Virus record (IMG/VR): IMGVR_UViG_3300029505_000002 | Length of the DNA stretch: 64,000 bases | From: a virus | Taxonomy: Duplodnaviria > Heunggongvirae > Uroviricota > Caudoviricetes | Strand: one strand, 5' to 3' | Part shown: piece by piece, positions 1 through 64,000 of the stretch | Layout: every line of letters starts with the position of its first letter | How positions within the stretch are numbered: position 1 is the stretch's first letter | The notes under the pieces: model-generated | What the model was told of the DNA's origin: nothing | Database searches by the model: none | Seen by the model: only the letters and a program-made list of their open reading frames with translations | Program-made: the position numbers and the translations under genes

Positions 1-15
1 TCTTCACTTTCATTT

Positions 16-255
16 CTATACCTCTCTAAAATTAACACTTTTTAATTTTTCATTATGTGCTAATTTTTTAAAATATTCATCATTAGGAGAATAGTGATCA
101 CAAATTTTATTTTCTATATCTTTTAATTCCATATCTAATATATTACATTTAGGATATTTCTCTTCAAATGCTTTATATCTATATCCAAAAGCCAGTCTTT
201 TTCCGAATCCTTTATTAGCACAATATTCACAACATTTCTTAATTTCTTTTTCCAT
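16..255 (-). CDS. hypothetical small Cys-rich protein
   Basis: 79-aa ORF co-oriented and contiguous with neighbours; CCxxC and other Cys pairs suggest Zn binding. Confidence 0.4.
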   Translation of the reverse strand: MEKEIKKCCEYCANKGFGKRLAFGYRYKAFEEKYPKCNILDMELKDIENKICDHYSPNDEYFKKLAHNEKLKSVNFREV

Positions 256-726
256 TTATTTCCCTCCAAATACTCTCCTATAAGCTTCAAAAAATTCTTC
301 TTTTGTTATTTTTCTATCTTTTATATTATTCATAAAATTATCAATACTTTCTTTATTAAAATATTTCATTAAAGGAAATTCTTGTTGATAAAAAAAATCA
401 TATTCTATATTTCCATATTCATTTTCCCATAACAAAAAATAATTTTTTTCATCTTTTTTAAATTCAACAACTTCTAACTTTCTCAATTCACTTTCTAAAT
501 CCAAAGGTTTTTCAGGAATTTCAAATTTAATTTCATCCCAGAATAATCTTGGATAAATTTCTGTGTCATTATATTTTCCATCTAATGTATAAAAAATTAT
601 TTTACCATTATCGAATTTTACTTCTATTGGATATATGAATTTCGTTATATCATAGACTTCTACTATTGTTCCCCAACCATAAATAAAATCCCAAACATTT
701 TCTCCTACCTTTGCATTCCTAAACAT
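256..726 (-). CDS. hypothetical protein (paralog of ORF 22487..22981)
   Basis: 156-aa ORF; shares LFW(D/E)..FEIP.KP...NYFL.W.NE....KITKE.F pattern with the 164-aa ORF at 22487..22981. Confidence 0.5.
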   Translation of the reverse strand: MFRNAKVGENVWDFIYGWGTIVEVYDITKFIYPIEVKFDNGKIIFYTLDGKYNDTEIYPRLFWDEIKFEIPEKPLDLESELRKLEVVEFKKDEKNYFLLWENEYGNIEYDFFYQQEFPLMKYFNKESIDNFMNNIKDRKITKEEFFEAYRRVFGGK

Positions 727-746
727 TTTTCATTCCTCCTATTATA

Positions 747-1145
747 TTAATCATTATCCCAATAATTAGGTTTTTCTACTTCTTTAATTTCAAATATCAT
801 ATATTTATCAACATGACATTCTAATATTTTATAAATATCATGTCCTCCAACTATTCCTTTTTCATAACTACATCTTGTAATTTCAGAAATGTTAAAATCT
901 CCCCAGTCTTCTGAATATTCTCCGTACAATTGTGTAATTAATTCTTCATCTATACTTTCGAATTCTTTATCCTTAAATGCAAATCTTACAGCAACAAATT
1001 TATTTTCAAATTTTGAAAGCTTATTAAATATTCTATCTTCCCATTTTTGAATCTTTTTTTCGTTTGTATCACTTAAATATAGATTTCTATCTATCCGACC
1101 ATCTCCGTCGATTTTAACCCAACCTTTTAATGTCATTTTTTCCAT
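747..1145 (-). CDS. hypothetical protein
   Basis: 132-aa ORF, co-oriented, tight spacing. Confidence 0.45.
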   Translation of the reverse strand: MEKMTLKGWVKIDGDGRIDRNLYLSDTNEKKIQKWEDRIFNKLSKFENKFVAVRFAFKDKEFESIDEELITQLYGEYSEDWGDFNISEITRCSYEKGIVGGHDIYKILECHVDKYMIFEIKEVEKPNYWDND

Positions 1146-1212
1146 TTTTATTCCTCCTTATTCATAATTTTAATTAAAAAAAGAGAACGAATCAAATCGC
1201 CCTCTTTAAACT

Positions 1213-1836
1213 TTAATATTCAATTCCTTCATCTCTTATTTCTGTATTAATTTCTTGTCCATGTAGTGCTTTTAAAAGATCTTCTATTATATGTTTTTTT
1301 ACATTTCTATTATTTACTGTTTGTAAAAACCACTTTAGATCTTTATTTTCATATCCATCTAATATATGAGGAAGTATTTCTGTTGCTATTTCTTTTTCTG
1401 TTAAATGCTTATAATCAGAACGTTTTCTAATTACTATTTCTTTTATTGTATTTACAAGAGCATGAATTTTAAAATCCATTCTTTTTCTTAAATCTTCTAT
1501 ATCTTTGGCACAGAAAAAAACATTTTGCTTTAAGCTGGCTAATACCGTGTTATCTTCTTTTAAATAAATGTTAGATATTTTTTCTGTAGAAAATATAGGA
1601 ATATTATTCTCCATATAGAATTTCTGTTTTGTTTCAATGATAAAAGGTATATCTAAATCTTCAAATTTTATTTCATACTCTCTATACATAAATTCATCTT
1701 TTGTAACTGTATTTTTAAAATGATCTTTTACAGTAAAGCTTTTCTTTAAAGTTAATAAACCTGCTCTTACAAATAATCCATCTATATTTTTTCCAATTAA
1801 TTTTCTTAAATCTTCTAATCTTTTTTTATAAATCAT
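1213..1836 (-). CDS. hypothetical protein
   Basis: 207-aa ORF, co-oriented; divergent from recombinase gene. Confidence 0.45.
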   Translation of the reverse strand: MIYKKRLEDLRKLIGKNIDGLFVRAGLLTLKKSFTVKDHFKNTVTKDEFMYREYEIKFEDLDIPFIIETKQKFYMENNIPIFSTEKISNIYLKEDNTVLASLKQNVFFCAKDIEDLRKRMDFKIHALVNTIKEIVIRKRSDYKHLTEKEIATEILPHILDGYENKDLKWFLQTVNNRNVKKHIIEDLLKALHGQEINTEIRDEGIEY

Positions 1837-2020
1837 TTTTTTACCTCAATTTTTAAAATTATTGACAATTATACTAAAAAAATAACTTTTTGTCATTTCT
1901 ATTATTTGAAAATAGATTAACAATTTATAACCTTATTTTTTATAATTGTTTTTAAATATGAATTATTAATCTTTATTTTAATAATTATTTTCAATAATTT
2001 TATCAATATAAACTGATATA

Positions 2021-2136
2021 AAAGGTCGATAAATACATAAATATCGACTTTTATTTTATTGATATTATTAGATTTTTAAATTATCATTAAAATTCATCAA
2101 TATTTATCGACTTTTTTCTTTTAGTTTATCGACCAA
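2021..2136. repeat. four copies of TATCGAC (one inverted, three direct) in the divergent intergenic region upstream of the tyrosine recombinase; candidate recombinase-binding or regulatory repeats
   Basis: ggTCGATAaa ~2023, aTATCGACtt ~2042, tTATCGACtt ~2105, tTATCGACca ~2128, all read directly from the sequence. Confidence 0.45.
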
Positions 2137-2163
2137 TATGTTATAATAAATTGAGGTGATTAT

Positions 2164-2706
2164 ATGGCTCATAAAGTAACTAAACCATTAACTGAATATG
2201 AAATTACAAAAATTTTAAATAATGTTACTCAAGATGTAAAAAACGCTTTGCTTATCCAACTTAATACTGGACTAAGAATATCAGATATAGTAAGACTGAA
2301 ATATTCAGATATTCAGTTTGGAAAATTAGAAGTTATAGAAAAAAAGACTGGGAAACCCCAGATCACAAAAATCAATATGGATTTAGTTCAATATATTTTT
2401 GAGCATAGAACCATAATTGGCTCTGACTATATTTTTTGGAATGGTAAAACTAAAATAGATTCCATCATTCGTAAAATTGAAAAGCAAATCATTAAAGCTT
2501 GTGATTACGAGAATATACATTCTGAATTTATTTCTACACATAGTTTTAGAAAAACATTCGCTACCAATGCTTATAAAGAAACTAATGATATTCTAGTAGT
2601 ACAATATCTTCTTAACCATAGTAGTGTATCTGTTACTCAAAGATATATACAAATTAATAAAGATAAAGCAGATAGTTTTAGAAGTAAAAGTAGAATAGGG
2701 TTTTAA
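2164..2706 (+). CDS. small tyrosine site-specific recombinase (phage integrase/Xer family catalytic domain)
   Basis: C-terminal catalytic signature GLRISD (Arg), HSFRKTFAT (His-x-x-Arg), LNHSS (His), TQRY (Tyr nucleophile); only 180 aa, so the N-terminal DNA-binding domain is minimal. Confidence 0.75.
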   Translation: MAHKVTKPLTEYEITKILNNVTQDVKNALLIQLNTGLRISDIVRLKYSDIQFGKLEVIEKKTGKPQITKINMDLVQYIFEHRTIIGSDYIFWNGKTKIDSIIRKIEKQIIKACDYENIHSEFISTHSFRKTFATNAYKETNDILVVQYLLNHSSVSVTQRYIQINKDKADSFRSKSRIGF

Positions 2707-2734
2707 AAAGAGGAGAAATATTTCTCCTCTTTTG

Positions 2735-2917
2735 TTATACTATTTCTTCTGCTTTTTCATGATGCTCACAGGAATGTTGATAAGTTTGAGCATCTACTTT
2801 TGTCCAACAACTATGTCTATGTTTACAATTTCCACAGTTTTTAATTGTTGTTATTTCATAAGCAATTACCATTATTGCTATTACAAAAGCTATTAATAAT
2901 ATACCTAATACTACCAT
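2735..2917 (-). CDS. small membrane protein with Cys/His-rich tail
   Basis: 60-aa ORF with a hydrophobic N-terminal helix followed by C..C..H.H.C...H..C.HH. Confidence 0.3.
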   Translation of the reverse strand: MVVLGILLIAFVIAIMVIAYEITTIKNCGNCKHRHSCWTKVDAQTYQHSCEHHEKAEEIV

Positions 2918-2919
2918 TA

Positions 2920-3324
2920 TTATATTTCACATCCTGTCTTTATTTGGATATGTGCCGCATCAAAGAATTTCCAATCATATCCAAATTCTATTTGGTCTGG
3001 ATAAAGACTATTAGCTACAGCTTTAAATATAGGTATAATTGCATCATAGTATTTTTTGTCCCATGTATTTTTTCCATTAACATAAGGAACAACATCAAAA
3101 GCTCTTACTATACCATTTGCATCTGGAATATGTTTAGAATTCATAGTTTTACTTTTTCCTGTTGCAACATATTCTTTTTGCTTAGAAATACTTCTTGTAG
3201 TTTCAAAAATAGTTATATCATACGGAAGATCTAGTCTTGCAACTTCACATATAACATGAACAAGTCTATAATCTAATCCAGCACATAAATTCAATTTACT
3301 TTTTTTTCCAAATTTAATTTGCAT
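2920..3324 (-). CDS. peptidase M15 family (L-Ala-D-Glu / DD-peptidase, endolysin-like)
   Basis: SKHIPDANGIVRAFD matches the S-x-H-x-x-G-x-A-x-D zinc-ligand motif of M15 peptidases; a C-terminal His (DAAHIQI) is also present. Confidence 0.6.
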   Translation of the reverse strand: MQIKFGKKSKLNLCAGLDYRLVHVICEVARLDLPYDITIFETTRSISKQKEYVATGKSKTMNSKHIPDANGIVRAFDVVPYVNGKNTWDKKYYDAIIPIFKAVANSLYPDQIEFGYDWKFFDAAHIQIKTGCEI

Positions 3325-3872
3325 CTAAACTCCCTTTCGATTATATCTAGAACTTCAGAAAAAGTTTCTTCTCTTGATAAATTAGTAACATCTAAAATTT
3401 TAACATTTGATAATCCTTTCAAATGCTTTTTATCAAGATGCTCTTCGATATCAAAATCCTTTTCTCCTCTAGATAAAAATCTTTTTTCTCTTTCATTTTC
3501 ATCTATATATAAGAAGATACCATGTAATTCTGATATTAAACATTTTTCTGTTAAATTCTTAAATTCCTTAGAGTCTATTGCATATATATTGATTTTATCT
3601 TCCATAAAACTACTTTCATCAGTCCAAGAATAATATCCTTTAGGGCTATGATAAACTGCAAAAGCATAATCTTTTTTTCTTTCATAGAAAGCTTCTGAAA
3701 CAAATATATGACTTTCTTTGTCCTTTGTATCATTTTGTCTTACTGGTCTAGTAGTAAAAGATTTTACATAGTGAAAGATGTCAGGTCTCTCACTACATAA
3801 TTTATCTATTACAGTTGTTTTCCCTGTTCCACTTTTTGCCATTATTGCTATTACCTTCATATTATACCTCAT
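3291..3872 (-). CDS. P-loop nucleoside monophosphate kinase (guanylate kinase-like)
   Basis: Walker A AKSGTGKTT; SFTTRPVR resembles the guanylate kinase TTRxxR motif. Confidence 0.6.
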   Translation of the reverse strand: MRYNMKVIAIMAKSGTGKTTVIDKLCSERPDIFHYVKSFTTRPVRQNDTKDKESHIFVSEAFYERKKDYAFAVYHSPKGYYSWTDESSFMEDKINIYAIDSKEFKNLTEKCLISELHGIFLYIDENEREKRFLSRGEKDFDIEEHLDKKHLKGLSNVKILDVTNLSREETFSEVLDIIEREFRCKLNLEKKVN

Positions 3873-4512
3873 ATTGTTTTTTTATTTCTGCAATATTATT
3901 TTCTATATCATTTATACTTACTTGACCAATTCCTTTTAAATTTCTTATAAAATCGTTATCTAATTGTAATAAATCATATACATTAGTAATACCTTTTATT
4001 TTTAAAGCATTATAAGATCTTACTTTTAAATTTAAGTTTTCAATAGGCATTTTCTTTAATCTTTCAGAATCATCAACTACCATTATTCCTTGTAATAAAT
4101 CTTTTACAGGTTGTTCATTATTAGTTTCTGGAACATTTTGAAATCCTGTACATAAAGCTTTTAATTCATTATTAAAGAAAATATTAATTCCGTCTTTATC
4201 TTTAGTATAGTTGAAATTAGCAAAAACAGATAGAAAATCAAACTCTTGTTTATTTAATCTTATATACTCTTTATATTCTAAATCAAAGTTAAATCTTTTA
4301 ATTCTATCTATGCATACTTTTAAACTATTTTTAGTTCTTGCATTAGTGTTGTAATAAAAACAAATATTATCTTTAGGGTTGTTAAAAAAGTTTACTCTTA
4401 CTACATCAAAATTTCCATAAGTTTTAGTTTCTAATGAATAATCAATAATTGCTGTTCCTTCTTTGTTTTCTAGTCCGCTTAATTGGTCAAAATTAAATAT
4501 TTTAGTCATCAA
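3862..4512 (-). CDS. hypothetical protein with RNA polymerase alpha-CTD-like helix-hairpin-helix at the C-terminus
   Basis: C-terminal LKVRSYNALKIKGITNVYDLL...LKGIGQVSINDI resembles the alpha-CTD HhH (RSYNCLKR...G). Confidence 0.4.
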   Translation of the reverse strand: MMTKIFNFDQLSGLENKEGTAIIDYSLETKTYGNFDVVRVNFFNNPKDNICFYYNTNARTKNSLKVCIDRIKRFNFDLEYKEYIRLNKQEFDFLSVFANFNYTKDKDGINIFFNNELKALCTGFQNVPETNNEQPVKDLLQGIMVVDDSERLKKMPIENLNLKVRSYNALKIKGITNVYDLLQLDNDFIRNLKGIGQVSINDIENNIAEIKKQYEV

Positions 4513-4659
4513 AATTCATCTCCTTATAATCATATGTTATTATATTCTTTGGGTAGCCGAAGATTATGCAGCTATTAAGTATAGTGTTGGTAATCTTCAA
4601 ATCTGACAGTCGTACTACGTTTATATAACGCTTGACGGCTGTTTTTTTATACATTAAAT

Positions 4660-4673
4660 TTCCGCATGCGGAA
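4660..4673. repeat. copy 1 of conserved palindrome TTCCGCATGCGGAA (plus orientation of the extended motif)
   Basis: perfect 14-bp GC-rich palindrome in an AT-rich intergenic region, flanked by A/T runs. Confidence 0.7.
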
Positions 4674-4679
4674 AAATAA

Positions 4680-4713
4680 AAAGAGTAGAGTGTTTAAAAA
4701 CCCTACTCTTTTC
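4680..4713 (-). terminator. rho-independent terminator downstream of the RNR gene
   Basis: hairpin aaaagagtagagtg...ccctactctttt with a T-run on the minus strand just past the RNR stop. Confidence 0.5.
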
Positions 4714-4778
4714 TTTTATTGGTAATTATTTTTTACCTTTTTTCTTTTTTGTTGATTTGCAAGCCATTGCAAGTCCTC

Positions 4779-6986
4779 CTAGTCACATTTACTATATCCA
4801 CAACTATGACATGTATAACATCCGCCTTCTGGAGATAATTCCATACCACATATTGGACATTCTAATTTGTTATTTGGTTTTGTTTGTATTTTTATTTTAT
4901 TCTCTTTTGATTTTTTTTCAATTCTAGGTATAGATATTGTATCTTTTTGCATTTCTTGTTGAAGGTCTAAAACCATCTTTAATAAAATATTAGGACAATT
5001 TTTACCAGTAATTTCTACTCCTCTAGTTCTAGCTAATGTACAAGATGAACAAGCGTCTATTCCTAAAAATGATTTCTGAATATCTGCAAGATTTCCTCCA
5101 AGTCTTAAAACTTGAGAAATAAGAATTGCTTCACCTTGGATATTTTTTGAACATCCGCCTTGCCCTTTCGCTATGTAATATATATCAGTTACTCTATTTT
5201 CCGAAGGGCTAAATCCTATCATAACCTTTGCTCTTCCACAACCATTAATCATATCTCTTGGTATATAAATTGTATCAGCAGGAACTTTATCCATTATTCC
5301 TCTAGGGATTTCAATTTCTTCTTTCTTTTTATTAGGATTAACTTCGTTAAGCACTCCTTCTATTGAACCATCAACATATACGGTTAATCCTTTTACACCT
5401 TGTTGCCACCCATAAATATATAGTTTTTTAATATCTTCAACTGTAGCCTCTTCTTTGAAGTTAGTAGTATTAGATATTGATAGGTCTACATATTTTTGCC
5501 AAGCAGAAATTACATCAACTTTTTCTTCGACAGATACATCTCTAGTATCTATGCAATAATCAGGTTTATATCCAAATTTGTCTATAATATCTTGTATTGG
5601 CTTATGAAATACTTCATAATAAGTATTTGTATTGTTTAAACTTTCTGTCTTTCTTGTATAAGACATTCTGAAAATAGGCTCTATTCCAGTAGATATATTT
5701 AGGAGTAGACTTATACTACCTGCTGGAGCAATACTTAATAAAGAATTGTTTCTTAATCCTTTTATATAAGGAACACCTAATTCTTCCATTCTTTTTTCAT
5801 CTTCAAGTATTCCTTCTGGTTGTCCATATAATTGACCTAAATATTGAGATTCTTTTATTGCTTTATCTCTCATAAGTTTAGCTATTTCTTCAGATAATTC
5901 TACAGATTCTTCACTTCCATATCTAATTCCAAGTTTCATAAACATGTCTGCTAGCCCCATTATCCCTAAACCTATTCCTCTATATTTTTCAGCTCTATCA
6001 TTTTGAATTTGTAAACCATTTTTTCCTATTCCATAATCATGAGCTTTATCTAGTGCAAATATTGCTGTTTTTACATCTTCTCCAAATGTTTCGAAATCAA
6101 AGAAAGAGTGACCAAATTCTTCTTTTACATAAGCTGACAAATTCATAGATCCTAATAAACATACAGTGCCTTTAACTCCTATAAATTCACTACAAGCATT
6201 ATTAAATAATTCTTTATCATTGTATATACTGCCAAAAAGATGATTTTCTCTATATCTATCTACAAATAATATACCTGGCTCAAAAGCTGTTTTAGGAGTA
6301 TCAACAATTGCATTCATTATTGCAACTGTATCAACAGTATGAGGAATAACTTCTCCAGTAGCTTCTACTATAAAATCTTTTTGATAAGATTCTCCTTTCA
6401 TATAATGTTCCATAAATTCATCTGTTATTAAAACTGAAAGGTTTGCTGATGTTATTTCTCCTCCATCACCCTTGTTCCCTTTTTTGATTTTGATAAAGTC
6501 CATAATATCAGGATGATCACAATGTAATCCAGCAAGCATTGCTCCTCTTCTTGCCCCACCTCTTTTTACATTTTCTGTTACAGAGTTAAATATTTTTAAA
6601 AAACCTATAACTCCATCAGATTTATGGTGTCCACCTATACTAGCTCCTTTAGGTCTTATTTTAGATAAAGCAACTCCAACACCAGCTTCTTTTTTATAAG
6701 AAATAGCTAGATTTTTAGCAGTATCCATTATATCATCTAAAGAATCTTCTACATAAGAAAATGTTGTACAATTTGAAAGTCCTTGTCCATTATCTGTGTT
6801 TAGATTAGCAAGTATTCTCCCACCATATAAGAACTTTTTATCTAATATTAATTGCTTTACTTTTTCTTCTCCGTTACTGATTCTTTCTATCCATTCATCA
6901 AAACTTTCATTATTAAATCTATATTTTTTATTCCATACATCTATAGATAGTTTATTATCTTCTCCAAGCCATTCTTGTACTGTCAT
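4779..6986 (-). CDS. ribonucleotide reductase catalytic subunit (class II NrdJ-like, C-terminal Zn ribbon)
   Basis: 735 aa with an RNR barrel region and active-site-like N-x-C-x-E (NACSEF); C-terminal CPICG...CYTCHSCG zinc ribbon; no small subunit (NrdB) gene in the window. Confidence 0.7.
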   Translation of the reverse strand: MTVQEWLGEDNKLSIDVWNKKYRFNNESFDEWIERISNGEEKVKQLILDKKFLYGGRILANLNTDNGQGLSNCTTFSYVEDSLDDIMDTAKNLAISYKKEAGVGVALSKIRPKGASIGGHHKSDGVIGFLKIFNSVTENVKRGGARRGAMLAGLHCDHPDIMDFIKIKKGNKGDGGEITSANLSVLITDEFMEHYMKGESYQKDFIVEATGEVIPHTVDTVAIMNAIVDTPKTAFEPGILFVDRYRENHLFGSIYNDKELFNNACSEFIGVKGTVCLLGSMNLSAYVKEEFGHSFFDFETFGEDVKTAIFALDKAHDYGIGKNGLQIQNDRAEKYRGIGLGIMGLADMFMKLGIRYGSEESVELSEEIAKLMRDKAIKESQYLGQLYGQPEGILEDEKRMEELGVPYIKGLRNNSLLSIAPAGSISLLLNISTGIEPIFRMSYTRKTESLNNTNTYYEVFHKPIQDIIDKFGYKPDYCIDTRDVSVEEKVDVISAWQKYVDLSISNTTNFKEEATVEDIKKLYIYGWQQGVKGLTVYVDGSIEGVLNEVNPNKKKEEIEIPRGIMDKVPADTIYIPRDMINGCGRAKVMIGFSPSENRVTDIYYIAKGQGGCSKNIQGEAILISQVLRLGGNLADIQKSFLGIDACSSCTLARTRGVEITGKNCPNILLKMVLDLQQEMQKDTISIPRIEKKSKENKIKIQTKPNNKLECPICGMELSPEGGCYTCHSCGYSKCD

Positions 6987-7162
6987 ATTAATTCACGCTT
7001 CCTTCCTCTGCTTTTTCTTTTGCTGCTTTAATTATAAAATCTTCATTTATATATTTTAACTTGTCATTACAAGGTTTACATTTCCAATTTCCTGTTGCTA
7101 TATCAATAACACTTTCTAAAGGTTTTCTAAGTATTTCTTCTACTAACTCCCAATTTTTCATA

Positions 7163-7642
7163 TTATACCTCCATAGAATTAAATTCTCTCTCTATACAAT
7201 ACATAGAATAAGTACTTAATTGATTAGTTTTATACAAATCTAAAGCTTGTTCATAAGTAATATATTGCTTTTCATTATATATAATAGAATCCATTATATT
7301 AGAATCTATTGTATTTAAAGCTCTACTATAATCTTTATATTTAATACATATAATATTACCCAAGGATAATATTCCGTCTTTTAAGTATACTCCTCTTGTT
7401 GTTTCTATGTAGTCTGTAATCATAGGAACAATATTAAATTCTTGTTCAAGAATTGGATTTAAAAAATAAGTAACACTTTGTGATTCATCTATTGGTGTGC
7501 ATGGTAAAGTATATTGGTTAAAATAAGGTGTTTTACAAATTAAAAATTTACCTTCTGAATTTCTATATAATGCCATTGCTATTGAATCTTTTTGAAGTTT
7601 TTGAGCAACTTCATAAATATCACCTACTGCCATTCTTTTCAC
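7163..7642 (-). CDS. hypothetical protein
   Basis: 159-aa ORF with a TATAAT-like -10 upstream. Confidence 0.45.
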   Translation of the reverse strand: MKRMAVGDIYEVAQKLQKDSIAMALYRNSEGKFLICKTPYFNQYTLPCTPIDESQSVTYFLNPILEQEFNIVPMITDYIETTRGVYLKDGILSLGNIICIKYKDYSRALNTIDSNIMDSIIYNEKQYITYEQALDLYKTNQLSTYSMYCIEREFNSMEV

Positions 7643-7667
7643 CTCATTTCTTTTTTTTATAGTATAA

Positions 7668-7690
7668 TTATATTAGCATTAAAAAAGGTT
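7668..7690 (-). terminator. rho-independent terminator
   Basis: ggttgagttcgattactcaacc stem-loop preceded by an A-run (T-run on the minus strand) after the stop of 7699..8217. Confidence 0.5.
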
Positions 7691-7698
7691 GAGTTCGA

Positions 7699-8217
7699 TT
7701 ACTCAACCAATTTCTTCACACTTTGATAATAAGCATATACTCTTTCTCTAGTTCTTTCTGCATCTTTAATAAAGGTATCTACAAAATCAAAATCTGTTTT
7801 AATATCATTTTTTTCAAGTTCTAAATTTATTAGTTGTTCTTTAACAGCTTTCTTTTTTGCTTCTTCTTTTTCTCCTTTTGTTTTAGATTCTATTACTGCT
7901 TCAAGAAATTCTACACTTTTTTCAACTTTTATTTTTTCAAGATCATATTTTTTATTAATTGTATCACTTTTAATTTTTACATATAATCTTAATTGTTCAA
8001 GCCAACCTAACATTTTATCAGCTTTTTCTATAAAATCTATACAATCATCTAATGCTTTTGGATTTACACCTTGTAGTGTAGATATATCTTGAAGTCTAGT
8101 TCTATTTTCTATTTGAGTTTCGTATAAGTCTATGTTATGTTTTATTCCATCTCTTTTTTTCTCATCAGAAATGTATTTTTCTAATATAATTTTAAGAACT
8201 GAACTTCCTTTTAACAT
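7699..8217 (-). CDS. hypothetical coiled-coil protein
   Basis: 172-aa ORF, K/E-rich heptad-like sequence. Confidence 0.45.
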   Translation of the reverse strand: MLKGSSVLKIILEKYISDEKKRDGIKHNIDLYETQIENRTRLQDISTLQGVNPKALDDCIDFIEKADKMLGWLEQLRLYVKIKSDTINKKYDLEKIKVEKSVEFLEAVIESKTKGEKEEAKKKAVKEQLINLELEKNDIKTDFDFVDTFIKDAERTRERVYAYYQSVKKLVE

Positions 8218-9611
8218 TTAAACACTTCCTTTAAATCATAATTTAGTTTTAATTTTCCACTACATCTAGTAATAGCAACATATAAAATATATATTTCATC
8301 TATATATTCTTGTTTTCCTTTTTGCTTCATTTCATTTATTTTATCTAAAGTAGGAAAATCATCTGCTATTTCAACATTTTCTATCTGCATCCCTTTACAT
8401 TTGTGAGCAGTTACTAATTCTATATTTGATATTGATTTATCAAATGTTATTTTTTCTATAACTTCTTCAAGTATTTTAGTTAATTCTTTTCCATAAGAAT
8501 TTTTCAATTTTAGATATATGCCTAATACAGTATCTTTAGACTTCTTATAATAGATAGATATTAACTCTTCATTTCTAAATAAAACTCCTCTATAATTATA
8601 TGATTGACCCAATTCTATCAATGATAAATTATAAATGTGCTTTATATTTTCATAAGTACTTTCTGGAATAAAGCATACTTTGTTATTATAAATAGTTTCT
8701 GTTATTAGTCTTTCTATTAATGAAGCATTGGTCCTAAATATAATAGTTTTATTTTCGTCATTATCAAAATCATCTACTACTATTTGATTTTGATTTATCC
8801 CTATTATTTCATATGTACTATCTTTAATAAAGTTCTTAATAAAGAAGTTACACATATTAGCTATAGAAGGTCCAAATCTAAAGCTTTGAGTAAGGGAATA
8901 ATCATAATGATCAATTCCTAATGCTCCATTATAACCATAGATTTTTTGGAATTGGTCACCTACTTGAACTGTTTTAGAGTTCTTTCCTATACTATTACAT
9001 ATATCTAAATAACAAGCAGATACATCTTGAAATTCATCTATAAGTATCTTATTCATATAAGAAGATGGTTTTATAAGTTGAAAACATTTTATATAAAACT
9101 CATGAAACATAGGAGCAGAGGAATCTTTTAATAGATAATTCCATATTTTAATAAACTCTGATTGTCTTAATTTATTTTCTTTACAAAATTCTATTAATGT
9201 TTTGTCAGATTTAAAAAACGTGGTGAGATATTCTAAAAAGTAATTAACTTCATTTGCCTCATGTTTCATTCCTACATTTATCAATATTCTTTCCATGCTA
9301 AAGTAATCAAAAGATTCAAGATTTTTCTTCCTATAATAAAAGTTATTTATTACATTAGAAGAATTAAAATAAGCAAAAGCCAAACTATGAAAAGTATCTA
9401 TTTTTACATTTCCTATATGTTTATTTTTTGCTTTTTCTATTAATTCTCTTCTAATCATAGAGTTAAAACAAAGTATTTGATTGGTTTCTTTTTTATTATG
9501 TTCAGCTATAGATAAAAGTAAATGTGATTTTCCCATCCCTGGTCCTGCATTAACTGTAATTTTATTTAATGTAGAATTAATGATTTCTAATTGTTCGTTA
9601 GTATGGTTCAT
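8211..9611 (-). CDS. compact SF1 DNA helicase (UvrD/PcrA-like)
   Basis: Walker A GPGMGKSH; motif II ILIDEFQDVS; motif VI-like YVAITRC. Confidence 0.7.
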   Translation of the reverse strand: MNHTNEQLEIINSTLNKITVNAGPGMGKSHLLLSIAEHNKKETNQILCFNSMIRRELIEKAKNKHIGNVKIDTFHSLAFAYFNSSNVINNFYYRKKNLESFDYFSMERILINVGMKHEANEVNYFLEYLTTFFKSDKTLIEFCKENKLRQSEFIKIWNYLLKDSSAPMFHEFYIKCFQLIKPSSYMNKILIDEFQDVSACYLDICNSIGKNSKTVQVGDQFQKIYGYNGALGIDHYDYSLTQSFRFGPSIANMCNFFIKNFIKDSTYEIIGINQNQIVVDDFDNDENKTIIFRTNASLIERLITETIYNNKVCFIPESTYENIKHIYNLSLIELGQSYNYRGVLFRNEELISIYYKKSKDTVLGIYLKLKNSYGKELTKILEEVIEKITFDKSISNIELVTAHKCKGMQIENVEIADDFPTLDKINEMKQKGKQEYIDEIYILYVAITRCSGKLKLNYDLKEVFKC

Positions 9612-10575
9612 TTAAATTTATCCATCCTGTACTTAACGTATTACATAATTGGTTATATCTACAGCTTTTACATCTAAAGTTTTCATAAGTTTCACCATTT
9701 AAATATCTATTGCTTTCCATATTATTAATTAAATCATTATCATATAATAAATCTACTTCTTTTCTTGTAAGCTCAGTTTTAATGAAATTTCTTGGAGGAA
9801 TTAAAGACTTTTCTATTGCATGATCAATATTTTTCATATCTTCTACAACATCATATATGCTTATTTTCTTTTCATACTCTTCTTTATTTATAGTTAAAAT
9901 GTTTTTGTTAACGCCAAAGTTAAATTCTTTAATCATTTCAGAATTATTTTTTCCTACATATAAAACTTTAATAGGCATTTTTAAAATAAACATATCTAAA
10001 CATATTTCAGGAATATGAATATCCATTGGTTGTGGTTTCCAGTTACTCCATATTTTATTTCTAACTGTTGTTGCTGTATCATTTACAGGTTTTATTAATA
10101 AACCATATTCTCTATCCTCAATAGGATCATAAATAATTAAATCTTCAGTACTTTCAAAGTTTACTGTTGCATAATGTAATATTCTATGTTTTTCTTTTCT
10201 AGCTAATCCTGTATATAGAATTTTGTCTATCCATTGTTGTTTTACTAATTCATTTCTTTCTATACTTTCTATTTCTGATAACTGTCTATCTTCTGCTATA
10301 GCTCCAGTTATTTTAAAATATAATTCCCTTAAACAACTACCAAATCTTAATAAAGGTTCTTTATTTAAGTTTAATCCTATTTCATTAGCTTTAATAATTT
10401 TAGTTTCTTCAATAGTTCTTGGGTCTTCATTATTAAGATACTGTTTATCCATTTCATTATTAAGAGCATTAAATCTTATTTTATTAACATCTTGAATATA
10501 GTCAAATATACCCTTTACTGGATTTTCATTTGCTTTATCATATTCAATCATTTGTTTAATAATATTATTTTCCAT
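9598..10575 (-). CDS. putative Cas4/RecB-like PD-(D/E)xK nuclease with Fe-S cluster cysteines
   Basis: N-terminal Cys (FGSCLREL) plus C-terminal C-x2-C-x5-C (CKSCRYNQLC), typical of Cas4/AddB-type nucleases; gene follows the helicase with a 14-nt overlap. Confidence 0.4.
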   Translation of the reverse strand: MENNIIKQMIEYDKANENPVKGIFDYIQDVNKIRFNALNNEMDKQYLNNEDPRTIEETKIIKANEIGLNLNKEPLLRFGSCLRELYFKITGAIAEDRQLSEIESIERNELVKQQWIDKILYTGLARKEKHRILHYATVNFESTEDLIIYDPIEDREYGLLIKPVNDTATTVRNKIWSNWKPQPMDIHIPEICLDMFILKMPIKVLYVGKNNSEMIKEFNFGVNKNILTINKEEYEKKISIYDVVEDMKNIDHAIEKSLIPPRNFIKTELTRKEVDLLYDNDLINNMESNRYLNGETYENFRCKSCRYNQLCNTLSTGWINLNEPY

Positions 10576-10712
10576 TAAAAAATCATCTCCTTTTTGATTA
10601 AATTAATTAGTTGTGTTATAGTAATTTCTAGGTACTTCCTTTCATATAGTCATGACTTAACTTTCTTTCCTTTTAAAGTACCTTAATAATAACCTCCTTA
10701 TAATTATTAATG

Positions 10713-10742
10713 AAAAAGAGCCATTGAATGTGGCTCTTTTTT
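10713..10742 (-). terminator. rho-independent terminator after the RuvC-like gene
   Basis: agagccattgaatgtggctct hairpin flanked by A-run and T-run. Confidence 0.5.
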
Positions 10743-11328
10743 AGTATTCTTTTAATTTTTCTTTATTAAATATGCTTAATGCTAATATAATTGCATCAGA
10801 TTTATCATTATCTTTTGTAAAAGTTGTTAAATCTGCTTCAGGAAAGTTTTTCTTTACCCATTCAAAAGCAGTTTTTTTATCATTAGGTTTTATTTTCAAA
10901 AATGCTCTGCTAGAACTAGGAGTAACAAGTTTTAATGTTAACCCTTTTCCATATAGAATGTGTCCTATATATCCATGTAACCTTAGTAGGGTAACATTTG
11001 ACTTAGCACCAAACTTGCTCATAAAAGCGCTTTCTAATATTACTGTTTTTGGTCTATAGATATTTATAATCTTTTCTAACCATGTACTAATCTCTAAATT
11101 TCTTCCATAAAAACTTAAACTTCCAGAAGCTTTAAAACTATCTACATATAATAGTTTCTTAGTTTCTGTTGATATAATAGCAACGCCAGGACATGATTTA
11201 CTTAAGTCTAGTCCTAACACTATTTTATCGTTTAAGCTTTTTTCTAAATTCTTTATTCTGTTCTCTTCTTCTTCTATTTTGTTCCTCAGCGTATTTAATT
11301 CGTTGATAGTTGGCATTGTCTTCGTCAT
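10741..11328 (-). CDS. RuvC-like Holliday junction resolvase
   Basis: IVLGLDLSKSCPGVAII matches the RuvC N-terminal ILGIDPG..G.GVI catalytic Asp region; the start is uncertain because the N-terminal ~35 aa overlap the upstream ORF. Confidence 0.65.
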   Translation of the reverse strand: MTKTMPTINELNTLRNKIEEEENRIKNLEKSLNDKIVLGLDLSKSCPGVAIISTETKKLLYVDSFKASGSLSFYGRNLEISTWLEKIINIYRPKTVILESAFMSKFGAKSNVTLLRLHGYIGHILYGKGLTLKLVTPSSSRAFLKIKPNDKKTAFEWVKKNFPEADLTTFTKDNDKSDAIILALSIFNKEKLKEY

Positions 11329-11698
11329 TTCCTTTTTCTAATATTTCTAATATTCCAGCTTGTTCAAAGATGTCTAAAAGTTCTGATAAGCTTGGAAAAT
11401 CTTGATCACTAAATCTTATAAGTTTAATTTTTCCTAAGGTGTTGAATAGTTCTCTTTCAACATCATTTTTTTTATATTTTAAAAGTTGTTCAGTAGTTTT
11501 GAAAAAGAAGCCATCAGCTTTATCTATAGCGTGTTGGCTTCCATCACATTCAATTACAACTGGAGGAAAAGAGGTAAAATAAAAATCATACCTCTTATTT
11601 CCTTCTACCAATTCTTCTATAAGTTCAACATTATAAGATTTAGATATTTTCTTCAAAAGTTTATTCATATGTATTTGAGCTTTAGATAGCATTTTCAT
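11225..11698 (-). CDS. hypothetical protein with basic C-terminus
   Basis: 157-aa ORF; 104-nt overlap with the RuvC-like ORF suggests one of the two starts is mis-set. Confidence 0.4.
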   Translation of the reverse strand: MKMLSKAQIHMNKLLKKISKSYNVELIEELVEGNKRYDFYFTSFPPVVIECDGSQHAIDKADGFFFKTTEQLLKYKKNDVERELFNTLGKIKLIRFSDQDFPSLSELLDIFEQAGILEILEKGNDEDNANYQRIKYAEEQNRRRREQNKEFRKKLKR

Positions 11699-12839
11699 AT
11701 CCTTCTAATGTAGTTGGATCTATTTCTTCTAAAATACCACTCAACGAATCTATTAATACACTTATAGATTTAAAATCATCATAAGTCCATTTATAGCTTT
11801 TATTATTCTTTAACATAGATAAAGACATAATTACTGTACTTGCTTTTTCTATATAAGGAGTAACAGATTTTTCTGTTTTTACAGATTCTTTTATTTCTTC
11901 ATTTATTTTATCTTGTTCAGCTAAATCTTCTATTATATCATTAGCTTCACTTTGAATTTCAGGATATTCTCTATTACTATAATCAGCAATACCATTTCTA
12001 TCTATAACATCTTCTGAGTCTATTTTTTCAAATTGGTCAAAATATTCTTTTTTATCTTTAGCTTCAAGTGAATCCATATAAGTTTCATCAGCCTCTTGTT
12101 GTCTTTTTCTTTCTACTAAAACTTCATCAAAATCTTTTCCCTCTTTGAAATATTTAATAGCTTCTCTTAAATCATTTCTAGATAGTGAAGCGTATTTGTT
12201 ATAGAACTGTTTTAAAATAATTTTAGATTCTTCTGTTACACTTCCTGGGATTTCTTGTAAATGAATTACTAAAGAATAAAGCTCATCTATAGTACCAGTT
12301 TGTTTAATTGTTACTTCATCGTCTTCTAATATTTCTTTATGGAACAATACCCAGTTGAATAAACTTCTAGCTCTTCTAGGATCTATTTTACATTTCTTTA
12401 TAAAAGATACAAGACTTGTTGTGGGAGCTAATTTAATTGCTTTTACATACATATTATAAATCCAGTTAGCAATATCATATTCACTTAATCTTTCTCCATG
12501 ATTTACATTTTCATTAAAAGCATCTGTTTCCAAAGCTTCCATAGAATTATATTCTGTAATGTAAGCTTTAATGCTTTCTAATTCTAATGCTCTTGCCGCA
12601 GCAAATCTATGATATCCATCTACTATAATAATTTTTCCATCAAATAACCCTAAATGAATTTCTGGAAACATTCCTTCTGAAGCTACTAATTTATCAACAT
12701 TGTCCATATTTAATCCTCTTCTTGGATTAATATTAATTTCGTCACTAATAGCATCTAATTTTACATCACATATTTTCTTATCATTAATTGTTGAAATTTC
12801 CATTTCATTTACTTCCATTCCTTTTTCAATTGTTATCAT
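11682..12839 (-). CDS. ParB-like nuclease domain protein
   Basis: IIIVDGYHRFAAARAL resembles the ParB/Srx fold signature DG.HR..A. Confidence 0.55.
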   Translation of the reverse strand: MITIEKGMEVNEMEISTINDKKICDVKLDAISDEININPRRGLNMDNVDKLVASEGMFPEIHLGLFDGKIIIVDGYHRFAAARALELESIKAYITEYNSMEALETDAFNENVNHGERLSEYDIANWIYNMYVKAIKLAPTTSLVSFIKKCKIDPRRARSLFNWVLFHKEILEDDEVTIKQTGTIDELYSLVIHLQEIPGSVTEESKIILKQFYNKYASLSRNDLREAIKYFKEGKDFDEVLVERKRQQEADETYMDSLEAKDKKEYFDQFEKIDSEDVIDRNGIADYSNREYPEIQSEANDIIEDLAEQDKINEEIKESVKTEKSVTPYIEKASTVIMSLSMLKNNKSYKWTYDDFKSISVLIDSLSGILEEIDPTTLEGYENAI

Positions 12840-12862
12840 TTATATCCTCTCCTTATATATTA

Positions 12863-13207
12863 TTAATCGTTTAATTGATTCCATTTTCCATGTACTATTT
12901 GAAAGTTATCTTCTAAAATAGTCTTGCAAGCATTTAATAGTCCATCAATAGTATTTTCAAAATTTAATGTTATTGCATTTTCAAATTTACTATTGCTCCC
13001 TATACTATATATAGAAAATATTTCTTTTTTATTTTTAGACAATAGTTCTTCTATTTCTTCTTCTGTTGCTATAGCTATTTTGTTCATACTTCTAGTTAAA
13101 GTCTGATTTTTATATATATCTAACATATCCATTAAATTAGAATTTATAAATTCATCATATATTTTTTCTATAAAATCCATATTTTTACCAGTTAACAATA
13201 CTATCAT
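12863..13207 (-). CDS. hypothetical protein
   Basis: 114-aa co-oriented ORF. Confidence 0.4.
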   Translation of the reverse strand: MIVLLTGKNMDFIEKIYDEFINSNLMDMLDIYKNQTLTRSMNKIAIATEEEIEELLSKNKKEIFSIYSIGSNSKFENAITLNFENTIDGLLNACKTILEDNFQIVHGKWNQLND

Positions 13208-13643
13208 CTATTTTTTCCTCCGTATAATATTTAAATATCATTTTAGTAATAAAATCAGCATTAAATTTATAAGACTTCTCTATATAGTAATTACCAAAAA
13301 TAGGTTCTATATATTCTAATAAAATAGATTCTTCTCTTATATAATCTACAATTTCTTCTATTTCATTAAGAATAGTTTTACTAAAATTATTGTTGCTAAA
13401 AAACTTATTAAAATTTCTTTGAGCAAGTCTTTTGTCTTTATCTGTATATTCCTCACATTCTTCATGAAGGTTATAATACATAACTGGATCAGTTTTTAAT
13501 ACTCTAAAATAAATATAATCTATACATCCATCATAAGCATCATTATTGCTTTTGATAAGAGTAAATAGATTATCTAACTGTTCATTATTCTTATTTCCTA
13601 CACTATTAATAGAACTTTTTTTTCTTATTCTCTTTCTAGCCAT
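13185..13643 (-). CDS. hypothetical protein
   Basis: 152-aa co-oriented ORF. Confidence 0.4.
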   Translation of the reverse strand: MARKRIRKKSSINSVGNKNNEQLDNLFTLIKSNNDAYDGCIDYIYFRVLKTDPVMYYNLHEECEEYTDKDKRLAQRNFNKFFSNNNFSKTILNEIEEIVDYIREESILLEYIEPIFGNYYIEKSYKFNADFITKMIFKYYTEEKIDDSIVNW

Positions 13644-13650
13644 TACTCCC

Positions 13651-14259
13651 CTACCTTATAGTATCTATTATTTTTTTTAACTCATTCAATATAAAAATAT
13701 TGTCAAAGGTAATATATTCAACTCCTTGCTCTTTATTTTCAGGAATTTCTTTTACCAATTTATATGTTATTCCAATTCTATTATTTTGTACGACTTCATT
13801 CAAATTTATTCCTATGTTTTGTGTAATAGCTTTATTAAAATTTGATTTACTTCTTAACTCTGGAATCTTATATATTAAAAATTTAATTAAAGATTTATAT
13901 TCTTCCATATCCTTCTTATATTTTTCTAACACAGATTGATTATTAGAATATAAAGTAGCACTTAATTGAGTAATAGTAGGTCCACATACTACAAATCTAT
14001 TAGTGGAAGTTTTTATATATTCAATATTATTTTCTGTATATTTAACTCCCTTTTTAGAAGCTATTTGATGATTAAATATAATTTTTTTAAAAGTACAATC
14101 TATTATTCCTATATAATCAGTCATTTTTATTTTAGAAGCATATATATCTTCAAGTGTAGTTATATTACAATATTTAAACTTTAATCCCATAGCATCATTT
14201 ATAGTTTCTTTATCAACAGCCTTATTCGTTTCAAATATTATTAATATTTTTTCTTCCAT
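13651..14259 (-). CDS. hypothetical protein
   Basis: 202-aa co-oriented ORF. Confidence 0.45.
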   Translation of the reverse strand: MEEKILIIFETNKAVDKETINDAMGLKFKYCNITTLEDIYASKIKMTDYIGIIDCTFKKIIFNHQIASKKGVKYTENNIEYIKTSTNRFVVCGPTITQLSATLYSNNQSVLEKYKKDMEEYKSLIKFLIYKIPELRSKSNFNKAITQNIGINLNEVVQNNRIGITYKLVKEIPENKEQGVEYITFDNIFILNELKKIIDTIR

Positions 14260-14312
14260 GCAATTCCTCCATTGTAAAAAAATAGGGAGTGAATTAACAC
14301 TCCCTAAAAATA

Positions 14313-14918
14313 TTATAAAGATAAATCTGGAAATTCCTCATTGTTTGCTGTTTCCATATCTTCTGGAGAAGCATTTTTATTATATTCATTTATTTGTCCT
14401 TGTGAAGTTTCATTATTTTGAGTATATCCATTGTTATATCCAGAATTATTATTTCCTACATATCCATTATCTGCTGGTTTTGAATATCCATTATTATATC
14501 CACCATTGTTATTACCATAACTATTATTATTTTTATAACCATTATTAGAAGATTTATTATATCCACTATTGTTGTTGTATCCATTGTTAGTTCCAGTATT
14601 ATTGTTATTTTCACTCATAATGCAAACGTTATAATCTGGTTGAGTAGGATTTTGTTTGAAATCATTATGATAAATCAAGTAGTTTTTTCCATCTAAATTC
14701 ATTGATAATACTTCTCTACCATTTTTCATTTTTCTCCAAATAGCTCCAACTTTAGTTAATCTTCCATTATTATTCCCATTATTATTGCTGTTGTTATATC
14801 CATTGTTGTTGTTTTCATAGTTAGATTTTCTATAATTATTGTTTCCACCTCCATTTCTTCCGTTGTTGTTATAGTTATTTCCCCCATTATTTCCGTTATT
14901 ATAGTTGTTATATGACAT
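14313..14918 (-). CDS. Asn/Gly/Tyr-rich low-complexity protein with DUF736-like core
   Basis: N- and C-terminal N/G/Y repeats (prion-like composition) flank a ~50-aa core (GAIWRK..G.EVLSMNLDG...HNDFKQNPTQPDY) that recalls DUF736 by memory only; acidic C-terminal tip EEFPDLSL. Confidence 0.45.
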   Translation of the reverse strand: MSYNNYNNGNNGGNNYNNNGRNGGGNNNYRKSNYENNNNGYNNSNNNGNNNGRLTKVGAIWRKMKNGREVLSMNLDGKNYLIYHNDFKQNPTQPDYNVCIMSENNNNTGTNNGYNNNSGYNKSSNNGYKNNNSYGNNNGGYNNGYSKPADNGYVGNNNSGYNNGYTQNNETSQGQINEYNKNASPEDMETANNEEFPDLSL

Positions 14919-14939
14919 ATTATTTTCCTCCTTTAATTA

Positions 14940-16322
14940 TTAAGCTATTTCTTCTATTCCTTCATTTTGAGCTTCTATTATTGCTTTTTTCATTTTTGTT
15001 TCTACTTCTTTTTCTTTTTCTTCTAGTATTTTTTGTTGTTCTTCATAAGACATTAGATTAAATTTACCTAAATCATAATCTTCTTGTGATAAGAAATCTT
15101 CAGGTCCTTTTTCGATTATTTCAAATTCAATTTTATCTTTTTCATCTATAAGTTCAGGTTTATTTATAACTATTAACTTTTCCATTTTTCTTTTCTTCAT
15201 AGATTGATTTTCTTTTTTTATCAAATCTACTATTGAATCATATTTAGCTATAAATAGTTCTGGTGGTAATCCTTTTGCATATATTTGAAGTTTTAGATAA
15301 GAGTATAAATCTAGATCTTTAGTAAGTTCAACTACTACGTTTTTCTCGCCTTGCACTTTTTTTATTTCTCCATTCCCATTTACAAACTCAAACCAAGCTC
15401 CACCTTTTTTGATAAGTTTATAAGCTATTGCATAACCTATACACTCTTTAATCTTTTCAACTCCTTGTTTTTTAGCTCTATCAGAGTTAATATATGTAAA
15501 TGTTTCTCTATAAGGTTCAGACATTTTGCTTTTATCATTTTTAATCTTACAGTATTGAGTTGTGATTTTATCATTTTCAAACTCATCTTTCTCTTTATCA
15601 TTATTAGCTGATACTTTAGATAATTGAACTACTGAAGAAGGGTAATATCTCATTGCTTTTCCACCACTTCTTCCTTTTGGTTTAGCAATCATTCCCATAA
15701 ATTCTGTTCTCTCTTGTTGAATAAAAATTGCTGACATTTGAAATTCTGCAAGAAAAGAAGTTAGTTTAGGCAATGCTCTTGAAAGTATTCTTGCTTTTTC
15801 CATCATTACTGCTTCATCTAATCCTTTTTCAGATTCTTTTTCTGAAATCATAGAATCAACAGAATCTATAATAAGATAATCAAATAATCCTTCACTTATA
15901 TATTCAAAAGCTTTATCTAATGCTTTTTCCATAATTCCTTCTTTGATAAAAAGAATATTTTTAGGATTAATATTAGGAATTCTGTTCAAGAAATTCTTAT
16001 CTACAGTTTGTTCAGCATCTATATAAAGAATCATTGCATCTGGTTCTTGCATTTGAATCCCAGCTATAGATTCAAGAGTAATAGTAGATTTTCCACTTCC
16101 TTCTGAACCATAAATAACTGATATAGTACCCTTTTTAATACCATTAGTATTTAAATCAATTCCTAGAACTCCTGTTAACATAAAGTTATCTAAACCAGTT
16201 ATCTTAAAATCTTCCAATGATCCTATATGAAGTTCTTCGTCTAGTTTTGCTGCTAATTTCTTTTCTCCTTCGATCATTTTTTGCAGCTTTTCCATTCTTT
16301 CTGCTCTGCTTAATTTAGCCAT
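14940..16322 (-). CDS. RecA-family recombinase (RecA/UvsX-like, extended C-terminus)
   Basis: GLDNFMLTGVLGIDL..GTISVIYGSEGSGKSTITL aligns with the RecA LSTGS.ALD..LG.GG.P.GRIVEIYGPESSGKTT signature; DAE(Q/H) follows. Confidence 0.75.
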   Translation of the reverse strand: MAKLSRAERMEKLQKMIEGEKKLAAKLDEELHIGSLEDFKITGLDNFMLTGVLGIDLNTNGIKKGTISVIYGSEGSGKSTITLESIAGIQMQEPDAMILYIDAEQTVDKNFLNRIPNINPKNILFIKEGIMEKALDKAFEYISEGLFDYLIIDSVDSMISEKESEKGLDEAVMMEKARILSRALPKLTSFLAEFQMSAIFIQQERTEFMGMIAKPKGRSGGKAMRYYPSSVVQLSKVSANNDKEKDEFENDKITTQYCKIKNDKSKMSEPYRETFTYINSDRAKKQGVEKIKECIGYAIAYKLIKKGGAWFEFVNGNGEIKKVQGEKNVVVELTKDLDLYSYLKLQIYAKGLPPELFIAKYDSIVDLIKKENQSMKKRKMEKLIVINKPELIDEKDKIEFEIIEKGPEDFLSQEDYDLGKFNLMSYEEQQKILEEKEKEVETKMKKAIIEAQNEGIEEIA

Positions 16323-16335
16323 TTCTAATCACTCC

Positions 16336-16560
16336 TTAAAATGTATATACCCATTTATCAATATCTTGTATATATTTCCAAGTATCGTAATCTGATTTAA
16401 CTTTTTCTTCTAAAATATCAAGAACATCTTCTACATTTAAATCTTGTAAATACCATACTTTCATATCTCTTTCATTATCTTCAAAATGAAAACAGCCACT
16501 ATTCTTTGCTTCTTCCAAAGAACTAAAACCATTTTCTTCTAAAAAATCTTTTAATAACAT
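16336..16560 (-). CDS. hypothetical protein
   Basis: 74-aa ORF. Confidence 0.35.
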   Translation of the reverse strand: MLLKDFLEENGFSSLEEAKNSGCFHFEDNERDMKVWYLQDLNVEDVLDILEEKVKSDYDTWKYIQDIDKWVYTF

Positions 16561-16625
16561 TTTTTCATCTCCTTCTTATAGTCTATATATTTTAAGTTGT
16601 TTAAACTTAGTAGCCAATTTTGCTA

Positions 16626-17267
16626 TTACTTTCTAAGAAGTTCGTTTATATACTTTGTTCCACGTCTTGTATAACATTTTTTACAAGTAATACAACTTAG
16701 ACCTGCACAGTTTATTTTTCCGCATGCGGAATTTTGATCTGAATAAACTGTAAATACTTTGTCAAAGTAATCTAACACTTCTTGGTTTTGTATCTTAACA
16801 TTAATTATCGGACTTGAAGCTATATAAATAATATTCTTTAATTTTGAATATTTCATTATCAAGTCATAACGTTTAGTCATTAAACAAAAAGTTGTTTGTG
16901 GATTATGTTTTGCTATATTTAAAAAATTTTGTACATGAATATCGTTTACAAATTCTCCAAAGCTATGAAATCTAACATAAGAGTTATTAAGAAAAGGTAT
17001 TTCTTCTTCTGTTAAGAGTTTTTTAGTTAATATATCTGTATTGTTTTTTAAACAACCTTCTAATTGCTTTCTTAATTTTTCATTCTTTTCTGCATAGCAA
17101 AGTTCACAAACACTTTTTTTTTCTCTGTCTCTTCTTGCTAAATTTCTTTTTCCCATTTCATTACAAAATTCATTACATAGTGTAGAAGTGTTAATACTTA
17201 CAATATGTTTTAATTTTCCGTCTGTATGAGTAGTAATATGTAATTGTCCTTTAATCAATCTAATCAA
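16626..17267 (-). CDS. hypothetical Cys-rich protein
   Basis: 213 aa with many Cys (CNEFCNEM, CELCY, CAGLSCITCKKC); contains palindrome copy 2 in its 3' end. Confidence 0.45.
   Translation of the reverse strand: MIRLIKGQLHITTHTDGKLKHIVSINTSTLCNEFCNEMGKRNLARRDREKKSVCELCYAEKNEKLRKQLEGCLKNNTDILTKKLLTEEEIPFLNNSYVRFHSFGEFVNDIHVQNFLNIAKHNPQTTFCLMTKRYDLIMKYSKLKNIIYIASSPIINVKIQNQEVLDYFDKVFTVYSDQNSACGKINCAGLSCITCKKCYTRRGTKYINELLRK
16718..16731. repeat. copy 2 of palindrome TTCCGCATGCGGAA (minus orientation of the extended motif), inside a CDS
   Basis: identical 14-mer; encodes N-S-A-C-G in the host ORF. Confidence 0.7.
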
Positions 17268-17284
17268 CTCCTTTTTTAATATAA

Positions 17285-17313
17285 AAAAAGACGTAGAAAT
17301 TAATCTACGCCTT
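17285..17313 (-). terminator. rho-independent terminator after the primase-helicase gene (hairpin family with AATTAA loop)
   Basis: aaaaaaagacgtagaaattaatctacgcct; T-run on the minus strand. Confidence 0.55.
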
Positions 17314-17320
17314 ATAATTG

Positions 17321-19804
17321 TTATTTACTATAGTTTGATGTATATAAGTTGTTCCATTCATCTCGCCATATTTTTAAATAATTTTGATATTCTTCAGTTG
17401 CTAATTCTACAGGTGTAATCTTACTTGTAAATTCATTTAATTTATAAAAATATGGTTTAGCGTTCATAGAGTTATTACCAGCTTTTGATTTACTTTGAAT
17501 TGTTACTAAAACTGGTTGAGGAATACTATTAAAATCATTTATAGGTAATTGCCATTTCATTTTAGTTTCAAATTCAGTTCCTTCAAACTCTTGTAAATTT
17601 CTTGTTGGATTATATACAAATCCTAATACATTACAGTCATAAAACATTCTTTTAGAACCACTTAAGGCAAATTGAGAAAGTCTAGAATTATCTTTCATTT
17701 TGTTTAATTCGAAATTTAGAAAACCTAATATTCTATGTCTTTCGTTTAATTTTTTAATTTCAGCAGATAAGAATCCAGCAGTTTGATTTTCATCTTTAAT
17801 TCCATCTACACTTATTTTATTAACAGAATCTACAACCATTACTTTATATTTATTTTCCAAGTCTTTATCTGCAACTATTTTACCAATTGCTTTTTTGAAT
17901 CCGTTCCAGTTATCTATTTTTTGTTTTACATCAAGAATTATAAGTTTCTTATTTAAAATAAGTCTTTCAATAAATTCTCTTGTTTTACAATACTTTTCAA
18001 AATATTGTTGTGCTTCTGGAAGTTGTGATGAGTTTAACCCAAATTGTGAATCAAAATATGGATTTCCACAATATTCTCTTGTTAATCCACTTATTTGGGC
18101 AGTTAAGTTATCATATATCATTTCTTCACTATCATCTGTTGCTATATATATAACAACACCATTTTGAGTATTCATCGCTATATTATTCATTAAACATTGA
18201 AATACAGATGATTTACCACAATTTGGAAGTCCAGCTACTACTACAGAATTCCCTGGTTTTAAATTTAAATCATCAAACCACGGAATTCCAAATTTAATTT
18301 GATATAAGTCAGAATTCATTTTATATTTTTCAGATTCTTTAAATCTACTAACAGATGATTCAAACACTCCTTGTTGAGTTCTATCATATTTTGATTGAAC
18401 ATTTTCTATATCATCTTTTAATCCATCAACTATTTCTAAAGCATATTCTGGATTATTAGTTGCTTCTTTATATGCTTTGTCTAATACAGATGTAATATCT
18501 TTTTTGTAATTAATTTTTTCTTCTGATAAAATCATTTCTATTTCAGCAAGTATAGTTTTATAAGAATATGAAGGAAGATATTTAGCAAGTGATTTAGCTT
18601 GTTCCTCTCTTTCTTTAGGTCTAGAAGTTTTACTAATGATTCCTATAAAGTGATCAAACATAGAAGATTCATCAATATTATCTCCATAATTTTCCTTTAA
18701 GCACCTAATTTCATAGTCAAACATACTTACAAGTTCAAAGATATTTGTAAGAGAAACTTTTTTATCAAACTTTTTAAGTATCTCATCTAAATCCTTACCT
18801 TGCTCTTTATATATAGCAAATTGATATTCATTAGTAGTCTTTTGATTTTTCAATCTTTCTACTATAGAGAACATTCTCTTTCTTCCAGTTTCATCATTAT
18901 CTAAAGCAAATGCTACATTTTTAATTCTATTTTCTTTTTCTAGTAAGTTTATATGTTCATCAGTAAAAGAAGCAGAACCTAAAGCTACAACATTTCTATA
19001 TCCCTTTTGATATGCTGAAACTGCATCTATATAACCTTCAACAACTAATAATTTTTCTAAAGTATTATATTGTTTTTTAATATCAGACCAACAATATAAC
19101 ATTCTAGATTTATTAAATATGATAGTTTCATTTCCATTAGTATATTTTGGAAATTTAGATTCTCCTTTTACAAAGTGCATATGTCTTGATACAAAGCTCA
19201 TAGGTCTACCATATTCATCTTTTATAATCATTATTAATTGATTTTCATTTACCCTATTAGCTATTATACCTATATTATTTAATATTTCTCTTTGACATCC
19301 TGCATTAACTAAATTGTTTATACAGTTTTGATAATTGTCTACAGAACCTATAGAAAGAGTTTTAGCAGTTTTTTCTTCTATTCCTCTATTAGCTAAATAT
19401 TCTTTATTAGCATGAGAAACTACATAATCGCTAAATAGCTTCATAGTTCTAAAATACATTTGTCTTTCTATTTCTTCTGGTGTTAATGTTTTTCTTAAAT
19501 GAAGATATGGTTGTCCAAATTTTTCTGCTAAATAAAATACATTATCTTCTAAGAAGTCTGGCCCTGCTAAAGGTTTCCCTTCAAATATATTTGCTAATGT
19601 GAAGATATCACAGACTCTGTTACATGAAAAGCACCAGAATATATTGTTTTCTTCCCACCAATGCATACTTGGATCGTGGTCATCATGATCTGGAAATAAG
19701 CATTGAACAAATCCTCTTGAATCAGGAACAACTCCATGTTCTGCTGCATATTGTAAAGTATATTGTTTTAAGTTTTCTATTAAAACTCTTATTTCTTCAT
19801 TCAT
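17321..19804 (-). CDS. bifunctional DNA primase-helicase (DnaG-type Zn finger + TOPRIM + DnaB-like SF4 helicase; T7 gp4-like)
   Basis: CHC2-type zinc finger CLFPDHDDHDPSM...CFSC; TOPRIM VVEGYIDAVSA...LDNDETGRK; Walker A GLPNCGKSS and Walker B-like VVDSV in the C-terminal half. Confidence 0.8.
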   Translation of the reverse strand: MNEEIRVLIENLKQYTLQYAAEHGVVPDSRGFVQCLFPDHDDHDPSMHWWEENNIFWCFSCNRVCDIFTLANIFEGKPLAGPDFLEDNVFYLAEKFGQPYLHLRKTLTPEEIERQMYFRTMKLFSDYVVSHANKEYLANRGIEEKTAKTLSIGSVDNYQNCINNLVNAGCQREILNNIGIIANRVNENQLIMIIKDEYGRPMSFVSRHMHFVKGESKFPKYTNGNETIIFNKSRMLYCWSDIKKQYNTLEKLLVVEGYIDAVSAYQKGYRNVVALGSASFTDEHINLLEKENRIKNVAFALDNDETGRKRMFSIVERLKNQKTTNEYQFAIYKEQGKDLDEILKKFDKKVSLTNIFELVSMFDYEIRCLKENYGDNIDESSMFDHFIGIISKTSRPKEREEQAKSLAKYLPSYSYKTILAEIEMILSEEKINYKKDITSVLDKAYKEATNNPEYALEIVDGLKDDIENVQSKYDRTQQGVFESSVSRFKESEKYKMNSDLYQIKFGIPWFDDLNLKPGNSVVVAGLPNCGKSSVFQCLMNNIAMNTQNGVVIYIATDDSEEMIYDNLTAQISGLTREYCGNPYFDSQFGLNSSQLPEAQQYFEKYCKTREFIERLILNKKLIILDVKQKIDNWNGFKKAIGKIVADKDLENKYKVMVVDSVNKISVDGIKDENQTAGFLSAEIKKLNERHRILGFLNFELNKMKDNSRLSQFALSGSKRMFYDCNVLGFVYNPTRNLQEFEGTEFETKMKWQLPINDFNSIPQPVLVTIQSKSKAGNNSMNAKPYFYKLNEFTSKITPVELATEEYQNYLKIWRDEWNNLYTSNYSK

Positions 19805-19861
19805 CTATTCCCTCCTTGTAAACAAAAAAGACTGCTAATATAACAGTCTTTTCTCTTATTA

Positions 19862-20146
19862 TTATTTTACAGCATTTAATCTTTTTTTGAATTTATCTGC
19901 ATTTTTAAATTGTGCTACTACCTTTTCTGTAGTTTGCATTTCTTGTCTAGTAATTGGATGAACTATTGGTTTAGATTTAATTGTTTTTAGTTTAAATCTT
20001 CCATGTCCACTAAAAGTAACACTATCCTCTATTCTTAAAGCATCGTTTAAAGCGTCAAAGAAGTGATCTACTATTTTACTAGCTTTTTCTATTGAAGAAA
20101 TACCAGCCTTTTCTTTAAAAATTCTTGCAAATTGTGATTGATTCAT
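19862..20146 (-). CDS. HU/IHF family DNA-binding protein
   Basis: 94 aa; GHGRFKLKTIKSKPIVHPITRQEMQTTEKVVAQFK matches the HU beta-arm region. Confidence 0.75.
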   Translation of the reverse strand: MNQSQFARIFKEKAGISSIEKASKIVDHFFDALNDALRIEDSVTFSGHGRFKLKTIKSKPIVHPITRQEMQTTEKVVAQFKNADKFKKRLNAVK

Positions 20147-20202
20147 GTTGTTTAATTCCTCCGTATTTTGTTATTTTTAAGGATATTAAAGCATAAATAT
20201 CA

Positions 20203-20796
20203 TTATTTGCAATTTTCATTGATTATTTCAAACTTTCTTCTTTTAAAGTTAGTTATTTTATATATCAACGAATCATCTATTGCATTAACTGGTACAAATT
20301 TGTTTCTTCCAATATATTTCAAAGTATCTTTTTTTACTCCACTCATGAATTCTACAGGAATATCAAATTTAATAATATCTCCTATTTTAACTTTAGTTTC
20401 TATCTTTTTACTTATGCCTTTTAATTCCTCTATTTGTTCTCTTATTAATTTATTTCTAACTTTTATTAGGTTTAAAAATCTAGTGTTGACATTATTCTTA
20501 TTTGTAAATAAAAGTAATTCTTTTAAATTAAATAATCTATTCCCCAATGATTCTTCTTCACATATTTTTATATGTAATATGTATTTAAACATATTAGTTA
20601 TATAAATTAATACTTTTAAACCATATACATTTTCATTTTTATCTTTAACAACAACATAGACTACTTTTCCTCGTTTAGACATTTTAATTAATTCAAGATT
20701 ATTGTTTTCTAAATATTTATTCACCTCTTTTTTTACATATTCATATTCTTCTTTAGGATCCATTTTTTTATCTAAATATATATCAATTTTTTCCAT
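20203..20796 (-). CDS. hypothetical protein
   Basis: 197-aa ORF. Confidence 0.45.
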   Translation of the reverse strand: MEKIDIYLDKKMDPKEEYEYVKKEVNKYLENNNLELIKMSKRGKVVYVVVKDKNENVYGLKVLIYITNMFKYILHIKICEEESLGNRLFNLKELLLFTNKNNVNTRFLNLIKVRNKLIREQIEELKGISKKIETKVKIGDIIKFDIPVEFMSGVKKDTLKYIGRNKFVPVNAIDDSLIYKITNFKRRKFEIINENCK

Positions 20797-21313
20797 ATTT
20801 TTCTAACCACCTTTCTATTTTATTATTAATATGCCCTTCATATATTCCAATTGTTTCATTTAGGTTTAATTCTTTAAGTTTATTATAATAATACAAAATA
20901 TATTGATGGCTTAGCAATTCATCATAGAAGTTTTTTAAAGAGTTTATTTTGTCTTTTTCTTTTTTAAATTTATTTACATATTCACATCTATCTAAATCTA
21001 CTAGCTCTCCATTCTTATAAGTTGCATGCCAAACGTCTTCATGTTCTTCACCAGTTCCATATAAATCAAATAATATATTAGGAAATTTACAAGATAGATA
21101 ACACATATCTACATCATAATCATACCATTTTGCATTTAACTCATAGCCATCAATCATTTCTCTTAGTTCCCAATATTTTTCTTCATCTAAATTTTTAATA
21201 AATAATTCTATTTCATCTAATGTTTTATCTTCATTTTCTTTATCATCTACTGTTATTTCTAATCTATAATCTGTATAGTATCCCATTTTTCCTCCTAACA
21301 AAAAAAGATGCAA
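20783..21313 (-). CDS. hypothetical protein
   Basis: 176-aa ORF. Confidence 0.45.
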   Translation of the reverse strand: MHLFLLGGKMGYYTDYRLEITVDDKENEDKTLDEIELFIKNLDEEKYWELREMIDGYELNAKWYDYDVDMCYLSCKFPNILFDLYGTGEEHEDVWHATYKNGELVDLDRCEYVNKFKKEKDKINSLKNFYDELLSHQYILYYYNKLKELNLNETIGIYEGHINNKIERWLEKYGKN

Positions 21314-21326
21314 TTAAGCATCTCTT

Positions 21327-21530
21327 TTAATCTATATTTCTAAAATTTAATTTTTTTCTTAATTCACCCATTTTCTTTTCTTCTTTGTAACAATCATGGA
21401 TTTCATATTTATCACAAATTGTATGCAACGGACTTTTTAATTCGCAACCTATGACTGAACATTTCTTATATATTTCTTGATTATAGCCAAATGTTTCTGC
21501 ATATTTACAATAATAACAGCTATCCTTCAT
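21327..21530 (-). CDS. hypothetical small Cys-rich protein
   Basis: 67 aa with CYYC...C..C pairs. Confidence 0.35.
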   Translation of the reverse strand: MKDSCYYCKYAETFGYNQEIYKKCSVIGCELKSPLHTICDKYEIHDCYKEEKKMGELRKKLNFRNID

Positions 21531-21691
21531 TTTTACTCCTTTTTAATCTAAATAATCATAAAATCTAACTTTTATATAAAAATCTTTAAAAAATTCTTTA
21601 CTTAAATTATTTAATTTCCTTCTAACTTTTCTTTTTCCAAACTCTTTCCAGTATTTTCTATGAAGAATTATTCTATGTTTTAGTTTTTCTT

Positions 21692-21928
21692 TCATTCTTT
21701 TATACCTAATGTTTCTAATATCTTTTTAAACCAAAATTCTGTTGTTTCTGGTCCTTCATAAGATTCTATTCTTTCGTCACCATTTGAAAGATAAAATACA
21801 ATGCTAGAATGCTCTTTGCTAACATATATAATATTATAAAGATCCATGTATGAATTATAGTTTATTTTTGTAAATTCTTTTTTTATTTCTATCGGTTCAC
21901 CTATTATCGTTTTTGAACTTTCAAACAT
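21692..21928 (-). CDS. hypothetical protein
   Basis: 78-aa ORF. Confidence 0.35.
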   Translation of the reverse strand: MFESSKTIIGEPIEIKKEFTKINYNSYMDLYNIIYVSKEHSSIVFYLSNGDERIESYEGPETTEFWFKKILETLGIKE

Positions 21929-21932
21929 TTTT

Positions 21933-22487
21933 TTATTTCTCCTTATTTCTAAATTTAATATCTAATTCTGCTAAAATGATTTCATAATCAAATTCTGTCA
22001 TTCCAAAATTTTCATCCAATCTCCAAAATAATTGATTGTCATATTTTATACTAACCCATTCATCATCTAATATTAATATTTTGTCATTTACAATATTATT
22101 TTGATGTAAGTAACCCATTATTTCTAATTCTCTTGAATTATATCCATCTTCTCTATCATGTAACCAATCTGGAGTTTTATCGACAAACTTATCTATTAGT
22201 TTTCCTACTAATACTCTAATGTTATTTCTATCTATCAAAGCTTTCTTCTGTTTAAGTTTTTTGATGAATCCATCAAATGTTTTATTTAATTTCCAAGAAG
22301 AAGAAATAATTACTTTTACATCATACATTTCTTCTAATTTGTTAATTAATTTATAAATGTTAAGTGTATTATAGTTATCCCAACCAACTTCATTATTATC
22401 TTTTAAGTAAGTTCTTCCAAAATCTGTTTCAGCATTGTTCAGAACTCCATCAAAATCCAAAAATATATATAATTTTTCTTTAGTCAT
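21933..22487 (-). CDS. HAD-superfamily phosphatase (polynucleotide 3'-phosphatase / nucleotidase-like)
   Basis: HAD motif I FLDFDGVL (DxDG[TV]), motif II ISSSW, motif IV LILDDE. Confidence 0.6.
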   Translation of the reverse strand: MTKEKLYIFLDFDGVLNNAETDFGRTYLKDNNEVGWDNYNTLNIYKLINKLEEMYDVKVIISSSWKLNKTFDGFIKKLKQKKALIDRNNIRVLVGKLIDKFVDKTPDWLHDREDGYNSRELEIMGYLHQNNIVNDKILILDDEWVSIKYDNQLFWRLDENFGMTEFDYEIILAELDIKFRNKEK

Positions 22488-22981
22488 TATTTAACCATCT
22501 CCAAATACATTTCTTTCATTACTTTTAAGAATTTTTCTTTTGTTATTTCTTTATTTTCTATTTCATTTAAAAGGTTAACGATAGATGTATATGTAAAATA
22601 AATAGTATTTGGCACTTCATTTTCTTTTGTTGACCCCATTACTATTTTATTTTTTTCATTGCTCCACATTAAAAAATAATTTTCGTCATACATACCTTCA
22701 AGTTTCGCTATTTTTCTTATTGCTCTTTTTAAATTAAAAGGTTTATTCGGAATTTCAAAATTTGGTTTTTCCCAAAATATTGATTGTTCTACATCCCAAT
22801 GAAATTTACCGCTTTCTCTACCATCGAATGTATACCAAATCTCTTCTTCTGTTTTTATAGATTTAACTAAAAAAATATTTTGATTTAAATCTATTTTTAT
22901 AACTTTACAATCACCTAATTGAAAAGACCACAATTCATCTCCGTATTCTATTTCATCAATATTATTACCAAGCATTAACAT
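22487..22981 (-). CDS. hypothetical protein (paralog of ORF 256..726)
   Basis: shared FW(E/D)KPNFEIPNKP...NYFLMWSNE...KEITKEKF pattern. Confidence 0.5.
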   Translation of the reverse strand: MLMLGNNIDEIEYGDELWSFQLGDCKVIKIDLNQNIFLVKSIKTEEEIWYTFDGRESGKFHWDVEQSIFWEKPNFEIPNKPFNLKRAIRKIAKLEGMYDENYFLMWSNEKNKIVMGSTKENEVPNTIYFTYTSIVNLLNEIENKEITKEKFLKVMKEMYLEMVK

Positions 22982-23089
22982 CTTCCTCCCTTTCTAATTT
23001 TCTTGAATCTTTATTAGAAACAATAGCACATGTTATCACTAATCCCATTGCTAATCCAACTATTATTCCTGCTACAAACCAAATCAAAT

Positions 23090-23347
23090 TCATTTTTCCT
23101 CCCATTTATCTCTATGTTTAGCATATATACTAAAACATTTAACTGATGGAACATATATAAAAATCATAAATATAAAGCCTAATATAATGTAATATCCACC
23201 AAGTGCAAGGAAAAATGTAAAGAATATAACAGGGATTAAAAACATAAATATAATTATTGAAATAGTTTTTAAATAATCTTTTATTTCCTCTTTACATTCT
23301 TTTACATATAAATTAAATTTATATTTATTCATATTATTATTTTTCAC
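23090..23347 (-). CDS. small membrane protein
   Basis: 85 aa with two hydrophobic helices. Confidence 0.4.
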   Translation of the reverse strand: MKNNNMNKYKFNLYVKECKEEIKDYLKTISIIIFMFLIPVIFFTFFLALGGYYIILGFIFMIFIYVPSVKCFSIYAKHRDKWEEK

Positions 23348-23567
23348 CTTGTATTTTTTTTGTAATTATACTAAACCATTGATCCATACTTGCTCTAGAA
23401 GGATACATATGAACATATACTCTTTTTCCATCAAAACAATGACTATCTTTAAAAATAAATTTAATTGAATCCATAGAAAAAGGATTTTTTTCCTCTTTAT
23501 AAATTTTTTCTATTCCCATTAAATCTGTTAAGTCTAATAAAGTACCTTTTTTATCAATTTTTGTCAT
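23337..23567 (-). CDS. hypothetical protein
   Basis: 76-aa ORF. Confidence 0.35.
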   Translation of the reverse strand: MTKIDKKGTLLDLTDLMGIEKIYKEEKNPFSMDSIKFIFKDSHCFDGKRVYVHMYPSRASMDQWFSIITKKIQGEK

Positions 23568-24356
23568 CTAAATCACTTCTCCTAATTCTTTTTCTATCAT
23601 AGGTAAAACACCTTTTTCTTTTAAAAAATTATATAAAAACACTCTTCCTTTTTGAGTCCAATAAGTCCCTATATTACTTCCTTGTTCTCCTGATTCATGT
23701 GTAAATGTATGTGTTTTAGTAGCGGTATATCCATTACCATTATATTTGCTATATAAAACCCAAGTTCCATTGCATTTAAATTGAATGTTATTTTCTTTCA
23801 ACAATTTATTAAAAGCTTGAGCTGTCATTCCATAATCCTTAGCAATCACTGTAACTGCTACTACATCTTTAGATTGAAGAATCAAATCATAATAGCTAGC
23901 CTTTGGAGACATTTCTATTATTTTGGTTTCTTTTTCTTTATTATCTATTTCTAATTGTTCTATTTTTAATTGTTGTTCATATGCAAGTTTTAAAGCCTGA
24001 GCAAATGTATTAGGTACACCTATTCCTTGTAATTGTTTTTCCATTTCTTCAAATCTATTTATATAAGCAACATTTAAACTAAAAGCTTTTTCTACTGCTG
24101 ATGAATATCCACCCACTAATTGAGCTATACCTTTTTTAGTAATAAGGAAATTTTTATTTGTTTTTCCGCTTTTATCCTTGTAATTACTAGTGATATAGAA
24201 CTGAGCCGAAAGTTCGGCTGAGCTAAATTTATTTACATAACCATTAATTTTGTCCAATAAATGTGTATGTCTTACTCCTAATTCATTAGCAACTCTATTG
24301 CTTGTTGTTACTAAAACTCCATTTACATTTTCTACTGTTACATTGAATTCTAACAT
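23568..24356 (-). CDS. phage antirepressor-like protein (Rha-type N-terminal domain + KilA-C/ANT C-terminal domain)
   Basis: N-terminal VTTSNRVANELGVRHTHLLDKI (Rha-like); C-terminal DYGMTAQAFNKLLKENNIQFK (KilAC-like). Confidence 0.55.
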   Translation of the reverse strand: MLEFNVTVENVNGVLVTTSNRVANELGVRHTHLLDKINGYVNKFSSAELSAQFYITSNYKDKSGKTNKNFLITKKGIAQLVGGYSSAVEKAFSLNVAYINRFEEMEKQLQGIGVPNTFAQALKLAYEQQLKIEQLEIDNKEKETKIIEMSPKASYYDLILQSKDVVAVTVIAKDYGMTAQAFNKLLKENNIQFKCNGTWVLYSKYNGNGYTATKTHTFTHESGEQGSNIGTYWTQKGRVFLYNFLKEKGVLPMIEKELGEVI

Positions 24357-24414
24357 TTTAATCCCTCCTAGTTTTTCTCAAATTGTAACGGTATTTTATA
24401 CTTCTATCAAATTA

Positions 24415-24987
24415 CTACATATTTTCTAAAATTTCTTTATTGCATTCATAAGCTTTAAATTTATCTAATGCAGAATCTAAATGTTTTTTAATTTGTCTTA
24501 TATTTTCATCTATAAGTTTTTTGCTTATCATTTTATCACCTTTAGGCATATCTATTGAAACTGAACCCATATATTCTTTTTCTTTTATTGTAAAATTTAA
24601 AACATAATTATATTGAGGTTTAGTTATATCATCATCTATATAAGAGGTAAAAGCTATCTGTCTATAATATTGAGAAATTTGTTCACATTTACATTTAATA
24701 GGCATTTGTATTCCTTTATATTCACAAATAAAATAAACATCTAAGTGCTCTATACGATTTATAATGTACTCTTTAAATGTTTTTGCACTCATTGAATTTT
24801 TTTTCTCTTCATATTCTTCATCTATACATATTTCTTTTACATCAAATATATTTTGCAATAATTTTATTTGAAATATTTTTACAACCCAATGAGTATAAGT
24901 AGCAAATTTGCTTAGTTTATCTTTAATTGAATTTTCAAGTAACATAAATCTATCTATACTGCTTAATAAATCATATCTAATTTCCAT
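24415..24987 (-). CDS. hypothetical protein
   Basis: 190-aa ORF. Confidence 0.45.
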   Translation of the reverse strand: MEIRYDLLSSIDRFMLLENSIKDKLSKFATYTHWVVKIFQIKLLQNIFDVKEICIDEEYEEKKNSMSAKTFKEYIINRIEHLDVYFICEYKGIQMPIKCKCEQISQYYRQIAFTSYIDDDITKPQYNYVLNFTIKEKEYMGSVSIDMPKGDKMISKKLIDENIRQIKKHLDSALDKFKAYECNKEILENM

Positions 24988-25336
24988 TTGTATCCTCCAT
25001 TATTATTCCATATTGTTCCCTAGTGCAATTTATGATTTCTTCATATTCTTTTTCTTTATCATATAATTTTGCCCTTTCTAATATTTCTTCACTTTTCTCA
25101 AATACTTTTTTAATATATTTATTTATATCTTCATCAAACAAAACATCTTTGTCTTCTATTAATATATAACTTTCAAAAACATCATCTGTATGAGAAAACA
25201 AATATGATTTATAACCTTTGTATAATTTTGATAAATTTATACAATACATTTCATACTTAGGTGTTCTAGCTACTAAAAAGTAGTCATCACTATTAATATA
25301 CATTTCTTGAACAACAAAAACTTCTATATCTTTCAT
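24977..25336 (-). CDS. hypothetical protein (start reset to the internal Met)
   Basis: the track ORF runs to 25396; the ATG at 25336 overlaps the stop of the upstream gene (ATGA-type coupling), so the shorter ORF is more likely. Confidence 0.4.
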   Translation of the reverse strand: MKDIEVFVVQEMYINSDDYFLVARTPKYEMYCINLSKLYKGYKSYLFSHTDDVFESYILIEDKDVLFDEDINKYIKKVFEKSEEILERAKLYDKEKEYEEIINCTREQYGIIMEDTNGN

Positions 25337-25638
25337 CAAACCACTTCTCCTCTTTCTATTAATCTTTCTATTTCTGCTATAGCACAATTTATGCAATCTT
25401 CTATATCATCAAAAATATTTTCAGCCGTTGAGTCTCTTAAAAGATCACAATTTGTTATCATGTCATAAAGTTTATTTTTATCTTTTATTAAAGGAACTAT
25501 ATGTTTTTGTTCATAATCATATATGCTATCTCCTAAATTAAAAGATACTAAAGACATATAATCTGTATATTTTTCTTTATTAAATTCGCCTTCTCTTAAA
25601 ATTTCTTCTATTTGATATTCTGTTAAATTGTAAGTCAT
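25336..25638 (-). CDS. hypothetical protein
   Basis: 100-aa ORF. Confidence 0.4.
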   Translation of the reverse strand: MTYNLTEYQIEEILREGEFNKEKYTDYMSLVSFNLGDSIYDYEQKHIVPLIKDKNKLYDMITNCDLLRDSTAENIFDDIEDCINCAIAEIERLIERGEVV

Positions 25639-25675
25639 ATATAATCACTTCCTTATATTTTTATATTTTTAAAAT

Positions 25676-25708
25676 GAAAAAGACGTAGAATAATATCTAC
25701 GCCTTTTT
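25676..25708. terminator. bidirectional rho-independent terminator (same hairpin family as 17285)
   Basis: aaaaagacgtagaataatatctacgccttttt flanked by A-run and T-run. Confidence 0.5.
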
Positions 25709-25818
25709 CGTTGAAAGGAGATGTGCCCATAAAATAATTTTTCTTTCAAGTATCTACCACATACTTATTTATAGACTATCGCCAATTAGTCTTTTATATA
25801 TTAAACTGTCACAAGCAG

Positions 25819-25965
25819 TTTAATCCTTTTTCTTTTTAGATTTAAGTTCTCTTTCTGGAACTAATCTAGTTATTGCATCATCTAGGAAATGTAGTTTTCC
25901 TATTTTAGTTGCTGCTTTTTGAAGTCTTTTTCTATATTCTTCTTGTGTTAAAAATTTCTTTTCCA
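25819..25965 (-). CDS. unlisted small ORF (48 aa) with strong RBS
   Basis: GGAGGTTGTTATGG start context; MEKKFLTQEEYRKRLQKAATKIGKLHFLDDAITRLVPERELKSKKKKD; below the ORF-track size cutoff. Confidence 0.35.
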
Positions 25966-26043
25966 TAACAACCTCCAAATATCTATATTATTTTGTTTTA
26001 TTTTATACAAAAAGATATTTGTTAGCAATTTTATAGATTATTT

Positions 26044-26607
26044 TTATTCTTCATCATCTTCATATTCATCATCTTCATCATCGTATTCAATGAAAACAAT
26101 TTTTACTGCTATGATTTTATTTTCTTTATTTCTTTTGATAAAACATTCATAACAACCATCACCATAACCACTAGAAGTAACGAATGCTTCGTTTTCTTGT
26201 GTTATACCACCAGAAAAATATTTATCTTTTATTTCTTCAAAATATGAATAAGTTAAATCACAAATTTTATCATAATATTCTTTATTATATTTATCTTTAT
26301 CAATTTCTTCTAATTTTGAATTTTTTTCAAAATAATCATATTCAAAATATCCAGCTTGACCAGAGTCTACTCCTATCTCATATTTTAATTCTTCTATTTT
26401 ATCTTTTGAAATACAATAATTTTCATGTATAATCCAAGATTCAAATATTCTATAACCTTCTGCTCTTTCAAAGAAGCATTTATAGTCCCCTTCTAACATA
26501 TCATTTAATATGAATGTCCAATCATCTAAACTATAACAAGGATCAGATACTACTAATTTATCTTTTATTTTAATTCTTCCTACTTCATGTATTCCTTTTT
26601 CTAACAT
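26044..26607 (-). CDS. hypothetical protein with poly-acidic C-terminus
   Basis: 187 aa ending in an EYDDEDDEYEDDEE-type tail. Confidence 0.45.
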   Translation of the reverse strand: MLEKGIHEVGRIKIKDKLVVSDPCYSLDDWTFILNDMLEGDYKCFFERAEGYRIFESWIIHENYCISKDKIEELKYEIGVDSGQAGYFEYDYFEKNSKLEEIDKDKYNKEYYDKICDLTYSYFEEIKDKYFSGGITQENEAFVTSSGYGDGCYECFIKRNKENKIIAVKIVFIEYDDEDDEYEDDEE

Positions 26608-26625
26608 TTTTTCCTCCTATACAAT

Positions 26626-27594
26626 TTACATATTGCTTCTTACTATTTTAGAAGCAATATCAGAAACTTTTAATATATTTCTTTTTTCTCTATCAGTTAA
26701 AGGATCAAATTGTTCTTTGTATTCTTTCATAAAATCCTGTCTTGCATCTTCTGTTAAAAGACTTATGTATTTTCCTATTTCTTTAACACTTTCTATTTGA
26801 CCATATTTAGAGAATACACTATATAATCTATTCTCTGTAATATAAGTTTGAAATATATCTCTTAATTCATTAGCAGTATCACACATAGTATAGTCTTTTT
26901 GATTAGGTCTTTTTAGTTTATGTTTTTCCCAATATTTTTCATTTTTATTTTTAATGTAGAAAAAACCTCCATCTTTATTGGTAAAAACTTTATTATAAGT
27001 TTTGATAACAACCCCTTCACATATGTTATCTAATCCTTCAAATTCTTTATCTGATAATAAAGTATTAAATTCTGGAACAAATTCTAATGCTTCATCTAAA
27101 GAATTTACTATTGCTATTTTAGGAACTAATAAATCTTCAGATTCCATTTCTTTAAAGAATTCTTCTGTTTCTTTAAAAGGTAAATAAACATCATCTATTC
27201 TCATATCAAAGAATTTAATATATTTTTGATCAGAATAGAAAACACCTTTTTGAATTCTTCCTCCATACAACTCTCCAAAAATAACAAGTTCTTTAATATT
27301 ATCTTTTTTAATTTTATTTACTATGTTATTAATTAATTTTTCCACTTTTTCATTTTGTAATGCTAATTGATAATCAAAAAATCTATCATCTTCATTTAAA
27401 AAAGCAGTTCTGTTAGCATATTTTATATTAACTTCTTCGTTATCATTTTCAAACCAAATAGAAAAGTTAGATCCATTTAATTTTTCTTGAATTATATATT
27501 GTTCATTGTATAATTCAGGATACATTTTCAGCCATTTTGCTAAACTACTTTTTTCGAAATGATTAGTAATACTATTATATTTTCTAAATTCCAT
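26626..27594 (-). CDS. ATP-dependent RNA ligase (Rnl2-like nucleotidyltransferase)
   Basis: motif I KLNGSN (KxNG lysine adenylylation site); motif IV-like CEGVVIK; motif V-like FYIKNKNEKYWEK; size (322 aa) matches Rnl2. Confidence 0.65.
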   Translation of the reverse strand: MEFRKYNSITNHFEKSSLAKWLKMYPELYNEQYIIQEKLNGSNFSIWFENDNEEVNIKYANRTAFLNEDDRFFDYQLALQNEKVEKLINNIVNKIKKDNIKELVIFGELYGGRIQKGVFYSDQKYIKFFDMRIDDVYLPFKETEEFFKEMESEDLLVPKIAIVNSLDEALEFVPEFNTLLSDKEFEGLDNICEGVVIKTYNKVFTNKDGGFFYIKNKNEKYWEKHKLKRPNQKDYTMCDTANELRDIFQTYITENRLYSVFSKYGQIESVKEIGKYISLLTEDARQDFMKEYKEQFDPLTDREKRNILKVSDIASKIVRSNM

Positions 27595-27605
27595 TTTACC
27601 TCCAA

Positions 27606-36646: not shown

Positions 36647-37450
36647 TTAGTCAAAAATTATTTCATCATTATTTTCACGATCGCTAACATAACAATTTGT
36701 TGTTACTAAATGTTTCAAATTGTTTTCTATAATATCATGAGTATTATTTGCTCTTGATATATGTAAAGTAATTATATTTTTAACATCTACACCTTTTTCT
36801 TTCATATAATTAAAAAATTTAATAGCTTCCGAATTTGATAAATGACCAAATTTACTTAAAGTTCTTAATTTGTTAGAACAATGTCTATCACTATTCATTA
36901 ACATTTCTTCATCATGATTTAGTTCTATAATAAAATTATTGCATTTCATTGCTTCTTTTTTAATAGCATTTGAAATGAATCCACAATCAGTAAGATAAAG
37001 AGTGTTTCCATTTATTCTAAAACCTAATGTCTTATGAGCATCATGGTAAGATGTAAATGGATAAAAAGTTAAATCTTTAATAGTAAATTCTTCATTTTCT
37101 TTTATTAAAACAAATTCAGCTTTATATTCTTCAGATTTTCTTCTATCTATATAAGAAAGTCTTTTTTCTTTTCTTTCCTCTTCTCCTATTAAATGTTTTT
37201 CATGTAAATAAATAGGAATATTTTTTTCCATAGCTAATCTGCCAGTCCATTTATTAAAATGATCTGTATGTTCATGAGTTATAACTATACCATCAAAAGT
37301 AACTTCTTGCATAATTTCCTCTAAACATTCTTGCATTTTAGTTTTACTTTTAAATCCTGCATCTATTAACACATTAGTATCTTTATGGTTAATCCATACA
37401 CAGTTCCCATCACTACCTGTTTGGATTACTTTAATCTTCACTTTTATCAC
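36647..37450 (-). CDS. metallo-beta-lactamase-fold hydrolase
   Basis: VLIDAGF... then ITHEHTDH (HxHxDH zinc motif). Confidence 0.6.
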   Translation of the reverse strand: MIKVKIKVIQTGSDGNCVWINHKDTNVLIDAGFKSKTKMQECLEEIMQEVTFDGIVITHEHTDHFNKWTGRLAMEKNIPIYLHEKHLIGEEERKEKRLSYIDRRKSEEYKAEFVLIKENEEFTIKDLTFYPFTSYHDAHKTLGFRINGNTLYLTDCGFISNAIKKEAMKCNNFIIELNHDEEMLMNSDRHCSNKLRTLSKFGHLSNSEAIKFFNYMKEKGVDVKNIITLHISRANNTHDIIENNLKHLVTTNCYVSDRENNDEIIFD

Positions 37451-37697
37451 TCCCTTTTAAAATTAATTCTTCTATTTCTGATAATCTTTTATATATAACT
37501 TCTTTACCATCGTATCTAGCAAAACTTGAACAATTAGATTTGATATTTTTGTCTTTAAAACATAAACGATCTGTTAATTTAACAAATGGATAATTTTCAA
37601 TGTTAAAAAAACATTTTCTACAATCTCCACATTCCTAAACTCTTAAATAGCAATCTTTATATTTAAAAATTTCTCCAACTTTATATTCTTTTTCCAT
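37434..37697 (-). pseudogene. interrupted copy of the small Cys-rich paralog family (in-frame TAG at codon 21)
   Basis: translation MEKEYKVGEIFKYKDCYLRV*ECGDCRKCFFNIENYPF...LSEIEELILKGSDKSED parallels the 41362..41610 protein (MEYKVGEVFKYKESYVLVEEGNSCENCFFNFEDYPY...ITEIEFLILKGEKE); not reported by the ORF track because of the stop. Confidence 0.55.
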
Positions 37698-37698
37698 A

Positions 37699-38010
37699 TC
37701 ATTCGCCTTTTAAAAAGCTTTTAAATTTCTTTATAGCTTCTTCTTCATTAATAGTGTAAAACAAAACTTCTATCTTATTTTTTTCTTTATCAAATCTTTT
37801 AATATAGTATTCTCTATTGGCTATATGCTCTTCGCTTTCAAACCTAATGTTATCTAAAAATAATATGCAGTAATCATTTTCGTAAGCTTGTATTCTACTA
37901 ATATCAGAATTAAAAAAATCTATATTTTCTTTACAAAAATAATTTGCTATTTTATCATATTTAGATTTTTGTAATTCTATTACATTTAATTTTCTCATAT
38001 TTCCCTCCAA
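37699..38010 (-). CDS. hypothetical protein
   Basis: 103-aa ORF. Confidence 0.4.
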   Translation of the reverse strand: MEGNMRKLNVIELQKSKYDKIANYFCKENIDFFNSDISRIQAYENDYCILFLDNIRFESEEHIANREYYIKRFDKEKNKIEVLFYTINEEEAIKKFKSFLKGE

Positions 38011-38049
38011 AATAAAAAATGAGATATAAAAATATACCTCATTTCTTTT

Positions 38050-38277
38050 TTAATTAAATTTATTACATCCGTGATTATCTTTATTTCTTTTTTTATTAGA
38101 AATACAACATAATCCTACACCGTTATAATACTCTAAAAAATCCATACATTCACCACAATCACCAATATACTTTAGTTTATTATTGCAATCTGGACATGTA
38201 GAATTCTTTTTATTTTTTCCGTGTAATTGGTAAAAGCTATATTCTTTTCCACATTTAACACATTTTAATATACTCAC
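38050..38277 (-). CDS. hypothetical zinc-ribbon protein
   Basis: 75 aa with CVKCG...CPDCN...CGEC. Confidence 0.4.
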   Translation of the reverse strand: MSILKCVKCGKEYSFYQLHGKNKKNSTCPDCNNKLKYIGDCGECMDFLEYYNGVGLCCISNKKRNKDNHGCNKFN

Positions 38278-38329
38278 TTATATAATACCTCTTAGTTAAT
38301 TTTTATTAATTAACTAAATAACATATATA

Positions 38330-39184
38330 TTAATCTTCGTCAAAATACTCTACTTCAATTATATCAATTATACATTGTAATGCTTTTTCTATTCTAGTAA
38401 GAGTTCCTTTTACAACACTTAAATCTTTTTTTATTTCTTTTTCTTCTAATCCTTCTAATATAGTAAATTGATTAGGATTTAAATGTTGTCTTATGTAAGT
38501 TATTCTTCTCATAATATTATCTATCATTTTCTTTTCATCAGGTGGATTTTTAACAGTTATTTTAGATTCATATTTAACATTATTCATAGCTTCTTCTATT
38601 TGTTTTTTACATATATCAGCATTATATACTGATTGTATATAAGGAAGTAATTTAAATAAAGAATTAGAAATCCAATAAATAGAATCTTGAAATTTCTTTT
38701 CTATTTCTGGAGAAAAAGCACCTTCATAATCCATGAATTTTTTTCTACTTTCCCAAAAGTTATCAAAGAATGAATTATACATAGCCAATTCTCCTCTACT
38801 CATACAAACTCTTAAGAATTCATTTCTTATAGATAAATAATCACAAAGATATCCATTTATAACAAACAAATTAATAAAATCCATTAAAGGTACATCTGCT
38901 TTTATTGTATTATATACTTTTTCTAAAAAAGTTTTTAAAGCTTCTTTTAATCTTGCATCATAAATATGATAATCTTTTTGATTACTTTGTTTGTATTTTA
39001 ATACTAAAAAACACATATCTATTAATCTAGTATGTTCCTTTACATACTGATTATTTGCATATCCTAAATGTACAAATATTTTATAATCTTGTTCTGTTAA
39101 AGCTTTTTTAAAATAATCATTTATAGCCTTCGTTCTTCCATCAAGAGTATTCAAATCTATTTTTTTCTTTTTTAATTTTCTCAT
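38330..39184 (-). CDS. hypothetical protein
   Basis: 284-aa ORF. Confidence 0.45.
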   Translation of the reverse strand: MRKLKKKKIDLNTLDGRTKAINDYFKKALTEQDYKIFVHLGYANNQYVKEHTRLIDMCFLVLKYKQSNQKDYHIYDARLKEALKTFLEKVYNTIKADVPLMDFINLFVINGYLCDYLSIRNEFLRVCMSRGELAMYNSFFDNFWESRKKFMDYEGAFSPEIEKKFQDSIYWISNSLFKLLPYIQSVYNADICKKQIEEAMNNVKYESKITVKNPPDEKKMIDNIMRRITYIRQHLNPNQFTILEGLEEKEIKKDLSVVKGTLTRIEKALQCIIDIIEVEYFDED

Positions 39185-39196
39185 CTATTCACTCCC

Positions 39197-39700
39197 TTAT
39201 ATCATTCTATTATATCTTTTTAACCCACTATAGCTTAATCCAAATATTCTGAAAGAATCATGGTATTTAATTGCATATAGATTTTTTAAAGAAATGCCAA
39301 ACATAAAAGATATTGTTTTTAAATAATTACCTCTAGTTGGCATTTTCATTTCTTGTAAAGTTTCCAAATCTTTCCAATTAAATTTTGTTTTAGATTTTTC
39401 TTTTTCATATATTTCTTTTTCTTCTTTTGTTAATAAAAGAAAATTTCCAGGATGATAATTAAATATATTACCATCTTTAGGTATCCATGTTGTGCCTATT
39501 ACATCTAGTCCTATATATGCTCCTATTACCATTGGTAACCACCATATTTGTTTATTTATAACAACATAGTCTTTATTATTATATCTTATAGGTTTTAATA
39601 TTTTACCACTTTTTTTATAATATAGTTGGAAATTTTTTAAATTTACTGTTAATCCTTTTTGAAAACATCTTCTTAAAATTTCAAATCTTTCTGCTGTCAT
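39197..39700 (-). CDS. hypothetical protein
   Basis: 167-aa ORF. Confidence 0.45.
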   Translation of the reverse strand: MTAERFEILRRCFQKGLTVNLKNFQLYYKKSGKILKPIRYNNKDYVVINKQIWWLPMVIGAYIGLDVIGTTWIPKDGNIFNYHPGNFLLLTKEEKEIYEKEKSKTKFNWKDLETLQEMKMPTRGNYLKTISFMFGISLKNLYAIKYHDSFRIFGLSYSGLKRYNRMI

Positions 39701-40110
39701 TTTTCAATGATATCTCCTGAAACAGTATTAACGTTTCCTTCTATTTTATCAGCTTGAACATCACCAGATACAGTGTTTACATTTCCATTAATATTACCTT
39801 CTACAACAGTTATATCACCACTTGTAGTTTTTGCATTTATTATATCACCATGAATTTCAATATTTCCTGAAATAGTAGTAGCATTTTCAACCTTAGAACC
39901 TTCTTTTAAATATATTTCTATATTTACTACTGTATTATTTTCAGTATTTCCAACTTCTTTTCCATCTATAATTATTTTATTATTGCTTATGTTTATGCTT
40001 TTACCTTTATACATTTTATCATTAATAACTATATCCGAATCTCCAATTATTTTTGCACTATTAAAATTATTACTATTAACGCTATTAATCTTTTTAGTCC
40101 ATCTAAACAT
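39697..40110 (-). CDS. bactofilin-like beta-helical repeat protein
   Basis: repetitive SGNIEIHGDIINAKTTSGDITVVEGNINGNVNTVSGDVQADKIEGNVNTVSGDI pattern typical of bactofilin/polymer-forming beta-helix proteins. Confidence 0.4.
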   Translation of the reverse strand: MFRWTKKINSVNSNNFNSAKIIGDSDIVINDKMYKGKSINISNNKIIIDGKEVGNTENNTVVNIEIYLKEGSKVENATTISGNIEIHGDIINAKTTSGDITVVEGNINGNVNTVSGDVQADKIEGNVNTVSGDIIEK

Positions 40111-40124
40111 ATTTAATCGCCTAC

Positions 40125-40637
40125 CTATACTATATTATTAATTCTATCTTCCCAGTTAGTTTTATATTTCTTATAATGTTTTAAACTTCTTACATATTTT
40201 AATCTTGTTATTTTTAATTCTTTTACAAGATCACCTTTATATGAGTTTATAGCTTTTATTGTTTGTGTTCCTATAACCCCATCAGCTTCTATACCTAAAG
40301 TTCTTTGTATATTCTTAATAGCTTTAGTTGGAGATGAATGATATAACCAATCAAACACAAATGTTTTTACATCTTTATCTTTAATCTCATTTATTCTATG
40401 AGTTTTATAAATTTTGTTATAAGCAATGCTATAAGCTTTACCTTTAGTTAATCCTTTTACATCTTTAGAATAATAGTTTGTAATGCCATATTTACTTTCT
40501 TCTATTTTGTTTTTTATATATTTTGTTCCTTCATACTTTAGAGTATTTCTGTAGATTTCATTAAAATCTTCTTTACAGTATGTTGTAAGTGATGATAATA
40601 ATAAAATTATTGTTACTAAATGTTTCAAGTTAATCAC
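40125..40637 (-). CDS. secreted protein with peptidoglycan-binding-like domain
   Basis: signal peptide MINLKHLVTIILLLSSLTTYC; LGIEADGVIGTQTIKAIN resembles the PG_binding_1 motif (LG...DG..G..T..A). Confidence 0.45.
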   Translation of the reverse strand: MINLKHLVTIILLLSSLTTYCKEDFNEIYRNTLKYEGTKYIKNKIEESKYGITNYYSKDVKGLTKGKAYSIAYNKIYKTHRINEIKDKDVKTFVFDWLYHSSPTKAIKNIQRTLGIEADGVIGTQTIKAINSYKGDLVKELKITRLKYVRSLKHYKKYKTNWEDRINNIV

Positions 40638-40863
40638 TCCCTTTTAAAATCAAAACTTCTATTTCAGAAAGTTTTTCAAAATTAATATAAGGATCTCTAC
40701 AATTAATAAATTGACATACTTCATTTTCCTTATCTGCAAAGCAACACTCTTCGCAATTTGAGCTGTACCATTCATGTACTTTGCATATAGTTCCACAAAC
40801 ATCAACTATGTCTCCTTCGCTATAAAATTTATCAGAATCATATTTTTTAATCATTTTTATCAC
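40630..40863 (-). CDS. small Cys-rich protein, tandem paralog 1 of 7
   Basis: 77 aa; shared C-terminal signature LSEIEVLILKGSD and Cys pairs. Confidence 0.5.
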   Translation of the reverse strand: MIKMIKKYDSDKFYSEGDIVDVCGTICKVHEWYSSNCEECCFADKENEVCQFINCRDPYINFEKLSEIEVLILKGSD

Positions 40864-41101
40864 TCCCTTTCAAAAACAAATATTCTATCCCTGTTATTTC
40901 TTTATAATATACATCTGTTTTATCAAGTCTAGATCTACTGCTACAAGTTAAGTTTTTTCTATAACACATTTTATTTTTCTTTTCTTCTGCAATATAAGGA
41001 TAATTCACATAATCAAAAAAACATTTTAAACATTCTCTTCCTTCTGTTACTAATATATAACTGTTTTTATATTTAAACACTTGCCCTGCTTTATATTTCA
41101 T
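40847..41101 (-). CDS. small Cys-rich protein, tandem paralog 2 of 7
   Basis: 84 aa; CLKCFF...C..C...ITGIEYLFLKGSD. Confidence 0.5.
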   Translation of the reverse strand: MKYKAGQVFKYKNSYILVTEGRECLKCFFDYVNYPYIAEEKKNKMCYRKNLTCSSRSRLDKTDVYYKEITGIEYLFLKGSDKND

Positions 41102-41113
41102 TTAATCATCTTC

Positions 41114-41365
41114 TTATATTTTTATCTCTTTAATTTTGTTAAAATTCTTTTTTAATATAAGCAATTCTATTTCGCTTATTTTTTCTATAATTATATCTTT
41201 AGCATCTATTCTATACTTCCCATCACAATTAAAATAAATTGGAGGATTGCATATTCCTTCACTATAAAAAAAACAATTGTTGCAATCATAACTTTCTCTT
41301 ACTATTAGGTAATTTTCTTTAAATTTAATTATTTCACCAATTTTAAGTTCTAATCTTTTTGTCAT
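41114..41365 (-). CDS. small Cys-rich protein, tandem paralog 3 of 7
   Basis: 83 aa; CNNCFF...C..C...ISEIELLILKK. Confidence 0.5.
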   Translation of the reverse strand: MTKRLELKIGEIIKFKENYLIVRESYDCNNCFFYSEGICNPPIYFNCDGKYRIDAKDIIIEKISEIELLILKKNFNKIKEIKI

Positions 41366-41610
41366 TCTTTTTCACCCTTTAAAATTAGAAATTCTATTTC
41401 AGTTATTTCTCTATAACATACATTTGTTTTATCTGATCTAACTTCATATTCACAAAATAAATTTTTTCTATAACATACCTTATCTTTTTTTATCAAATCT
41501 GCATAAGGATAATCTTCAAAATTAAAGAAACAGTTTTCACAACTATTCCCTTCTTCTACCAATACATAACTTTCTTTGTATTTAAAAACTTCTCCAACTT
41601 TATACTCCAT
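41362..41610 (-). CDS. small Cys-rich protein, tandem paralog 4 of 7
   Basis: 82 aa; CENCFF...C..C...ITEIEFLILKGE. Confidence 0.5.
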   Translation of the reverse strand: MEYKVGEVFKYKESYVLVEEGNSCENCFFNFEDYPYADLIKKDKVCYRKNLFCEYEVRSDKTNVCYREITEIEFLILKGEKE

Positions 41611-41875
41611 TATCTCCTCCTAATAATATTAGTCTTTCTATATCAGATAACTCTTTATATATATAAGGTCGTTTATTTAAGTTGCATGGTATACCGCTAC
41701 AAGAGATTTGGTGAATATTAAAGTAACAATTTTCACACAAACTCTTATCTTTATCAATTACTTGCTTTTCAATTTTTAAAATTACATCTTCAAATTTAAA
41801 AAATTTATTTGTTTTTAACATTTTTCTTTGTTTGTCTAAATATACAATGTGATTATAAAGTGTTTCAATTTTCAT
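41600..41875 (-). CDS. small Cys-rich protein, tandem paralog 5 of 7
   Basis: 91 aa; CENCYF...C..C...LSDIERLILLGGD. Confidence 0.5.
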   Translation of the reverse strand: MKIETLYNHIVYLDKQRKMLKTNKFFKFEDVILKIEKQVIDKDKSLCENCYFNIHQISCSGIPCNLNKRPYIYKELSDIERLILLGGDNGV

Positions 41876-42095
41876 CTTTTTCCTCCATTAATACCATTGC
41901 TTCTATAGGAGACATTTCTTCAAAAATAATAGGTATTTTTCCACCTCCATAATAAAAGCATTCTTTTCCATTTGGCAAATCACAACTGAACCCATTTATA
42001 AAAAAACAATTATCACACGAATCTTGAATTTTAACTTTTAAATAAACATTTTTATATTTAATAATATTTCCTGGTTTAAAATCTTCATCATTCAT
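41865..42095 (-). CDS. small Cys-rich protein, tandem paralog 6 of 7
   Basis: 76 aa; CDNCFF...C..C...MSPIEAMVLME. Confidence 0.5.
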   Translation of the reverse strand: MNDEDFKPGNIIKYKNVYLKVKIQDSCDNCFFINGFSCDLPNGKECFYYGGGKIPIIFEEMSPIEAMVLMEEKDEN

Positions 42096-42303
42096 TTTTC
42101 GCTCCTTTCTTTTTTAACATGAGATATTCTATCTCTGATATTTCTTCAAAATGATCTTGTACATCTTTCGTTAAATCTAAACAATGAGACCTTAGTTTAT
42201 ATGGAGCTTCACAATATTTTTTATATATTTTTTCAAAATAACATCCTTTACATATTCCTTTAACAAGTTTTAAACGAACATCATTATAATTAAATATTCT
42301 CAT
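42088..42303 (-). CDS. small Cys-rich protein, tandem paralog 7 of 7
   Basis: 71 aa; CKGCYF...C...C...ISEIEYLMLKK. Confidence 0.5.
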   Translation of the reverse strand: MRIFNYNDVRLKLVKGICKGCYFEKIYKKYCEAPYKLRSHCLDLTKDVQDHFEEISEIEYLMLKKKGAKNE

Positions 42304-42336
42304 ATTATCCTCCTAATAGAAAAATGCCTAGTTGGA

Positions 42337-44181
42337 CTAGGCATTTATATCTATTATATATTTATTTTTTACTTCTTCCAATTTTGCTTCATCATCAAAT
42401 GGTTCATCTTTAAATCTATTCATAAGGAATTGTTTAAAATACTCTATACTAGGATGAATTTTAGTAAATCCTTGATGAGCAGATAGTCTACAATCACCTT
42501 TTCTATTATAGAATTGAAAACAACTCATATAATGATCATATATAATATCGTATACTATTGATAAAGGTTTATTAGTAAACGCTCTCCCAATTCTTCCTAC
42601 ACGTTGGACCGTAGAATTTCTTTCTCTTGTAGAAAACAAAAGGTATTCTATATTTAAACGATCTATAGAAAGTCCTTTATCAAAAACATTTGTCGTAATT
42701 AAAATTTTAACTTCATTATTATTTGCATCATCTATTAATTGATTTCTTTTAACAGAAGATAATTCACCAGTTATAATTCTAACTACTTGTAAATCTTCTT
42801 GTCCTTCTATATAGTCTGACTCAAACCATTCTTTGTTTTGAAGTTTTTCTATTTTATTAATAACTTTAGTTATTTCTTTTTCTTTATATTCTTGTAATTT
42901 ATCAGAATAGTGTTTTTGTATAGTGGATAGTCTAGTGTGTCCCTTCTCATAACTATTTTTTTCTTTTCTTGGTACAACTTTAAATATATCAGTATTATTA
43001 ATTTCTTCTATTTGTTTATGATATTCTTTTATAATCTTTTGATTATATTTTTCAACATCTTTAACAATAGAAGGTCTTAGTTTTAATAATAAAGTTTTAT
43101 AATATTCGTTTACCATTGTTTTTTCTTTACAAATAGCTAATTGACTATCATTATTATTTAAATGATACAACATTATATTTGTAATTTTATCTATTACCTT
43201 AGGATTATTATAATATTCATCTACTACAGTCCTAAAATCTACATCATTATTCAGATTATACTTTTCGAATAATTCATCATCTTTGATAAAAATAGGTCTT
43301 AGAATAGGAGTAACCATACTTCCAGCATCTACTAAATCTTTTCTATTAGCTTTATGTATAATAGGTCCAACTGATTCAGTTATTAGGAAATCCATTCCAT
43401 CATCTCTATATGGTGTTCCTGAAAGTCCTAATTGATATTTTGGAACAAGTTCTTTAACTATCTTTTGAATCATATCACAAGAAGCTATTTGTACTTCATC
43501 TATTATTAAAAAAGAAATAAACTTAGAAAGTTTTTTTAATAGTTCTATATCTTTAGAAAGGGTTTGTGCTGTTGCAATAATGATATCTTTATTTTCTATA
43601 TCTCTATTTTTGCCTTGAATAATTCCTATTCTACTATCATGAACTTTGGTAAATTTATGTATAGTTTCTAAGAATTGTTCTGCTAACAAATACATATCTA
43701 CAACTATTAAAGTTTTTACTTTAAAATGACAAGCAATATTTATTGCCATATAGCTTTTACCTGCAGCAGGTGGAGCAGACAAAATACTATAGTTCCATTC
43801 ATTGTTTATTACGTCTTTAATAGCTTGTTCTTGTATTTTATCTCTTGGTTTAGCATGACAAGCCATTCTTGCTGGAACACATATTCTTTCGTCAACTATT
43901 TCATCAACTTTTAACCCTAAGTTATTAACAACATCGACAAATACTGTTCTATTAGCTTTTAATACTTTAAAAACAGTTATCCCATTTTTTAATTTTTCTA
44001 CTTTATATGTTTTTACATATTGTGTTTCTGTTATATAACCTGTTATTTTTTTTCTTTTTACTGCTTTATCATATTTAGGATTTGGATAAACACATTGCTT
44101 ATCCAAATACCTTTGCACAGTAATTCTTTCAAAGTCACCATAACAATGAATTTCAAGATATTTACTTCTTACTATCTTCAA
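42337..44181 (-). CDS. SF2 helicase (DEAD/DEAH-like; UvsW/XPB-type)
   Basis: Walker A APPAAGKSY; motif II LIIDEVQ; motif III LGLSGTP; motif VI VQRVGRIGR. Confidence 0.7.
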   Translation of the reverse strand: MKIVRSKYLEIHCYGDFERITVQRYLDKQCVYPNPKYDKAVKRKKITGYITETQYVKTYKVEKLKNGITVFKVLKANRTVFVDVVNNLGLKVDEIVDERICVPARMACHAKPRDKIQEQAIKDVINNEWNYSILSAPPAAGKSYMAINIACHFKVKTLIVVDMYLLAEQFLETIHKFTKVHDSRIGIIQGKNRDIENKDIIIATAQTLSKDIELLKKLSKFISFLIIDEVQIASCDMIQKIVKELVPKYQLGLSGTPYRDDGMDFLITESVGPIIHKANRKDLVDAGSMVTPILRPIFIKDDELFEKYNLNNDVDFRTVVDEYYNNPKVIDKITNIMLYHLNNNDSQLAICKEKTMVNEYYKTLLLKLRPSIVKDVEKYNQKIIKEYHKQIEEINNTDIFKVVPRKEKNSYEKGHTRLSTIQKHYSDKLQEYKEKEITKVINKIEKLQNKEWFESDYIEGQEDLQVVRIITGELSSVKRNQLIDDANNNEVKILITTNVFDKGLSIDRLNIEYLLFSTRERNSTVQRVGRIGRAFTNKPLSIVYDIIYDHYMSCFQFYNRKGDCRLSAHQGFTKIHPSIEYFKQFLMNRFKDEPFDDEAKLEEVKNKYIIDINA

Positions 44182-44797
44182 CTTTTTCTTCTTCCTTTAA
44201 TATTTTAGGAATAATTCTATTAGCTTCCATATCAGTAAGAATAAAAAGTGTTTCTTTTATCATTGTTTCTGGTGTAACTTCTTTTTCTTCATCTATTTGA
44301 ACTTGAATATATTCATATACATTTTCAGTTAAAAGTTTTAATAAATTAATAATATCTTTTTCTGCCAATGTATTGATATTTTCTTCTTTTTTTAAAAGAT
44401 CTATAAAGTTATTAATATTATGTTCTAATTTATAAGAATAATAATCTTTTTTATTATCTTTTCTTAACCAATTAACATAAAAAAACATTAATTTATCATC
44501 TTTTATTTTTGTTTCTATTTTATAATTGTATAAAGGTTCTCCTGTTAACATATTAACTGCTTTTAAAAAACCAGTGATTACTCCGACAGGATTTTTTGTT
44601 ATTTCTGCTACTTTGTTTTCATATACTTGAATATAGTCATATAGAGTTTTAGTTCCTACAACTTCTATTACATCATCAATTATTATACTTTTGTAAAAAT
44701 CATTAAAGTTACTATAATTAGCAAATTCAGTATCTATATAATCAAAAATTTCTTTTTTAATTGTTTCTTTATTAACTACAAATATTTGTTTTTTCAT
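44162..44797 (-). CDS. hypothetical protein
   Basis: 211-aa ORF. Confidence 0.45.
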   Translation of the reverse strand: MKKQIFVVNKETIKKEIFDYIDTEFANYSNFNDFYKSIIIDDVIEVVGTKTLYDYIQVYENKVAEITKNPVGVITGFLKAVNMLTGEPLYNYKIETKIKDDKLMFFYVNWLRKDNKKDYYSYKLEHNINNFIDLLKKEENINTLAEKDIINLLKLLTENVYEYIQVQIDEEKEVTPETMIKETLFILTDMEANRIIPKILKEEEKVEDSKK

Positions 44798-44799
44798 TT

Positions 44800-45312
44800 T
44801 TATCTCCCTTGTGTCATAAATGATTTGAATTCTACATCATCATTTGCTTCTGCAATTAATCTTTTATTATATAAGCTTATTTGTTCTTTTAAATTATGCA
44901 TTATCAAATACATTTCAGCTTCGTTTAAATAAATTGAATACATTCCCTTTCCTGTTGTTGATATTAGAGAAAATTTACATTGAGCATTACCATTATAATC
45001 GCTAAATTCTAATTGAATGTTTTTTGGATCATTAGAAGTTAAATGTGGCATTTTTATATTTGTATAAATTCCATGTAATGCCTTTTCAATTCCTAATATT
45101 ACTTGTGCTGCTTCTGTATCAGAAAAGTAAGTAATCATTTTATTATCATAATCAAATTTAGCTTTTCTATCTGGAGTTACTCCTATTTGTTTTGCCATTG
45201 TAAATAGTAATACACATTTTTTAGTTAAAGTTGCTTGTAATACTGTTCCATTGTTTCCTGGTTTACAGATTTGAATTTGTGGAAATCTTAAATTTGTGTT
45301 ATCATTTGCCAT
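44800..45312 (-). CDS. hypothetical protein
   Basis: 170-aa ORF. Confidence 0.45.
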   Translation of the reverse strand: MANDNTNLRFPQIQICKPGNNGTVLQATLTKKCVLLFTMAKQIGVTPDRKAKFDYDNKMITYFSDTEAAQVILGIEKALHGIYTNIKMPHLTSNDPKNIQLEFSDYNGNAQCKFSLISTTGKGMYSIYLNEAEMYLIMHNLKEQISLYNKRLIAEANDDVEFKSFMTQGR

Positions 45313-45396
45313 GATTTAATCACCTCGATTGAATTTTTATTTAACTTTTTTATTATAACTTTTATAGTAAAAAAATACCAATTTGTTGGAGGGAAA

Positions 45397-46500
45397 ATGA
45401 AGAAAGTAGATTTAATTTATGACCCTAATTTTCCACCTAATACCACTCTTGTAAAAGACTTTCCAGGTGTGGTTAGGAAAAAAGGAGAACAATTAAAAAC
45501 TTTAATTGATGAAATAGAATTGAATAGAACTTCTTCCTCTATAGCTAATGCAAAAAAGACATTCGATTATAATATGGTATTTATAACTGAAAATTCAGAA
45601 ATACCTAATGGAATGTATTTAAATGATAAAACTAATAATTATTGGGTAGGTTGTAGTGATTTTTCTACTTTACCTTCTAATACAGATACATTAGATATAG
45701 GAACAAGAATTACTATTTATAATAAAACTTATGAACTTAGAGAAGTTGATGGAATTAAAATATGGTGTCAAACATTTGGTTTAAAACCAAAATTATTCTT
45801 TGACTTTTTTGAATTTGTTAAAGAAGATACTGTGTTAACTAATAAAGGATTTGGCAATTCAGATATTACTTTAACAATTAACAATGCTGAAAGAAAAGAA
45901 CCTTTGTTACCTTATATAACTACTAAGCAACAAAATAAAATAATTACTAATATGTCTTATATCAACGACAAAACATTTACATTAACTGCAACTTTTAAAA
46001 ATATTAAAAGAAGTTTTGAAGATAATACTGTTATAGATATAAATCACAAATCAGTAATATATCATATCAAAGATGAATTTGCTAATATACATACTGGTAT
46101 TTGTTATGATAAAAGTAATAATTTATTTTATTTTGTAGGAGAAGAGGTATTTCCTATAGGTATATTCTTATCTGAAAATAAGATATATCAAATAACACTT
46201 CAATATATTAATAAGAAGCTAAATTTAATTATTGATAACGAACTTATCAAAACATTTGAATTAGATCTTGATGGATTGAAGTTATTATTTGCAGTAGGAA
46301 ATGATAATATGTTTGGTAGATATGCTACAGGTTCTTTTGAAGTAGCAGATTTAACTTTATTTAAAGAAGTGTTAACAAAAGAAGAAATTATGTGGTTATA
46401 TGTAAATCCTAGAAACTGGACTTTTTATACACATAATTCTTATCTTGATTTATCATTAGAAGAAAAAATTAAGTTAAAAAAACTATTAAAAGAAGATTAA
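45397..46500 (+). CDS. hypothetical protein with C-terminal LamG/concanavalin-like jelly-roll
   Basis: only sizeable plus-strand gene in the central region; GGAGGG RBS; C-terminal LKLLFAVGNDNMFGRYATGSFEVADLTLFKEVLTKEEIMWLY is typical of LamG-like lectin folds. Confidence 0.45.
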   Translation: MKKVDLIYDPNFPPNTTLVKDFPGVVRKKGEQLKTLIDEIELNRTSSSIANAKKTFDYNMVFITENSEIPNGMYLNDKTNNYWVGCSDFSTLPSNTDTLDIGTRITIYNKTYELREVDGIKIWCQTFGLKPKLFFDFFEFVKEDTVLTNKGFGNSDITLTINNAERKEPLLPYITTKQQNKIITNMSYINDKTFTLTATFKNIKRSFEDNTVIDINHKSVIYHIKDEFANIHTGICYDKSNNLFYFVGEEVFPIGIFLSENKIYQITLQYINKKLNLIIDNELIKTFELDLDGLKLLFAVGNDNMFGRYATGSFEVADLTLFKEVLTKEEIMWLYVNPRNWTFYTHNSYLDLSLEEKIKLKKLLKED

Positions 46501-46502
46501 AA

Positions 46503-46516
46503 TTCCGCATGCGGAA
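46503..46516. repeat. copy 4 of palindrome TTCCGCATGCGGAA (plus orientation), immediately after the stop of the plus-strand gene
   Basis: identical 14-mer at 46503..46516. Confidence 0.7.
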
Positions 46517-46526
46517 AAATGAATTA

Positions 46527-46550
46527 GGCAGGTATTAACCTGCCTTTTTA
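46527..46550. terminator. bidirectional terminator between convergent genes
   Basis: aggcaggtattaacctgccttttt hairpin followed by a T-run. Confidence 0.55.
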
Positions 46551-47959
46551 ATTGTATGTGCTTTAACTCTTTTATCGCTATAACCTTCAATAATACCTTC
46601 TTCCATATTTCTTTCAGTAAGTACAAAATCATATTGAACTATATTATTAGGTATATCTCTTTCGTAACTAAAATATCCATCTGTGATGTTTATAACTCCT
46701 ATATATTGATTTTTATAAAAATCTTTTATCCATTCATGAAGATAGGAAACATCAGTTCCTCCAGATGAATGAACTTTGAATTTTAACAAATCTTTTATAT
46801 CTTTAATATTCTGATGATAATGTTTTTCTTCAACTTTACAAGATGACCAATATACAACATCTAATACAGTTGTATTTTTGTTTTTAGATAAAAAACCATT
46901 TAGCATTTCGTAACATTTCTTAAGTTCTTCATCACCTATCGAACCTGATACATCTACTGCAACAAGAATCTTTTTACCAAATTCTTTAGTTTTTCCTTTA
47001 AACACAACTTTATTAGATTGACGTGTTCTACTTGCTCTCTTATAAGATTTAACATAAGTTTGAGCTATTTCTTTGCTTATTATTCTTTTTAAATCTAACA
47101 AATTTAAAAAATCATCTTTTTTAGTAATTCTTTCTTTATGTCTAATAATATTACCTTCTGAACTTGAATAATTTACACTAGATGATATTTCTCTTTCGAT
47201 ATTATTTATTTTAGAACTCATAATAGAATCTAAATCATCTTTTGAAAGTTTAGCAGATTTTCCATTTGAATCTTGTTCATTCTTTTTGTTAAAATCAGAA
47301 ACTGATTGATTAGACATTTCTTCAGATGCATTATGATCATCTATACAGTTACCCAAACTATAATTATTAACTTCTTGTAATTTATCACAATTGTCTAAAA
47401 ACCATTTAAATAATTTAGGTTCTGGTGGAGCATCATTCAGATCAGAAAAGGGTAATTGTTTGCCTGCTATTTTAGTTAAATTATCATAATTAATTAAATC
47501 TATTTTATACTTAGAAAAGTTATTTGAATTAATGTTTAACATTTCAAATAACATAGAGTTACAATAATAATCTTCAACTATATTAGCTAATTGAGGACTT
47601 ATCTTAGTTTCTTGTTTCATTCTTTCAAAATGATAAAAATAGTTATGTAATAATTCATGGAATATGACAAATAATAATTCTTTATCATCAAAACCATATT
47701 CTGCTACTTTGTTAAAATTGATAACTATTTTAATTCTTTCATTTACATAATCAGGATAAGTATATGCTAAAGCTTCTTTGTGTTTTTCATCTACATTTTC
47801 TATATCACATATTGTTAACAACATATTAATAAAAAAAGGATATGTTTTAGAATTAAATAATATTAATTTATTCAACAAATCATTTACTTCAAGATGATTG
47901 TTTGGATTAGCTTCATATACTTTTCCTCCCATTTTTAAAGAAATTTTCATTTCATTCAC
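46535..47959 (-). CDS. vWA-domain protein with N-terminal HExxH metallopeptidase-like domain
   Basis: FHELLHNYF (HExxH) in the N-terminal half; LVAVDVSGSIGDEE is a MIDAS DxSxS motif of von Willebrand A domains. Confidence 0.6.
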   Translation of the reverse strand: MNEMKISLKMGGKVYEANPNNHLEVNDLLNKLILFNSKTYPFFINMLLTICDIENVDEKHKEALAYTYPDYVNERIKIVINFNKVAEYGFDDKELLFVIFHELLHNYFYHFERMKQETKISPQLANIVEDYYCNSMLFEMLNINSNNFSKYKIDLINYDNLTKIAGKQLPFSDLNDAPPEPKLFKWFLDNCDKLQEVNNYSLGNCIDDHNASEEMSNQSVSDFNKKNEQDSNGKSAKLSKDDLDSIMSSKINNIEREISSSVNYSSSEGNIIRHKERITKKDDFLNLLDLKRIISKEIAQTYVKSYKRASRTRQSNKVVFKGKTKEFGKKILVAVDVSGSIGDEELKKCYEMLNGFLSKNKNTTVLDVVYWSSCKVEEKHYHQNIKDIKDLLKFKVHSSGGTDVSYLHEWIKDFYKNQYIGVINITDGYFSYERDIPNNIVQYDFVLTERNMEEGIIEGYSDKRVKAHTIKKAG

Positions 47960-48182
47960 TCCCTATATTTTTTAAATATTCATAATCAGCATTTAATTGT
48001 TTTTTATATTTTTCTTTATAAGTAAAATCAGCCACCTGCATATATTTGTATATACAGGTAGCTACTTTTTTACTTAGTTCTTTATCAAATAGATATTCAT
48101 GATCTTGATAAAGATTTAACATATTAGAATTTTTCTTTTCTATAACAAAATGATTATTCTTAAATCCATATTGATAATACAT
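47952..48182 (-). CDS. hypothetical small protein between the vWA and AAA genes
   Basis: 76-aa ORF with overlapping stop/start to neighbours. Confidence 0.4.
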   Translation of the reverse strand: MYYQYGFKNNHFVIEKKNSNMLNLYQDHEYLFDKELSKKVATCIYKYMQVADFTYKEKYKKQLNADYEYLKNIGSE

Positions 48183-48184
48183 GA

Positions 48185-49495
48185 TTATCTACCGCTGTTT
48201 GCTAATCTAATTCCTTCTGCAAAGTTATCAAAAACTTTCTTTAGTTTTTTATCAGTTTTGCTTCCTTTAACACCAGCTTTGTAAATATAGTTCGCAAAAT
48301 TAGTTTTCTTTTCTCTAGCAACAGATTCAGAAAATTGTTCCTCAAAAGCTTTATTCATTTCATTAAAGAAAGCAGCAAGCATAGCTTCATTGTTAACAAA
48401 TAGTTTAAATATTTTATCAGCATATTTTTCTGCATATTTAAAATCTTTAAGAATATTGTCTTTTACTAAATATTTAGTTCTAATTAATATTTCTCTTTCT
48501 TTTCCTTTAATATCAAATGGATGTCCTTGTCTATCTTTAACTACATAATCTGGTGTTGTTAGTCCTTCGTTATCAACAATTTCTTTTTGTAAATCTAATG
48601 TATTAACTTGTTCTAATAAAGTAAGTTTATCAGTAATAGCTTTTAAAGTTCTATCAGTAAAGAAATAAGAACCAAATAATACAGCATCAGTTTTACAGTT
48701 ATTATATGTCATAGGTATTTTTTCAATTAATTCCATATCTTTCCATCTATTGTTAAGAAGATTCCAAGAACCAAGTTGAGAATCTTGTTCTAATTCCTTA
48801 ACAGCTTCGTGATCAATTATTTTATTCATATCAAGTAAATCAACTAAATCTCTAATTACTGGATGATAATTCTTTTCTTCCATGAATTTTTGAATATCTT
48901 CTTTGTTTGGAACCCATTCAATAAATATTTGTCTTCTTCTAAGAGCTGAGTCAGAGAAATCTATATTACTTATGTAAGAATCGCCATAGTTAATAGCCGT
49001 CATAATGTATAAATTCTTAGCAATTACACCATCTAATCTCTTTTCAAGAAGTCCAAATAATAAAGGTGCAATATCTGCAGAACTTCTCGCATATTCATCG
49101 CAGAAAAGAAGATATTTTTTATCTGGATTTTCTAAAATTTCTTTAAAAATTCCAATGTTGGCAAACTCTACAGATTTATTTATCTTCTTGTATCCAGTTT
49201 CTAAGTTTAACAAAGTTTCTTCTGATTTCTTTCTTCCTGTTTTTACGTCTGTTTCATCAACTATAATAGGTAATCTAAAATCTTCAGCTGCCATTCCTTG
49301 CATTCTAAGAGTTACAAACTTGTCGATTCCTAATCTTGAGTCTTTTGCTATTTCTTCTACTAGAGTTGTTTTTCCTGATCCTGAAGGCCCTAATAAAGTA
49401 ATTGTAGTATAAGGTAACATTCTAACTATCTCTCTAACTAATACATCTTTTCCATCATTAATAATAATTTGTCCATATTGTCCTTTCATTGCCAT
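48185..49495 (-). CDS. MoxR-like AAA+ ATPase (AAA_5 / CbbQ / CobS-like)
   Basis: Walker A LLGPSGSGKTTL; Walker B LLFCDEYARS; sensor-1-like MTAINYG; immediately upstream of the vWA partner. Confidence 0.65.
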   Translation of the reverse strand: MAMKGQYGQIIINDGKDVLVREIVRMLPYTTITLLGPSGSGKTTLVEEIAKDSRLGIDKFVTLRMQGMAAEDFRLPIIVDETDVKTGRKKSEETLLNLETGYKKINKSVEFANIGIFKEILENPDKKYLLFCDEYARSSADIAPLLFGLLEKRLDGVIAKNLYIMTAINYGDSYISNIDFSDSALRRRQIFIEWVPNKEDIQKFMEEKNYHPVIRDLVDLLDMNKIIDHEAVKELEQDSQLGSWNLLNNRWKDMELIEKIPMTYNNCKTDAVLFGSYFFTDRTLKAITDKLTLLEQVNTLDLQKEIVDNEGLTTPDYVVKDRQGHPFDIKGKEREILIRTKYLVKDNILKDFKYAEKYADKIFKLFVNNEAMLAAFFNEMNKAFEEQFSESVAREKKTNFANYIYKAGVKGSKTDKKLKKVFDNFAEGIRLANSGR

Positions 49496-49579
49496 AACAT
49501 ATCACTCCTTTTAATTTAATTTATTTTTATTATATTTTGTTTAAGGCATTTCAAAAAATTAGTAATAAAAAAAGACAGT

Positions 49580-49939
49580 TTATTTTGCACTGTCTTTGCT
49601 TATTGTTAAAAATTCAGCTTTAAATTTTCTAAGTATATCCTCAAATGTTCTTTCAAATTCATATATTACAAACAAAGTTGCTGTTTTAGTATGATATCCT
49701 TGATATTGTTGATTATTTACAAGATTTCTCATACTTCTATGTATACACCAGATTATATTTGTTGACTTATGATTATCAAACATATATTCATGAGGTCCTA
49801 CTTCTGTAGCAGATTTATCTAAATCCAAATATTCATTCATAGCAAATTTTCCTTTATAGAATTTAATTCCTGCTTTTTTCTTTCCTTCTATAACGCTTGG
49901 TACTAGCCAATATGTGTTGCCTTTTCTATAAATTTTCAT
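49580..49939 (-). CDS. hypothetical protein
   Basis: 119-aa ORF. Confidence 0.4.
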   Translation of the reverse strand: MKIYRKGNTYWLVPSVIEGKKKAGIKFYKGKFAMNEYLDLDKSATEVGPHEYMFDNHKSTNIIWCIHRSMRNLVNNQQYQGYHTKTATLFVIYEFERTFEDILRKFKAEFLTISKDSAK

Positions 49940-50658
49940 TTTTGCCCTCCTATGTTAAAAAAAATATTATCATTTGACTCTACTATTAAATCTTTAAAAG
50001 TTTCAAATAATTTTGTATGTTTTAATAATTTAGCACTTAAAGAAAAAGTTTGTCTCAATTGATTTCCGTTACAATATTTTATTACTTTGTTTCTTAATTC
50101 TTTTAAAAATTCTTCATCATTTAAAAATTTAAATGGTACTTCTTCTATCCCTACTAATCCTCTTCCAGAAACAATATCTACATAATCTGATAAAATTTTT
50201 TTATCACATTTCATTTCTTCAGAAATAGATTGATATGCCAAATGAATATTTTCTAATACCCATTTTTTATCATTTAATGGCAATCTAATTTTCTTTTTTT
50301 CTTCATTAGGCAGTTCTCCAAATAAATATTTTAATTGATTTAAAACTTTAAAAGTGTAATCGAAATCTTCTTTATATATATAAACATAAGCAAAACATAT
50401 TAAACTATGCAAATTATTTTTTATACTATATTCTATTCTTTCTATTGATTCTTGAATTTTATATTTCATATCCTCCATGAATAAAAGTTCGTGTAGTTCA
50501 ATAATATTAGTTAAATGATAAGCTGGAGTATCTTTAACTTTTACTATTGAACAACTAATTGGATTAGTATTATGAATAATTATTCCTATTTTTGCAGTTT
50601 CTATATACAAATGATTATTATCATCTATTCTAAAAGTTATTTTGATTTTTGCCATCAA
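49936..50658 (-). CDS. hypothetical protein
   Basis: 240-aa ORF. Confidence 0.45.
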   Translation of the reverse strand: MMAKIKITFRIDDNNHLYIETAKIGIIIHNTNPISCSIVKVKDTPAYHLTNIIELHELLFMEDMKYKIQESIERIEYSIKNNLHSLICFAYVYIYKEDFDYTFKVLNQLKYLFGELPNEEKKKIRLPLNDKKWVLENIHLAYQSISEEMKCDKKILSDYVDIVSGRGLVGIEEVPFKFLNDEEFLKELRNKVIKYCNGNQLRQTFSLSAKLLKHTKLFETFKDLIVESNDNIFFNIGGQK

Positions 50659-51065
50659 TCATCAATCCTTTCATATACTACTTTCTTTTCTTTAAATAGT
50701 TTTACTAATTCTTCATCAACAAATTCATGATTTATTCTTAATCTACCTTTTAAATTGCTATTTAAGAATTGTATTATTCTTTCTTTGCTAGTTTCAAACA
50801 TTTCTGTATTTTCAATATAATAACTTTGTTCTAAAACAGTTTCTATAATTTCTTCTTTTTGAAATTGTTCAGGTGCTTCTTCATATAATAAATCAAAATC
50901 AAAATTTAATAGATATTTTATAAGTTCTTTGTCATTTAAATCATATTTAAATAATTCTTCATCATCTACATTATATTTGTTTAAAATATGATCTACGATT
51001 GCTTCTATTCTTATTGAATATACTAAAAAATATATATCATTTTCTAATATATTAAATATCATCAT
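50655..51065 (-). CDS. hypothetical protein (start reset to the internal Met)
   Basis: the track ORF begins at 51125 inside the GC-rich structured TnpB 3' region; the internal ATG at 51065 has a GGGAG RBS 8 nt upstream. Confidence 0.4.
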   Translation of the reverse strand: MMIFNILENDIYFLVYSIRIEAIVDHILNKYNVDDEELFKYDLNDKELIKYLLNFDFDLLYEEAPEQFQKEEIIETVLEQSYYIENTEMFETSKERIIQFLNSNLKGRLRINHEFVDEELVKLFKEKKVVYERIDD

Positions 51066-51165
51066 TTGATACTCCCAACGAATGAATTCGTGGGATTCTC
51101 GGGTAGTAGAACCTTTTGTTAGCATTCTAAATTTACCGAGCTCAGAAGGGCTATCCTACCCTCTA
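51040..51165 (-). ncRNA. candidate TnpB omega-RNA / IS right-end structured region
   Basis: GC-richer segment overlapping and following the TnpB 3' end: cccaacgaatgaattcgtggg inverted repeat, gggtagtagaacc, ccgagctcagaagggctatcctaccc; IS605-family omega-RNAs derive from the tnpB 3' end plus the right end. Confidence 0.4.
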
Positions 51166-52323
51166 GTGTATTTTTCTTCCTTCTACTAAAATGTTAATAG
51201 AAGCATTTAAATCTCTATCATGTTCTTCTCCACATTGTGGACATACCCATTTTCTTATACTTGTATCTTTTACAAGTGCATTTTGATAACCACACGCAGA
51301 ACATATTTGACTACTAGCATAATATTGATTTATCTGTACAACATTTCTACCATACATTTTACCTTTATTATTTAGCATTATTACAAATGTTCCAAATGCT
51401 GAATCCATTATCGCTTTAGAAATACGTTTATCTTTAGACATTTCTTTTACATCTAAACTTTCTAAACAAATTAATTGGTTTTCTTGAATTAGTTTAGTTG
51501 ATAGTTTATGTAAAAAGTCTTTTCTTATATTAGCTATTCTTTCATGTAATAAAGCTATTTGTAGTTTTAGTTTTTTATATCTATTACTTTTTCTATCTTT
51601 CTTTTTAGATAGTTTTCTTTGTAATTTTTTCAATCTAGCTATATTTTTCCACATTGGTTTCGGAGCTTTAAATTCTTGTCCATCAGAACAAACAGCAAAT
51701 GTTTTTAATCCTAAGTCAATACCTATTTCTTTTGTAACTGGTTGTAATTTACTAGTGGTTTCATCAACACAAAAAGAAATAAAGTATTTTTCAGTAGGAG
51801 TTTTAGATATAGTAGCAGAAAGAATTTTTCCATTAAACTTTCTAGACCAAATTATATCTACTAATCCTACTTTTGGAATCAAAACTTGATTACCTTTAAT
51901 TTTACAAGTAGTTGTTTTGTAACTAGCTTTAGGATTATTTTTACTTTTAAACTTAGGATGAGCTTCGCTGTCTATAATTGTTGGTTTTTTATTTTTTCTT
52001 TTTAAACGTTCTACAACTTTAGAAGAATATCTAACTCCATTTTCCTTTACAAATTCAAACCAATTCTTATAAGTACTTTCTAATTGTTTCAAAGTTTGTT
52101 GCAACGCAGTAGAATCAACTTCGTTTAAGAAGGTATCTGATTTTTTAATTTGAGTTAATAAAGCTGACATTTTGTTATAATTTAACTTTTCTCCAAATTC
52201 TTTAAAACGAAATTCTTTTAAAGCTAAAAAGCCATTCCAAACATATCTACAGCAATTGAATGTTTTATCGATAATTTCTTGTTGTTCTTTTGTTGGGTAG
52301 ATTCTATATTTATATCCTTTCAA
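51163..52323 (-). CDS. tnpB: TnpB (IS200/IS605-family OrfB; RuvC-like RNA-guided nuclease)
   Basis: N-terminal MKGYKYRIYPTKEQ is a hallmark of OrfB/TnpB; C-terminal Zn finger CSACG...CPQCG; RuvC-III-like DRDLNASINIL. Confidence 0.8.
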   Translation of the reverse strand: MKGYKYRIYPTKEQQEIIDKTFNCCRYVWNGFLALKEFRFKEFGEKLNYNKMSALLTQIKKSDTFLNEVDSTALQQTLKQLESTYKNWFEFVKENGVRYSSKVVERLKRKNKKPTIIDSEAHPKFKSKNNPKASYKTTTCKIKGNQVLIPKVGLVDIIWSRKFNGKILSATISKTPTEKYFISFCVDETTSKLQPVTKEIGIDLGLKTFAVCSDGQEFKAPKPMWKNIARLKKLQRKLSKKKDRKSNRYKKLKLQIALLHERIANIRKDFLHKLSTKLIQENQLICLESLDVKEMSKDKRISKAIMDSAFGTFVIMLNNKGKMYGRNVVQINQYYASSQICSACGYQNALVKDTSIRKWVCPQCGEEHDRDLNASINILVEGRKIH

Positions 52324-52462
52324 TTTTTACACCTCCTTTTTGTCGATTATATTTTTTTACATTATAATAATGTATATACATATTATACATAGATTATACT
52401 TTTAAACAAATTTACATATGTTTTTATGTGTATATACATATTAATAATCGGAGGTAACAAAT

Positions 52463-52603
52463 ATGAAAAAAAGAATACAATTAGTGATGAATGAAAAAGT
52501 TTACAAGGAACTTCAAAAAAGAGCAATAGATGAAGATACAACTGTATCTGCTATATTAGAAAAACTTGCTGCAGATTATTTAGCCTTATATCCCCATGAC
52601 TAA
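52463..52603 (+). CDS. ribbon-helix-helix (CopG/Arc-like) DNA-binding protein, unlisted small ORF
   Basis: TCGGAGGTAACAAAT-ATG; MKKRIQLVMNEKVYKELQKRAIDEDTTVSAILEKLAADYLALYPHD has the beta-strand + two-helix RHH pattern; followed by a ccccatgac..gtcagggg tttt hairpin. Confidence 0.5.
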   Translation: MKKRIQLVMNEKVYKELQKRAIDEDTTVSAILEKLAADYLALYPHD

Positions 52604-52667
52604 AGTCAGGGGTTTTACGGCTATTCCCCATAAAATCACCTTCCTTTTTTTATTTAAAATAACATAA

Positions 52668-52700
52668 TAAAAAAAGCAGAAGTAATTAAACCTCTGCTTC
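52668..52700 (-). terminator. rho-independent terminator after the ParB-like gene
   Basis: aaaaaagcagaagtaattaaacctctgcttc. Confidence 0.45.
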
Positions 52701-52723
52701 TTATATAGCGTTATTTTATTCTC

Positions 52724-52743
52724 AGTTTCTCACGTGAGAAACT
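52724..52743. repeat. 20-bp perfect palindrome AGTTTCTCACGTGAGAAACT; parS-like candidate centromere
   Basis: CACGTG centre flanked by GTTTC/GAAAC, as in the TGTTNCACGTGAAACA parS consensus; lies ~20 bp downstream of the ParB-like gene. Confidence 0.45.
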
Positions 52744-52759
52744 CATTATTTATATTGAA

Positions 52760-53500
52760 TTAAACATCGTTTTCTAATTCAGCTTTCATTGATTTTTCTA
52801 ATTCTTTAATAATTGCTATTTTTTCTTTTTGTAATTTTATTTCTTCCTTAAGTATTTCAAGTTCTTCTCTTTTCTCTTTCAACAAAAGTTCAAGATTTTT
52901 TCTATCTTTAGTCGTTTGTTTTAATTTTTCTTTTTTATCATCTAAAGATAATTCTTTAAAATAATCTATATCTACTTCCTCTGGTTCTTCAGGTCCTTTT
53001 ATTTTATATTCTATAGCTTTTGCTATATTATCAGAGCTTATAATATCTATTACCTCTGCTTCCTCTATTTCTTTATTATTAAGAGCTTTAGTGATCATAG
53101 TTGTTTCTCTAGCTGTTAAATCCATAACAGTTTCCATATTAGAAATCAAATAAAGTTTATATTTATCTAAACATCTATATACAAAAGGTCTTGATAAGCC
53201 TAATTGTTCGATCCATTTAATAAAAGTTCCATCACCAACTTTTTCTCTTGATAATATTTTTTGAGCATCATATAAAGCCATAGATATATCCATTAAAGAA
53301 CTAGAAATTATTTCTTGTTTCTTTACTACTATCTGTTCTAATTCTATTAGTTTTATCTTTTCAGTCTCGCCTACTTGCAACATTTGGTAATCAACTTTTG
53401 ACGTATAGGTGTTAGTGTTTATTATTTGAGTAAGATTGTTTTGTATTTGATTTCTATTTAGGTTTTCTCTGTTTCCAAGCATAAATGTTTTTTTAGCCAA
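52760..53500 (-). CDS. putative partition protein (ParB-like / centromere-binding), third gene of the rep-parA operon
   Basis: position immediately downstream of parA; HTH-like FIKWIEQLGLSRPFVYRCLDKY; C-terminal coiled coil. Confidence 0.45.
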   Translation of the reverse strand: MAKKTFMLGNRENLNRNQIQNNLTQIINTNTYTSKVDYQMLQVGETEKIKLIELEQIVVKKQEIISSSLMDISMALYDAQKILSREKVGDGTFIKWIEQLGLSRPFVYRCLDKYKLYLISNMETVMDLTARETTMITKALNNKEIEEAEVIDIISSDNIAKAIEYKIKGPEEPEEVDIDYFKELSLDDKKEKLKQTTKDRKNLELLLKEKREELEILKEEIKLQKEKIAIIKELEKSMKAELENDV

Positions 53501-53502
53501 CT

Positions 53503-54321
53503 TTATTCACTCCCTCTTTTTTTTCTTTGTTTAGTTATTCCTATTCTTTTCATTACTTCTTTACAAAAAGATTCATAATCTCTTCCAACATTAGATTTAG
53601 GTTTATATTCAAATATTGATTGATTACACGCTATTGCTTCAATCATAGTAACACTTTGTCTAATTGTAGAAGCCATCAAAACATCTCCAAATATATTTTT
53701 TAATTCGTTAGATATCTCTTTGCTTATTACACTTCTTTCATCATAAAGTGTTAAGAATACTCCACCCATTTGTAAATTTTCATTAAATGTTAATTTTATT
53801 GTTTCTATACTTTCTGCTAATACTGTAGAACCACTTAATTCAAATATACCAGCTTTAACTGGAATAAATACATAATTAGAAGCAACAAGAGCATTTATCG
53901 TAAGTGTTCCTAGGTTAGGAGAACAGTCAATTACACAAACATCATAAAATTTACCAGCATCTAAAAGTACTTTCTTTAATAAGTTTTCTTTTCCTAGCTC
54001 AGAAGAAAAATTGATATTTGCTCTTTCCAAAGTAAGGTTAGAAGGTAACAAATCTATGTTTTCTTTTATATTTATAAGATATTTAGTTAACTGTTTATCA
54101 GAGTTTTTATTATTCATTAAAGTATATTCAGACATAATATCATATGCTGTACCTTTCAAAACATTTGGATTAGTTCCGAAAGCAGTAGATAAATTTCCTT
54201 GTGGATCCAAATCTATTCCTAATACTCTTAATCCATTATCACTTAAATAATGAATTAAATTAAACGCTGATGTTGTTTTAGCAACTCCTCCTTTGTTATT
54301 ACACAAACTAATGGTAATCAT
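53503..54321 (-). CDS. parA: ParA/Soj-family partition ATPase
   Basis: deviant Walker A NNKGGVAKTT; DLDPQGN. Confidence 0.8.
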   Translation of the reverse strand: MITISLCNNKGGVAKTTSAFNLIHYLSDNGLRVLGIDLDPQGNLSTAFGTNPNVLKGTAYDIMSEYTLMNNKNSDKQLTKYLINIKENIDLLPSNLTLERANINFSSELGKENLLKKVLLDAGKFYDVCVIDCSPNLGTLTINALVASNYVFIPVKAGIFELSGSTVLAESIETIKLTFNENLQMGGVFLTLYDERSVISKEISNELKNIFGDVLMASTIRQSVTMIEAIACNQSIFEYKPKSNVGRDYESFCKEVMKRIGITKQRKKRGSE

Positions 54322-54323
54322 TT

Positions 54324-55997
54324 TTATTCCTCCTCTTTTATAATAAACATTTTATTTAAAATCATATCTGCCATTTTTTCTGTATTACCTATCTCGATAT
54401 ATCTTTCTAATTCTTTTTTATATTCTTCCATACTAACAATATATTTATCTTGAGATTGTAATCTATTCTCTTCTTTACAAATGTCATATAAAGTTTTATT
54501 TTCACTTGAAACATTTGGTAATTCAGTTTTTACCATATCTGATACTTTTTTAATAGTTTTGTTTTTTAACTCTTTTTCAGTTCTTTTAATTTTGGTTTCC
54601 ATTTTAATACTTGCTTCTTCTTTTTTATTTTTAATAATTCCATTTATATATTGTACAAGAGTTTTTTCTATCTCTTGTTTTAAATTGCTATATAAATCAT
54701 TTAATATTTCACAAGTAAATGCAGAACCAAAATCTTTTAAGAGTTTTAAAATTTTATTATCAACATTTTTATTCCAAGCTTTACTAACATATATGTTTCT
54801 TTTAGCTTTTGTAATAGCTTTGGATAATTGTTCATCTATTTCTACATCTGATAGAGCATCTACCGTTATAGGTTCATTTTCATTATTTGTTTTTATTATT
54901 TGTTGCCTCATAGTAAATTTAATTTCTTTAAAATTATAATTTGGAATTAATTCATACTCTATGCACATTCCTGTTTTTACTTTTATATCTGCAATAGTAG
55001 GAATTAGAAATCTATTTACTAAGTGTTGCTTGTTCTTTAAATAACTTTCAGGCAATTGAAAAAAACCTTTGCATTGTTCTTTAGTTATAGTTACATATCC
55101 AAATTTAATATGATCTTTTAAAAAGGAATATAGTCTTATCGAATATTTTCCAGTAAGTTTATGTGTATTTTTTTCTTGTAGATGTACATATACTTCTGGC
55201 ATTAATAAATATTTTAATATTTCATCTGGTATCTGATAGCTCATCCAAGTCATTCTTTTCTTTTGAATAAAAGCAATACTAGCAATCATATTAGATACAG
55301 ATTCTATTTTAAGATTTTTTTTATCAATATAATTAAATGATAATTGTATTTTAGAAGCTTTTATAAGATTATCTTTTAATCTCTTAGAATTCATACCTAA
55401 TCTATTAGAAAAGGAAGTGAAATCTATAATTTTAGTTCTTCCATATCTGTTTAAAGTTTCATATACACATATATCCTTAATAGATTCTATTAGTTCTATT
55501 AATTCGTTATCTGTATATACTAAAAGTTCCATATTTTTCATAGATAGTTTTTTAACATCTATACCCTCTATATCAAGAAGATATTTTTCTTTTTTAGTTT
55601 TATCTATTAAAGAAGAATGTGCAGCTTCTATTTTTTTTCTTAAAATTTCTTCTTTAAGTTTTGGAACTTCTTCTGATTTTATTTTAGAAAAATCAATATT
55701 TATCTTTTTTATACCATCTTTAACATATGCAATCTTTAATAGATTATCTATTGTTTTGCTATCACTAAATAATCTACGTAGATAAGGTTTATATATGTCA
55801 AAGAATAATTTTTGTAATTCCATTTGAGTATCTGCTAATATAGATATAATACTTTTTTCAGTATCTATATTGTAATACTCTTGCTCTGTTGTAAATGTTA
55901 CTAGAGCGCTGTGTTGTTTCAATATTCTATCTGATTCAATAATTTCATTTTTTTTTAATCTCATCAAGAAAACAACTCCTGTAGTTTCATGTTTCAT
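54324..55997 (-). CDS. plasmid replication initiator (Rep_3 / RepB-like)
   Basis: C-terminal KYSIRLYSFLKDHIKFGYVTITKEQCKGFFQLPESYL...RFLIPTIADIKVKTGMCIEYE follows the Rep_3 pattern (Y.IRLYE.L...G...i....l...l.lp..Y......r.vl.pai.ein); iterons lie immediately upstream. Confidence 0.6.
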   Translation of the reverse strand: MKHETTGVVFLMRLKKNEIIESDRILKQHSALVTFTTEQEYYNIDTEKSIISILADTQMELQKLFFDIYKPYLRRLFSDSKTIDNLLKIAYVKDGIKKINIDFSKIKSEEVPKLKEEILRKKIEAAHSSLIDKTKKEKYLLDIEGIDVKKLSMKNMELLVYTDNELIELIESIKDICVYETLNRYGRTKIIDFTSFSNRLGMNSKRLKDNLIKASKIQLSFNYIDKKNLKIESVSNMIASIAFIQKKRMTWMSYQIPDEILKYLLMPEVYVHLQEKNTHKLTGKYSIRLYSFLKDHIKFGYVTITKEQCKGFFQLPESYLKNKQHLVNRFLIPTIADIKVKTGMCIEYELIPNYNFKEIKFTMRQQIIKTNNENEPITVDALSDVEIDEQLSKAITKAKRNIYVSKAWNKNVDNKILKLLKDFGSAFTCEILNDLYSNLKQEIEKTLVQYINGIIKNKKEEASIKMETKIKRTEKELKNKTIKKVSDMVKTELPNVSSENKTLYDICKEENRLQSQDKYIVSMEEYKKELERYIEIGNTEKMADMILNKMFIIKEEE

Positions 55998-56063
55998 GTT
56001 TCAAGAGTTTTGTTGTTTAGTGCTTTGTTACTGCTTGAAAACTAAGGCTTTTGAAGACATACT

Positions 56064-56121
56064 TGTAACAAACTGTAACACAAATATAACACTCTGTAAC
56101 CGAAGTATAACTTCCTGTAAC
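56064..56121. repeat. iterons: six T(G/A)TAAC repeats at alternating 10/11-bp spacing (candidate oriV)
   Basis: TGTAAC at 56064, 56074, 56095 and 56116; TATAAC at 56085 and 56106; nearby direct repeats gtttcat x3 (55985..56005), aact(c)ctaactttttgaaa x2 (56127..56163), acttgaaacat x2. Confidence 0.65.
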
Positions 56122-56278
56122 AAAGAACTAACTTTTTGAAATGAACTCCTAACTTTTTGAAACAAAAAAACTTGAAACATTTAGTAATTATATTTTTTTA
56201 TATTTTTCTTTATTTTAACATTTTTTCTATAATAATTACTAGGATTTTTTTAAACTTGAAACATTCTGTAAAAGAAAA

Positions 56279-56302
56279 AAGGTAGAGAAATTAATCTCTA
56301 CC
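56279..56302 (-). terminator. rho-independent terminator after the SPFH gene
   Basis: aaaaaaggtagagaaattaatctctacc (AATTAA-loop family). Confidence 0.55.
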
Positions 56303-56310
56303 TTCAATTA

Positions 56311-57510
56311 TTATTGATTTATTTTCTTTTGAATTTCAAGAGCTTGATTAATTCCAATCATATCCAAAGGATTAACTTTTCCATTTTCTCCACCAGTAAC
56401 AACTATTTGAGGAACCTTCATTTGTGCTAATTCTCTAGCAACTCCTATAGCAGTTTCTTTTTCAATAGTTGCTCTTTCAAGAGGAGTAAGACCTGCTTGT
56501 ACAAGTTTAGCATTAGCTTTTGCTTCAGCATCTTTAGTAACTAATAACGCTTTAGCATCTTCTTCAGCAGCTTGTCTATTTAATTGAGCAGTTGCAAGTT
56601 GTTGTTCTGCTTGAAGAATAGCAACTTGTTTTTCTTTTTCAGCAGCAGTAACAGCTTTCATCTTTTCAACTTCTTCTCTACCTCTTTGTACTTCAACCAT
56701 TTCTCTAGCTTTAGCTTTTGCAGTTTCTGCAGCTTGCTTAGCTGTTTCCATGTTTTGTTGAGCCACAAGAGCTTCTAAGGCAACTACTTTACGTTTTTCG
56801 ATAAATTCCATAGCTTTTTCATCAAGTCTTATATCTTCAATATTAAGACCTAACAATTGCACTCCAAATTTATCAAATTTGGATTCTTTAGAAATAACTT
56901 CTTTTCCATTCTCATCTTTTTTTGTATAAACAATTACTTCTTGAGTTGGTTTTCCAAGTTCATCTGTTGTTTTTACAGTTTCTTTTACTTGAGTGAAAAG
57001 ACCTTGTTCTAATTGATCTTCAACCATCTTAATAAAATTTGCCTTATCATATGAATAAGCTCCTTCTCCTTTAAAGAATGGCGAAGTTGCTTTTACTACT
57101 TCCGAAGTTGATTTAATAATTAAGTTGTTAATTACTTGTTCATTACTTCTTCCATAGATAGTGTGCAGAGCAATTCTTTGTTCATTACTTGTTGGTAATA
57201 AATATTGAATGTTACCATTTACGTGACCTTTGGTACCATCTCTGAATATTACACCAATAGATTGCCCTCCGTCATCCTCATCATTATCTGAGAATTGATA
57301 GATTCCTGCCATATCATATCTTGTAATGTTTGATACCATACCTGTCCAATGCCATCCTGGTTTATCTAGAACTACAAGGTCACCATTCATCTTTTGAACT
57401 ATTTTATAACATCCAGCATCAACTCTTTCGGTAACAAAAGGTACTGCTATTAAACCAACTATTACTAATCCTAAACCTGCTATTGCTATTCCTATTTTTT
57501 TAAAATTCAT
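56311..57510 (-). CDS. SPFH/band-7 domain membrane protein (flotillin/HflK-like)
   Basis: N-terminal TM helix, SPFH-like region, then an Ala/Glu/Lys/Gln-rich coiled coil (AKQAAETAKAKAREMVEVQRGREEVEKMKAV...) typical of band-7 proteins. Confidence 0.6.
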   Translation of the reverse strand: MNFKKIGIAIAGLGLVIVGLIAVPFVTERVDAGCYKIVQKMNGDLVVLDKPGWHWTGMVSNITRYDMAGIYQFSDNDEDDGGQSIGVIFRDGTKGHVNGNIQYLLPTSNEQRIALHTIYGRSNEQVINNLIIKSTSEVVKATSPFFKGEGAYSYDKANFIKMVEDQLEQGLFTQVKETVKTTDELGKPTQEVIVYTKKDENGKEVISKESKFDKFGVQLLGLNIEDIRLDEKAMEFIEKRKVVALEALVAQQNMETAKQAAETAKAKAREMVEVQRGREEVEKMKAVTAAEKEKQVAILQAEQQLATAQLNRQAAEEDAKALLVTKDAEAKANAKLVQAGLTPLERATIEKETAIGVARELAQMKVPQIVVTGGENGKVNPLDMIGINQALEIQKKINQ

Positions 57511-57788
57511 TTTAACTCTCCTTCACTTCTTCCTATTTTAATTAATTTTAATTTTTGAATATAATCAGAACATGAATTGTAAGGTGCTTGCAAAATTATA
57601 ATATCTTCAGTTTGATTTTTAACTTGAAACTCAGATATTTTAGAGTTGTACTCTAATGAATACAACTCTAATGTTTCTTTATTTAAGTAAAATTCTCTGA
57701 AAAATCTTTGTTTTTCATCATATACTTTGAATAAATATAGCAATCCAACTATACATAATATTACTAATATTAATACAAAAGAATACAT
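57507..57788 (-). CDS. small membrane protein (NfeD-like partner of the SPFH protein)
   Basis: 93 aa with an N-terminal TM helix; translationally coupled upstream of the SPFH gene as in nfeD-band7 operons. Confidence 0.4.
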   Translation of the reverse strand: MYSFVLILVILCIVGLLYLFKVYDEKQRFFREFYLNKETLELYSLEYNSKISEFQVKNQTEDIIILQAPYNSCSDYIQKLKLIKIGRSEGELK

Positions 57789-57796
57789 GCTAACAC

Positions 57797-58237
57797 CTAC
57801 TTACCTGTATGTCCGAATCCACCTTCTCCTCTTTCAGTTTCATCTAAGACATCTACTTCTTGAAATACTGCTTGAACAACTGGTGTTAAGATTAATTGAG
57901 CAATTCTTTCTCCTGGTTGGACTGTATAAGATTCTCTTGATAAGTTAACTAAAATAACACCGATTTCTCCTATATAATCGCTATCCAGAGTCCCCGGCGA
58001 ATTAAGCACTGTTAATCCGTGTTTTTTAGCTAATCCACTTCTTGGTCTAACTTGAACTTCATATCCATCTGGAATACCAAATTTTAATCCTGTTGGAATT
58101 AACACTCTGTCTAATGGTTGTAATTCAATCTCTTTTGAAATATGTGCTCTTACGTCCATTCCTGCTGATCCTGATGTTTCGTATTTAGGTAATACTACTC
58201 CTTCTGCTTTAATTACTTTTACTACTTCTTGTTTCAT
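57797..58237 (-). CDS. dut: dUTP diphosphatase
   Basis: all five dUTPase motifs: GSAGMDV, RPRSGLA, SPGTLDSDYIGE, ERIAQL, RGEGGFGHTG. Confidence 0.9.
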   Translation of the reverse strand: MKQEVVKVIKAEGVVLPKYETSGSAGMDVRAHISKEIELQPLDRVLIPTGLKFGIPDGYEVQVRPRSGLAKKHGLTVLNSPGTLDSDYIGEIGVILVNLSRESYTVQPGERIAQLILTPVVQAVFQEVDVLDETERGEGGFGHTGK

Positions 58238-58260
58238 TTAAAATCCCTCCGTTTATAATT

Positions 58261-58410
58261 TTATTTTAAAAAAGCTATGTAAAAAGCTATAGATAATATT
58301 GGAATTGGAAAAACAAGCCATTTCCAACCTCTTTTATTAGTTTTGTCTATGTATCTCATATAGCCTATAACGATTAAAGACAAAATTATCCCTATAATAT
58401 CATAAGTCAT
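58261..58410 (-). CDS. unlisted small membrane protein (49 aa)
   Basis: AGGTGAGGAATA-ATG; start overlaps the upstream stop (TAATG); MTYDIIGIILSLIVIGYMRYIDKTNKRGWKWLVFPIPILSIAFYIAFLK has two TM segments. Confidence 0.35.
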   Translation of the reverse strand: MTYDIIGIILSLIVIGYMRYIDKTNKRGWKWLVFPIPILSIAFYIAFLK

Positions 58411-58679
58411 TATTCCTCACCTAGATATATAGATCTATTTTCAAATTTTTTATATGCATCAATATAAAGTTCTTTTTTATCACCATTAAATGTACATTCG
58501 TAATACATGCCATCTGGCAATGAAGAACTAAATAGTCCTTTATGATTTTGTAATGATTTACAATACCATACATTGTATACATCGTATTCTACATTTATAT
58601 CAGTTTTGTCTAAGTGTTCATTTATATAATTTCTTATAAATTCTTCACATAGATTTTTAAATTCTTTTGATCCTATCAT
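58410..58679 (-). CDS. hypothetical protein
   Basis: 89-aa ORF. Confidence 0.4.
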   Translation of the reverse strand: MIGSKEFKNLCEEFIRNYINEHLDKTDINVEYDVYNVWYCKSLQNHKGLFSSSLPDGMYYECTFNGDKKELYIDAYKKFENRSIYLGEE

Positions 58680-58695
58680 TTTATATTCCTTCCTT

Positions 58696-59013
58696 TTAAC
58701 AATTATTTAAAAACTCATATAAGCTTTTATCATAAGTAAAATCTTCTGGTAGATCTACTACCATTTTGTCATTAAGCATATTCTTTTTATAATAAATAAT
58801 TTTACTTAATGAATGAACTGCATTTCTGCTTATAGCAAGTCTTGATTCAACATTACCTTTTCTCCTTTTAGTAGTCTTACCTTGCTTTTTATGTTTAGAA
58901 TATTTCAAATGAGAAAAGGTTTTATTATATAATTCATATTTTTTTAATAAATATCCGAGAGAGCATGTGGTGGCAAAATACAAACAAATATCATTATGTT
59001 TGCTTATTGCCAT
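58696..59013 (-). CDS. hypothetical protein
   Basis: 105-aa ORF. Confidence 0.4.
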   Translation of the reverse strand: MAISKHNDICLYFATTCSLGYLLKKYELYNKTFSHLKYSKHKKQGKTTKRRKGNVESRLAISRNAVHSLSKIIYYKKNMLNDKMVVDLPEDFTYDKSLYEFLNNC

Positions 59014-59360
59014 TTATTAAAAGTTTCCATCATATCCTTTAAAAATTCTTCAAATGTAATTTCTTCTTTGTCAGTATTTTCCACTTTTTCTTTTGCTCTT
59101 ATTTCTTCTTCTAACATTCTATAAGTTGATTCAAAATGCTTAAATGCGTTTGACATTGTTTCTATTTCTTGATTTTTTTTATCTTCTAACATACCTAAAT
59201 ATTTTTCACATTGTTCTATTTTGTTTTTTGTTTCTTTTAATGATTTATTAGAATCTTCAACTAATTTAAAAATCTTGTTGAATTTCTCATGTTTTTCATT
59301 TGAAATTAACCCTTCGTTATCCCATTTTTCTAATTGGTTTATTTTTTCTAAAAAATTCAT
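59004..59360 (-). CDS. hypothetical coiled-coil protein
   Basis: 118-aa ORF. Confidence 0.4.
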   Translation of the reverse strand: MNFLEKINQLEKWDNEGLISNEKHEKFNKIFKLVEDSNKSLKETKNKIEQCEKYLGMLEDKKNQEIETMSNAFKHFESTYRMLEEEIRAKEKVENTDKEEITFEEFLKDMMETFNKWQ

Positions 59361-60367
59361 AATATAATCTCCTTTACTCTTTTGATTGAATTAAATATTT
59401 TTCTTCTTCCTTTATAATTTTGACAATTTGTACGATGAAAACAAACTCTTGCCTGTTCGCAAAGTTCACAATCATCGTTATTTGTTGTTTTTACATGTAA
59501 TCCTTCTAACCATATTCTTAATATTTTTATTAGGTCATATTCATTAAAGACACCATTTATATTTTCGAATACAAATTCTTTTCTTTCCTTCATAAGAGGA
59601 AAATATACTATTAATTTATTAATATGTATAAGTTCTTTATTGTTAAAGAATTTTCTTAATTCTTCTTTAGGATAGAAATAAAACATGTATTGAATAATTA
59701 ATGAAAAATAGTAATGCCTATGCACTAATTTTTCATGTATTCTTAATGGTGCTGTTATGACAAGATTTAATCCCTCCCTTGATTTTTGTAAGTTTATAAA
59801 GTCTAATATAAAGATTGGATCTCCTTCTACTTCATCCCAGTCAATTAATGATAATGTTGAAAGATATTTTTTATTTAAAGTTGAAACTCTATAAGTTAAA
59901 TACTTTCTTAAATCAGCTTTTACTGTTACAAAGCTAGAAATAGAATCTTCAATATCATCTTCTAGTAGTAAAGCAAAATGACATTCTAATTCTTTATATA
60001 TCTTTTCTTTAATAGACATTTGATAATCATAATCTTTAAACATTCTTTTTGCATTTTCTAATAACTCTTTTTCTATTATTGTTATTGCCATCTTTTTATA
60101 AGTATCAAAGTCTAATTTTCCATTTGTTTTTATTAATTGAAATGCTTTATAATATATTTTTTTTAAAATACTATATTCAAGCATTTCTCCATATGGAACA
60201 TATTTTCTTGTTTTAATAGAATTAATTTTTTTATTCCTAGAACTATAACTTTTAACAATTATTTCTTTACTGTTTGAGAAAGCTCTATATGGACATTTGT
60301 TATATTCATATACAAAGAATTCATCCATCTTGAAATTTACAAAGTTACATTTGTACTTTTTCTCCAT
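59357..60367 (-). CDS. hypothetical protein with C-terminal C-x2-C-x5-C motif (possible Cas4-like Fe-S nuclease)
   Basis: CELCEQARVC near the C-terminus plus an N-terminal Cys; nuclease core motifs not clearly recognisable. Confidence 0.3.
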   Translation of the reverse strand: MEKKYKCNFVNFKMDEFFVYEYNKCPYRAFSNSKEIIVKSYSSRNKKINSIKTRKYVPYGEMLEYSILKKIYYKAFQLIKTNGKLDFDTYKKMAITIIEKELLENAKRMFKDYDYQMSIKEKIYKELECHFALLLEDDIEDSISSFVTVKADLRKYLTYRVSTLNKKYLSTLSLIDWDEVEGDPIFILDFINLQKSREGLNLVITAPLRIHEKLVHRHYYFSLIIQYMFYFYPKEELRKFFNNKELIHINKLIVYFPLMKERKEFVFENINGVFNEYDLIKILRIWLEGLHVKTTNNDDCELCEQARVCFHRTNCQNYKGRRKIFNSIKRVKEIIL

Positions 60368-60400
60368 ATTTTCACCTCTCAGTAAATTAAAACAGAGAAC

Positions 60401-60730
60401 TTACTCTTCAGCAAATTCTCCGATTCTTTTTGTCTTTTTTAGTTCTTTTAAATAATTAAATAATTCTTCTTTTTCTTCTAAAAATTTATATTGTTGAGAA
60501 CATTCTTTTAAACTAATACACCTATCACAAATACCTTTTATTTCATTTAGTATATTTAATGATTCATCAATATCTTCATCGAATAAAAGTTCATATGTTT
60601 CTAAATATGTATAATCATTTGTATCATGATCAACAGAACAAAAAACATTTCCAGATATAACAAATGTATTTCGATTGGCTTTAAAGAAGAAATAAGATAT
60701 TGTATCTCTTTTAAATTTATATACTTCCAT
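60401..60730 (-). CDS. hypothetical protein
   Basis: 109-aa ORF. Confidence 0.4.
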   Translation of the reverse strand: MEVYKFKRDTISYFFFKANRNTFVISGNVFCSVDHDTNDYTYLETYELLFDEDIDESLNILNEIKGICDRCISLKECSQQYKFLEEKEELFNYLKELKKTKRIGEFAEE

Positions 60731-61094
60731 TTAATTTAGCTCTCAACTCCCTTTTGATAGAACTAATTATCAATGATAAAGTAGATCTATTTGTTATATG
60801 AGTTAACACAAGTCTATTGTTTTCGTCTAACGAATCATTTATTATTTTATTATTTGGAATTCTTAAAAATTTATTAATTGCTCTTCTAATGTCTTTATTA
60901 AATAATATTTCATATTCATCCAATGGAGTTCTCCAATTATATATTGCATCAAAATAATAAGTTATATGAATATTAACTTCTTTATTTGAATTTATAGTAT
61001 AATCAATAACATATTCATTTCCAAAAGTTATATTTAAAGACATATAAGAGTTTTCTCTTTCTATTTTAAAAATCTTGATCATAAATCCTCCCAT
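60717..61094 (-). CDS. hypothetical protein
   Basis: 125-aa ORF. Confidence 0.4.
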   Translation of the reverse strand: MGGFMIKIFKIERENSYMSLNITFGNEYVIDYTINSNKEVNIHITYYFDAIYNWRTPLDEYEILFNKDIRRAINKFLRIPNNKIINDSLDENNRLVLTHITNRSTLSLIISSIKRELRAKLNGSI

Positions 61095-61132
61095 AAAAAA
61101 AGAGTCTTTATGACTCCTTAATAACTATTATT

Positions 61133-61208
61133 TGGTGCTTGCTACAGGAATTGAACCTGCTACCTATTGCTTACCATGCAATTGCTCTACCTATTGAGCT
61201 AAGCAAGC
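61133..61208 (-). tRNA. tRNA-Thr (anticodon GGU)
   Basis: manual fold: acceptor GCTTGCT/AGCAAGC, D-arm GCTC-AATAGGTA-GAGC, anticodon stem ATTGC/GCAAT with loop ATGGTAA, T-arm GCAGG-TTCAATT-CCTGT, discriminator A, CCA encoded; 76 nt. Confidence 0.7.
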
Positions 61209-61219
61209 ACTTTTGGTTA

Positions 61220-61513
61220 TTATACTTCCTTTCTTTTTTCTTGAAAAATATTAAGAAAAATACTTTTGATTTTATTGCATAATTCCTTGTTATTAACATT
61301 ACAATTTAAACAACTTTCAAATACCTTTTCAGGATTATCAAAAACATTATTTACATTTTCATCAAATAAAGTTTCATATTCTTCATATTCTTCTTCAATA
61401 TGTGGGTCAACAATAATAGGACATTTAATCTGTTCTTCTAATATTATACCTATTTCATCGTCAAGTAATACTTTTTGTCCTTTATTGTTTATTATTAACT
61501 TCATTGTAATCAC
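61220..61513 (-). CDS. hypothetical acidic protein
   Basis: 97-aa ORF; palindrome copy 5 lies 15-30 bp upstream of its start. Confidence 0.4.
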   Translation of the reverse strand: MITMKLIINNKGQKVLLDDEIGIILEEQIKCPIIVDPHIEEEYEEYETLFDENVNNVFDNPEKVFESCLNCNVNNKELCNKIKSIFLNIFQEKRKEV

Positions 61514-61529
61514 CTACCTTTTTAAATTT

Positions 61530-61543
61530 TTCCGCATGCGGAA
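61530..61543. repeat. copy 5 of palindrome TTCCGCATGCGGAA (minus orientation)
   Basis: identical 14-mer at 61530..61543. Confidence 0.7.
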
Positions 61544-61545
61544 TT

Positions 61546-61833
61546 TTAAAATTTAAAACCATTCTTACAGTCACATTCATTACTGTTCTTATAAGTAATT
61601 TTAGGTTTAGTAACAAATTTAACTATATTCTTAATGATATAAGAAACAATTATAACTCCAGCAAATTTAATTAATTCAGGAATATATATCATATAAAGGC
61701 TTACAATTCCTATAATAGCTATTTGTAAAACATCATATTTTATTTCTTTATCATCATTACATTCACAAGCATTTTGTATTCGTGTATATATAGCTATACC
61801 TATTAATGCTAAAAATATTAATTTACTAATCAT
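61546..61833 (-). CDS. small membrane protein
   Basis: 95 aa, two hydrophobic helices, CECND/CDCKN pairs. Confidence 0.4.
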   Translation of the reverse strand: MISKLIFLALIGIAIYTRIQNACECNDDKEIKYDVLQIAIIGIVSLYMIYIPELIKFAGVIIVSYIIKNIVKFVTKPKITYKNSNECDCKNGFKF

Positions 61834-61845
61834 CTAAATCACTTC

Positions 61846-62439
61846 CTATACATAATGTTTTCCAATATAATCTTCTAATGTTTTATCAGAATTGTGAATA
61901 TCATCTATTTTTATTCTTTTAATAATTTTACAAGGATAATATCCTCTATAATTTTCACAACCGTATCTGTTAGTTTTTTGTGGTTTCTTTTGAAAACCTT
62001 CAAATACTTCTAGTTCATTTGTATCTAGATTTATAATATATCCATATTCACAAAACAAAGAATCTTTTATAAAGTTATGATTGTCACACATTATATTTAC
62101 TGTATGATATCTATCATATTTTTCTAAATCTCCTTGAAAGTTATGTAATAAAGAATACATATCTTCATCTATTAACTCATTTTTATCATCATAGGAGAAA
62201 AGGATTTCTAATCCATTTTTTTCTTCTTCTGTTAATTCAGATATTTTTTTATTCTCATCTACAAGCATTAACCTATCATACAAATCATTCATTTCTTCAA
62301 TAGAATGTTTTTTGATATAATCAAACATTTGTTCTCCTAAACATGAAGGATAACTATCATAGTGGTTATAACTTGTTTTATCTTTTTTATTTTTTCTGAA
62401 ACCATAAATTCCTCTAGTTCCCATTCTTATCACAAACAA
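61846..62439 (-). CDS. hypothetical protein
   Basis: 197-aa ORF. Confidence 0.45.
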   Translation of the reverse strand: MFVIRMGTRGIYGFRKNKKDKTSYNHYDSYPSCLGEQMFDYIKKHSIEEMNDLYDRLMLVDENKKISELTEEEKNGLEILFSYDDKNELIDEDMYSLLHNFQGDLEKYDRYHTVNIMCDNHNFIKDSLFCEYGYIINLDTNELEVFEGFQKKPQKTNRYGCENYRGYYPCKIIKRIKIDDIHNSDKTLEDYIGKHYV

Positions 62440-62605
62440 TAAGCTAGGAAGCCCACAACTTTAGTCGTTGGGAGGAATAGCTTTTGCTAGCTTCCTTTGC
62501 TTATAAACTCCTTTTTTTTATTTTTTCCTCTTTTTCAATATAAATCGTATTAATTCCTATTTTTATGATATAATATTATTGTATTAAATCAATTTTTAAG
62601 GAGGT
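62440..62605. other. GC-richer structured region; candidate left end of a second IS605-family element
   Basis: taagctaggaagcccacaactttagtcgttgggaggaatagcttttgctagcttcc contains imperfect inverted repeats (ggaagc/gcttcc, cccacaac/gtcgttggg) immediately upstream of the TnpB-like gene. Confidence 0.3.
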
Positions 62606-62615
62606 GAGTAATCCT

Positions 62616-64000
62616 ATGAAATCTAAAACATCTACATATACTATTGAATTTGAACTTATAACAACATTTCAAGATAGATACATTATCAATAAAAAAATGA
62701 AAGTTGCTAAATCTATTTATAACGCTTGTCTTAACGAATGCTTAAAAAGATTAAAAGCTGTAAAAGCAGATAAAGAATATCATACTCTTGTTAAAACGAA
62801 AAGCTCTAAACAAAGAAATAATCGTTTAAAAGAAATAGAACTTTGTTATAGATATTCTGAATATGATTTACATTCTTGGGTTAATCAAGTTAAACATCAT
62901 TTTGAAGGTCATCTTGGTATAAATGAGGTTCAAAAATTAGCTACCAGAGCATTTAAAACAGTTGAAAAATTTCATTACGGTAAAGCTAAAAAAGTATATT
63001 TTAAATCTTTTAAAGATGATATGCCTGTTGAAAATAAAAGTAACAAAACAGGTCTTAGAATTAAAGATTTAAAAATAATATGGGGTAATTTATCAATACC
63101 TTTTAAAGTTAAAAAGAATGATAAATATGCTCAATTAGCTCTACTTGACAAAACTAAATATGTACGTGTTTTAAAACGTGAAATAAGAGGAAAAGAAAGA
63201 TTCTTTGTCCAATTAATTCAAGAAGGTTTACCACCTAAAAAACATCAAATATCTACTGTTGAAAATCGTGTTGGTATTGATATAGGAACATCTACTGTTG
63301 CTGTTGTATCTGATAACGAAGTTTTTATGAATGAATTAGCAACTATCAAAACTCCTTATAAAAAATTAAGAAAGTTAGATAGAGCTATGGATAGATCAAG
63401 ACGTTCTACTAATCCTCAGAATTATAATGATAATGGTACTGTTAAAAAAGGATATAAAAAATGGAACTATTCTAACAGATACTTAAAGTTAAAATATAAA
63501 AGAAAAGAGTTGTTTAGAAAAATTGCTTCTATAAGGAAACAAAATCATGAACAAACTGCAAACTTTATTCTTTCTTTAGGATTAGATGTTCGTGTTGAAA
63601 CTATGAGATTCCAATCTTTACAAAAACGAGCTAAGAAAACAACTCGTAATAAAAAGAATGGAAAAATCAACAAGAAAAAACGTTTTGGTAAATCCATTGC
63701 TAATTATGCTCCAGCTATGTTACTTGAAATAATCAACAGAAAACTAAAGTATCAAAGTCTTGAGTTAAAAAAGATAGATACTTATGCTGTCTGTGCAAGT
63801 CAATTAAATCATACAACTGGAGAATGTACTAAAAAGTTCTTAGCAAACAGATGGAACAACATAGATGATAAACCTATTCAACGTGATTTATATTCAGCAT
63901 TTTTAATACAAAATACTACTAAAACATTAGATGTAGTAGATATTGATTTATGTAATTTAAAATTTGATAATTTTGTAAAACTACATGATATAGAAATACA
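62616..64000 (+). CDS. TnpB-like RuvC-domain protein (IS605 OrfB family), truncated by the window end
   Basis: AAGGAGGTGAGTAATCCT-ATG; RuvC-I-like VGIDIGTSTVAVV; basic Arg/Lys-rich middle; open to the window edge so absent from the ORF track. Confidence 0.55.
   Translation, partial: MKSKTSTYTIEFELITTFQDRYIINKKMKVAKSIYNACLNECLKRLKAVKADKEYHTLVKTKSSKQRNNRLKEIELCYRYSEYDLHSWVNQVKHHFEGHLGINEVQKLATRAFKTVEKFHYGKAKKVYFKSFKDDMPVENKSNKTGLRIKDLKIIWGNLSIPFKVKKNDKYAQLALLDKTKYVRVLKREIRGKERFFVQLIQEGLPPKKHQISTVENRVGIDIGTSTVAVVSDNEVFMNELATIKTPYKKLRKLDRAMDRSRRSTNPQNYNDNGTVKKGYKKWNYSNRYLKLKYKRKELFRKIASIRKQNHEQTANFILSLGLDVRVETMRFQSLQKRAKKTTRNKKNGKINKKKRFGKSIANYAPAMLLEIINRKLKYQSLELKKIDTYAVCASQLNHTTGECTKKFLANRWNNIDDKPIQRDLYSAFLIQNTTKTLDVVDIDLCNLKFDNFVKLHDIEI

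Follow-up and report, generated by a model that had tools for sequence, protein, structure and literature searches.

The palindrome TTCCGCATGCGGAA recurs through the analysed window, the whole stretch of 64,000 nucleotides. With somewhat better than even confidence, we read it from the sequence as this lineage's version of a family-wide cis-element, in which the copies would be dispersed high-affinity duplex sites for a phage-encoded, dimeric, sequence-specific DNA-binding protein. This reading draws on the repetition of the motif, its selection and symmetry, the replacement of the palindrome by lineage and the presence of a protein with a ParB-type fold. The source element is a phage-plasmid of roughly 150-200 kb, and the window spans its replication and plasmid half.

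Copies of the palindrome in the window

The 12-mer core TCCGCATGCGGA is present in five exact copies and is the sole strongly over-represented 12-mer in the window, whereas none of 100 dinucleotide-preserving shuffles had a match to the palindrome. The original prediction of a palindrome repeated beyond chance was therefore borne out. The 14-mer is exact at 4660, 16718, 46503 and 61530, as had been described; the remaining copy has one mismatch (CTCC...) outside the exact core and starts at 32140, not 32139. The GC content was measured as 25.3% and not about 27%. All five copies are embedded in an oriented 22-mer, AAAWTTCCGCATGCGGARAAAT, with the form AAA(A/T)TTCCGCATGCGGA(A/G)AAAT, and the expected two plus and three minus orientations were found at the following positions.

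4656..4677, plus strand: site B, 22-mer AAATTTCCGCATGCGGAAAAAT, conserved in relative L198
16714..16735, minus strand: site C, the ancestral copy, within the GP88-like ORF 16626-17267, encoding QNSACGKI
32136..32157, minus strand: site E, 22-mer with the GGAG variant, overlapping the final codons of ORF 32126-32494
46499..46520, plus strand: site F, 22-mer beginning within the stop codon of the plus-strand gene 45397-46500
61526..61547, minus strand: site G, 22-mer flanked by the stop of 61546-61833 and by the SD AAGGTAGGTGAT belonging to gene 61220-61513

The gaps between copies are 12.1, 15.4, 14.4 and 15.0 kb (CV 0.11), an evenness with p of about 0.001 under random placement, judged post hoc. 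The quasi-regular spacing noted earlier thus holds within the window but is not conserved beyond it, because a sixth copy lies outside to the left (3.9 or 8.5 kb away), an additional copy is present at about 25650 in one 95-97% relative and copies in the other half of the genome are 7.6 kb apart. The copies of the window, the sixth copy and those of close relatives comprise at least 12 site classes.

Gene boundaries host 8 or 9 of the 12 site classes. Site B has the terminator hairpin at 4678-4713 of the ribonucleotide reductase (RNR) gene on one side and the promoter region of an alpha-CTD-like gene (3862-4512) on the other, and its copy is 148 nt upstream of the start of the latter. Site E lies 5 nt ahead of the SD that belongs to gene 31775-32122, the gene preceding Pol III alpha. 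Site F sits between convergent genes, with a bidirectional terminator hairpin after it at 46526-46545, and a start codon lies about 17-25 nt downstream of the copy in site G. The gene context given originally was accurate, and the two in-frame copies do encode NSACG (ORFs 16626-17267 and 32126-32494).

Conservation and the ancestral copy

The motif is kept at orthologous positions in the 89-97% relatives, where a single one of 198 motif columns varies. When the site classes free of indels were taken, 0 of 88 motif columns varied against 41 of 480 flank columns. Degenerate or decayed copies were found nowhere. On these alignments, the copies are under purifying selection. Site E is identical in L187, L191, L193 and L211. 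Individual sites are dispensable, since an 85% relative has no motif at two orthologous junctions. The original prediction had named two ways in which it could fail, and neither refuted it. The motif might be an abundant word, but a 17-mer scan of bacteria returned scattered single matches; and it might be absent from close relatives, which was seen in the 85% relative at two positions but not in the 89-97% relatives.

Comparison with relatives showed that site C is not an insertion, and the copy inside the GP88-like gene is, by this comparison, the ancestral one. CGCA(T/A)GCG is kept there in five diverged relatives via rare codons (shares of synonymous codons: NNC 2-19%, TGC 14%, AGC 9%). 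The outer arm bases covary, with the symmetric arm changes TTCCG, TATCG, TGTCG and ACG; the covariation score was 0.49 versus 0.19 in shuffles, and 1 of 500 shuffles reached 0.49. On the sense strand, two one-arm variants (GGAG, and TGTCG in L216) would still allow G.U pairing, and L217 has the non-palindromic centre CAAG. These are hairpin-friendly features and speak against the binding-site reading.

The copies have 22-29 nt in common, and these extend into flanks that at site C belong to coding sequence. The asymmetric A-rich flanks most plausibly descend from the ancestral copy inside the gene, in which GGA AAA ATA encodes Gly-Lys-Ile. To our knowledge, the sites of ParB, Noc and KorB normally have no shared conserved asymmetric flanks. 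The common 22-29 nt therefore call for a copy-and-paste process and count against sites of the ParB type.

Such a process is central to the proposal that a 22-29-bp unit was copied from site C to module boundaries as a recombination linker or mini mobile palindrome. The unit would provide short stretches of homology for exchanging modules or a core site for a recombinase, and its conservation would reflect recent copying, not protein binding. In agreement with this, 3' extensions are common to the subfamilies D/E/J, A/H/L, B/C and F/K, mosaic breakpoints fall on the motif at sites D and E, and L189, in which site E is absent and site F is missing at the orthologous junction, lacks the motif as a roughly 26-bp indel. 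An Xer-like recombinase domain of 180 aa is encoded at 2164-2706. However, this integrase-like protein consists of the catalytic domain only and has no core-binding domain, sites B, C, F and G are free of breakpoints, no inversion or deletion between sites was observed in 13 relative loci, and a Y1/RAYT transposase was not seen in the annotated regions. Copying also explains neither the purifying selection nor the equally symmetric but different palindrome of a distant lineage. We regard the proposal as quite unlikely. The earlier suggestion of recombinase, homing or restriction sites was not upheld, given the catalytic-domain-only integrase, the 13 loci without two-site rearrangement and the conservation, rather than avoidance, of the sites.

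A different palindrome in a distant lineage

In a 177-kb relative with 61% polymerase identity, the TTCCGCATGCGGAA motif was not found. A different perfect palindrome of 16 bp, AATACGCCGGCGTATT, is present there in at least two copies, in DNA of 22% GC. Both are arranged as stop-palindrome-SD-ATG, and the SD of one, in L289, is identical to that of site G. The motifs are thus uniform within a genome and different between lineages, as a co-evolving trans-acting factor would predict. Both families are palindromic through the centre (CATG and CCGG). A dimer on duplex DNA requires such symmetry and a hairpin does not; the three features together suggest a co-evolving dimeric DNA-binding protein.

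Possible RNA-level and transcription-linked roles

The gene-boundary bias and the orientation, which agrees with the transcription context in all 11 cases that could be oriented, would also fit a role at the RNA level or one linked to transcription. The A-rich strand is the sense strand in 7 of 7 operon-internal or in-ORF copies, and the T-rich strand in 4 of 4 copies at operon ends. This pattern is best explained by selection within operons against a hairpin with a U-run, which is terminator-like.

The motif could act as an RNA hairpin, UUCCG-CAUG-CGGAA, that recruits an RNA-binding protein or nuclease of the phage and controls processing, stability, antitermination or translation of the downstream gene, like boxB/nut sites and translational operators. 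Site classes D, E, G and L and both copies of the distant lineage are 3-10 nt upstream of an SD. The strand bias and the covarying arms agree with this idea, as do the G.U-compatible arm variants and the change in L217, which alters only the loop. On the other side, the hairpin is marginal (-4.8 kcal/mol here, falling to a weak -0.6 kcal/mol with 3-bp stems in some relatives), two independent families are palindromic through the would-be loop, copies at operon ends expose different flanks in the RNA, and a candidate RNA-binding protein was not identified. Short intergenic spacers would place any insert near an SD anyway. An RNA element is accordingly an unlikely explanation.

Far-fetched by comparison are transcription signals, either intrinsic terminators made of a hairpin and a U-run that stop sense or antisense transcription, or promoters of a phage-specific RNA polymerase with starts just 3' of the motif. 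A consensus scan flagged the copies at 4660 and 16718 as minimal terminators, and the operon-end copies, in which the T-rich strand is sense, include some next to canonical terminators; those with the A-rich strand as sense precede an SD. The stem, however, is merely 5 bp (again -4.8 kcal/mol), terminators do not need identical 22-mers, and neither the ancestral site nor the palindromes of the distant lineage have a U-run in either direction. A phage RNA polymerase was not found in the regions examined, and firing from three of the copies would run antisense or directly into a terminator.

A candidate binding protein

Protein-binding sites in general, whether operators of a dedicated regulator or ParB-type sites, are the best supported of the functions originally listed. 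A candidate binder is encoded 4 kb from site C.

11682..12839, minus strand: candidate binder of 385 aa, two-domain ParB/KorB/Noc fold (N-terminal domain and HTH)

The protein has a weak Pfam ParB_N match. Its AF2 model (pLDDT 81) gave KorB 8qa8, ParB 6sdk and the Noc-NBS complex 7ol9 as top Foldseek matches (E about 1e-6 over 200-220 columns), with 1vz0 as a further fold match. Synteny of the gene is kept in all lineages examined (among them L214, L216, L223 and L225), and the putative recognition helix differs by lineage. The canonical GERRxR of CTP-dependent ParB proteins is replaced by DGYHR, so clamp-like spreading is not assured. This orphan protein is probably the binder of the motif, the pairing being circumstantial.

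The two HTHs of the dimer would each recognise a half-site. An invariant Arg-Arg pair may contact the invariant CGC core, and the lineage-specific outer bases may be read by variable residues of the recognition helix. By analogy to KorB and Noc, the protein, once bound, would act as a marker or organiser of the phage-plasmid DNA, would lower expression of the genes immediately downstream, or both; many sites abut a ribosome-binding site. The sites offer a testable lead on the role of orphan ParB/KorB/Noc-like phage proteins.

The ParA system of the window

The 246-aa protein encoded at 52760-53500 had been proposed as a ParB-like protein that might bind the motif. It folds poorly, has no ParB signature and gave no match in Pfam, NCBIfam or PDB; the real ParB/KorB/Noc fold is the one at 11682-12839. 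Just downstream of the operon of its gene and parA (53503-54321) lies a palindrome outside the TTCCGCATGCGGAA motif family.

52725..52742, no strand assigned: parS-like 18-bp palindrome GTTTCTCACGTGAGAAAC, single copy, conserved in L205

In N15, the palindromic centromeres are dispersed. The notion that the sites are N15/F-type centromeres for this ParA and its 246-aa neighbour has in its favour the plasmid-type module (Rep3-like initiator, iterons and ParA) and the even spacing of the window copies. Since the operon has its own adjacent single-copy GTTTCTCACGTGAGAAAC, N15-style centromeres for rep-parA are nonetheless improbable. The ParA partner lacks a ParB signature, the closest motif copies are 6-7 kb from the par operon, and the ancestral site C is 36 kb away in the replication module. 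We consider this reading very unlikely.

Comparison with known systems

The sites parS, NBS and OB are dispersed short palindromes with some copies within genes, and by analogy the dispersed, partly intragenic 14-bp TTCC...GGAA palindrome matches their style. On the IncP plasmid RK2, KorB has 12 OB operators (TTTAGCSGCTAAA). The likeness includes a ParB-fold protein with 8qa8 as top match, short palindromes with a GC core and AT arms, and about a dozen dispersed copies at varied distances from genes on a plasmid-type replicon of tens of kb. KorB differs in being encoded beside its ParA, IncC, whereas in the window ParA is encoded 40 kb from the candidate and has a different partner; moreover, the 385-aa candidate has no GERRxR, and the sites share asymmetric flanks and mostly adjoin SDs, not promoters.

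Noc binds NBS (ATTTCCCGGGAAAT) and ParB/Spo0J binds parS (TGTTNCACGTGAAACA). These are likewise perfect palindromes of 14-16 bp with TTCC/GGAA-type arms in multiple dispersed copies, some intragenic, and the fold of the candidate matches 7ol9, 6sdk and 1vz0. Symmetric site changes coupled to HTH changes are documented in the ParB/Noc family. Unlike the phage-plasmid, however, both systems are chromosomal, with tens of sites over megabases. They show neither the flank conservation nor the gene-boundary enrichment seen here, and their CTPase motifs are canonical, whereas those of the candidate are not.

N15, a prophage-plasmid, likewise has several identical palindromes, its sopC-like centromeres, dispersed over the genome at a distance from the par operon. 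They are bound by SopB, encoded beside SopA, whereas the protein linked to ParA in the window lacks a ParB signature and has an adjacent palindrome of its own. The P1 C1 operators and the REP and PeSL cassettes resemble the motif in having many near-identical short sites in a large phage genome at operon boundaries, and some sites (D, E) coincide with mosaic junctions. The C1 operators are asymmetric 17-mers, REP elements are imperfect palindromes that need a RAYT transposase, and the PeSL (promoter-early stem-loop) of T4-type phages contains a promoter; no such feature was found here.

Motif copies in the window

The five dispersed, oriented copies of the 14-bp palindrome TTCCGCATGCGGAA that had been proposed were confirmed, four of them exact and one with a single mismatch, which lies at 32140 and not at 32139. 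The motif had no match in any of 100 dinucleotide-preserving shuffles. Its 12-mer core TCCGCATGCGGA is exact in all five copies, and it is the sole strongly over-represented 12-mer of the window, which has a computed GC content of 25.3% and not ~27%. All copies can be oriented as AAA(A/T)TTCCGCATGCGGA(A/G)AAAT, a 22-mer that comprises the motif and its conserved flanks.

Copies of the motif in the window (start of the palindrome; oriented 22-mer, strand; description)
4660; 4656-4677, plus; site B, exact copy
16718; 16714-16735, minus; site C, exact copy
32140; 32136-32157, minus; site E, one mismatch
46503; 46499-46520, plus; site F, exact copy
61530; 61526-61547, minus; site G, exact copy

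The gene contexts in the original prediction, with two copies inside reading frames and three between genes, were correct. The quasi-regular spacing is real within the window (CV 0.11; p ~0.001 against chance, judged post hoc) but is not conserved in relatives. One relative has an extra site at ~25650, the structural half carries two sites 7.6 kb apart and a 74.7-kb IMG/VR contig contains merely two exact copies. Since the density is uneven across relatives, even spacing is not a conserved property. A sixth copy was located at the window-equivalent position -3880. GCATGC occurs six times in the window and five of these are motif copies, so the word is conserved and not avoided; an SphI-type site, and with it the earlier restriction-like reading, was rejected for this reason.

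The phage-plasmid and its relatives

Nearly all genes of the window are on the minus strand. They encode replication and nucleotide functions (ribonucleotide reductase, UvrD helicase, RecA, primase-helicase, an HU-like protein, a split Pol III alpha, T4-type Rnl2 ligase, dUTPase, FolD), an anti-Pycsar Apyc1 homologue, Rha/ANT and four tRNAs. A plasmid-type module consists of a Rep3-like initiator, iterons, ParA and a TnpB element. Identical DNA was found in contigs of 75-76.5 kb, relatives of 95-97% identity in contigs of 127-148 kb and more distant relatives in contigs of 177-206 kb. In the same samples, motif loci without a match to the window carry tail-fibre genes, which points to a large tailed phage of about 150-200 kb with plasmid-type maintenance genes. 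Megablast of 25-kb window pieces found nothing that matched in phage and plasmid collections, and tblastn with the polymerase returned only relatives below 31% identity; the element is without a close isolate in these collections. Homologues in MAGs are labelled Peptostreptococcaceae or Fusobacteriaceae.

Several further features were observed. At 27975-31785 Pol III alpha is split into overlapping products of 878 and 416 aa; in relatives it is intact (1265 aa) or has 1091 aa followed by a GIY-YIG endonuclease. LAGLIDADG and HNH genes also occur in relatives, as do inteins in their primase. The 216-aa protein of 3862-4512 (minus strand), whose gene starts 148 nt downstream of copy B, has a C-terminal match to the RNA polymerase alpha-subunit CTD (Pfam E=1e-12). 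Seven paralogous ORFs of ~71-91 aa stand in tandem at 40630-42303 (minus strand); this array is missing from L189, an 85% relative, and all five translations examined are Cys-rich. A second paralogue array (MKW... proteins) at 31775-32883 adjoins copy E and varies in copy number between relatives. The tRNA-Trp, tRNA-Asn and tRNA-Ser genes are clustered at 35272-35516 (minus strand), and a separate tRNA-Thr at 61133-61208 (minus strand) lies ~320 nt downstream of copy G. In a 95-97% relative (L212 3461-3567, corresponding to window ~25640-25700), an insert of ~560 bp carries a 5S rRNA-like gene antisense to its neighbours (Rfam RF00001, 45.1 bits versus a gathering score of 38). The insert ends in a terminator, the motif and a Shine-Dalgarno site (SD), where the orthologue of window gene 25336-25638 begins. 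If true, a 5S rRNA carried by a phage would be out of the ordinary.

Copies beyond the window and selection on the sites

A metagenome scan with a 21-mer yielded 22 loci from a few samples. At least 12 site classes (A to L) emerge when these loci are combined with two IMG/VR pieces, and 3-4 of the classes are inside ORFs. Orthologous copies are kept in the 89-97% relatives, where 1/198 motif columns is variable. In four indel-free classes, variable columns amount to 0/88 in the motif versus 41/480 in the flanks. Degenerate copies with 1-3 mismatches were found in no family locus, except for a recurrent GGAA to GGAG variant. As judged from these alignments, the copies are under selection and not decaying.

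Absence from close relatives would have spoken against the motif; it is present in the 89-97% relatives but missing in L189 at the E and F junctions, so individual sites can be lost or gained. Repeated GC-rich words were not found in L189 and L186. The possibility that the motif is a common bacterial word was not borne out by a 17-mer scan of genome contigs, where the matches listed were scattered single ones in unrelated phyla, mostly symmetric TTTTTCCGCATGCGGAAAAA terminators, and gave no clue to the host. A scan of viral sequences for TATCGCATGCGATA gave chance single matches only, and a literature search for CCGCATGCGG returned primers and unrelated matches only. We conclude that the motif is real and functional.

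The intragenic copy at site C

Site C encodes NSACG in a variable linker of a GP88-like protein. The linker has equal length in homologues, and the motif at this site is therefore not an insertion. At the same position five diverged relatives have CCGCATGCGG, TCGCATGCGA, TATCGCATGCGATA, ACGCATGCGT and TCGCAAGCGA. They keep a core of C-GCA-(T/A)GC-G and use codons that are rare in this genome (synonymous usage of GCC 2.5%, GTC 2.1%, ATC 5.4%, TCC 1.7%, TGC 13.8% and AGC 8.8%). The outer arm positions co-vary, with 90% of cells paired and double changes in 3/5 pairs; the covariation score of 0.49 versus 0.19 was reached by 1/500 shuffles. In more distant GP88 homologues the element is missing. 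The right flank of the 22-mer, GGA AAA ATA, corresponds at site C to Gly-Lys-Ile codons. Since this flank is coding sequence here, the other copies look as if copied from the site C version, and by this comparison site C is the ancestral copy. The case documents how, in one phage lineage, a family of cis-sites can grow from a single copy inside a gene to a dozen scattered ones.

The copies share a unit of 22-29 nt, and mosaic junctions were seen at D and E, as would be expected of a recombination linker or a mini mobile element. At the other sites such breakpoints are missing and no rearrangement is bounded by two sites, and we regard this explanation as quite improbable. With respect to REP/RAYT or MITE-like elements, site E differs from L189 by an indel of ~26 bp, and no Y1_Tnp was detected in ~100 kb of annotated loci, which cover part of the genome and contain TnpB and IscB. 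A tyrosine-recombinase site, also proposed originally, was not supported. Core sites of the dif/lox type have inverted arms of ~11-13 bp, an asymmetric spacer of 6-8 bp and a full-length recombinase, and they bound rearrangements. The arms of the motif match over 4-8 bp only and its centre is palindromic, the window recombinase of 180 aa consists of the catalytic domain alone, and neither inversion nor deletion between sites was found in 13 relative loci.

Position and orientation of the sites

Eight or nine of the 12 site classes lie at gene boundaries, against ~92% coding DNA.

Positions of the site classes
Sites D, E, G and L: 3-10 nt upstream of an SD
Sites A, B, F and K: operon ends, three beside terminator-like hairpins
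Sites C, H and J, and E in the window: inside ORFs

A search for homologues of the 1766-aa protein that hosts site J returned none. The A-rich strand is the sense strand in 7/7 operon-internal or in-ORF copies and the T-rich strand in 4/4 operon-end copies, a pattern that we read mainly as selection against making a hairpin with a U-run inside operons. A switch of orientation at a single point was not observed; six copies alternate (+,+,-,-,+,-), and a fork-trap (Ter) function was therefore rejected.

An element that acts as RNA would fit the closeness to SDs and the orientation rule, as well as two variants compatible with G.U pairing and a single change in the loop. The hairpin is weak (-4.8 kcal/mol, and down to -0.6 in a relative), which makes such an element unlikely. 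An Rfam scan of the window found at gathering score only the four tRNAs and nothing at the motif. That the sites are terminators or promoters is extremely doubtful: the stem has 5 bp, a U-run is on the sense strand in merely 4-5/12 classes and is lacking in the ancestral and distant-lineage versions, and the stable GC-rich hairpin plus U-run of an intrinsic terminator was not found. A sigma-70 promoter scan gave fewer promoter-like sites than shuffles and no usable signal.

An alternative palindrome in a distant lineage

In a 177-kb IMG/VR contig with 22% GC, whose polymerase is 61% identical, TTCCGCATGCGGAA was not found in the regions seen. A different perfect palindrome, AATACGCCGGCGTATT, occurs in this contig at least twice, in each case with a stop codon or tRNA directly on one side and an SD on the other; one copy is followed by the unusual SD AAGGTAGGTGAT, the same as at site G. 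A second contig of that sample also carries the AATACGCCGGCGTATT element. Both palindromes have a common CGC...GCG core and are palindromic through the centre, CATG and CCGG, respectively. The pair would represent a natural specificity swap between related lineages. Sites that are uniform per genome, differ between lineages and are palindromic through the centre are the signature of a co-evolving, two-fold symmetric DNA-binding protein acting in trans. They speak against terminators, hairpins of a generic kind or an insert that is purely selfish. In this lineage, AATACGCCGGCGTATT lies ~55 nt after a tRNA. The window has a bidirectional GC-rich hairpin, GGTTGAGT...ACTCAACC, at 7687-7708, the junction where the distant relative L225 has AATACGCCGGCGTATT.

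The par operon and the plasmid module

The original prediction suggested N15-like centromeres bound by a ParB-like protein at 52760-53500. This 246-aa protein is simply the neighbour of ParA; nothing in Pfam, NCBIfam or the PDB matches it, a ParB or RHH signature is lacking, and its single-sequence AF2 model was unusable (pLDDT 50). The par operon has a palindrome of its own, GTTTCTCACGTGAGAAAC (52725-52742), directly downstream of parA and the 246-aa gene. It is an 18-bp perfect palindrome in single copy, kept in the relative L205, resembles chromosomal parS and is a natural centromere candidate of the operon. With a neighbour of this kind and GTTTCTCACGTGAGAAAC adjoining the operon, it is very unlikely that the motif provides N15/F-type dispersed centromeres of the window's ParA system.

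Iteron-like repeats at 56040-56280, (T)GTTACAG four times and AAACTTGAAACAT twice, lie upstream of the Rep3-like initiator gene (54324-55997) and are probably the plasmid-mode origin. A TnpB (IS605 OrfB) unit that includes a 46-aa ORF has inserted shortly downstream of the par operon (51159-52633). In the relative L191 it is at a different place, after window ~21263, and is therefore actively mobile. Because it moves independently of the motif, a link of the motif to TnpB or IscB was rejected. A second TnpB-like ORF on the plus strand (~62600-64000) may extend past the window's right end. In the structural half of a close relative, an IscB-like protein (RRXRR + HNH, Pfam E=7e-63) is encoded at L207 252-1502 (minus strand), ~0.9 kb from site H.

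A candidate binding protein

A 385-aa protein (11682-12839, minus strand) has a weak, below cut-off Pfam match to ParB_N (E=0.0027). Its AF2 model, built with an alignment of 22 homologues, is confident (pLDDT 81). The best Foldseek matches in the PDB were KorB of RK2, ParB-CDP and a Noc-NBS complex, over 200-220 columns with E ~1e-6 and covering both the N-terminal and the HTH domains. The model thereby points to a ParB N-terminal domain combined with an HTH. The motif has the format of the sites of such proteins, perfect or near-perfect palindromes of 13-16 bp in one to many copies, possibly in genes (here a perfect one of 14 bp, five in the window). Box I (NPR) and a box III-like motif (ENVNHG) were found. 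The canonical CTP-binding box II GERRxR is replaced by (I/V)DG(Y/W)HR in 5/5 orthologues, and with DGYHR in this place CTP-dependent sliding is uncertain. ParA (53503-54321) is not adjacent to the gene but 40 kb away. In every lineage examined, the gene of the 385-aa protein follows that of the GP88-like protein 3-4 kb downstream, and in its putative recognition helix Arg-Arg is kept and the remainder varies by lineage.

On balance, we favour the motif as a dispersed set of operators or loading sites, to be bound by a dimeric DNA-binding protein that the phage itself encodes. The original proposal of a protein-bound site is best supported in this form, but the ParA neighbour is not supported as the binder. 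The leading candidate is the orphan 385-aa protein of ParB/KorB/Noc fold, with a circumstantial pairing by synteny and lineage-specific recognition helix. As a tentative picture, this protein may use a roughly even, genome-wide array of loading sites, which would have grown by copying a 22-29-bp patch of the ancestral intragenic site to a dozen gene boundaries. Once bound, the protein would cover or organise the half of the 150-200 kb phage-plasmid that holds the replication and plasmid genes, or silence it globally, and related phages would have switched protein and sites jointly to another palindrome. If the binder were an ordinary repressor, the sites would form a neat regulon with nothing remarkable about it. 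Large phages often encode ParB-like proteins that lack a ParA partner, and little is known of their role. For one such orphan, the motif offers a circumstantial partner, a defined set of palindromes under strong selection.

Follow-up and report, generated by a model that had tools for sequence, protein, structure and literature searches.

Viral multigene families, or "genomic accordions", are known from the amplification of poxvirus K3L and from the MGF families of ASFV, and phages carry host-takeover modules such as gp37-60 of SPO1 and the Tre genes of Twort-like phages. In both kinds of system, small genes for interaction with the host lie in tandem, vary in copy number, are expressed early, and can be lost singly; the locus described here shares the variable tandem copies and the dispensability of single copies, and it may share the other traits. 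Lar-type restriction alleviation proteins, which are small Cys4 zinc-ribbon proteins of phages, are similar to its products in size, in having two Cys pairs, and in their location in the early region. In large phages, the variable regions of otherwise conserved genomes are enriched in uncharacterised genes and in defence and anti-defence genes (PMC12028318).

We analysed a 64-kb stretch of DNA, which we call the window, in which a first-pass annotation had described seven consecutive, translationally coupled paralogous genes encoding proteins of 71 to 91 aa. All seven open reading frames (ORFs) are present as described, co-oriented between positions 40630 and 42303, and the array, an eighth copy, and the flanking genes all lie on the minus strand (Table 1). 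Adjacent genes overlap by 4 to 11 nt, with a single 12-nt gap as the sole exception, and each array gene has its Shine-Dalgarno sequence within the conserved codons that end the gene before it. Gene C starts at the ATG in related phages. Its tail supplies the Shine-Dalgarno sequence for the peptidoglycan (PG)-binding gene and overlaps the start of that gene. The same junction, ...ILKGSD codons containing a Shine-Dalgarno sequence and then a GTG start, joins the eighth, solo copy to the gene for a metallo-beta-lactamase (MBL)-fold hydrolase. The hairpin in front of gene A folds at -19.2 kcal/mol (z = -4.4); in five related phages, including the distant L011, its stem is invariant and the loop alone varies. 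It appears terminator- or attenuator-like, or it may act as a 5' stabilising hairpin. An Rfam search of the array region, hairpin included, returned no known RNA, and a scan for sigma-70-type promoters around the array gave no signal above the shuffled background.

Table 1. Array genes, solo copy, and neighbouring features, with positions in the window.
Feature	Position	Strand	Remarks
Array gene A	42088..42303	-	71 aa; first copy; own GGAGG Shine-Dalgarno
Array gene B	41865..42095	-	76 aa; 8-nt overlap with A
Array gene D	41600..41875	-	91 aa, longer N-terminus; 11-nt overlap with B
Array gene E	41362..41610	-	82 aa; 11-nt overlap with D; first AlphaFold target
Array gene G	41114..41365	-	83 aa; 4-nt overlap (ATGA) with E; second AlphaFold target
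Array gene F	40847..41101	-	84 aa; 12-nt gap to G
Array gene C	40630..40863	-	77 aa from GTG, probably 74 aa from ATG 40854; last copy
Hairpin, 11-bp stem then U-rich tract	42322..42346	-	from terminator scan; at helicase stop codon, just upstream of gene A
Solo eighth copy, subtype N	37434..37697	-	pseudogene; TAG at codon 21; 3' end overlaps start of MBL-fold hydrolase
SF2 helicase (ResIII/DEAD/Helicase_C)	42337..44181	-	directly upstream of array; Pfam
PG-binding (endolysin-family) protein	40125..40637	-	170 aa; hydrophobic N-terminus; translationally coupled to copy C
Metallo-beta-lactamase-fold hydrolase	36647..37450	-	translationally coupled to solo-copy slot

The eight copies are paralogs, and the relationship is far beyond chance: an HMM of the family finds exactly these eight places in the window, with E values of 1e-13 to 1e-28. 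Pairwise identity among the copies is 26 to 57%, and DNA-level repeats of 53 to 109 nt connect them. The motif reported earlier as C(E/D/K)NC(F/Y)F is a genuine CxxC pair, but the two residues inside it are not restricted to (E/D/K)N (CLKC, CKGC, and CEEC also occur) and the position after it may also be Cys, so that it is better written CxxC(F/Y/C)F. The two further Cys hold throughout: C24, C27, F29, C46, and C53 are invariant in 33 family members, and an E and an L likewise. A 74-sequence alignment has C28, C31, and C47 invariant, with C39 and F33 conserved in at least 90%. At the C-terminus the signature is [ILM][ST]x-I-E-x-[LM]-x-L; the final K of the original description is not universal. 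The loops, which also vary in length, have entropies of 2.0 to 2.6 bits, compared with 0.9 bits for the CxxCFF motif and the helix. An AF2 model of copy G (pLDDT 88.4, pTM 0.76) has a hairpin/knuckle/strand/helix layout, and the hairpin strands are visible in the models of copies E and G. The conservation of the cysteines suggests that the family binds zinc. By inspection of the sequences, the array proteins have neither membrane segments nor signal peptides, and pI values among the window copies run from 4.4 to 9.1.

We then considered whether the family is already known. Neither the eight copies nor broader members of their superfamily came near any Pfam or NCBIfam cut-off in hmmscan, and no PDB chain has sequence-profile or fold similarity to the copies; the solved structures searched include many anti-defence proteins. 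Nor did the searches of curated families and structures bring up any known DNA-binding zinc ribbon. PADLOC returned zero matches for six copies and one insignificant match for copy F (Csx21, 15 bits, E 0.005). These profile and structure searches linked the family to none of the curated families, solved structures, or defence components, and hence to no housekeeping family. In the literature on this motif or on similar arrays we found only general precedents. The first-pass annotation was thus right that no recognised family fits, but the proteins are not orphans. Searching with a clade profile gave 664 representatives at E<=1e-3, aligned over profile positions ~4 to 65, and 36 at E<=1e-10; by this evidence the array family belongs, as a single clade, to a large phage superfamily that has no name. 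Broader members match phrog_33085 ("unknown function") at 1e-3 to 5e-8; the window copies themselves do not. The family is confined to phages, and in other genomes too it is found in early or accessory regions. Outside the window clade, the module occurs as a singleton of 60 to 70 aa, as two to five repeats inside one protein, or as an N-terminal domain fused to DUF6378. Matches of one such fusion, P0213, in deposited phages are limited to its DUF6378 half, and neither for DUF6378 nor for the domain at the C-terminus of P0071-type proteins is there a relative that has been characterised or solved, which leaves no functional lead from that side.

The eighth copy was said to be inactivated by an in-frame TAG, and this is correct. 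The TAG is single, with no start codon downstream of it, and orthologues in samples L008 and L009 have the identical TAG plus an additional TAA. On this evidence the copy is a true decaying pseudogene rather than a sequencing error or a gene with a recoded codon. In other relatives the slot is occupied by intact subtypes I or L. We rejected TAG recoding (code 15), as TAG ends 11 minus-strand ORFs in the window, those of the helicase and the PG-binding protein among them; gene density under the standard code is as expected, and no suppressor tRNA was found in the window. A "Q" in the database protein P0015 is an artefact of code-15 gene calling, and the contigs concerned have the TAG and the extra TAA.

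Comparison of copy number across relatives, proposed with the original description, revealed that the array varies and is not limited to one copy. There are ~10 copies in L002, 2 in L011, and at least 11, at another locus, in L010. Flanking genes are 96 to 98% identical between related phages (the helicase is lower, at 86 to 90% nucleotide identity), yet the sets of subtypes differ: ABDEGFC in the window with N in the solo slot, ABDEHCJ with L in L001, and ABFCMK with I in L007. At least 14 subtypes occur in the natural panel. There are also chimeras. Subtype H of L001 joins the N-terminal half of G (100% identity) to the C-terminal half of H (96%), P0025 combines A with the tail of B, and the breakpoints fall at conserved motifs. 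In L002 the orthologue of F is split by a transposase insertion. Since one pseudogene is common to three samples and this other copy carries a transposase, single copies are dispensable. Pooled pN/pS of orthologous copies is 0.20 versus 0.14 for the flanks, on about 100 substitutions. By this measure the orthologues are under purifying selection and each subtype is functional; positive selection was not seen in these few data. "Rapidly diversifying" therefore describes the gene content well (cassette swaps, chimeras, loss, insertion of an IS) but not the sequences. We found no close relatives among deposited phages by megablast and tblastn, in IMG/VR, or among GTDB representative genomes.

The genes around the array place it in the early/replication (replication/nucleotide-metabolism) module of a large uncultured phage. 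The tiny Cys4, zinc-type multigene family in a mobile element proposed at the outset is real. Domain search confirms the SF2 helicase on one side, and PADLOC adds only generic SF2 similarity for it. The PG-binding assignment on the other side is supported as well, borderline in Pfam and at 76 bits to phrog_315 (endolysin family). By contrast, the "bactofilin-like" label of a 137-aa neighbour is unsupported: the protein has no Pfam match at E<=5 and no PDB sequence match, and it matches only phrog_3163, of unknown function. The fold of the MBL hydrolase is secure (63 bits; 134 bits to phrog_392). Apyc1 (PF23023) appears in precomputed lists for MBL orthologues but is absent from our hmmscan (E<=5) and from phmmer against PDB. 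No HTH/Aca gene adjoining the array was found. The host is probably Fusobacterium, as suggested by the label of one MAG bin.

Our tentative reading, held with somewhat less than even confidence and based on the evolutionary pattern and the position of the locus, is that the array supplies a repertoire of zinc-stabilised binders, shuffled between phages, that act in host takeover or counter-defence. The eight genes would encode small cytoplasmic proteins on one scaffold, which starts with an N-terminal beta-hairpin and continues through a CxxC knuckle, another Cys pair, and a third strand to a C-terminal helix specific to the clade. Paralogs differ in net charge, at the N-terminus, and in the loops that separate the Cys ligands, and each paralog would bind a different macromolecule of the host or of a competing element. 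A fixed motif and helix with variable loops, together with the wide range of pI, speak for partners that differ and against a single ligand shared by all. We assume that the array is expressed early; a single operon-like unit of the early/replication region would give rise to all copies together. The repertoire would be re-assorted between phages by recombination at conserved motifs and conserved gene junctions. Because the conserved tail of each cassette holds the ribosome-binding site of the next gene, units could be gained, lost, or swapped without breaking downstream expression. Several points weigh against the binder repertoire. Among the solved structures searched, no known anti-defence protein resembled the family, and purifying selection without positive selection, though seen in few data, is not the classic signature of an arms race. 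The position of the array in a replication module, beside a helicase, and the fusion of the wider module to DUF6378, a domain associated with nucleotide metabolism, would fit a role on phage DNA or RNA equally well.

That role is the substance of the strongest rival, which we regard as rather unlikely: the proteins may be nucleic-acid-binding zinc modules in replication, recombination, or gene regulation, for example accessory factors of the SF2 helicase or DNA/RNA binders with paralog-specific sites. The array lies in a replication/nucleotide-metabolism module directly downstream of the helicase, which is the most divergent flank, as co-evolution would allow; in temperate phages the module clusters with dUTPase, PolA, and ssDNA-binding genes; and its occurrence as repeats within one protein is reminiscent of zinc-finger arrays. 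However, half of the copies are acidic (pI 4.4 to 4.9, net charge -5 to -8), the family lacks a conserved basic patch, and the linkers of multi-repeat superfamily proteins are strongly acidic. For core replication factors it would also be unusual to be dispensable one by one and to differ between phages that are nearly identical, as these copies do, and the searches for resemblance to known DNA-binding zinc ribbons found none. The shared junction suggests a different idea, namely that family members are partner, regulator, or inhibitor subunits of the enzymes to which they are coupled, C for the PG-binding protein and the solo copy for the MBL hydrolase, with the rest of the array as spare or alternative regulators. 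In keeping with this, five relatives have the solo slot in front of the MBL gene. We nevertheless consider it improbable: L011 has the MBL gene without a family copy upstream, the window and two other samples combine a dead solo copy with an MBL gene that is intact at 96 to 97% identity, the subtype in the slot (I, L, or N) is swapped freely beside an almost invariant MBL gene, and for five of the seven array genes the only coupling is to other array genes.

Variable content, chimeras, and restriction to phages would be expected equally if the proteins served superinfection exclusion or competition with other phages or satellites, with incoming related phages or parasitic elements as targets in place of host defences. 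The membrane segments and signal peptides typical of many exclusion proteins are missing here, and we give this alternative a low probability. Finally, the ORFs could be non-functional or selfish remnants of repeated duplication whose proteins have no role. The pseudogene and the IS-interrupted orthologue are what such decay would produce, but seven intact reading frames with Shine-Dalgarno sequences, purifying selection on the orthologues, invariance of the four Cys, F, E, and L across 33 sequences, and a superfamily of at least 664 clusters make this very improbable.

If the binder-repertoire reading is correct and the proteins are directed at the host or its defences, the array and its superfamily would constitute a new fold class of phage inhibitors. 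A bolder version, which we put forward as speculation that is rather doubtful, is that the Cys4 hairpin module of ~60 aa is an unnamed, phage-specific, evolvable binder scaffold, and that a cassette array, in which every unit brings the ribosome-binding site of its successor and motifs act as recombination joints, lets phages shuffle N-terminal and loop halves or exchange whole units and so yields combinatorial inhibitors of host immunity. In that case the superfamily, with its 664 or more clusters, could be tapped on a large scale for new anti-defence or host-takeover proteins with a new fold. The 14 or more subtypes and the natural chimeras would help in mapping specificity. Fusobacterium, the probable host, is a medically relevant genus with few characterised phages, and determinants of takeover or defence evasion would be useful in the design of phage therapy. 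Whatever its function, the module merits definition as a family: it is unnamed in Pfam, NCBIfam, and PDB, and while common in gut and oral phage metagenomes, it is invisible to annotation pipelines.

Among known systems, the accordion model differs from the array in that its copies are near-identical and recent, whereas the array paralogs are old and each is conserved; the folds are unrelated. Variable islands of the Schizotequatrovirus type (PMC12028318) resemble it in organisation, with a conserved backbone, highly variable regions, replacement of gene sets driven by recombination, and small uncharacterised genes. Unlike these islands, the array has no identified known anti-defence gene and is made of one paralogous family, not of unrelated genes. 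A further related system is the phrog_33085-like superfamily itself (for example, UniProt/BFVD A0A8S5P714), which has the hairpin, the CxxC(Y/F)F motif, the other pair of Cys, and the last strand in common with the array, and whose members are likewise carried by phages, often several to a genome. What the window clade has added to this common module is the C-terminal helix (I/L-S/T-x-I-E-x-L-x-L) and amplification into separate tandem genes.

Seven successive minus-strand ORFs, each 71-91 aa long, together occupy positions 40630-42303 of the window, which has a GC content of 23-30% and carries nearly all of its genes on that strand. Adjacent genes overlap by 4-11 nt, the single exception being a 12-nt gap, and a Shine-Dalgarno sequence of the GGAGG or GGGAG type stands ahead of every start codon. 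In an alignment, pairwise identity among the seven proteins was 26-57%. A family HMM run against the 64-kb window matched exactly eight frames (E 1e-13 to 1e-28), and DNA repeats of 53-109 nt connect the copies. Paralogy is therefore far beyond chance. The first-pass annotation, made from the sequence alone, had reported these seven ORFs, an eighth copy and their common descent; the feature is real and, apart from minor corrections, was accurately described.

Coordinates of the array and nearby features in the window (array letters denote subtypes, listed in transcription order)
Feature	Position	Strand
Array gene A	42088-42303	minus
Array gene B	41865-42095	minus
Array gene D	41600-41875	minus
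Array gene E	41362-41610	minus
Array gene G	41114-41365	minus
Array gene F	40847-41101	minus
Array gene C	40630-40863	minus
Eighth (solo) copy	37434-37697	
MBL-fold hydrolase gene	36647-37450	
SF2 helicase gene	42337-44181	minus
PolIII-alpha-like ORF	27975-29225	minus
PolIII-alpha-like ORF	29149-31785	minus
75-aa Cys-rich protein gene	38050-38277	minus
367-aa protein gene	45397-46500	plus
tRNA cluster (Trp-CCA, Asn-GTT, Ser-GCT)	35272-35516	minus
tRNA-Thr-GGT	61133-61208	minus

Across 33 members of the clade (the window-type copies and their close relatives) there is no variation in four cysteines, arranged as a CxxC pair and a C-x4-9-C pair, or in F, E and L. Entropy falls to 0.92 bits in CxxCFF and 0.93 bits in the C-terminal helix, its lowest values, and is highest (2.0-2.6 bits) in the loops between Cys ligands, which also vary in length. 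Window copies have pI values between 4.4 and 9.1. AlphaFold2 returned a pLDDT of 79 with the clade alignment as input, and a pLDDT of 88.4 and pTM of 0.76 with a 74-sequence alignment of the superfamily, the wider set of phage Cys4 hairpin-module proteins. This second model runs from a beta-hairpin through a CxxC knuckle, a short second hairpin bearing the third Cys, and a third strand to the C-terminal helix. Given the invariant Cys4 set, we infer that the proteins would bind zinc.

The first-pass annotation did not recognize this family. No family in Pfam, PHROG, NCBIfam or PADLOC matched the array copies, and profile searches of PDB sequences found nothing for them. Weak Foldseek matches in BFVD (E 2e-4 to 2e-2, TM about 0.55-0.6) were to small, uncharacterised proteins from uncultured phages; one genome supplied two of these proteins. 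A word-indexed search produced only 32 clusters, none named, on contigs of up to 207 kb, one of which is labelled a Fusobacterium sp. MAG. An exhaustive HMMER search recovered 664 representatives at E<=1e-3. Of these, many are 60-70 aa singletons following the pattern MERKIGEVFEY.G.KLKVVE..C..CYF…C…G.C…R.D.K.VIFKEV; others, of 120-430 aa, carry 2-5 tandem modules separated by acidic Q/E/P-rich linkers, and a third group of 155-165 aa proteins has the module fused to DUF6378. Only phrog_33085 (function unknown) covers the module, and it does so in part. These relatives, sometimes present in 2-3 copies, occupy phage early or replication regions, adjoining dUTPase, DUF2400 and PolA in one temperate phage; a siphovirus-like contig carries some as well, among its small accessory genes. 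The C-terminal helix and the gene-array layout are confined to the window's clade.

The solo copy overlaps the start of the MBL-fold hydrolase gene, and its translation is a full-length family member with one TAG, at codon 21. Since the genome is AT-rich and phage-like, we considered recoding of TAG. This was rejected: gene density is normal under the standard code, 11 minus-strand ORFs end in TAG (those of the helicase and the PG-binding protein among them), and the window's tRNAs are for Trp, Asn, Ser and Thr only. The Gln at this position in the database protein P0015 is an artefact of a code-15 gene call. Both P0015 contigs (L008 and L009, from two other samples) have the same TAG and an extra GAA-to-TAA change inside the conserved LSEIE motif; they are short ENA contigs whose public gene calls render TAG as Gln under code 15. 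In this lineage TAG serves as a stop, and the code-15 calls are an annotation artefact able to mask pseudogenes. No start codon lies downstream of the TAG in the solo copy. Because the TAG is not recoded and no later start exists, the solo copy is a decaying pseudogene, common to at least three assemblies; the inactivation proposed in the first pass thus holds. In other relatives the solo slot is filled by intact genes of subtypes I or L.

Family content of the window and four related phages (H-M, further subtypes)
Locus	Array	Solo slot
Window	A B D E G F C	N (pseudogene)
L004	A B D E G F C	I
L001	A B D E H C J	L
L002	A B D E G F(split) H C K	I
L007	A B F C M K	I

The window and these four phages share 96-98% nucleotide identity in their flanking genes yet differ in array content. 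The solo slot is the extreme case, with no match or 67-77% identity beside an MBL gene that is 96-97% identical. Helicase identity, 86-90%, is clearly below that of the other flanks, and the helicase is called as 529 aa in L001 (7175-8764) and L002 (7174-8763), followed by a separate 86- or 63-aa ORF, versus 614 aa in the window. A more distant, syntenic phage (L011) has two copies only, none upstream of the MBL gene. Dispersed among other small genes at 5000-12200 of L010, another related phage (a 65-kb Logan contig, SRR13622814), are at least 11 members of the family, or as many as about 17 when thresholds are relaxed. This stretch, upstream of a block that shares synteny with window 53.5-60.4 kb, is not the locus of the array. 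The array is neither invariant nor single-copy among relatives.

Several copies are chimeric, with breakpoints that coincide with conserved motifs. H of L001 joins a G N-half (100%) to an H C-half (96%) at CFF, the database protein P0025 joins A to a B tail (100%) between EEIS and PIE, and F of L007 has an E-like N-terminus. A transposase (phrog_506, 137 bits) interrupts copy F of L002. This 478-aa protein (L002:10845-12281, reverse strand of the locus) has no Pfam match and lies on a Fusobacterium sp. MAG contig; the F remnants on either side are 37 and 40 aa. Orthologous copies are conserved, with a pooled pN/pS of 0.20 (51 synonymous, 49 non-synonymous) versus 0.14 for the flanks. The array's diversity therefore comes from old paralog divergence and cassette gain, loss and recombination, not from fast point substitution. 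The copies had been called rapidly diversifying, which is true of gene content among near-identical phages but not of orthologue sequences.

The conserved tail codons (…L-K-G-S/E/G-D…, AAAGGGAG or GGAGG) double as the Shine-Dalgarno of the next cistron, so part of the C-terminal protein signature is probably constrained at the RNA level too. The same junction precedes both the PG-binding gene and the MBL gene. The array junctions may act in recombination: they would supply homology tracts through which units could be exchanged without uncoupling downstream translation.

The window is a replication and nucleotide-metabolism module of a large phage, encoding ribonucleotide reductase, helicases, a UvsX-like recombinase, a primase-helicase and a PolIII-alpha-like polymerase. 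For the last there are two ORFs, of 878 aa and 416 aa, overlapping by 77 nt and matching successive parts of the phrog_405 profile; possible explanations are a split polymerase, a frameshift and a programmed event. The gene upstream of the array encodes an SF2 helicase, as annotated in the first pass and borne out by domain search. Exactly between its stop codon and gene A lies a hairpin whose 11-bp stem is followed by a U-rich tail; in five relatives the stem is invariant and the loop alone varies. Downstream, a 170-aa protein has a hydrophobic N-terminus and a PG-binding domain of endolysin type, which supports the first-pass label. The bactofilin-like label given to the 137-aa protein after it finds no Pfam support, phrog_3163 being its only match. 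PF23023 (anti-Pycsar Apyc1) came only from precomputed Pfam tables, for MBL orthologues in L001, L002, L004, L007 and L011; hmmscan and PDB phmmer on the MBL-fold hydrolase did not recover it. If the label is true, a cyclic-nucleotide-degrading anti-defence enzyme adjoins the solo copy.

Searches of deposited phages, IMG/VR and GTDB representative genomes found no relative. Megablast of window 30000-50000 against deposited phages matched only the tRNA-Asn (91%, to that of Synechococcus phage S-RIM8). The 75-aa protein, a different Cys-rich one (about 10 Cys, weak Zn_ribbon_8 and double zinc-ribbon matches), lies outside the array family and is 96-97% conserved in relatives. The 367-aa protein, from the sole sizeable plus-strand gene nearby, is 98% conserved in relatives; Pfam and PHROG searches found no match for it, and it bears no relation to the L002 transposase. 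Near the MBL gene, L011 has extra genes (14266-19274) for an ANT-domain protein, an EcoRV-family endonuclease and a D12-class adenine methyltransferase, the latter two forming a restriction-modification pair carried by the phage within this variable neighbourhood.

The best-supported reading, at somewhat below even odds, is that the array encodes a set of small binders stabilised by zinc, with a separate host or competitor macromolecule as the target of each; these would be co-expressed from the replication-region operon and re-assorted by recombination. This reading draws on the fixed scaffold with diversified surface and charge, the polymorphic content amid otherwise near-identical genomes, the purifying selection on every subtype, the dispensability of single copies and the phage-only distribution. 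It also draws on a published observation: in large phages, the variable regions are enriched in genes that are uncharacterised or belong to defence or anti-defence (PMC12028318). The main rival, a nucleic-acid-binding role tied to the helicase and nucleotide metabolism, fits the array's position, the repetition of modules within single proteins and the DUF6378 fusion, but the acidic copies and linkers and the dispensability of copies speak against it, and we consider it unlikely. Less weight still goes to the array proteins being partners or regulators of the translationally coupled enzymes, to inter-phage exclusion and to junk ORFs.

By these searches the protein family appears to be new, matching no curated family and no structure, and it is part of a sizeable unnamed phage superfamily. 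The arrangement itself is of an already known kind, in which a large phage carries small, paralogous accessory genes as a variable array.

Follow-up and report, generated by a model that had tools for sequence, protein, structure and literature searches.

Positions 46535-49495 on the minus strand of the 64,000-nucleotide stretch of tailed-phage DNA analysed here (the window) encode a tightly packed set of a 436-aa AAA+ ATPase, a 76-aa ORF and a 471-aa protein. This last protein joins an N-terminal zincin-type metallopeptidase domain to a C-terminal vWA domain with a MIDAS site. The conserved unit is the ATPase together with the zincin-vWA protein, and the reading that we favour, with a probability of roughly 0.55, is that these two proteins would act in early or middle infection as a two-component, AAA+-assisted and MIDAS-targeted metalloprotease, to which the small gene is a lineage-specific accessory. 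The architecture is already known, and the window provides another instance of a widespread, previously described pair; the novelty implied by the initial annotation was not sustained, as the same architecture corresponds to a Pfam pair, is annotated in phage AR9 and was described for jumbo phages (Iyer et al. 2021). The carrier is a large phage of a low-GC host, probably of the Fusobacterium type. The coordinates of the features are collected in Table 1.

Table 1. Features of the ATPase/zincin-vWA locus, in positions of the window.
Feature	Position	Strand	Remarks
AAA+ ATPase gene	48185..49495	-	436 aa
Small gene	47952..48182	-	76 aa
Zincin-vWA gene, as first called	46535..47959	-	474 aa from GTG
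Zincin-vWA gene, revised start	46535..47950	-	471 aa from ATG 47950; Pfam DUF2201_N and DUF2201
ATPase Walker A, GPSGSGKT	49367-49390	-	
ATPase LRMQGMAAEDFRLP motif	49268-49309	-	
ATPase Walker B, LLFCDE	49094-49111	-	
ATPase arginine cluster, ALRRRQ	48929-48949	-	sensor-1 is N169
Zincin domain, aa 1-296	47063..47950	-	metallopeptidase-type, N-terminal
HELLHNYFYH	47630-47659	-	zincin domain; H98, E99, H102, H107
NIVEDYYCN	47558-47584	-	zincin domain; N123, D127, N131
Basic linker, aa ~300-325	46976..47053	-	low model confidence; near-invariant Y303 and R308
vWA domain	46538..46975	-	C-terminal
MIDAS D333-x-S335-G-S337	46940-46954	-	
MIDAS T399	46754-46756	-	
MIDAS D424	46679-46681	-	
Shine-Dalgarno of ATPase gene, AGGAG	49505..49509	-	9 nt upstream of ATG; read from sequence
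Shine-Dalgarno of zincin-vWA gene, GGGAG	47959..47963	-	lies within the last codons of the small ORF
Terminator-like hairpin	49571..49597	-	9-bp stem, 9-nt loop, U7 run; terminates upstream gene 49580..49939
Terminator-like hairpins between convergent genes	46503..46545		bidirectional, 46526-46545; minus-strand, 46503-46516

The close linkage of the three minus-strand ORFs was borne out at both junctions. The stop codon TAA of the ATPase gene is followed after 2 nt by the ATG of the small ORF, and the TGA of the small ORF is followed after 1 nt by ATG 47950. The largest gene had been called at 474 aa; the gene itself stands but its length does not, as the true start is almost certainly ATG 47950 and not GTG 47959, because the GTG sits within the Shine-Dalgarno sequence GGGAG, 8 nt upstream of the ATG. 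The same length of 471 aa is assigned to P0001, a database protein that is 96% identical to the zincin-vWA protein. All three ORFs were confirmed as genuine genes, and not chance reading frames, by their many homologues and by purifying selection (dN/dS of 0.18 for the ATPase, 0.37 for the small gene and 0.17 for the zincin-vWA gene, against the 70%-identical relative L002). The 5' boundary of the three-gene unit is marked by the hairpin that terminates the preceding gene (RNA fold of -10.1 kcal/mol, z = -1.97), which the consensus terminator scan skipped as its loop exceeds 8 nt, and the 3' boundary is marked by the hairpins between the convergent genes. Four terminator-like sites were observed by the scan in 7 kb, against 1.1 expected, and a sigma-70 promoter scan was uninformative in DNA of 25% GC (58 sites, 53 expected). 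On the plus strand, the existence of the convergent gene (45397..46500) was confirmed, and relatives conserve it in the same orientation. Its earlier description as LamG-like found no support in profile searches, with no LamG-type match in Pfam (E up to 0.1), NCBIfam, PHROGs or PADLOC, and no match to the PDB was obtained with the single sequence or with a three-sequence profile.

The ATPase is a member of the MoxR/McrB/dynein (AAA_5, helix-2-insert) clade. Its profile matches AAA_5, its fold is closest to MoxR, McrB and dynein or midasin modules, and its C-terminal extension (aa ~240-436) is all-helical. The Walker A and Walker B motifs, N169 and R186-R188 are invariant in 36 ATPase sequences. 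No match to AAA_3 (PF07726, MoxR proper, which has a C-terminal lid domain) was found in the window ATPase or its 36 relatives; this family was matched by three of the ten ATPases adjoining distant phage DUF2201 genes, and those ATPases are homologous to the family of the window ATPase (hhalign E 1e-17). On these profile matches the label 'MoxR-like' is fair; 'MoxR proper' is not supported. A McrB-like NxxD GTPase specificity was considered and rejected, the position following N169-x-G being variable in the family. A tblastn search of cultured phages with the ATPase gave no match.

The zincin-vWA protein matches Pfam DUF2201 (PF09967) over aa 332-427 with 27.0 bits (cut-off 26.4), and PHROG 1314 over its full length (E 8e-27). 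The match of the window protein alone to DUF2201_N (PF13203) was weak (14.7 bits, below the cut-off of 23.2; E 0.023). The protein aligns over its full length with proteins of rV5-like phages and AR9 that are strong members of PF13203, and its homology to DUF2201_N is therefore indirect, through these aligned relatives. Among 72 family members, 66 matched DUF2201 and 29 matched DUF2201_N (best E 8e-27). The AF2 model has a pLDDT of 85, falling below 50 at aa 300-311 and 314-325 in the linker, and full-length Foldseek matches were obtained to proteins of PBS1, N4-like phages and the cyanophage S-TIM5.

The HExxH and DVSGS motifs named in the initial annotation are both present. The former belongs to a complete zincin signature, HExxHxxxxH...NxxxDxxxN, of which the HExxHxxxxH motif was found in all 36 IMG/VR loci; H98, E99, H102, H107, N123, D127 and N131 are the sole invariant columns of the domain in 21 diverse viral members. 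In the model of the domain, the HExxH helix (aa 89-104) is preceded by three beta-strands and followed by more helices. Its profile matches selecase MJ1213 (PDB 4QHF-4QHJ; E 3.7e-6, 30 bits), with weak matches to M48, HtpX, Ste24 and projannalysin. The match to selecase spans the strand-plus-HExxH-helix core, and in both proteins a third histidine follows shortly past the motif, 5 residues after HExxH here and 7 in selecase, which is an active, free-standing metallopeptidase of 110 aa. These comparisons support the assignment of the N-terminal half to the zincin-type metallopeptidases, as a homologue of a real metallopeptidase. The minigluzincin scaffold is of about 100 aa, whereas the core here lies in a domain of ~296 aa fused to a vWA domain, and on sequence the domain is best described as a relative of the minigluzincins (selecase, projannalysin, proabylysin) and not as a member. 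The MIDAS set of the vWA domain is complete, with D333, S335, S337, T399 and D424 invariant. The full conservation of the catalytic residues and the intact MIDAS site predict that the protein is catalytically competent. In the literature searched, no functional study or biochemical data were found for the DUF2201/COG3864/PF09967/PF13203 family.

The family comprises about 20,800 cluster representatives, and its members are spread over N4-like, rV5-like, AR9-like and crAss-like phages, cyanophages and many bacteria. A first scan of genome contigs with a single-protein query gave no match. Upstream of the zincin-vWA gene, an AAA+ gene on the same strand was present at 32 of the 36 IMG/VR loci and at 57 of the 68 loci from bacterial and archaeal genomes (GTDB). 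Comparison by hhalign (99%) showed the two sets of ATPases to be homologous, and the ATPase partner is retained in all close relatives. In rV5-like phages a non-ATPase gene directly precedes the homologue, and a MoxR ATPase is encoded 3.6 kb away on the opposite strand; adjacency of the pair is thus frequent but not universal. The HExxHxxxxH motif is universally kept only by the viral members. It is missing from 49 of the 68 cellular homologues, and the pair can therefore evidently work without proteolysis; a non-proteolytic role of the N-domain is possible, since most cellular homologues were found without the motif.

Among known systems, the pair of AR9 and PBS1 is close in organisation: the order is the same (ATPase, then zincin-vWA; 399 and 474 aa), and PF13203 and PF09967, the HExxHxxxxH motif and the DxSGS MIDAS site are shared. 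The PBS1 protein is the best viral structural match to the zincin-vWA protein (E 6.7e-16), AR9 gp029 is 25% identical to it over 423 aa (E 3e-11), and the AR9 pair sits among DNA-metabolism genes. The differences are that the sequences have diverged strongly, with similarity between the AR9 and window ATPases undetectable by BLASTP, that in AR9 the two genes are separated by a 25-nt gap with no small gene, that host phylum and phage lineage differ, and that AR9 alone provides a demonstration of early expression.

In the mechanism that we favour, the three genes would constitute a self-contained phage transcription unit, with the ATPase first, the small gene next and the cognate zincin-vWA partner last. 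The MoxR-class ATPase is expected to form a hexameric ring, and the vWA domain would use its MIDAS metal site to grip an acidic side chain of the target protein and would itself couple to this ring. The vWA-bound target would be pulled on or remodelled through ATP hydrolysis, on the pattern of NorQ/NorD, CbbQ/CbbO and midasin. The remodelled target might then be presented to the zincin protease, or the ATPase might switch the protease on, and the HExxHxxxxH domain would then cut the target. NorQ/NorD, CbbQ/CbbO and midasin likewise combine a MoxR-class ATPase with a MIDAS vWA adaptor in remodelling systems (summarised in PMC7159879), but their adaptors lack a peptidase domain, their targets are remodelled or activated and not cleaved, and the window ATPase differs from their type in its C-terminal helical extension of about 200 aa. 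The operation would resemble that of FtsH or Wss1-Cdc48, divided between two polypeptides. This is a functional analogy only, of a zincin protease (minigluzincin-like in Wss1) with an AAA+ unfoldase, and homology extends no further than the zincin and AAA+ superfamilies: the ATPases of those systems belong to other AAA+ clades, and recruitment is through SUMO/ubiquitin motifs or fusion, not through a MIDAS site. The pair would act within the infected cell, with a protein of the host or the phage as its target, and not in virion maturation.

Action of the pair in early or middle infection is probable, the timing in this phage being taken from genomic position and from AR9: the unit lies among genes for replication, nucleotide metabolism and partition, and transcription of the AR9 homologues is driven by an early promoter. 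Matches in the window include RNR, helicases, a primase-helicase, UvsX, a DNA polymerase, an RNA ligase and ParA/ParB, and no head, tail or packaging family was found among 37 window ORFs scanned with PHROGs (including the 30 largest). The pair lies in the same replication-type context in relatives; phages at 35-76% identity have kept it together with their replication core. As a guide to function, the position of a gene in a phage genome is a soft indicator. The AR9 pair is already expressed at 5 min, whereas AR9 virion genes are late, and has values at 5, 20 and 40 min of 88, 464 and 378 for g028 and 77, 595 and 465 for g029 (PMC5312081). The transfer of this timing to the window is weak, because gp029 is only 25% identical and g028 does not match the window ATPase profile directly.

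This context bears on the most probable of the alternatives, which we nonetheless consider unlikely: that the pair is a virion-assembly chaperone or co-chaperone whose peptidase domain processes structural proteins during maturation. A virion-assembly or processing role was proposed by Iyer et al. (2021; Viruses 13:63) for exactly this architecture in jumbo phages, on the model of the MoxR-vWA pair of Acidianus two-tailed virus. Their group 2.2 pair, compared here by description, has the same architecture and pairing and also belongs to large phages, in that case T4-like phages of Proteobacteria. ORF892 of the Acidianus virus was among the structural matches, at rank 37, and one peptide of a homologous AAA ATPase was reported from a purified preparation of the Staphylococcus jumbo phage DC4, a single-peptide detection that the DC4 authors flag as needing confirmation. 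Against this role stand the location of the pair in a 64-kb block with no recognisable structural gene, the similar context in relatives and the early promoter of the AR9 homologues. Where Iyer et al. (2021) predicted virion assembly, the surroundings of the pair in the window and the data from AR9 favour a non-structural role, early or middle in infection.

A more specific form of the proteolytic reading, quite unlikely as a whole, is that a split, MIDAS-targeted, ATP-dependent protease acts early on DNA-associated or host proteins and that, in the clade of the window, the fast-evolving small protein with its invariant E29 is a MIDAS ligand, serving either as a specificity adaptor or as a pseudo-substrate regulator. 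Nucleoid, defence or covalently trapped proteins would be removed for phage replication, and the pair would be a viral counterpart of Wss1/Spartan-Cdc48. This is compatible with the constant presence of the pair in replication or repair blocks, its early expression in AR9, the relationship of its zincin to minigluzincins and a catalytic motif that is universal only in viral members.

It is improbable that the pair is a chaperone of the NorQ/NorD, CoxD/CoxE, CbbQ/CbbO or CobS/CobT type for metal-cofactor insertion or activation of a phage metalloenzyme such as RNR, in which the HExxH would bind metal without cleaving. The window does encode an RNR large subunit, and many cellular homologues without HExxHxxxxH retain the ATPase partner. 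The RNR gene, however, is about 40 kb from the pair, no metalloenzyme gene was consistently linked to it in the loci inspected, neither the general base E99 nor any other part of the zincin signature varies among the 36 viral loci or within the clade as a whole, the zincin domain is homologous to the active peptidase selecase, and the window proteins matched no CobS, CobT or CoxE family. CobS/CobT, the aerobic cobaltochelatase, is common in cyanophages. What it shares with the present pair is the generic theme of an AAA_5-type ATPase accompanied by a vWA protein, but CobT lacks a zincin domain. Identity with CobS/CobT was rejected in the absence of CobS_N, CobT and CobT_C matches in Pfam and NCBIfam; the matches on that side were at P-loop level (phrog_249, E 0.006, aa 30-51) or non-significant (CobT, E 1.4). 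Neither outcome that the initial annotation had named as contrary to its own reading, an HExxH segment unlike a metallopeptidase or a canonical CobS/CobT pair, was found. Its central claim, of a MoxR-class AAA+ ATPase paired with a vWA/MIDAS protein that bears an N-terminal zincin-type domain, was upheld. Of the resemblance it saw to conflict systems and to CobS/CobT, the generic MoxR-vWA theme remains and the specific likeness does not.

The initial annotation had also proposed a compact three-gene module, which the distribution of the small gene does not support. The small proteins fall into 12 protein clusters, all of them short; the family evolves fast, ranges from 76 to 106 aa and conserves an E-x-E-Y-x-F core, in which E29 and F32 are invariant. 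The gene is confined to one clade of phages of roughly 180-245 kb (present in the window, L002, L004, L045 and L046) and is absent from the Fusobacterium prophage clade and from most of the distant phage and bacterial loci (L006, L008, L011 and L012 among the loci lacking it), where the intergenic gap is at most 160 nt. In other loci, its place between the ATPase and zincin-vWA genes is taken by insertions unrelated to it. The small gene is thus real but is a clade-specific accessory, not a core third component, and its product would be an optional, fast-evolving modulator or adaptor. The possibility that it is instead a core subunit or dedicated substrate of an obligate three-component machine is more doubtful again: its conserved position within the window clade, the purifying selection on it, its tight coupling to its neighbours and the invariant E29, in principle a possible MIDAS ligand, are in favour, and its absences and the unrelated insertions are against. 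An acidic, MIDAS-binding tail was rejected as the primary explanation of the conserved C-terminal Gly-Ser/Gly-Glu of the small protein, because the last codons, GGG AGT GAA, encode the Shine-Dalgarno sequence GGGAG of the zincin-vWA gene.

The least probable reading is a phage-carried conflict system (defence or superinfection exclusion) of the NTP-dependent vWA-MoxR type of Kaur et al. (2020) with the peptidase as effector: this theme does occasionally include metallopeptidase effectors (PMC7159879) and accessory genes are variably inserted beside the pair, but a known defence system was rejected as PADLOC models gave only P-loop-level matches, no VMAP, STAND, FtsH, beta-propeller or other third conserved component was found in neighbouring genes, and the pair is passed on together with the replication core, is found in phages that are strictly lytic, AR9 among them, and in AR9 is expressed early, within the normal programme.

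The ATPase/zincin-vWA pair is among the most widespread phage gene pairs whose predicted role is, so far, a clear biochemical one. The window adds to it a divergent clade, from large phages of the Fusobacteriaceae type, in which the catalytic and MIDAS residues are 100% conserved. Its genomic context, supported by the AR9 transcript data, argues for a part in the early or middle replication programme rather than in virion assembly, the sole role so far proposed in print.

The locus was assigned, from domain and profile comparisons, to a large and already described phage and bacterial family of MoxR-like ATPase plus zincin-vWA pairs, of which it is a divergent member. The sequence reading and domain identification of the initial annotation were correct: three close-packed minus-strand ORFs were found in 46535-49495, as were the quoted HELLHNYFYH and DVSGS motifs.

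Positions of the features discussed
Feature	Position	Strand	Detail
AAA+ ATPase ORF	48185..49495	minus	436 aa
Small ORF	47952..48182	minus	76 aa
Large ORF as first called	46535..47959	minus	474 aa with GTG start
HELLHNYFYH motif	47630-47659		
DVSGS motif	46940-46954		
9-bp hairpin, then U7 run	49571-49597	minus	terminates preceding gene; upstream bracket of unit
Hairpin within the 76-aa ORF	48029-48064	minus	16 pairs including G-U pairs, then T-rich run; terminator scan
Bidirectional hairpin	46526-46545		between unit and convergent plus-strand gene; terminator scan
Second hairpin	46503-46516		between unit and convergent plus-strand gene
Convergent gene	45397-46500	plus	367 aa
TnpB / IS605 OrfB-like gene	51163-52323	minus	386 aa; 1.7 kb upstream of ATPase
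DNA polymerase ORFs (27975-31785)	29149..31785; 27975..29225	minus	878 aa; 416 aa; overlapping
MBL-fold metal-dependent hydrolase	36647-37450	minus	phrog_392
ParA-like gene	53503-54321	minus	phrog_164, E 1e-58
ParB-like gene	11682-12839	minus	

By direct reading, the TAA stop of the ATPase gene is separated by 2 nt from the ATG of the small ORF, which ends in GGG AGT GAA TGA and is followed after 1 nt by an ATG at 47950. As GGGAG (47959-47963) lies 8 nt 5' of this ATG, and a database protein 96% identical to the large protein is called at 471 aa, the large gene most likely starts at 47950, with the GTG forming part of its ribosome-binding site. The strikingly conserved C-terminus of the small protein (G-S/G-E) is most readily accounted for by the Shine-Dalgarno sequence of the following gene, which overlaps it. 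With hairpins at both ends, the trio looks like a self-contained transcription unit; a sigma-70 promoter scan of the locus was uninformative at 25% GC. Purifying selection acts on each of the three genes, with dN/dS values of 0.18 (ATPase), 0.37 (small gene) and 0.17 (large gene) against a relative with 63-76% protein identity. The hairpin within the 76-aa ORF could act as an RNA attenuator separating expression of the ATPase gene from that of the zincin-vWA gene, or could be due to chance.

The N-terminal HExxH segment of the large protein had been read as metallopeptidase-like, and this was supported by a selecase profile match, by DUF2201_N in relatives and by the zincin order of the predicted structure. 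The window protein alone matched DUF2201_N below threshold (E 0.023), while the domain was matched by 29 of 72 relatives (best E 8e-27), and PHROG 1314 covered the protein over its full length (E 8e-27). Alignment across both domains was obtained with 'putative metallopeptidase' proteins of rV5-like phages, which are strong DUF2201_N members, and with gp029 of phage AR9 (25% identity over 423 aa, E 3e-11). Across 21 diverse N-domains of viral proteins, invariance was confined to H98, E99, H102, H107, N123, D127 and N131 (counted from ATG 47950), giving the family signature HExxHxxxxH...NxxxDxxxN. The N-domain profile matched the archaeal metallopeptidase selecase (MJ1213; PDB 4QHF-4QHJ) with an E-value of 3.7e-6. 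Weaker matches were to an M48 peptidase, HtpX, Ste24 and projannalysin. In the alignment with selecase, the family's third histidine falls on its counterpart there, a residue that reportedly serves as the third zinc ligand of that enzyme (López-Pelegrín et al. 2014). An AF2 model (pLDDT 85 overall, >90 over most of the N-domain) presented three strands, the HExxH helix and further helices, which is the order expected of a zincin. The N-terminal domain is thus identified, from profiles and model, as a zincin with a predicted zinc site. A lack of fit to metallopeptidases and a match to CobS/CobT were both checked for, and the outcome favoured this identification; no resemblance to CobS or CobT was detected in domain-family and profile searches of the window proteins. 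Two further conserved elements were observed: a near-invariant histidine, H206, usually within D-D-H (aa 204-206, about 47333-47341) in the helical region that follows the zincin core, and a Y303...R308 motif in the disordered basic linker preceding the vWA domain. Both are candidates for a latency switch, an ATPase-engaged segment or a cleavage segment.

The window ATPase scored barely above the Pfam AAA_5 cut-off (23.3 bits against 22), and AAA_5 was matched by all 36 aligned relatives. Invariant in the alignment were Walker A (GPSGSGKT), Walker B (LLFCDE), the sensor-1 asparagine N169, the ALRRRQ arginine cluster, and a segment, LRxQGxxxEDFRxP, that aligns with 'dlr..l.eptDl.GlP' of MoxR-like ATPases. 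The C-terminal region, of about 200 aa, is helical. Profile-profile comparison with the ATPases beside DUF2201 genes in other phages gave 99% probability (E 1e-17), and part of those ATPases match Pfam AAA_3 (MoxR proper) and bpMoxR. On sequence grounds the protein is thus a divergent representative of the MoxR/McrB/dynein clade, for which the label 'MoxR-like', as distinct from MoxR proper, is justified. GTP specificity of the McrB type is unlikely, as the NxxD position is not conserved in the family.

The description of the locus as a three-gene module held within one clade and failed as a general unit. The closest relative carries a 76-aa homologue of the small protein (63% identity) at the same position, and more distant members of the large-phage clade have proteins of 95-106 aa there. 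The family shares a core of about 47 residues (E-x-E-Y-x-F ... L-x-E-D) and an invariant glutamate, E29, and a database profile search returned only 12 clusters, all of 76-106 aa. No gene separates the pair in the Fusobacterium prophage clade and in most distant loci (gaps of 10-160 nt), and a few loci have unrelated insertions at this point. Because it is confined to one large-phage clade, the small gene is interpreted as a real, clade-specific accessory and not as a third core component. Insertions were also seen to accumulate around the pair in relatives: in the near relative L002 the vWA gene is followed by an LRAT/NlpC-P60-like gene (7485-8201), in locus L010 the pair is separated by a 172-aa ORF (5489-6007), and in locus L045 (2201-4207) a short ATPase ORF (314 aa) adjoins a NUMOD1 homing-endonuclease-like ORF.

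The pair itself is widespread. The family profile recovered 20,807 cluster representatives at E ≤ 1e-3, including 12,531 at E ≤ 1e-10, and most of the best-scoring matches, among the matches listed, span both domains. Among loci with enough upstream sequence, a same-strand AAA+ gene lay upstream in 32 of 36 IMG/VR viral loci (adjacent, within 160 nt, in 22) and in 57 of 68 bacterial and archaeal GTDB loci (adjacent in 55). HExxHxxxxH was kept in all 36 viral loci and in 19 of the GTDB loci, being missing in 49 of 68 in a sample biased by the search patterns used. The protease motif is thus intact in all of these viral versions and appears to be lost from many cellular ones, and there may be a split between catalytic viral and non-catalytic cellular versions. 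Most Bacteroidales and Treponema homologues in the GTDB set (L050-L125; for example L052, L062 and L086) keep the adjacent AAA+ gene and the DxSGS MIDAS site but lack HExxHxxxxH. In a Foldseek search against viral models, the best full-length match was from Bacillus phage PBS1 (E 6.7e-16). Other full-length matches came from N4-like phages of Klebsiella and Ruegeria, from cyanophage S-TIM5 ('Metallopeptidase'), from Pseudomonas phage Zuri and from a crAss-like virus, with ATV ORF892 as a more distant match. The architecture is already known: Iyer et al. 2021 described it for jumbo phages, and a MoxR two-subunit pair had been noted in phage 0305phi8-36 in 2007; no experiment on the family was found in literature searches. 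In rV5-like phages (locus L001, Escherichia phage EmilHeitz, 3681-4670) the DUF2201 homologue is directly preceded by a gene that is annotated 'anti-sigma factor' and has no Pfam match and no P-loop; the MoxR ATPase is encoded on the other strand, at a distance of 3.6 kb. The label 'HNH endonuclease' of PHROG 1314, which holds the rV5-like proteins, looks like a mis-annotation.

The window has a GC content of 23-31% and nearly all of its genes on the minus strand. PHROG and Pfam scans of 37 window ORFs, including the 30 largest, identified ribonucleotide reductase, three helicases, a primase-helicase, a UvsX/RecA-like recombinase, an RNA ligase and a split DNA polymerase, as well as ParA, ParB, an Ant-like regulator, an MBL-fold hydrolase, a FolD-like protein and TnpB; none of these 37 was recognised as encoding a head, tail or packaging protein. 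Close homologues of the large protein were located on 130-245 kb contigs, on 177-180 kb viral contigs of IMG/VR and, as prophages, in chromosomes of Fusobacterium (locus L006 being an F. polymorphum prophage with the pair), under the names Fusobacterium, Cetobacterium and Paraclostridium; no close relative was found among the cultured phages of the collection searched. From this gene content and homologue setting, the window is read as that part of a large uncultivated phage or phage-plasmid which serves replication, nucleotide metabolism and partition. The homologue names and GC content point to a Fusobacteriaceae-type host. The ParA and ParB genes suggest plasmid-like partition of a large phage genome, and in locus L046 ParA is placed as in the window relative to the ATPase-vWA unit. 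The two polymerase ORFs match N-terminal and C-terminal parts of one PHROG, phrog_405, and could reflect a frameshift, a split gene or a sequencing error. The TnpB gene (Pfam OrfB_IS605, Cas12f1-like_TNB and HTH_OrfB_IS605; phrog_506, E 2e-118), beside which no TnpA is visible, is absent from the syntenic position in L002 and L046 and is therefore taken to be an insertion in this phage. The MBL-fold protein may be a cyclic-nucleotide-degrading anti-defence enzyme, since a similarly placed gene in locus L004 (2226-3026) carries Pfam Anti-Pycsar_Apyc1. For the convergent gene, previously called LamG-like, sequence searches of Pfam, NCBIfam, PHROGs, PADLOC and PDB gave no family; it is well conserved (79% identity to L002, 43% to L046; dN/dS 0.11) and in every case faces the zincin-vWA gene in convergent orientation.

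A published proposal (Iyer et al. 2021) holds that the pair serves virion assembly, and one peptide of a homologous ATPase has been reported in a Staphylococcus jumbo-phage particle preparation. Against this, the window and every relative inspected have the pair within the replication block, where its neighbours include primase, RecA, HU, helicase, DNA polymerase III alpha, dUTPase and ParA. The homologous AR9 genes, g028-g029, are driven by an early promoter read by the virion RNA polymerase (transcription start 21888); their expression already stands at 88 and 77 units after 5 min and is highest at 20 min (PMC5312081), whereas the AR9 virion genes are late. Gene position and the analogy with AR9 gp029 (only 25% identical) thus argue, indirectly, for an intracellular early or middle role.

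At the sequence level, the comparisons establish two co-inherited genes, one for an intact AAA+ motor and one for an intact zincin-plus-MIDAS protein, that look co-transcribed. In MoxR-vWA systems, the MIDAS site grips an acidic residue of the target. In midasin, RavA-ViaA, CoxD-CoxE, NorQ-NorD and CbbQ-CbbO, the target is bound by the vWA partner and the mechanical work comes from the ATPase ring (PMC7159879). As the vWA adaptor here additionally bears a protease domain, the pair would be expected to act as a split ATP-dependent protease, along similar lines to FtsH and Wss1-Cdc48; Wss1 has been described as minigluzincin-like. Alternatively, the ATPase might license the zincin protease. The module is not a new kind of system, but it is a good candidate for initial functional work on a module that is very common in phages.

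Follow-up and report, generated by a model that had tools for sequence, protein, structure and literature searches.

The window analyzed here, a 64,000-nt stretch of DNA taken at its full length, very probably carries a non-autonomous insertion sequence (IS) of the IS200/IS605 family with IS608-like end architecture, which occupies 1564 bp on the minus strand (52629..51066). This confidence is one joint judgment on our best explanation as a whole, covering the identity of the element, its contents and the mechanism that we infer. In order, the element comprises a left-end hairpin, a divergent arc-like RHH gene, a control region with two palindromes, tnpB and a structured right end. The carrier replicon is a large phage or phage-plasmid of Fusobacterium type with a low-GC, Fusobacterium-type host. 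The element is clearly bounded, but it is an ordinary addition to a well-known transposon family and leaves the understanding of that family unchanged. Its features are as follows:

52630..52633, minus strand: TTAT target motif, outside the element (end of the alignment with the related replicon L139; left flanks of nine relatives)
52588..52629, minus strand: left end (LE), starting GGGGAATAGCCGT, common to relatives with differing flanks
52616..52613, minus strand: LE guide tetranucleotide AAAA, read from the sequence
52612..52592, minus strand: LE imperfect hairpin CCCCTGAC-TTTA-GTCA(T)GGGG with a bulged T, then ATAT
52463..52603, plus strand: arc-like RHH gene, 46 aa, divergent from tnpB (Pfam RHH_1/RHH_5, AF2, Foldseek)
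52324..52462, no strand: divergent arc/tnpB control region with two ATATGTATATACA copies
51163..52323, minus strand: tnpB, predicted RNA-guided nuclease gene, 386 aa, TTG start (Pfam, NCBIfam and ISDra2 matches)
51066..51163, minus strand: right end and predicted 3′ part of the omega-RNA scaffold (covariance, flank divergence)
51098..51095, minus strand: right-end GAAT, read from the sequence
51094..51074, minus strand: right-end hairpin with a bulged T, the terminal imperfect palindrome
51069..51066, minus strand: right-end TCAA, the element terminus, with flanks diverging directly after it
51065..~51046, minus strand: predicted guide ATGATGATATTTAATA, 16-20 nt (51065..51050 at the shorter length), extending to TATT and starting at the first base after TCAA; also holds the opening codons of the downstream gene

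Boundaries and ends of the element

The related replicon L139, which we reached via homologues of the protein encoded downstream of the element, holds an uninterrupted allele. This allele reads ...GGAAGGTGATTTTAT|ATGATGATATTT..., with TTAT|ATGATGATATTTAAT across the joint (GGAAGGTGATTTTAT|ATGATG), and its positions 3243..3330 match 52717..52630 of the window at 96.6%, the alignment stopping exactly at 52630. The empty site therefore places the element 3′ of TTAT, without target duplication and with its TCAA terminus at 51066; the insertion has parted the ATG of a phage gene from its ribosome-binding site. An exact-pattern search of the viral contigs for an empty site gave no match, and megablast of the 2.2-kb region against phage and plasmid collections gave none either.

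The LE is kept in L003, L004, L006, L057 and L140-L158, whose flanks are unlike. Left-end flanks part ways just ahead of the common LE sequence and all close with TTAT (nine left flanks of relatives, one of them offset by 1 nt), and the right-end flanks of the window, L002, L004 and L006 part ways directly after TATCAA. Among the relatives we counted at least nine distinct TTAT insertion sites, with nine distinct left and nine distinct right flanks, which points to a transposase-less arc-tnpB family that has spread over many sites in related phages.

The ends carry subterminal imperfect palindromes, not terminal inverted repeats, at 52612..52592 on the left and 51094..51074 on the right, and a T is bulged in both; the LE has a DNA fold z of -3.1. 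In IS608, the left cleavage site TTAC pairs with the guide AAAG and the right cleavage site TCAA with GAAT (PMC3201880, PMC5934647). Read directly, the pairs of the present element are TTAT/AAAA on the left and TCAA/GAAT on the right, which satisfies the IS608 rule. With ISDra2 TnpB, the transposon target motif serves as the TAM. The TTAT at 52630..52633 is predicted to serve both enzymes, as the left site cut by TnpA and as the TAM of TnpB.

None of the DNA that we examined yielded the transposase responsible for moving this clade. We derived an HMM from 35 Y1 TnpA proteins adjoining distant relatives and ran it against the 64-kb window translated in all six frames, where it had no match (best E 0.076), and no TnpA was detected in 160 kb of close-relative loci, the positive control being 48 matches in the distant loci. 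As no TnpA was found, we consider the element non-autonomous; the tnpB-only elements of the IS1341 type are comparable non-autonomous members.

The initial annotation had called an IS605-family element with TnpB and without TnpA, and the TnpB domain matches and the negative TnpA scan of the window agree with this; comparison with an uninterrupted allele, which it had set as a test, yielded the L139 empty site. Its interval, 51040..52460, falls 170 bp short on the left, where the element in fact reaches 52629, and its label "TnpB-only" fails, as an RHH gene and a palindromic intergenic region lie within the element. It had recognized both the RHH gene and the two palindromes, but had assigned them to the 5′ flank; as the element begins at 52629 and the loop of the LE hairpin contains the RHH stop codon, they belong inside the element.

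Protein genes and guide RNA scaffold

TnpB begins MKGYKYRIYPT and matches HTH_OrfB_IS605, OrfB_IS605 and Cas12f1-like_TNB (PF12323, PF01385 and PF07282) above the Pfam cut-offs. The NCBIfam model guided_TnpB scores 310 bits (cut-off 100) and IS200_TnpB 421.8 bits, just under its cut-off of 425; ISDra2 TnpB (PDB 8BF8) is matched over its full length with an E-value of 8.6e-72. Relatives were recovered by an alignment-based scan, single-protein scans having returned nothing from viral contigs and one distant partial match from genome contigs. In the alignment of TnpB with its relatives (21 sequences), no variation occurs at the RuvC residues D203/E288/D371 or at the zinc-finger cysteines C341/C344/C361/C364. 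The YRIYPT N-terminus, zinc finger and RuvC domain noted earlier are confirmed. The catalytic residues are intact, and RNA-guided, TAM-dependent cleavage is predicted.

The 46-aa RHH gene reads toward the LE, and its last codons and stop codon fall within the LE hairpin. RHH_1, at 20.6, clears its cut-off of 20.5 by only 0.1 bit, and RHH_5 has an E-value of 6.6e-5 (Pfam). The AF2 model (pLDDT 85) shows an N-terminal strand region and two helices (strand-helix-helix), and its top Foldseek matches are CopG, AtaR and Arc (CopG 2CPG, TM 0.72, probability 0.99). A 46-aa gene sits at the equivalent position in L004, L005, L006, L057 and L140-L158; in a tblastn search of the phage collection, which has C. 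botulinum phage c-st among its members, the RHH sequence had no match. Arc repressors of IS605 elements have already been published (10.64898/2026.09.24.754181; 10.1101/2023.11.20.567912). In arc-carrying elements, Arc binds a bidirectional promoter; some Arc proteins have 50 aa or fewer and are often unannotated, and elements with arc and tnpB alone are included by Moon et al. (bioRxiv 10.64898/2026.09.24.754181). Judged by fold and position, the RHH protein probably corresponds to this repressor.

The 13-mer ATATGTATATACA has exactly two copies, 52371..52383 and 52429..52441 (minus strand), found only in the arc/tnpB intergenic region, where promoter-like hexamers are predicted at 52340..52368 (plus strand); the chance expectation is 0.43 copies, even allowing one mismatch. 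We presume these palindromes to be Arc operators, an assignment that is tentative because the palindromes of relatives at 65-79% differ (ACATATATGT).

The segment 51066..51165 has a GC content of 0.43, compared with 0.253 for the window, a value reached by 0.3% of 100-nt windows, most of the others being tRNA genes, and it is rich in hairpins (fold z -2.6). The conserved structure occupies the 98 nt following the tnpB stop, with three helices within 51163..51095. A covariance model, R1, has a single match in the window (95.7 bits) and matches all close relatives and some distant ones. In the alignment fitted to R1 (13 distinct sequences), 99.1% of cells are paired, as against 30-53% in slid controls, and 13 of the 18 pairs show compensatory changes, a level reached by 0/500 shuffles. 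The terminal hairpin is retained in divergent relatives though its sequence differs. A further helix in the 3′ coding region of tnpB (51205..51180) appears in the single-sequence fold; it is left unclaimed, as the alignment fold does not support it. We take the segment to be the right end together with the 3′ part of a putative omega-RNA scaffold, whose transcription, 5′ end and processing are presumed. The initial annotation had placed scaffold and right end in this GC-richer stretch and had named conserved secondary structure as a test, and the covariation agrees with it on both.

Its prediction of a guide just past the right end also holds: the candidate guide at 51065..~51046 follows TCAA and matches the L139 empty site, where the same sequence stands directly 3′ of TTAT with its first 25 nt identical. 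The predicted TnpB target is TTAT-ATGATGATATTTAATATATT. A small TnpB (386 aa) of a Fusobacterium phage lineage, with its predicted TAM, guide and target, the L139 allele, is therefore directly testable.

Two other readings of these parts deserve weight. The GC-rich segment could act as DNA only, as the recognition hairpin of TnpA, or as the tnpB terminator, and not as a guide-RNA scaffold; its last hairpin (51094..51074) is plainly a TnpA-type imperfect palindrome, and Rfam scans (by E-value and by gathering threshold) returned chance matches and tRNAs but neither an omega-RNA nor an intron family. Upstream of the terminal hairpin, however, three further helices covary, and TnpA of IS608 does not need such upstream helices. 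No T-run terminator follows the helices, their position and size fit TnpB omega-RNAs, and the scaffold persists even where a relative has an altogether different terminal hairpin, so that we consider a DNA-only or terminator role highly improbable. We give equally little credence to a domesticated or immobile tnpB, whether a nuclease-dead TldR-like regulator or a nuclease exapted by the phage together with the RHH gene. Such a copy would explain why TnpA is absent from the window and from the 160 kb of close relatives, why TnpB is co-oriented with phage genes in every case and why a transcription factor gene adjoins it. Yet the RuvC triad and zinc finger are intact and invariant, both ends are complete and of IS608 type, L139 provides an empty site, and the nine insertion sites have unrelated flanks with guides that differ accordingly. 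TldR, the nuclease-dead TnpB-like repressor, was rejected as a class for the intact triad and the two complete ends. A mobile element encoding a guide-RNA scaffold remains our preferred reading.

The downstream gene and an adjacent deletion

Three further features lie outside the element:

50655..51065, minus strand: downstream ORF from its predicted true start, 136 aa, MMIFNIL... (homologue P0122, L139)
52636..52644, minus strand: GGAAGGTGA, original ribosome-binding site of the downstream gene (L139 empty site)
50190..50193, minus strand: second TTAT, endpoint of the L057 deletion (L057 junction)

Sequence comparison indicates that the real start of the downstream gene is the ATG at 51065. 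The homologue P0122 has 136 aa and starts MMIFNIL, and in L139 the ATG follows its own GGAAGGTGA; in the window, the 1564-bp insertion now stands between the two. The annotated 156-aa ORF (to 51125) takes 60 nt, or 20 codons, from the right end, and 51066..51125 is mobile element sequence that is found in unrelated contexts. The start at 51065 had been proposed in the initial annotation and stands; the extension it gave as 60 codons is 60 nt.

We consider it very improbable that the 156-aa ORF (50655..51125) is the real product, started at ATG 51125 with 20 extra N-terminal residues contributed by the transposon. In its favor, no other ORF here is as long, the source itself called the gene in this form (P0121), and the right end is open in this reading frame. 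The sequence upstream of 51125 (GGTAAATTTAGA-ATG), however, has no Shine-Dalgarno-like sequence, the extra 60 nt belong to a conserved, structured transposon end that adjoins unrelated genes elsewhere, P0122 is called from MMIFNIL, and the empty-site ATG equivalent to 51065 is preceded by its own ribosome-binding site. Simple truncation of the 136-aa ORF was also rejected, the L139 comparison showing an in-frame fusion of two genes. With the start at 51065, the local annotation is corrected to an element at 52629..51066, a downstream gene from 51065 and an added 46-aa arc gene.

GGGAG (51076..51072) of the right-end hairpin may serve as a replacement ribosome-binding site. As part of a hairpin arm, however, this motif may be occluded.

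In L057, a 99%-identical contig, an 876-bp deletion (51065..50190) joins the right-end TCAA directly to 50189, the base after the next suitable TTAT; the junction reads TCAA|CAGATT at a coverage of about 2.8x (ERZ791617). TnpB cleavage was rejected as the cause, since the guide of the window fails to match CAGATTATG..., the sequence at the endpoint. A one-ended TnpA reaction, in which the right-end 3′-OH and a cut target on the same strand are joined, would give a junction of this type, as might a second insertion followed by recombination; a literature search on IS608 adjacent deletions found none. Element ends may thus be active sites of phage genome remodeling, a reading that we hold to be possible but doubtful. 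In a related reading, the right-end GGGAG-N6 may have been kept as a replacement ribosome-binding site at preferred TTAT|ATG starts. If remodeling of this kind is real, precise adjacent deletions arise in nature from IS200/IS605 chemistry supplied in trans, and the same deletion would re-program the TnpB guide in one step.

Proposed mechanism and comparison with known elements

The steps proposed here draw on established IS608 and ISDra2 biology. TnpA acting in trans would excise and insert the top strand, recognizing TTAT via the AAAA 5′ of the left hairpin and TCAA via the GAAT 5′ of the right hairpin. The tnpB transcript would give rise to the omega-RNA, with the 16-20 nt after TCAA (AUGAUGAUAUUUAAUA...) as guide. 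TnpB would then cut TTAT-flanked empty sites such as the L139 allele, and recombination would restore or spread the element (homing). Arc may bind the two ATATGTATATACA palindromes and repress tnpB and its own gene, and the downstream gene would be translated from ATG 51065, perhaps via the GGGAG of the right-end hairpin.

IStrons, which combine a group I intron with IS605/IS607 (PMC4227781), resemble the present element in that both carry TnpB, insert into or beside genes of low-GC bacteria and their phages, and have features by which harm to the interrupted gene may be reduced. They differ in that the LE here extends only about 40 nt before arc and that Rfam detected no group I intron; IStron identity was rejected on the latter ground.

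The Arc-containing IS605 elements (Moon et al.; Zedaveinyte et al.) likewise have a small RHH gene inside the IS, divergent from tnpB, and repeated motifs over promoter-like sequences in the intergenic region, but the published ones come from Clostridia (P. xylanilyticum, C. botulinum), whereas ours is in a Fusobacterium-type phage. With ISDra2 TnpB (PDB 8BF8, 8EXA, 8H1J), the domain order is common and the match full-length. In that system the guide RNA comes from the tnpB 3′ end and the right end, with the guide from the flank, as is predicted here. At the sequence level the two proteins are distant and the scaffolds unrelated, and the predicted TAM is TTAT instead of the TTGAT of ISDra2.

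IS608 of Helicobacter pylori differs from our element, which lacks tnpA, targets TTAT and not TTAC, carries an arc gene and resides in a phage or phage-plasmid of a low-GC Fusobacterium-type host. The left spacing is 17 nt here and 19 nt in IS608, the right cleavage site lies 8 nt and 10 nt from the hairpin foot, respectively, and the left hairpin is followed by ATAT here and by ATAC in IS608. Both have subterminal imperfect hairpins with a bulged T at each end on the tnpB-sense strand, a tetranucleotide 5′ of the insertion and no duplication; the TCAA right terminus and the GAAT 5′ of the hairpin foot are identical. The left guide/cleavage rule is also common to both (AAAG/TTAC in IS608, AAAA/TTAT here), and the change from AAAG to AAAA covaries with that from TTAC to TTAT, providing a natural check of the IS608 guide-tetranucleotide rule.

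Element boundaries and the empty site

The locus annotated initially at 51040-52460 is a non-autonomous arc–tnpB insertion of the IS200/IS605 family, and its ends resemble those of IS608.

Features of the element (slash, element edge; outer parentheses, end hairpins; ends on the tnpB-sense strand)
51163..52323, minus strand: tnpB ORF (386 aa; TTG start preceded by GGAGGTG; N-terminus MKGYKYRIYPT)
52463..52603, plus strand: arc-like RHH ORF (46 aa; RHH_1 and RHH_5 matches)
52371..52383 and 52429..52441: two exact copies of the palindromic 13-mer ATATGTATATACA
51065..51050, up to 51046: predicted guide, ATGATGATATTTAATA(TATT)
Left end: TTAT / GGGGAATAGCCGT-AAAA-(CCCCTGAC TTTA GTCA(T)GGGG)-ATAT
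Right end: GAAT-(CCCACGAA TTCA TTCG(T)TGGG)-AGTA-TCAA /

TnpB relatives with 97, 89, 79 and 65% identity, together with a set at about 63%, were retrieved by protein search, and their contigs were fetched for comparison of flanks and ends. On the right, the window and three contigs (L002, L004 and L006) share about 98 nt 3′ of the tnpB stop codon, to ...GGGA(G/A)TATCAA, and are unrelated beyond TATCAA, placing the right end at 51066 and making the ATG at 51065 the first base outside. On the left, the shared sequence extends upstream across the RHH gene to ...ATAGCCGTAAAACCCCTGACTTTAGTCATGGGG, and TTAT plus 4-5 variable bases precedes it in every case.

The empty site was reached through homologues of the downstream protein. 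It lies on L139, a Rep3/ParA-type contig of 196 kb, with its close relatives named Fusobacterium sp. (P0124). Bases 3243..3330 of L139 align with window 52717..52630 (96.6%) and are followed by ...AAAAAAAGGAAGGTGATTTTAT/ATGATGATATTTAATATATTAGAAAG..., the uninterrupted allele. Together, these comparisons delimit an element of 1564 bp (52629..51066), inserted 3′ of TTAT (52633..52630) without target duplication and, by the same alignment, exactly between a phage gene's ribosome-binding site GGAAGGTGA (52644..52636) and its ATG. The comparison with an uninterrupted allele suggested in the initial annotation thus defined both ends and the target, and, with the shared left-end sequence, moved the left limit from 52460 to 52629. 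Two terminator-like hairpins (52671..52702 and 52724..52743) lie between a 246-aa gene (52760..53500) and the insertion site; that at 52671..52702 is conserved in L139, immediately before the empty site.

The replicon is a large phage or phage-plasmid, with almost all genes on one strand, encoding ribonucleotide reductase, helicases, a UvsX-like recombinase, primase-helicase, DNA polymerase, HNH endonuclease, four tRNAs, ParA and a Rep-like gene; relatives carry the labels Fusobacterium and Cetobacterium. The tRNA genes, three clustered (Trp, Asn and Ser, 35272..35516) and a separate tRNA-Thr (61133..61208, minus strand), fit a large phage. Overlapping ORFs at 27975..29225 and 29149..31785 match different profile parts of the phage DNA polymerase family phrog_405 and may represent a split or frameshifted polymerase gene; 29101..29200 is a GC-rich 100-nt stretch.

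TnpB, the structured right end and the downstream gene

The TnpB gene recognized initially by its YRIYPT N-terminus, zinc finger and RuvC motif is borne out by Pfam matches (HTH_OrfB_IS605, E 1.5e-16; OrfB_IS605, E 3.8e-27; Cas12f1-like_TNB, E 6.1e-22), by NCBIfam guided_TnpB (310 bits, cut-off 100) and by the solved ISDra2 TnpB structure 8BF8 (E 8.6e-72). Alignment with 20 relatives shows no variation at RuvC residues D203, E288 and D371 or at the four zinc-finger cysteines.

The GC-richer hairpin segment expected 3′ of tnpB is also present: GC content in the 100 nt after the stop codon (51066..51165) is 0.43 compared to 0.253 for the window, a value reached by only 0.3% of 100-nt windows, most of the others being the tRNA cluster. 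Folding of the alignment predicted three helices in the stretch from the stop codon to the terminal hairpin, with five covarying pairs among ten sequences; the hairpin itself is present in all relatives compared and varies in sequence and length. Of the structure searches proposed, Rfam returned no matching family, and a covariance model of the 69-nt core built here from the right-end alignment (R1) finds conserved, covarying structure. In the window, R1 hits one site only (51163..51095, 95.7 bits); elsewhere it detects every close relative and several distant ones, Geobacillus virus E3 among them. Across the 13 distinct rows of the alignment fitted to the model, 99.1% of cells are paired and both-sided changes occur at 13/18 pairs; none of 500 shuffles scored as high, and slid partners pair at 30-53%. 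In position, size and flank-derived 3′ extension, this putative scaffold fits a TnpB omega-RNA. The guide, anticipated just past the right end, is predicted at 51065..51050 (to 51046) and recurs directly 3′ of TTAT in L139 (25 nt identical), making the L139-type allele the predicted homing target.

The source's own gene call for the downstream protein (P0121, 156 aa) begins within the right end, at 51125. Its homologue P0122 (136 aa, 89% identity), from contigs carrying the same insertion as the window (L137 and L138), begins MMIFNIL, and in L139 the same ATG is preceded by its own ribosome-binding site. These observations support the start proposed at 51065; the extension beyond it is 60 nt, or 20 codons, and not the 60 codons initially counted. 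Because GGGAG (51076..51072, 6 nt upstream of the ATG) is also part of the right-end hairpin arm, we infer only that it could replace the displaced ribosome-binding site. The downstream ORF in L004 likewise begins at the first base past TCAA (2/9 sites), most simply explained by TTAT/ATG being common at gene starts in AT-rich DNA together with selection for non-disruptive insertions.

Compared to L139 3331..4687, the 136-aa ORF (50655..51065) joins the first 17 codons of a 218-aa gene in frame to the final ~119 codons of the 228-aa gene that follows it. As both genes are intact in L139, the window has a deletion of ~946 bp (CAA/AATAAG microhomology), common to L137 and L138.

The arc-like gene and its palindromes

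Both the palindromes and the RHH gene described initially are real, and both lie inside the element and not in its 5′ flank. With the left end at 52629, the RHH ORF falls inside the element, and its last codons (LALYPHD) and stop codon are contained in the left-end hairpin. Its position and orientation are shared by a 46-aa gene in L004, L005, L006 and L057, as well as in another 19 contigs reached via RHH relatives; the ~63% TnpB relatives lack it. The gene is cargo of the element.

In an AlphaFold model of the protein (pLDDT 85), two helices follow an extended N-terminus; the model's best structural matches are CopG (TM 0.72, probability 0.99), AtaR and Arc. The two palindromes, the only mismatch-free copies of the 13-mer in the window, lie in 52324..52462 and, by analogy with published Arc-carrying elements, are presumed Arc operators. 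In L003 (1..218, 89% TnpB identity), a clean internal deletion (GGCTAAATAAT/TTGTTAATATG) removed the arc gene, and the left-end hairpin and both palindromes are nevertheless retained.

The RHH-plus-tnpB arrangement is already published. Arc-like RHH ORFs in TnpB elements were noted by Zedaveinyte et al. (10.1101/2023.11.20.567912), and Moon et al. (September 2026), whose set took in elements with arc and tnpB alone, reported from ChIP-seq and reporter assays that Arc binds and represses the bidirectional arc/tnpB promoter (bioRxiv 10.64898/2026.09.24.754181).

Mobility and comparison with IS608

In agreement with the absence of a TnpA partner noted initially, no Y1 TnpA was detected in the window (best E 0.076) or in 160 kb of close-clade loci by an HMM derived from 35 TnpA proteins that neighbour relatives of 40% identity; control distant loci gave 48 matches. 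The fetched contigs have nine different left flanks, each of which ends in TTAT (in one, offset by 1 nt), and as many different right flanks beyond TCAA, indicating that the family moves even without a Y1 transposase of its own. This is most economically explained by a TnpA supplied in trans. Coding sequence is not always spared: in L140 (and L141-L148), the copy lies within an ORF, 7 codons past the ATG (reconstructed site ATGGGATACTATACGGATTAT/TATAATAAACTT).

A deletion adjoins the right end in L057 (ERZ791617 NODE-168, 52.8 kb), which is 99% identical to window 54824..51066 and resumes at 50189 (junction 3758/3759), lacking 876 bp (51065..50190) that end ...AAATTTTAT. In this low-coverage contig, TCAA is joined to the base after another TTAT (50193..50190). 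Such a junction fits a one-ended TnpA reaction giving a TnpA-type adjacent deletion; it also fits recombination between two copies, the second of them inserted at that TTAT, or recombination between two phages with the element at different sites. Any of the three origins would mean that TnpA-type activity was recent, and would leave the L057 copy with a new predicted guide, CAGATTATGTAGATAT. The deletion also truncates a 240-aa ORF (49936..50658). Another deletion on the right-end side is seen in L151 (2727..3401) and L157 (2722..3396), where TnpB is C-terminally truncated (224 aa), the TNB domain, omega-RNA and right end are gone and a dUTPase region is joined on.

Overall, the initial reading holds, with the left end, the flank placement of the RHH gene and palindromes, and the codon count corrected. 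The element is notable for how completely its TAM, guide, target and ends can be specified as predictions from sequence.

In IS608, four bases lying 5′ of each hairpin foot let TnpA recognize where to cleave: the left site, TTAC (19 nt upstream of the hairpin), pairs with AAAG, and the right site, TCAA (10 nt downstream), with GAAT (PMC3201880, PMC5934647). The right pair GAAT/TCAA is identical in our element, whereas the left pair carries a matched change, guide G to A and target C to T; each of the two end hairpins has one bulged T. The ends follow the IS608 rule. In three ~63% relatives (L007, L009 and L010), both hairpins are completely different and the right ends finish ...GGTTCA, with the omega-RNA core retained, which suggests that one TnpB/RNA chassis is combined there with another TnpA specificity and TAM. 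The element itself shows no departure from known biology.
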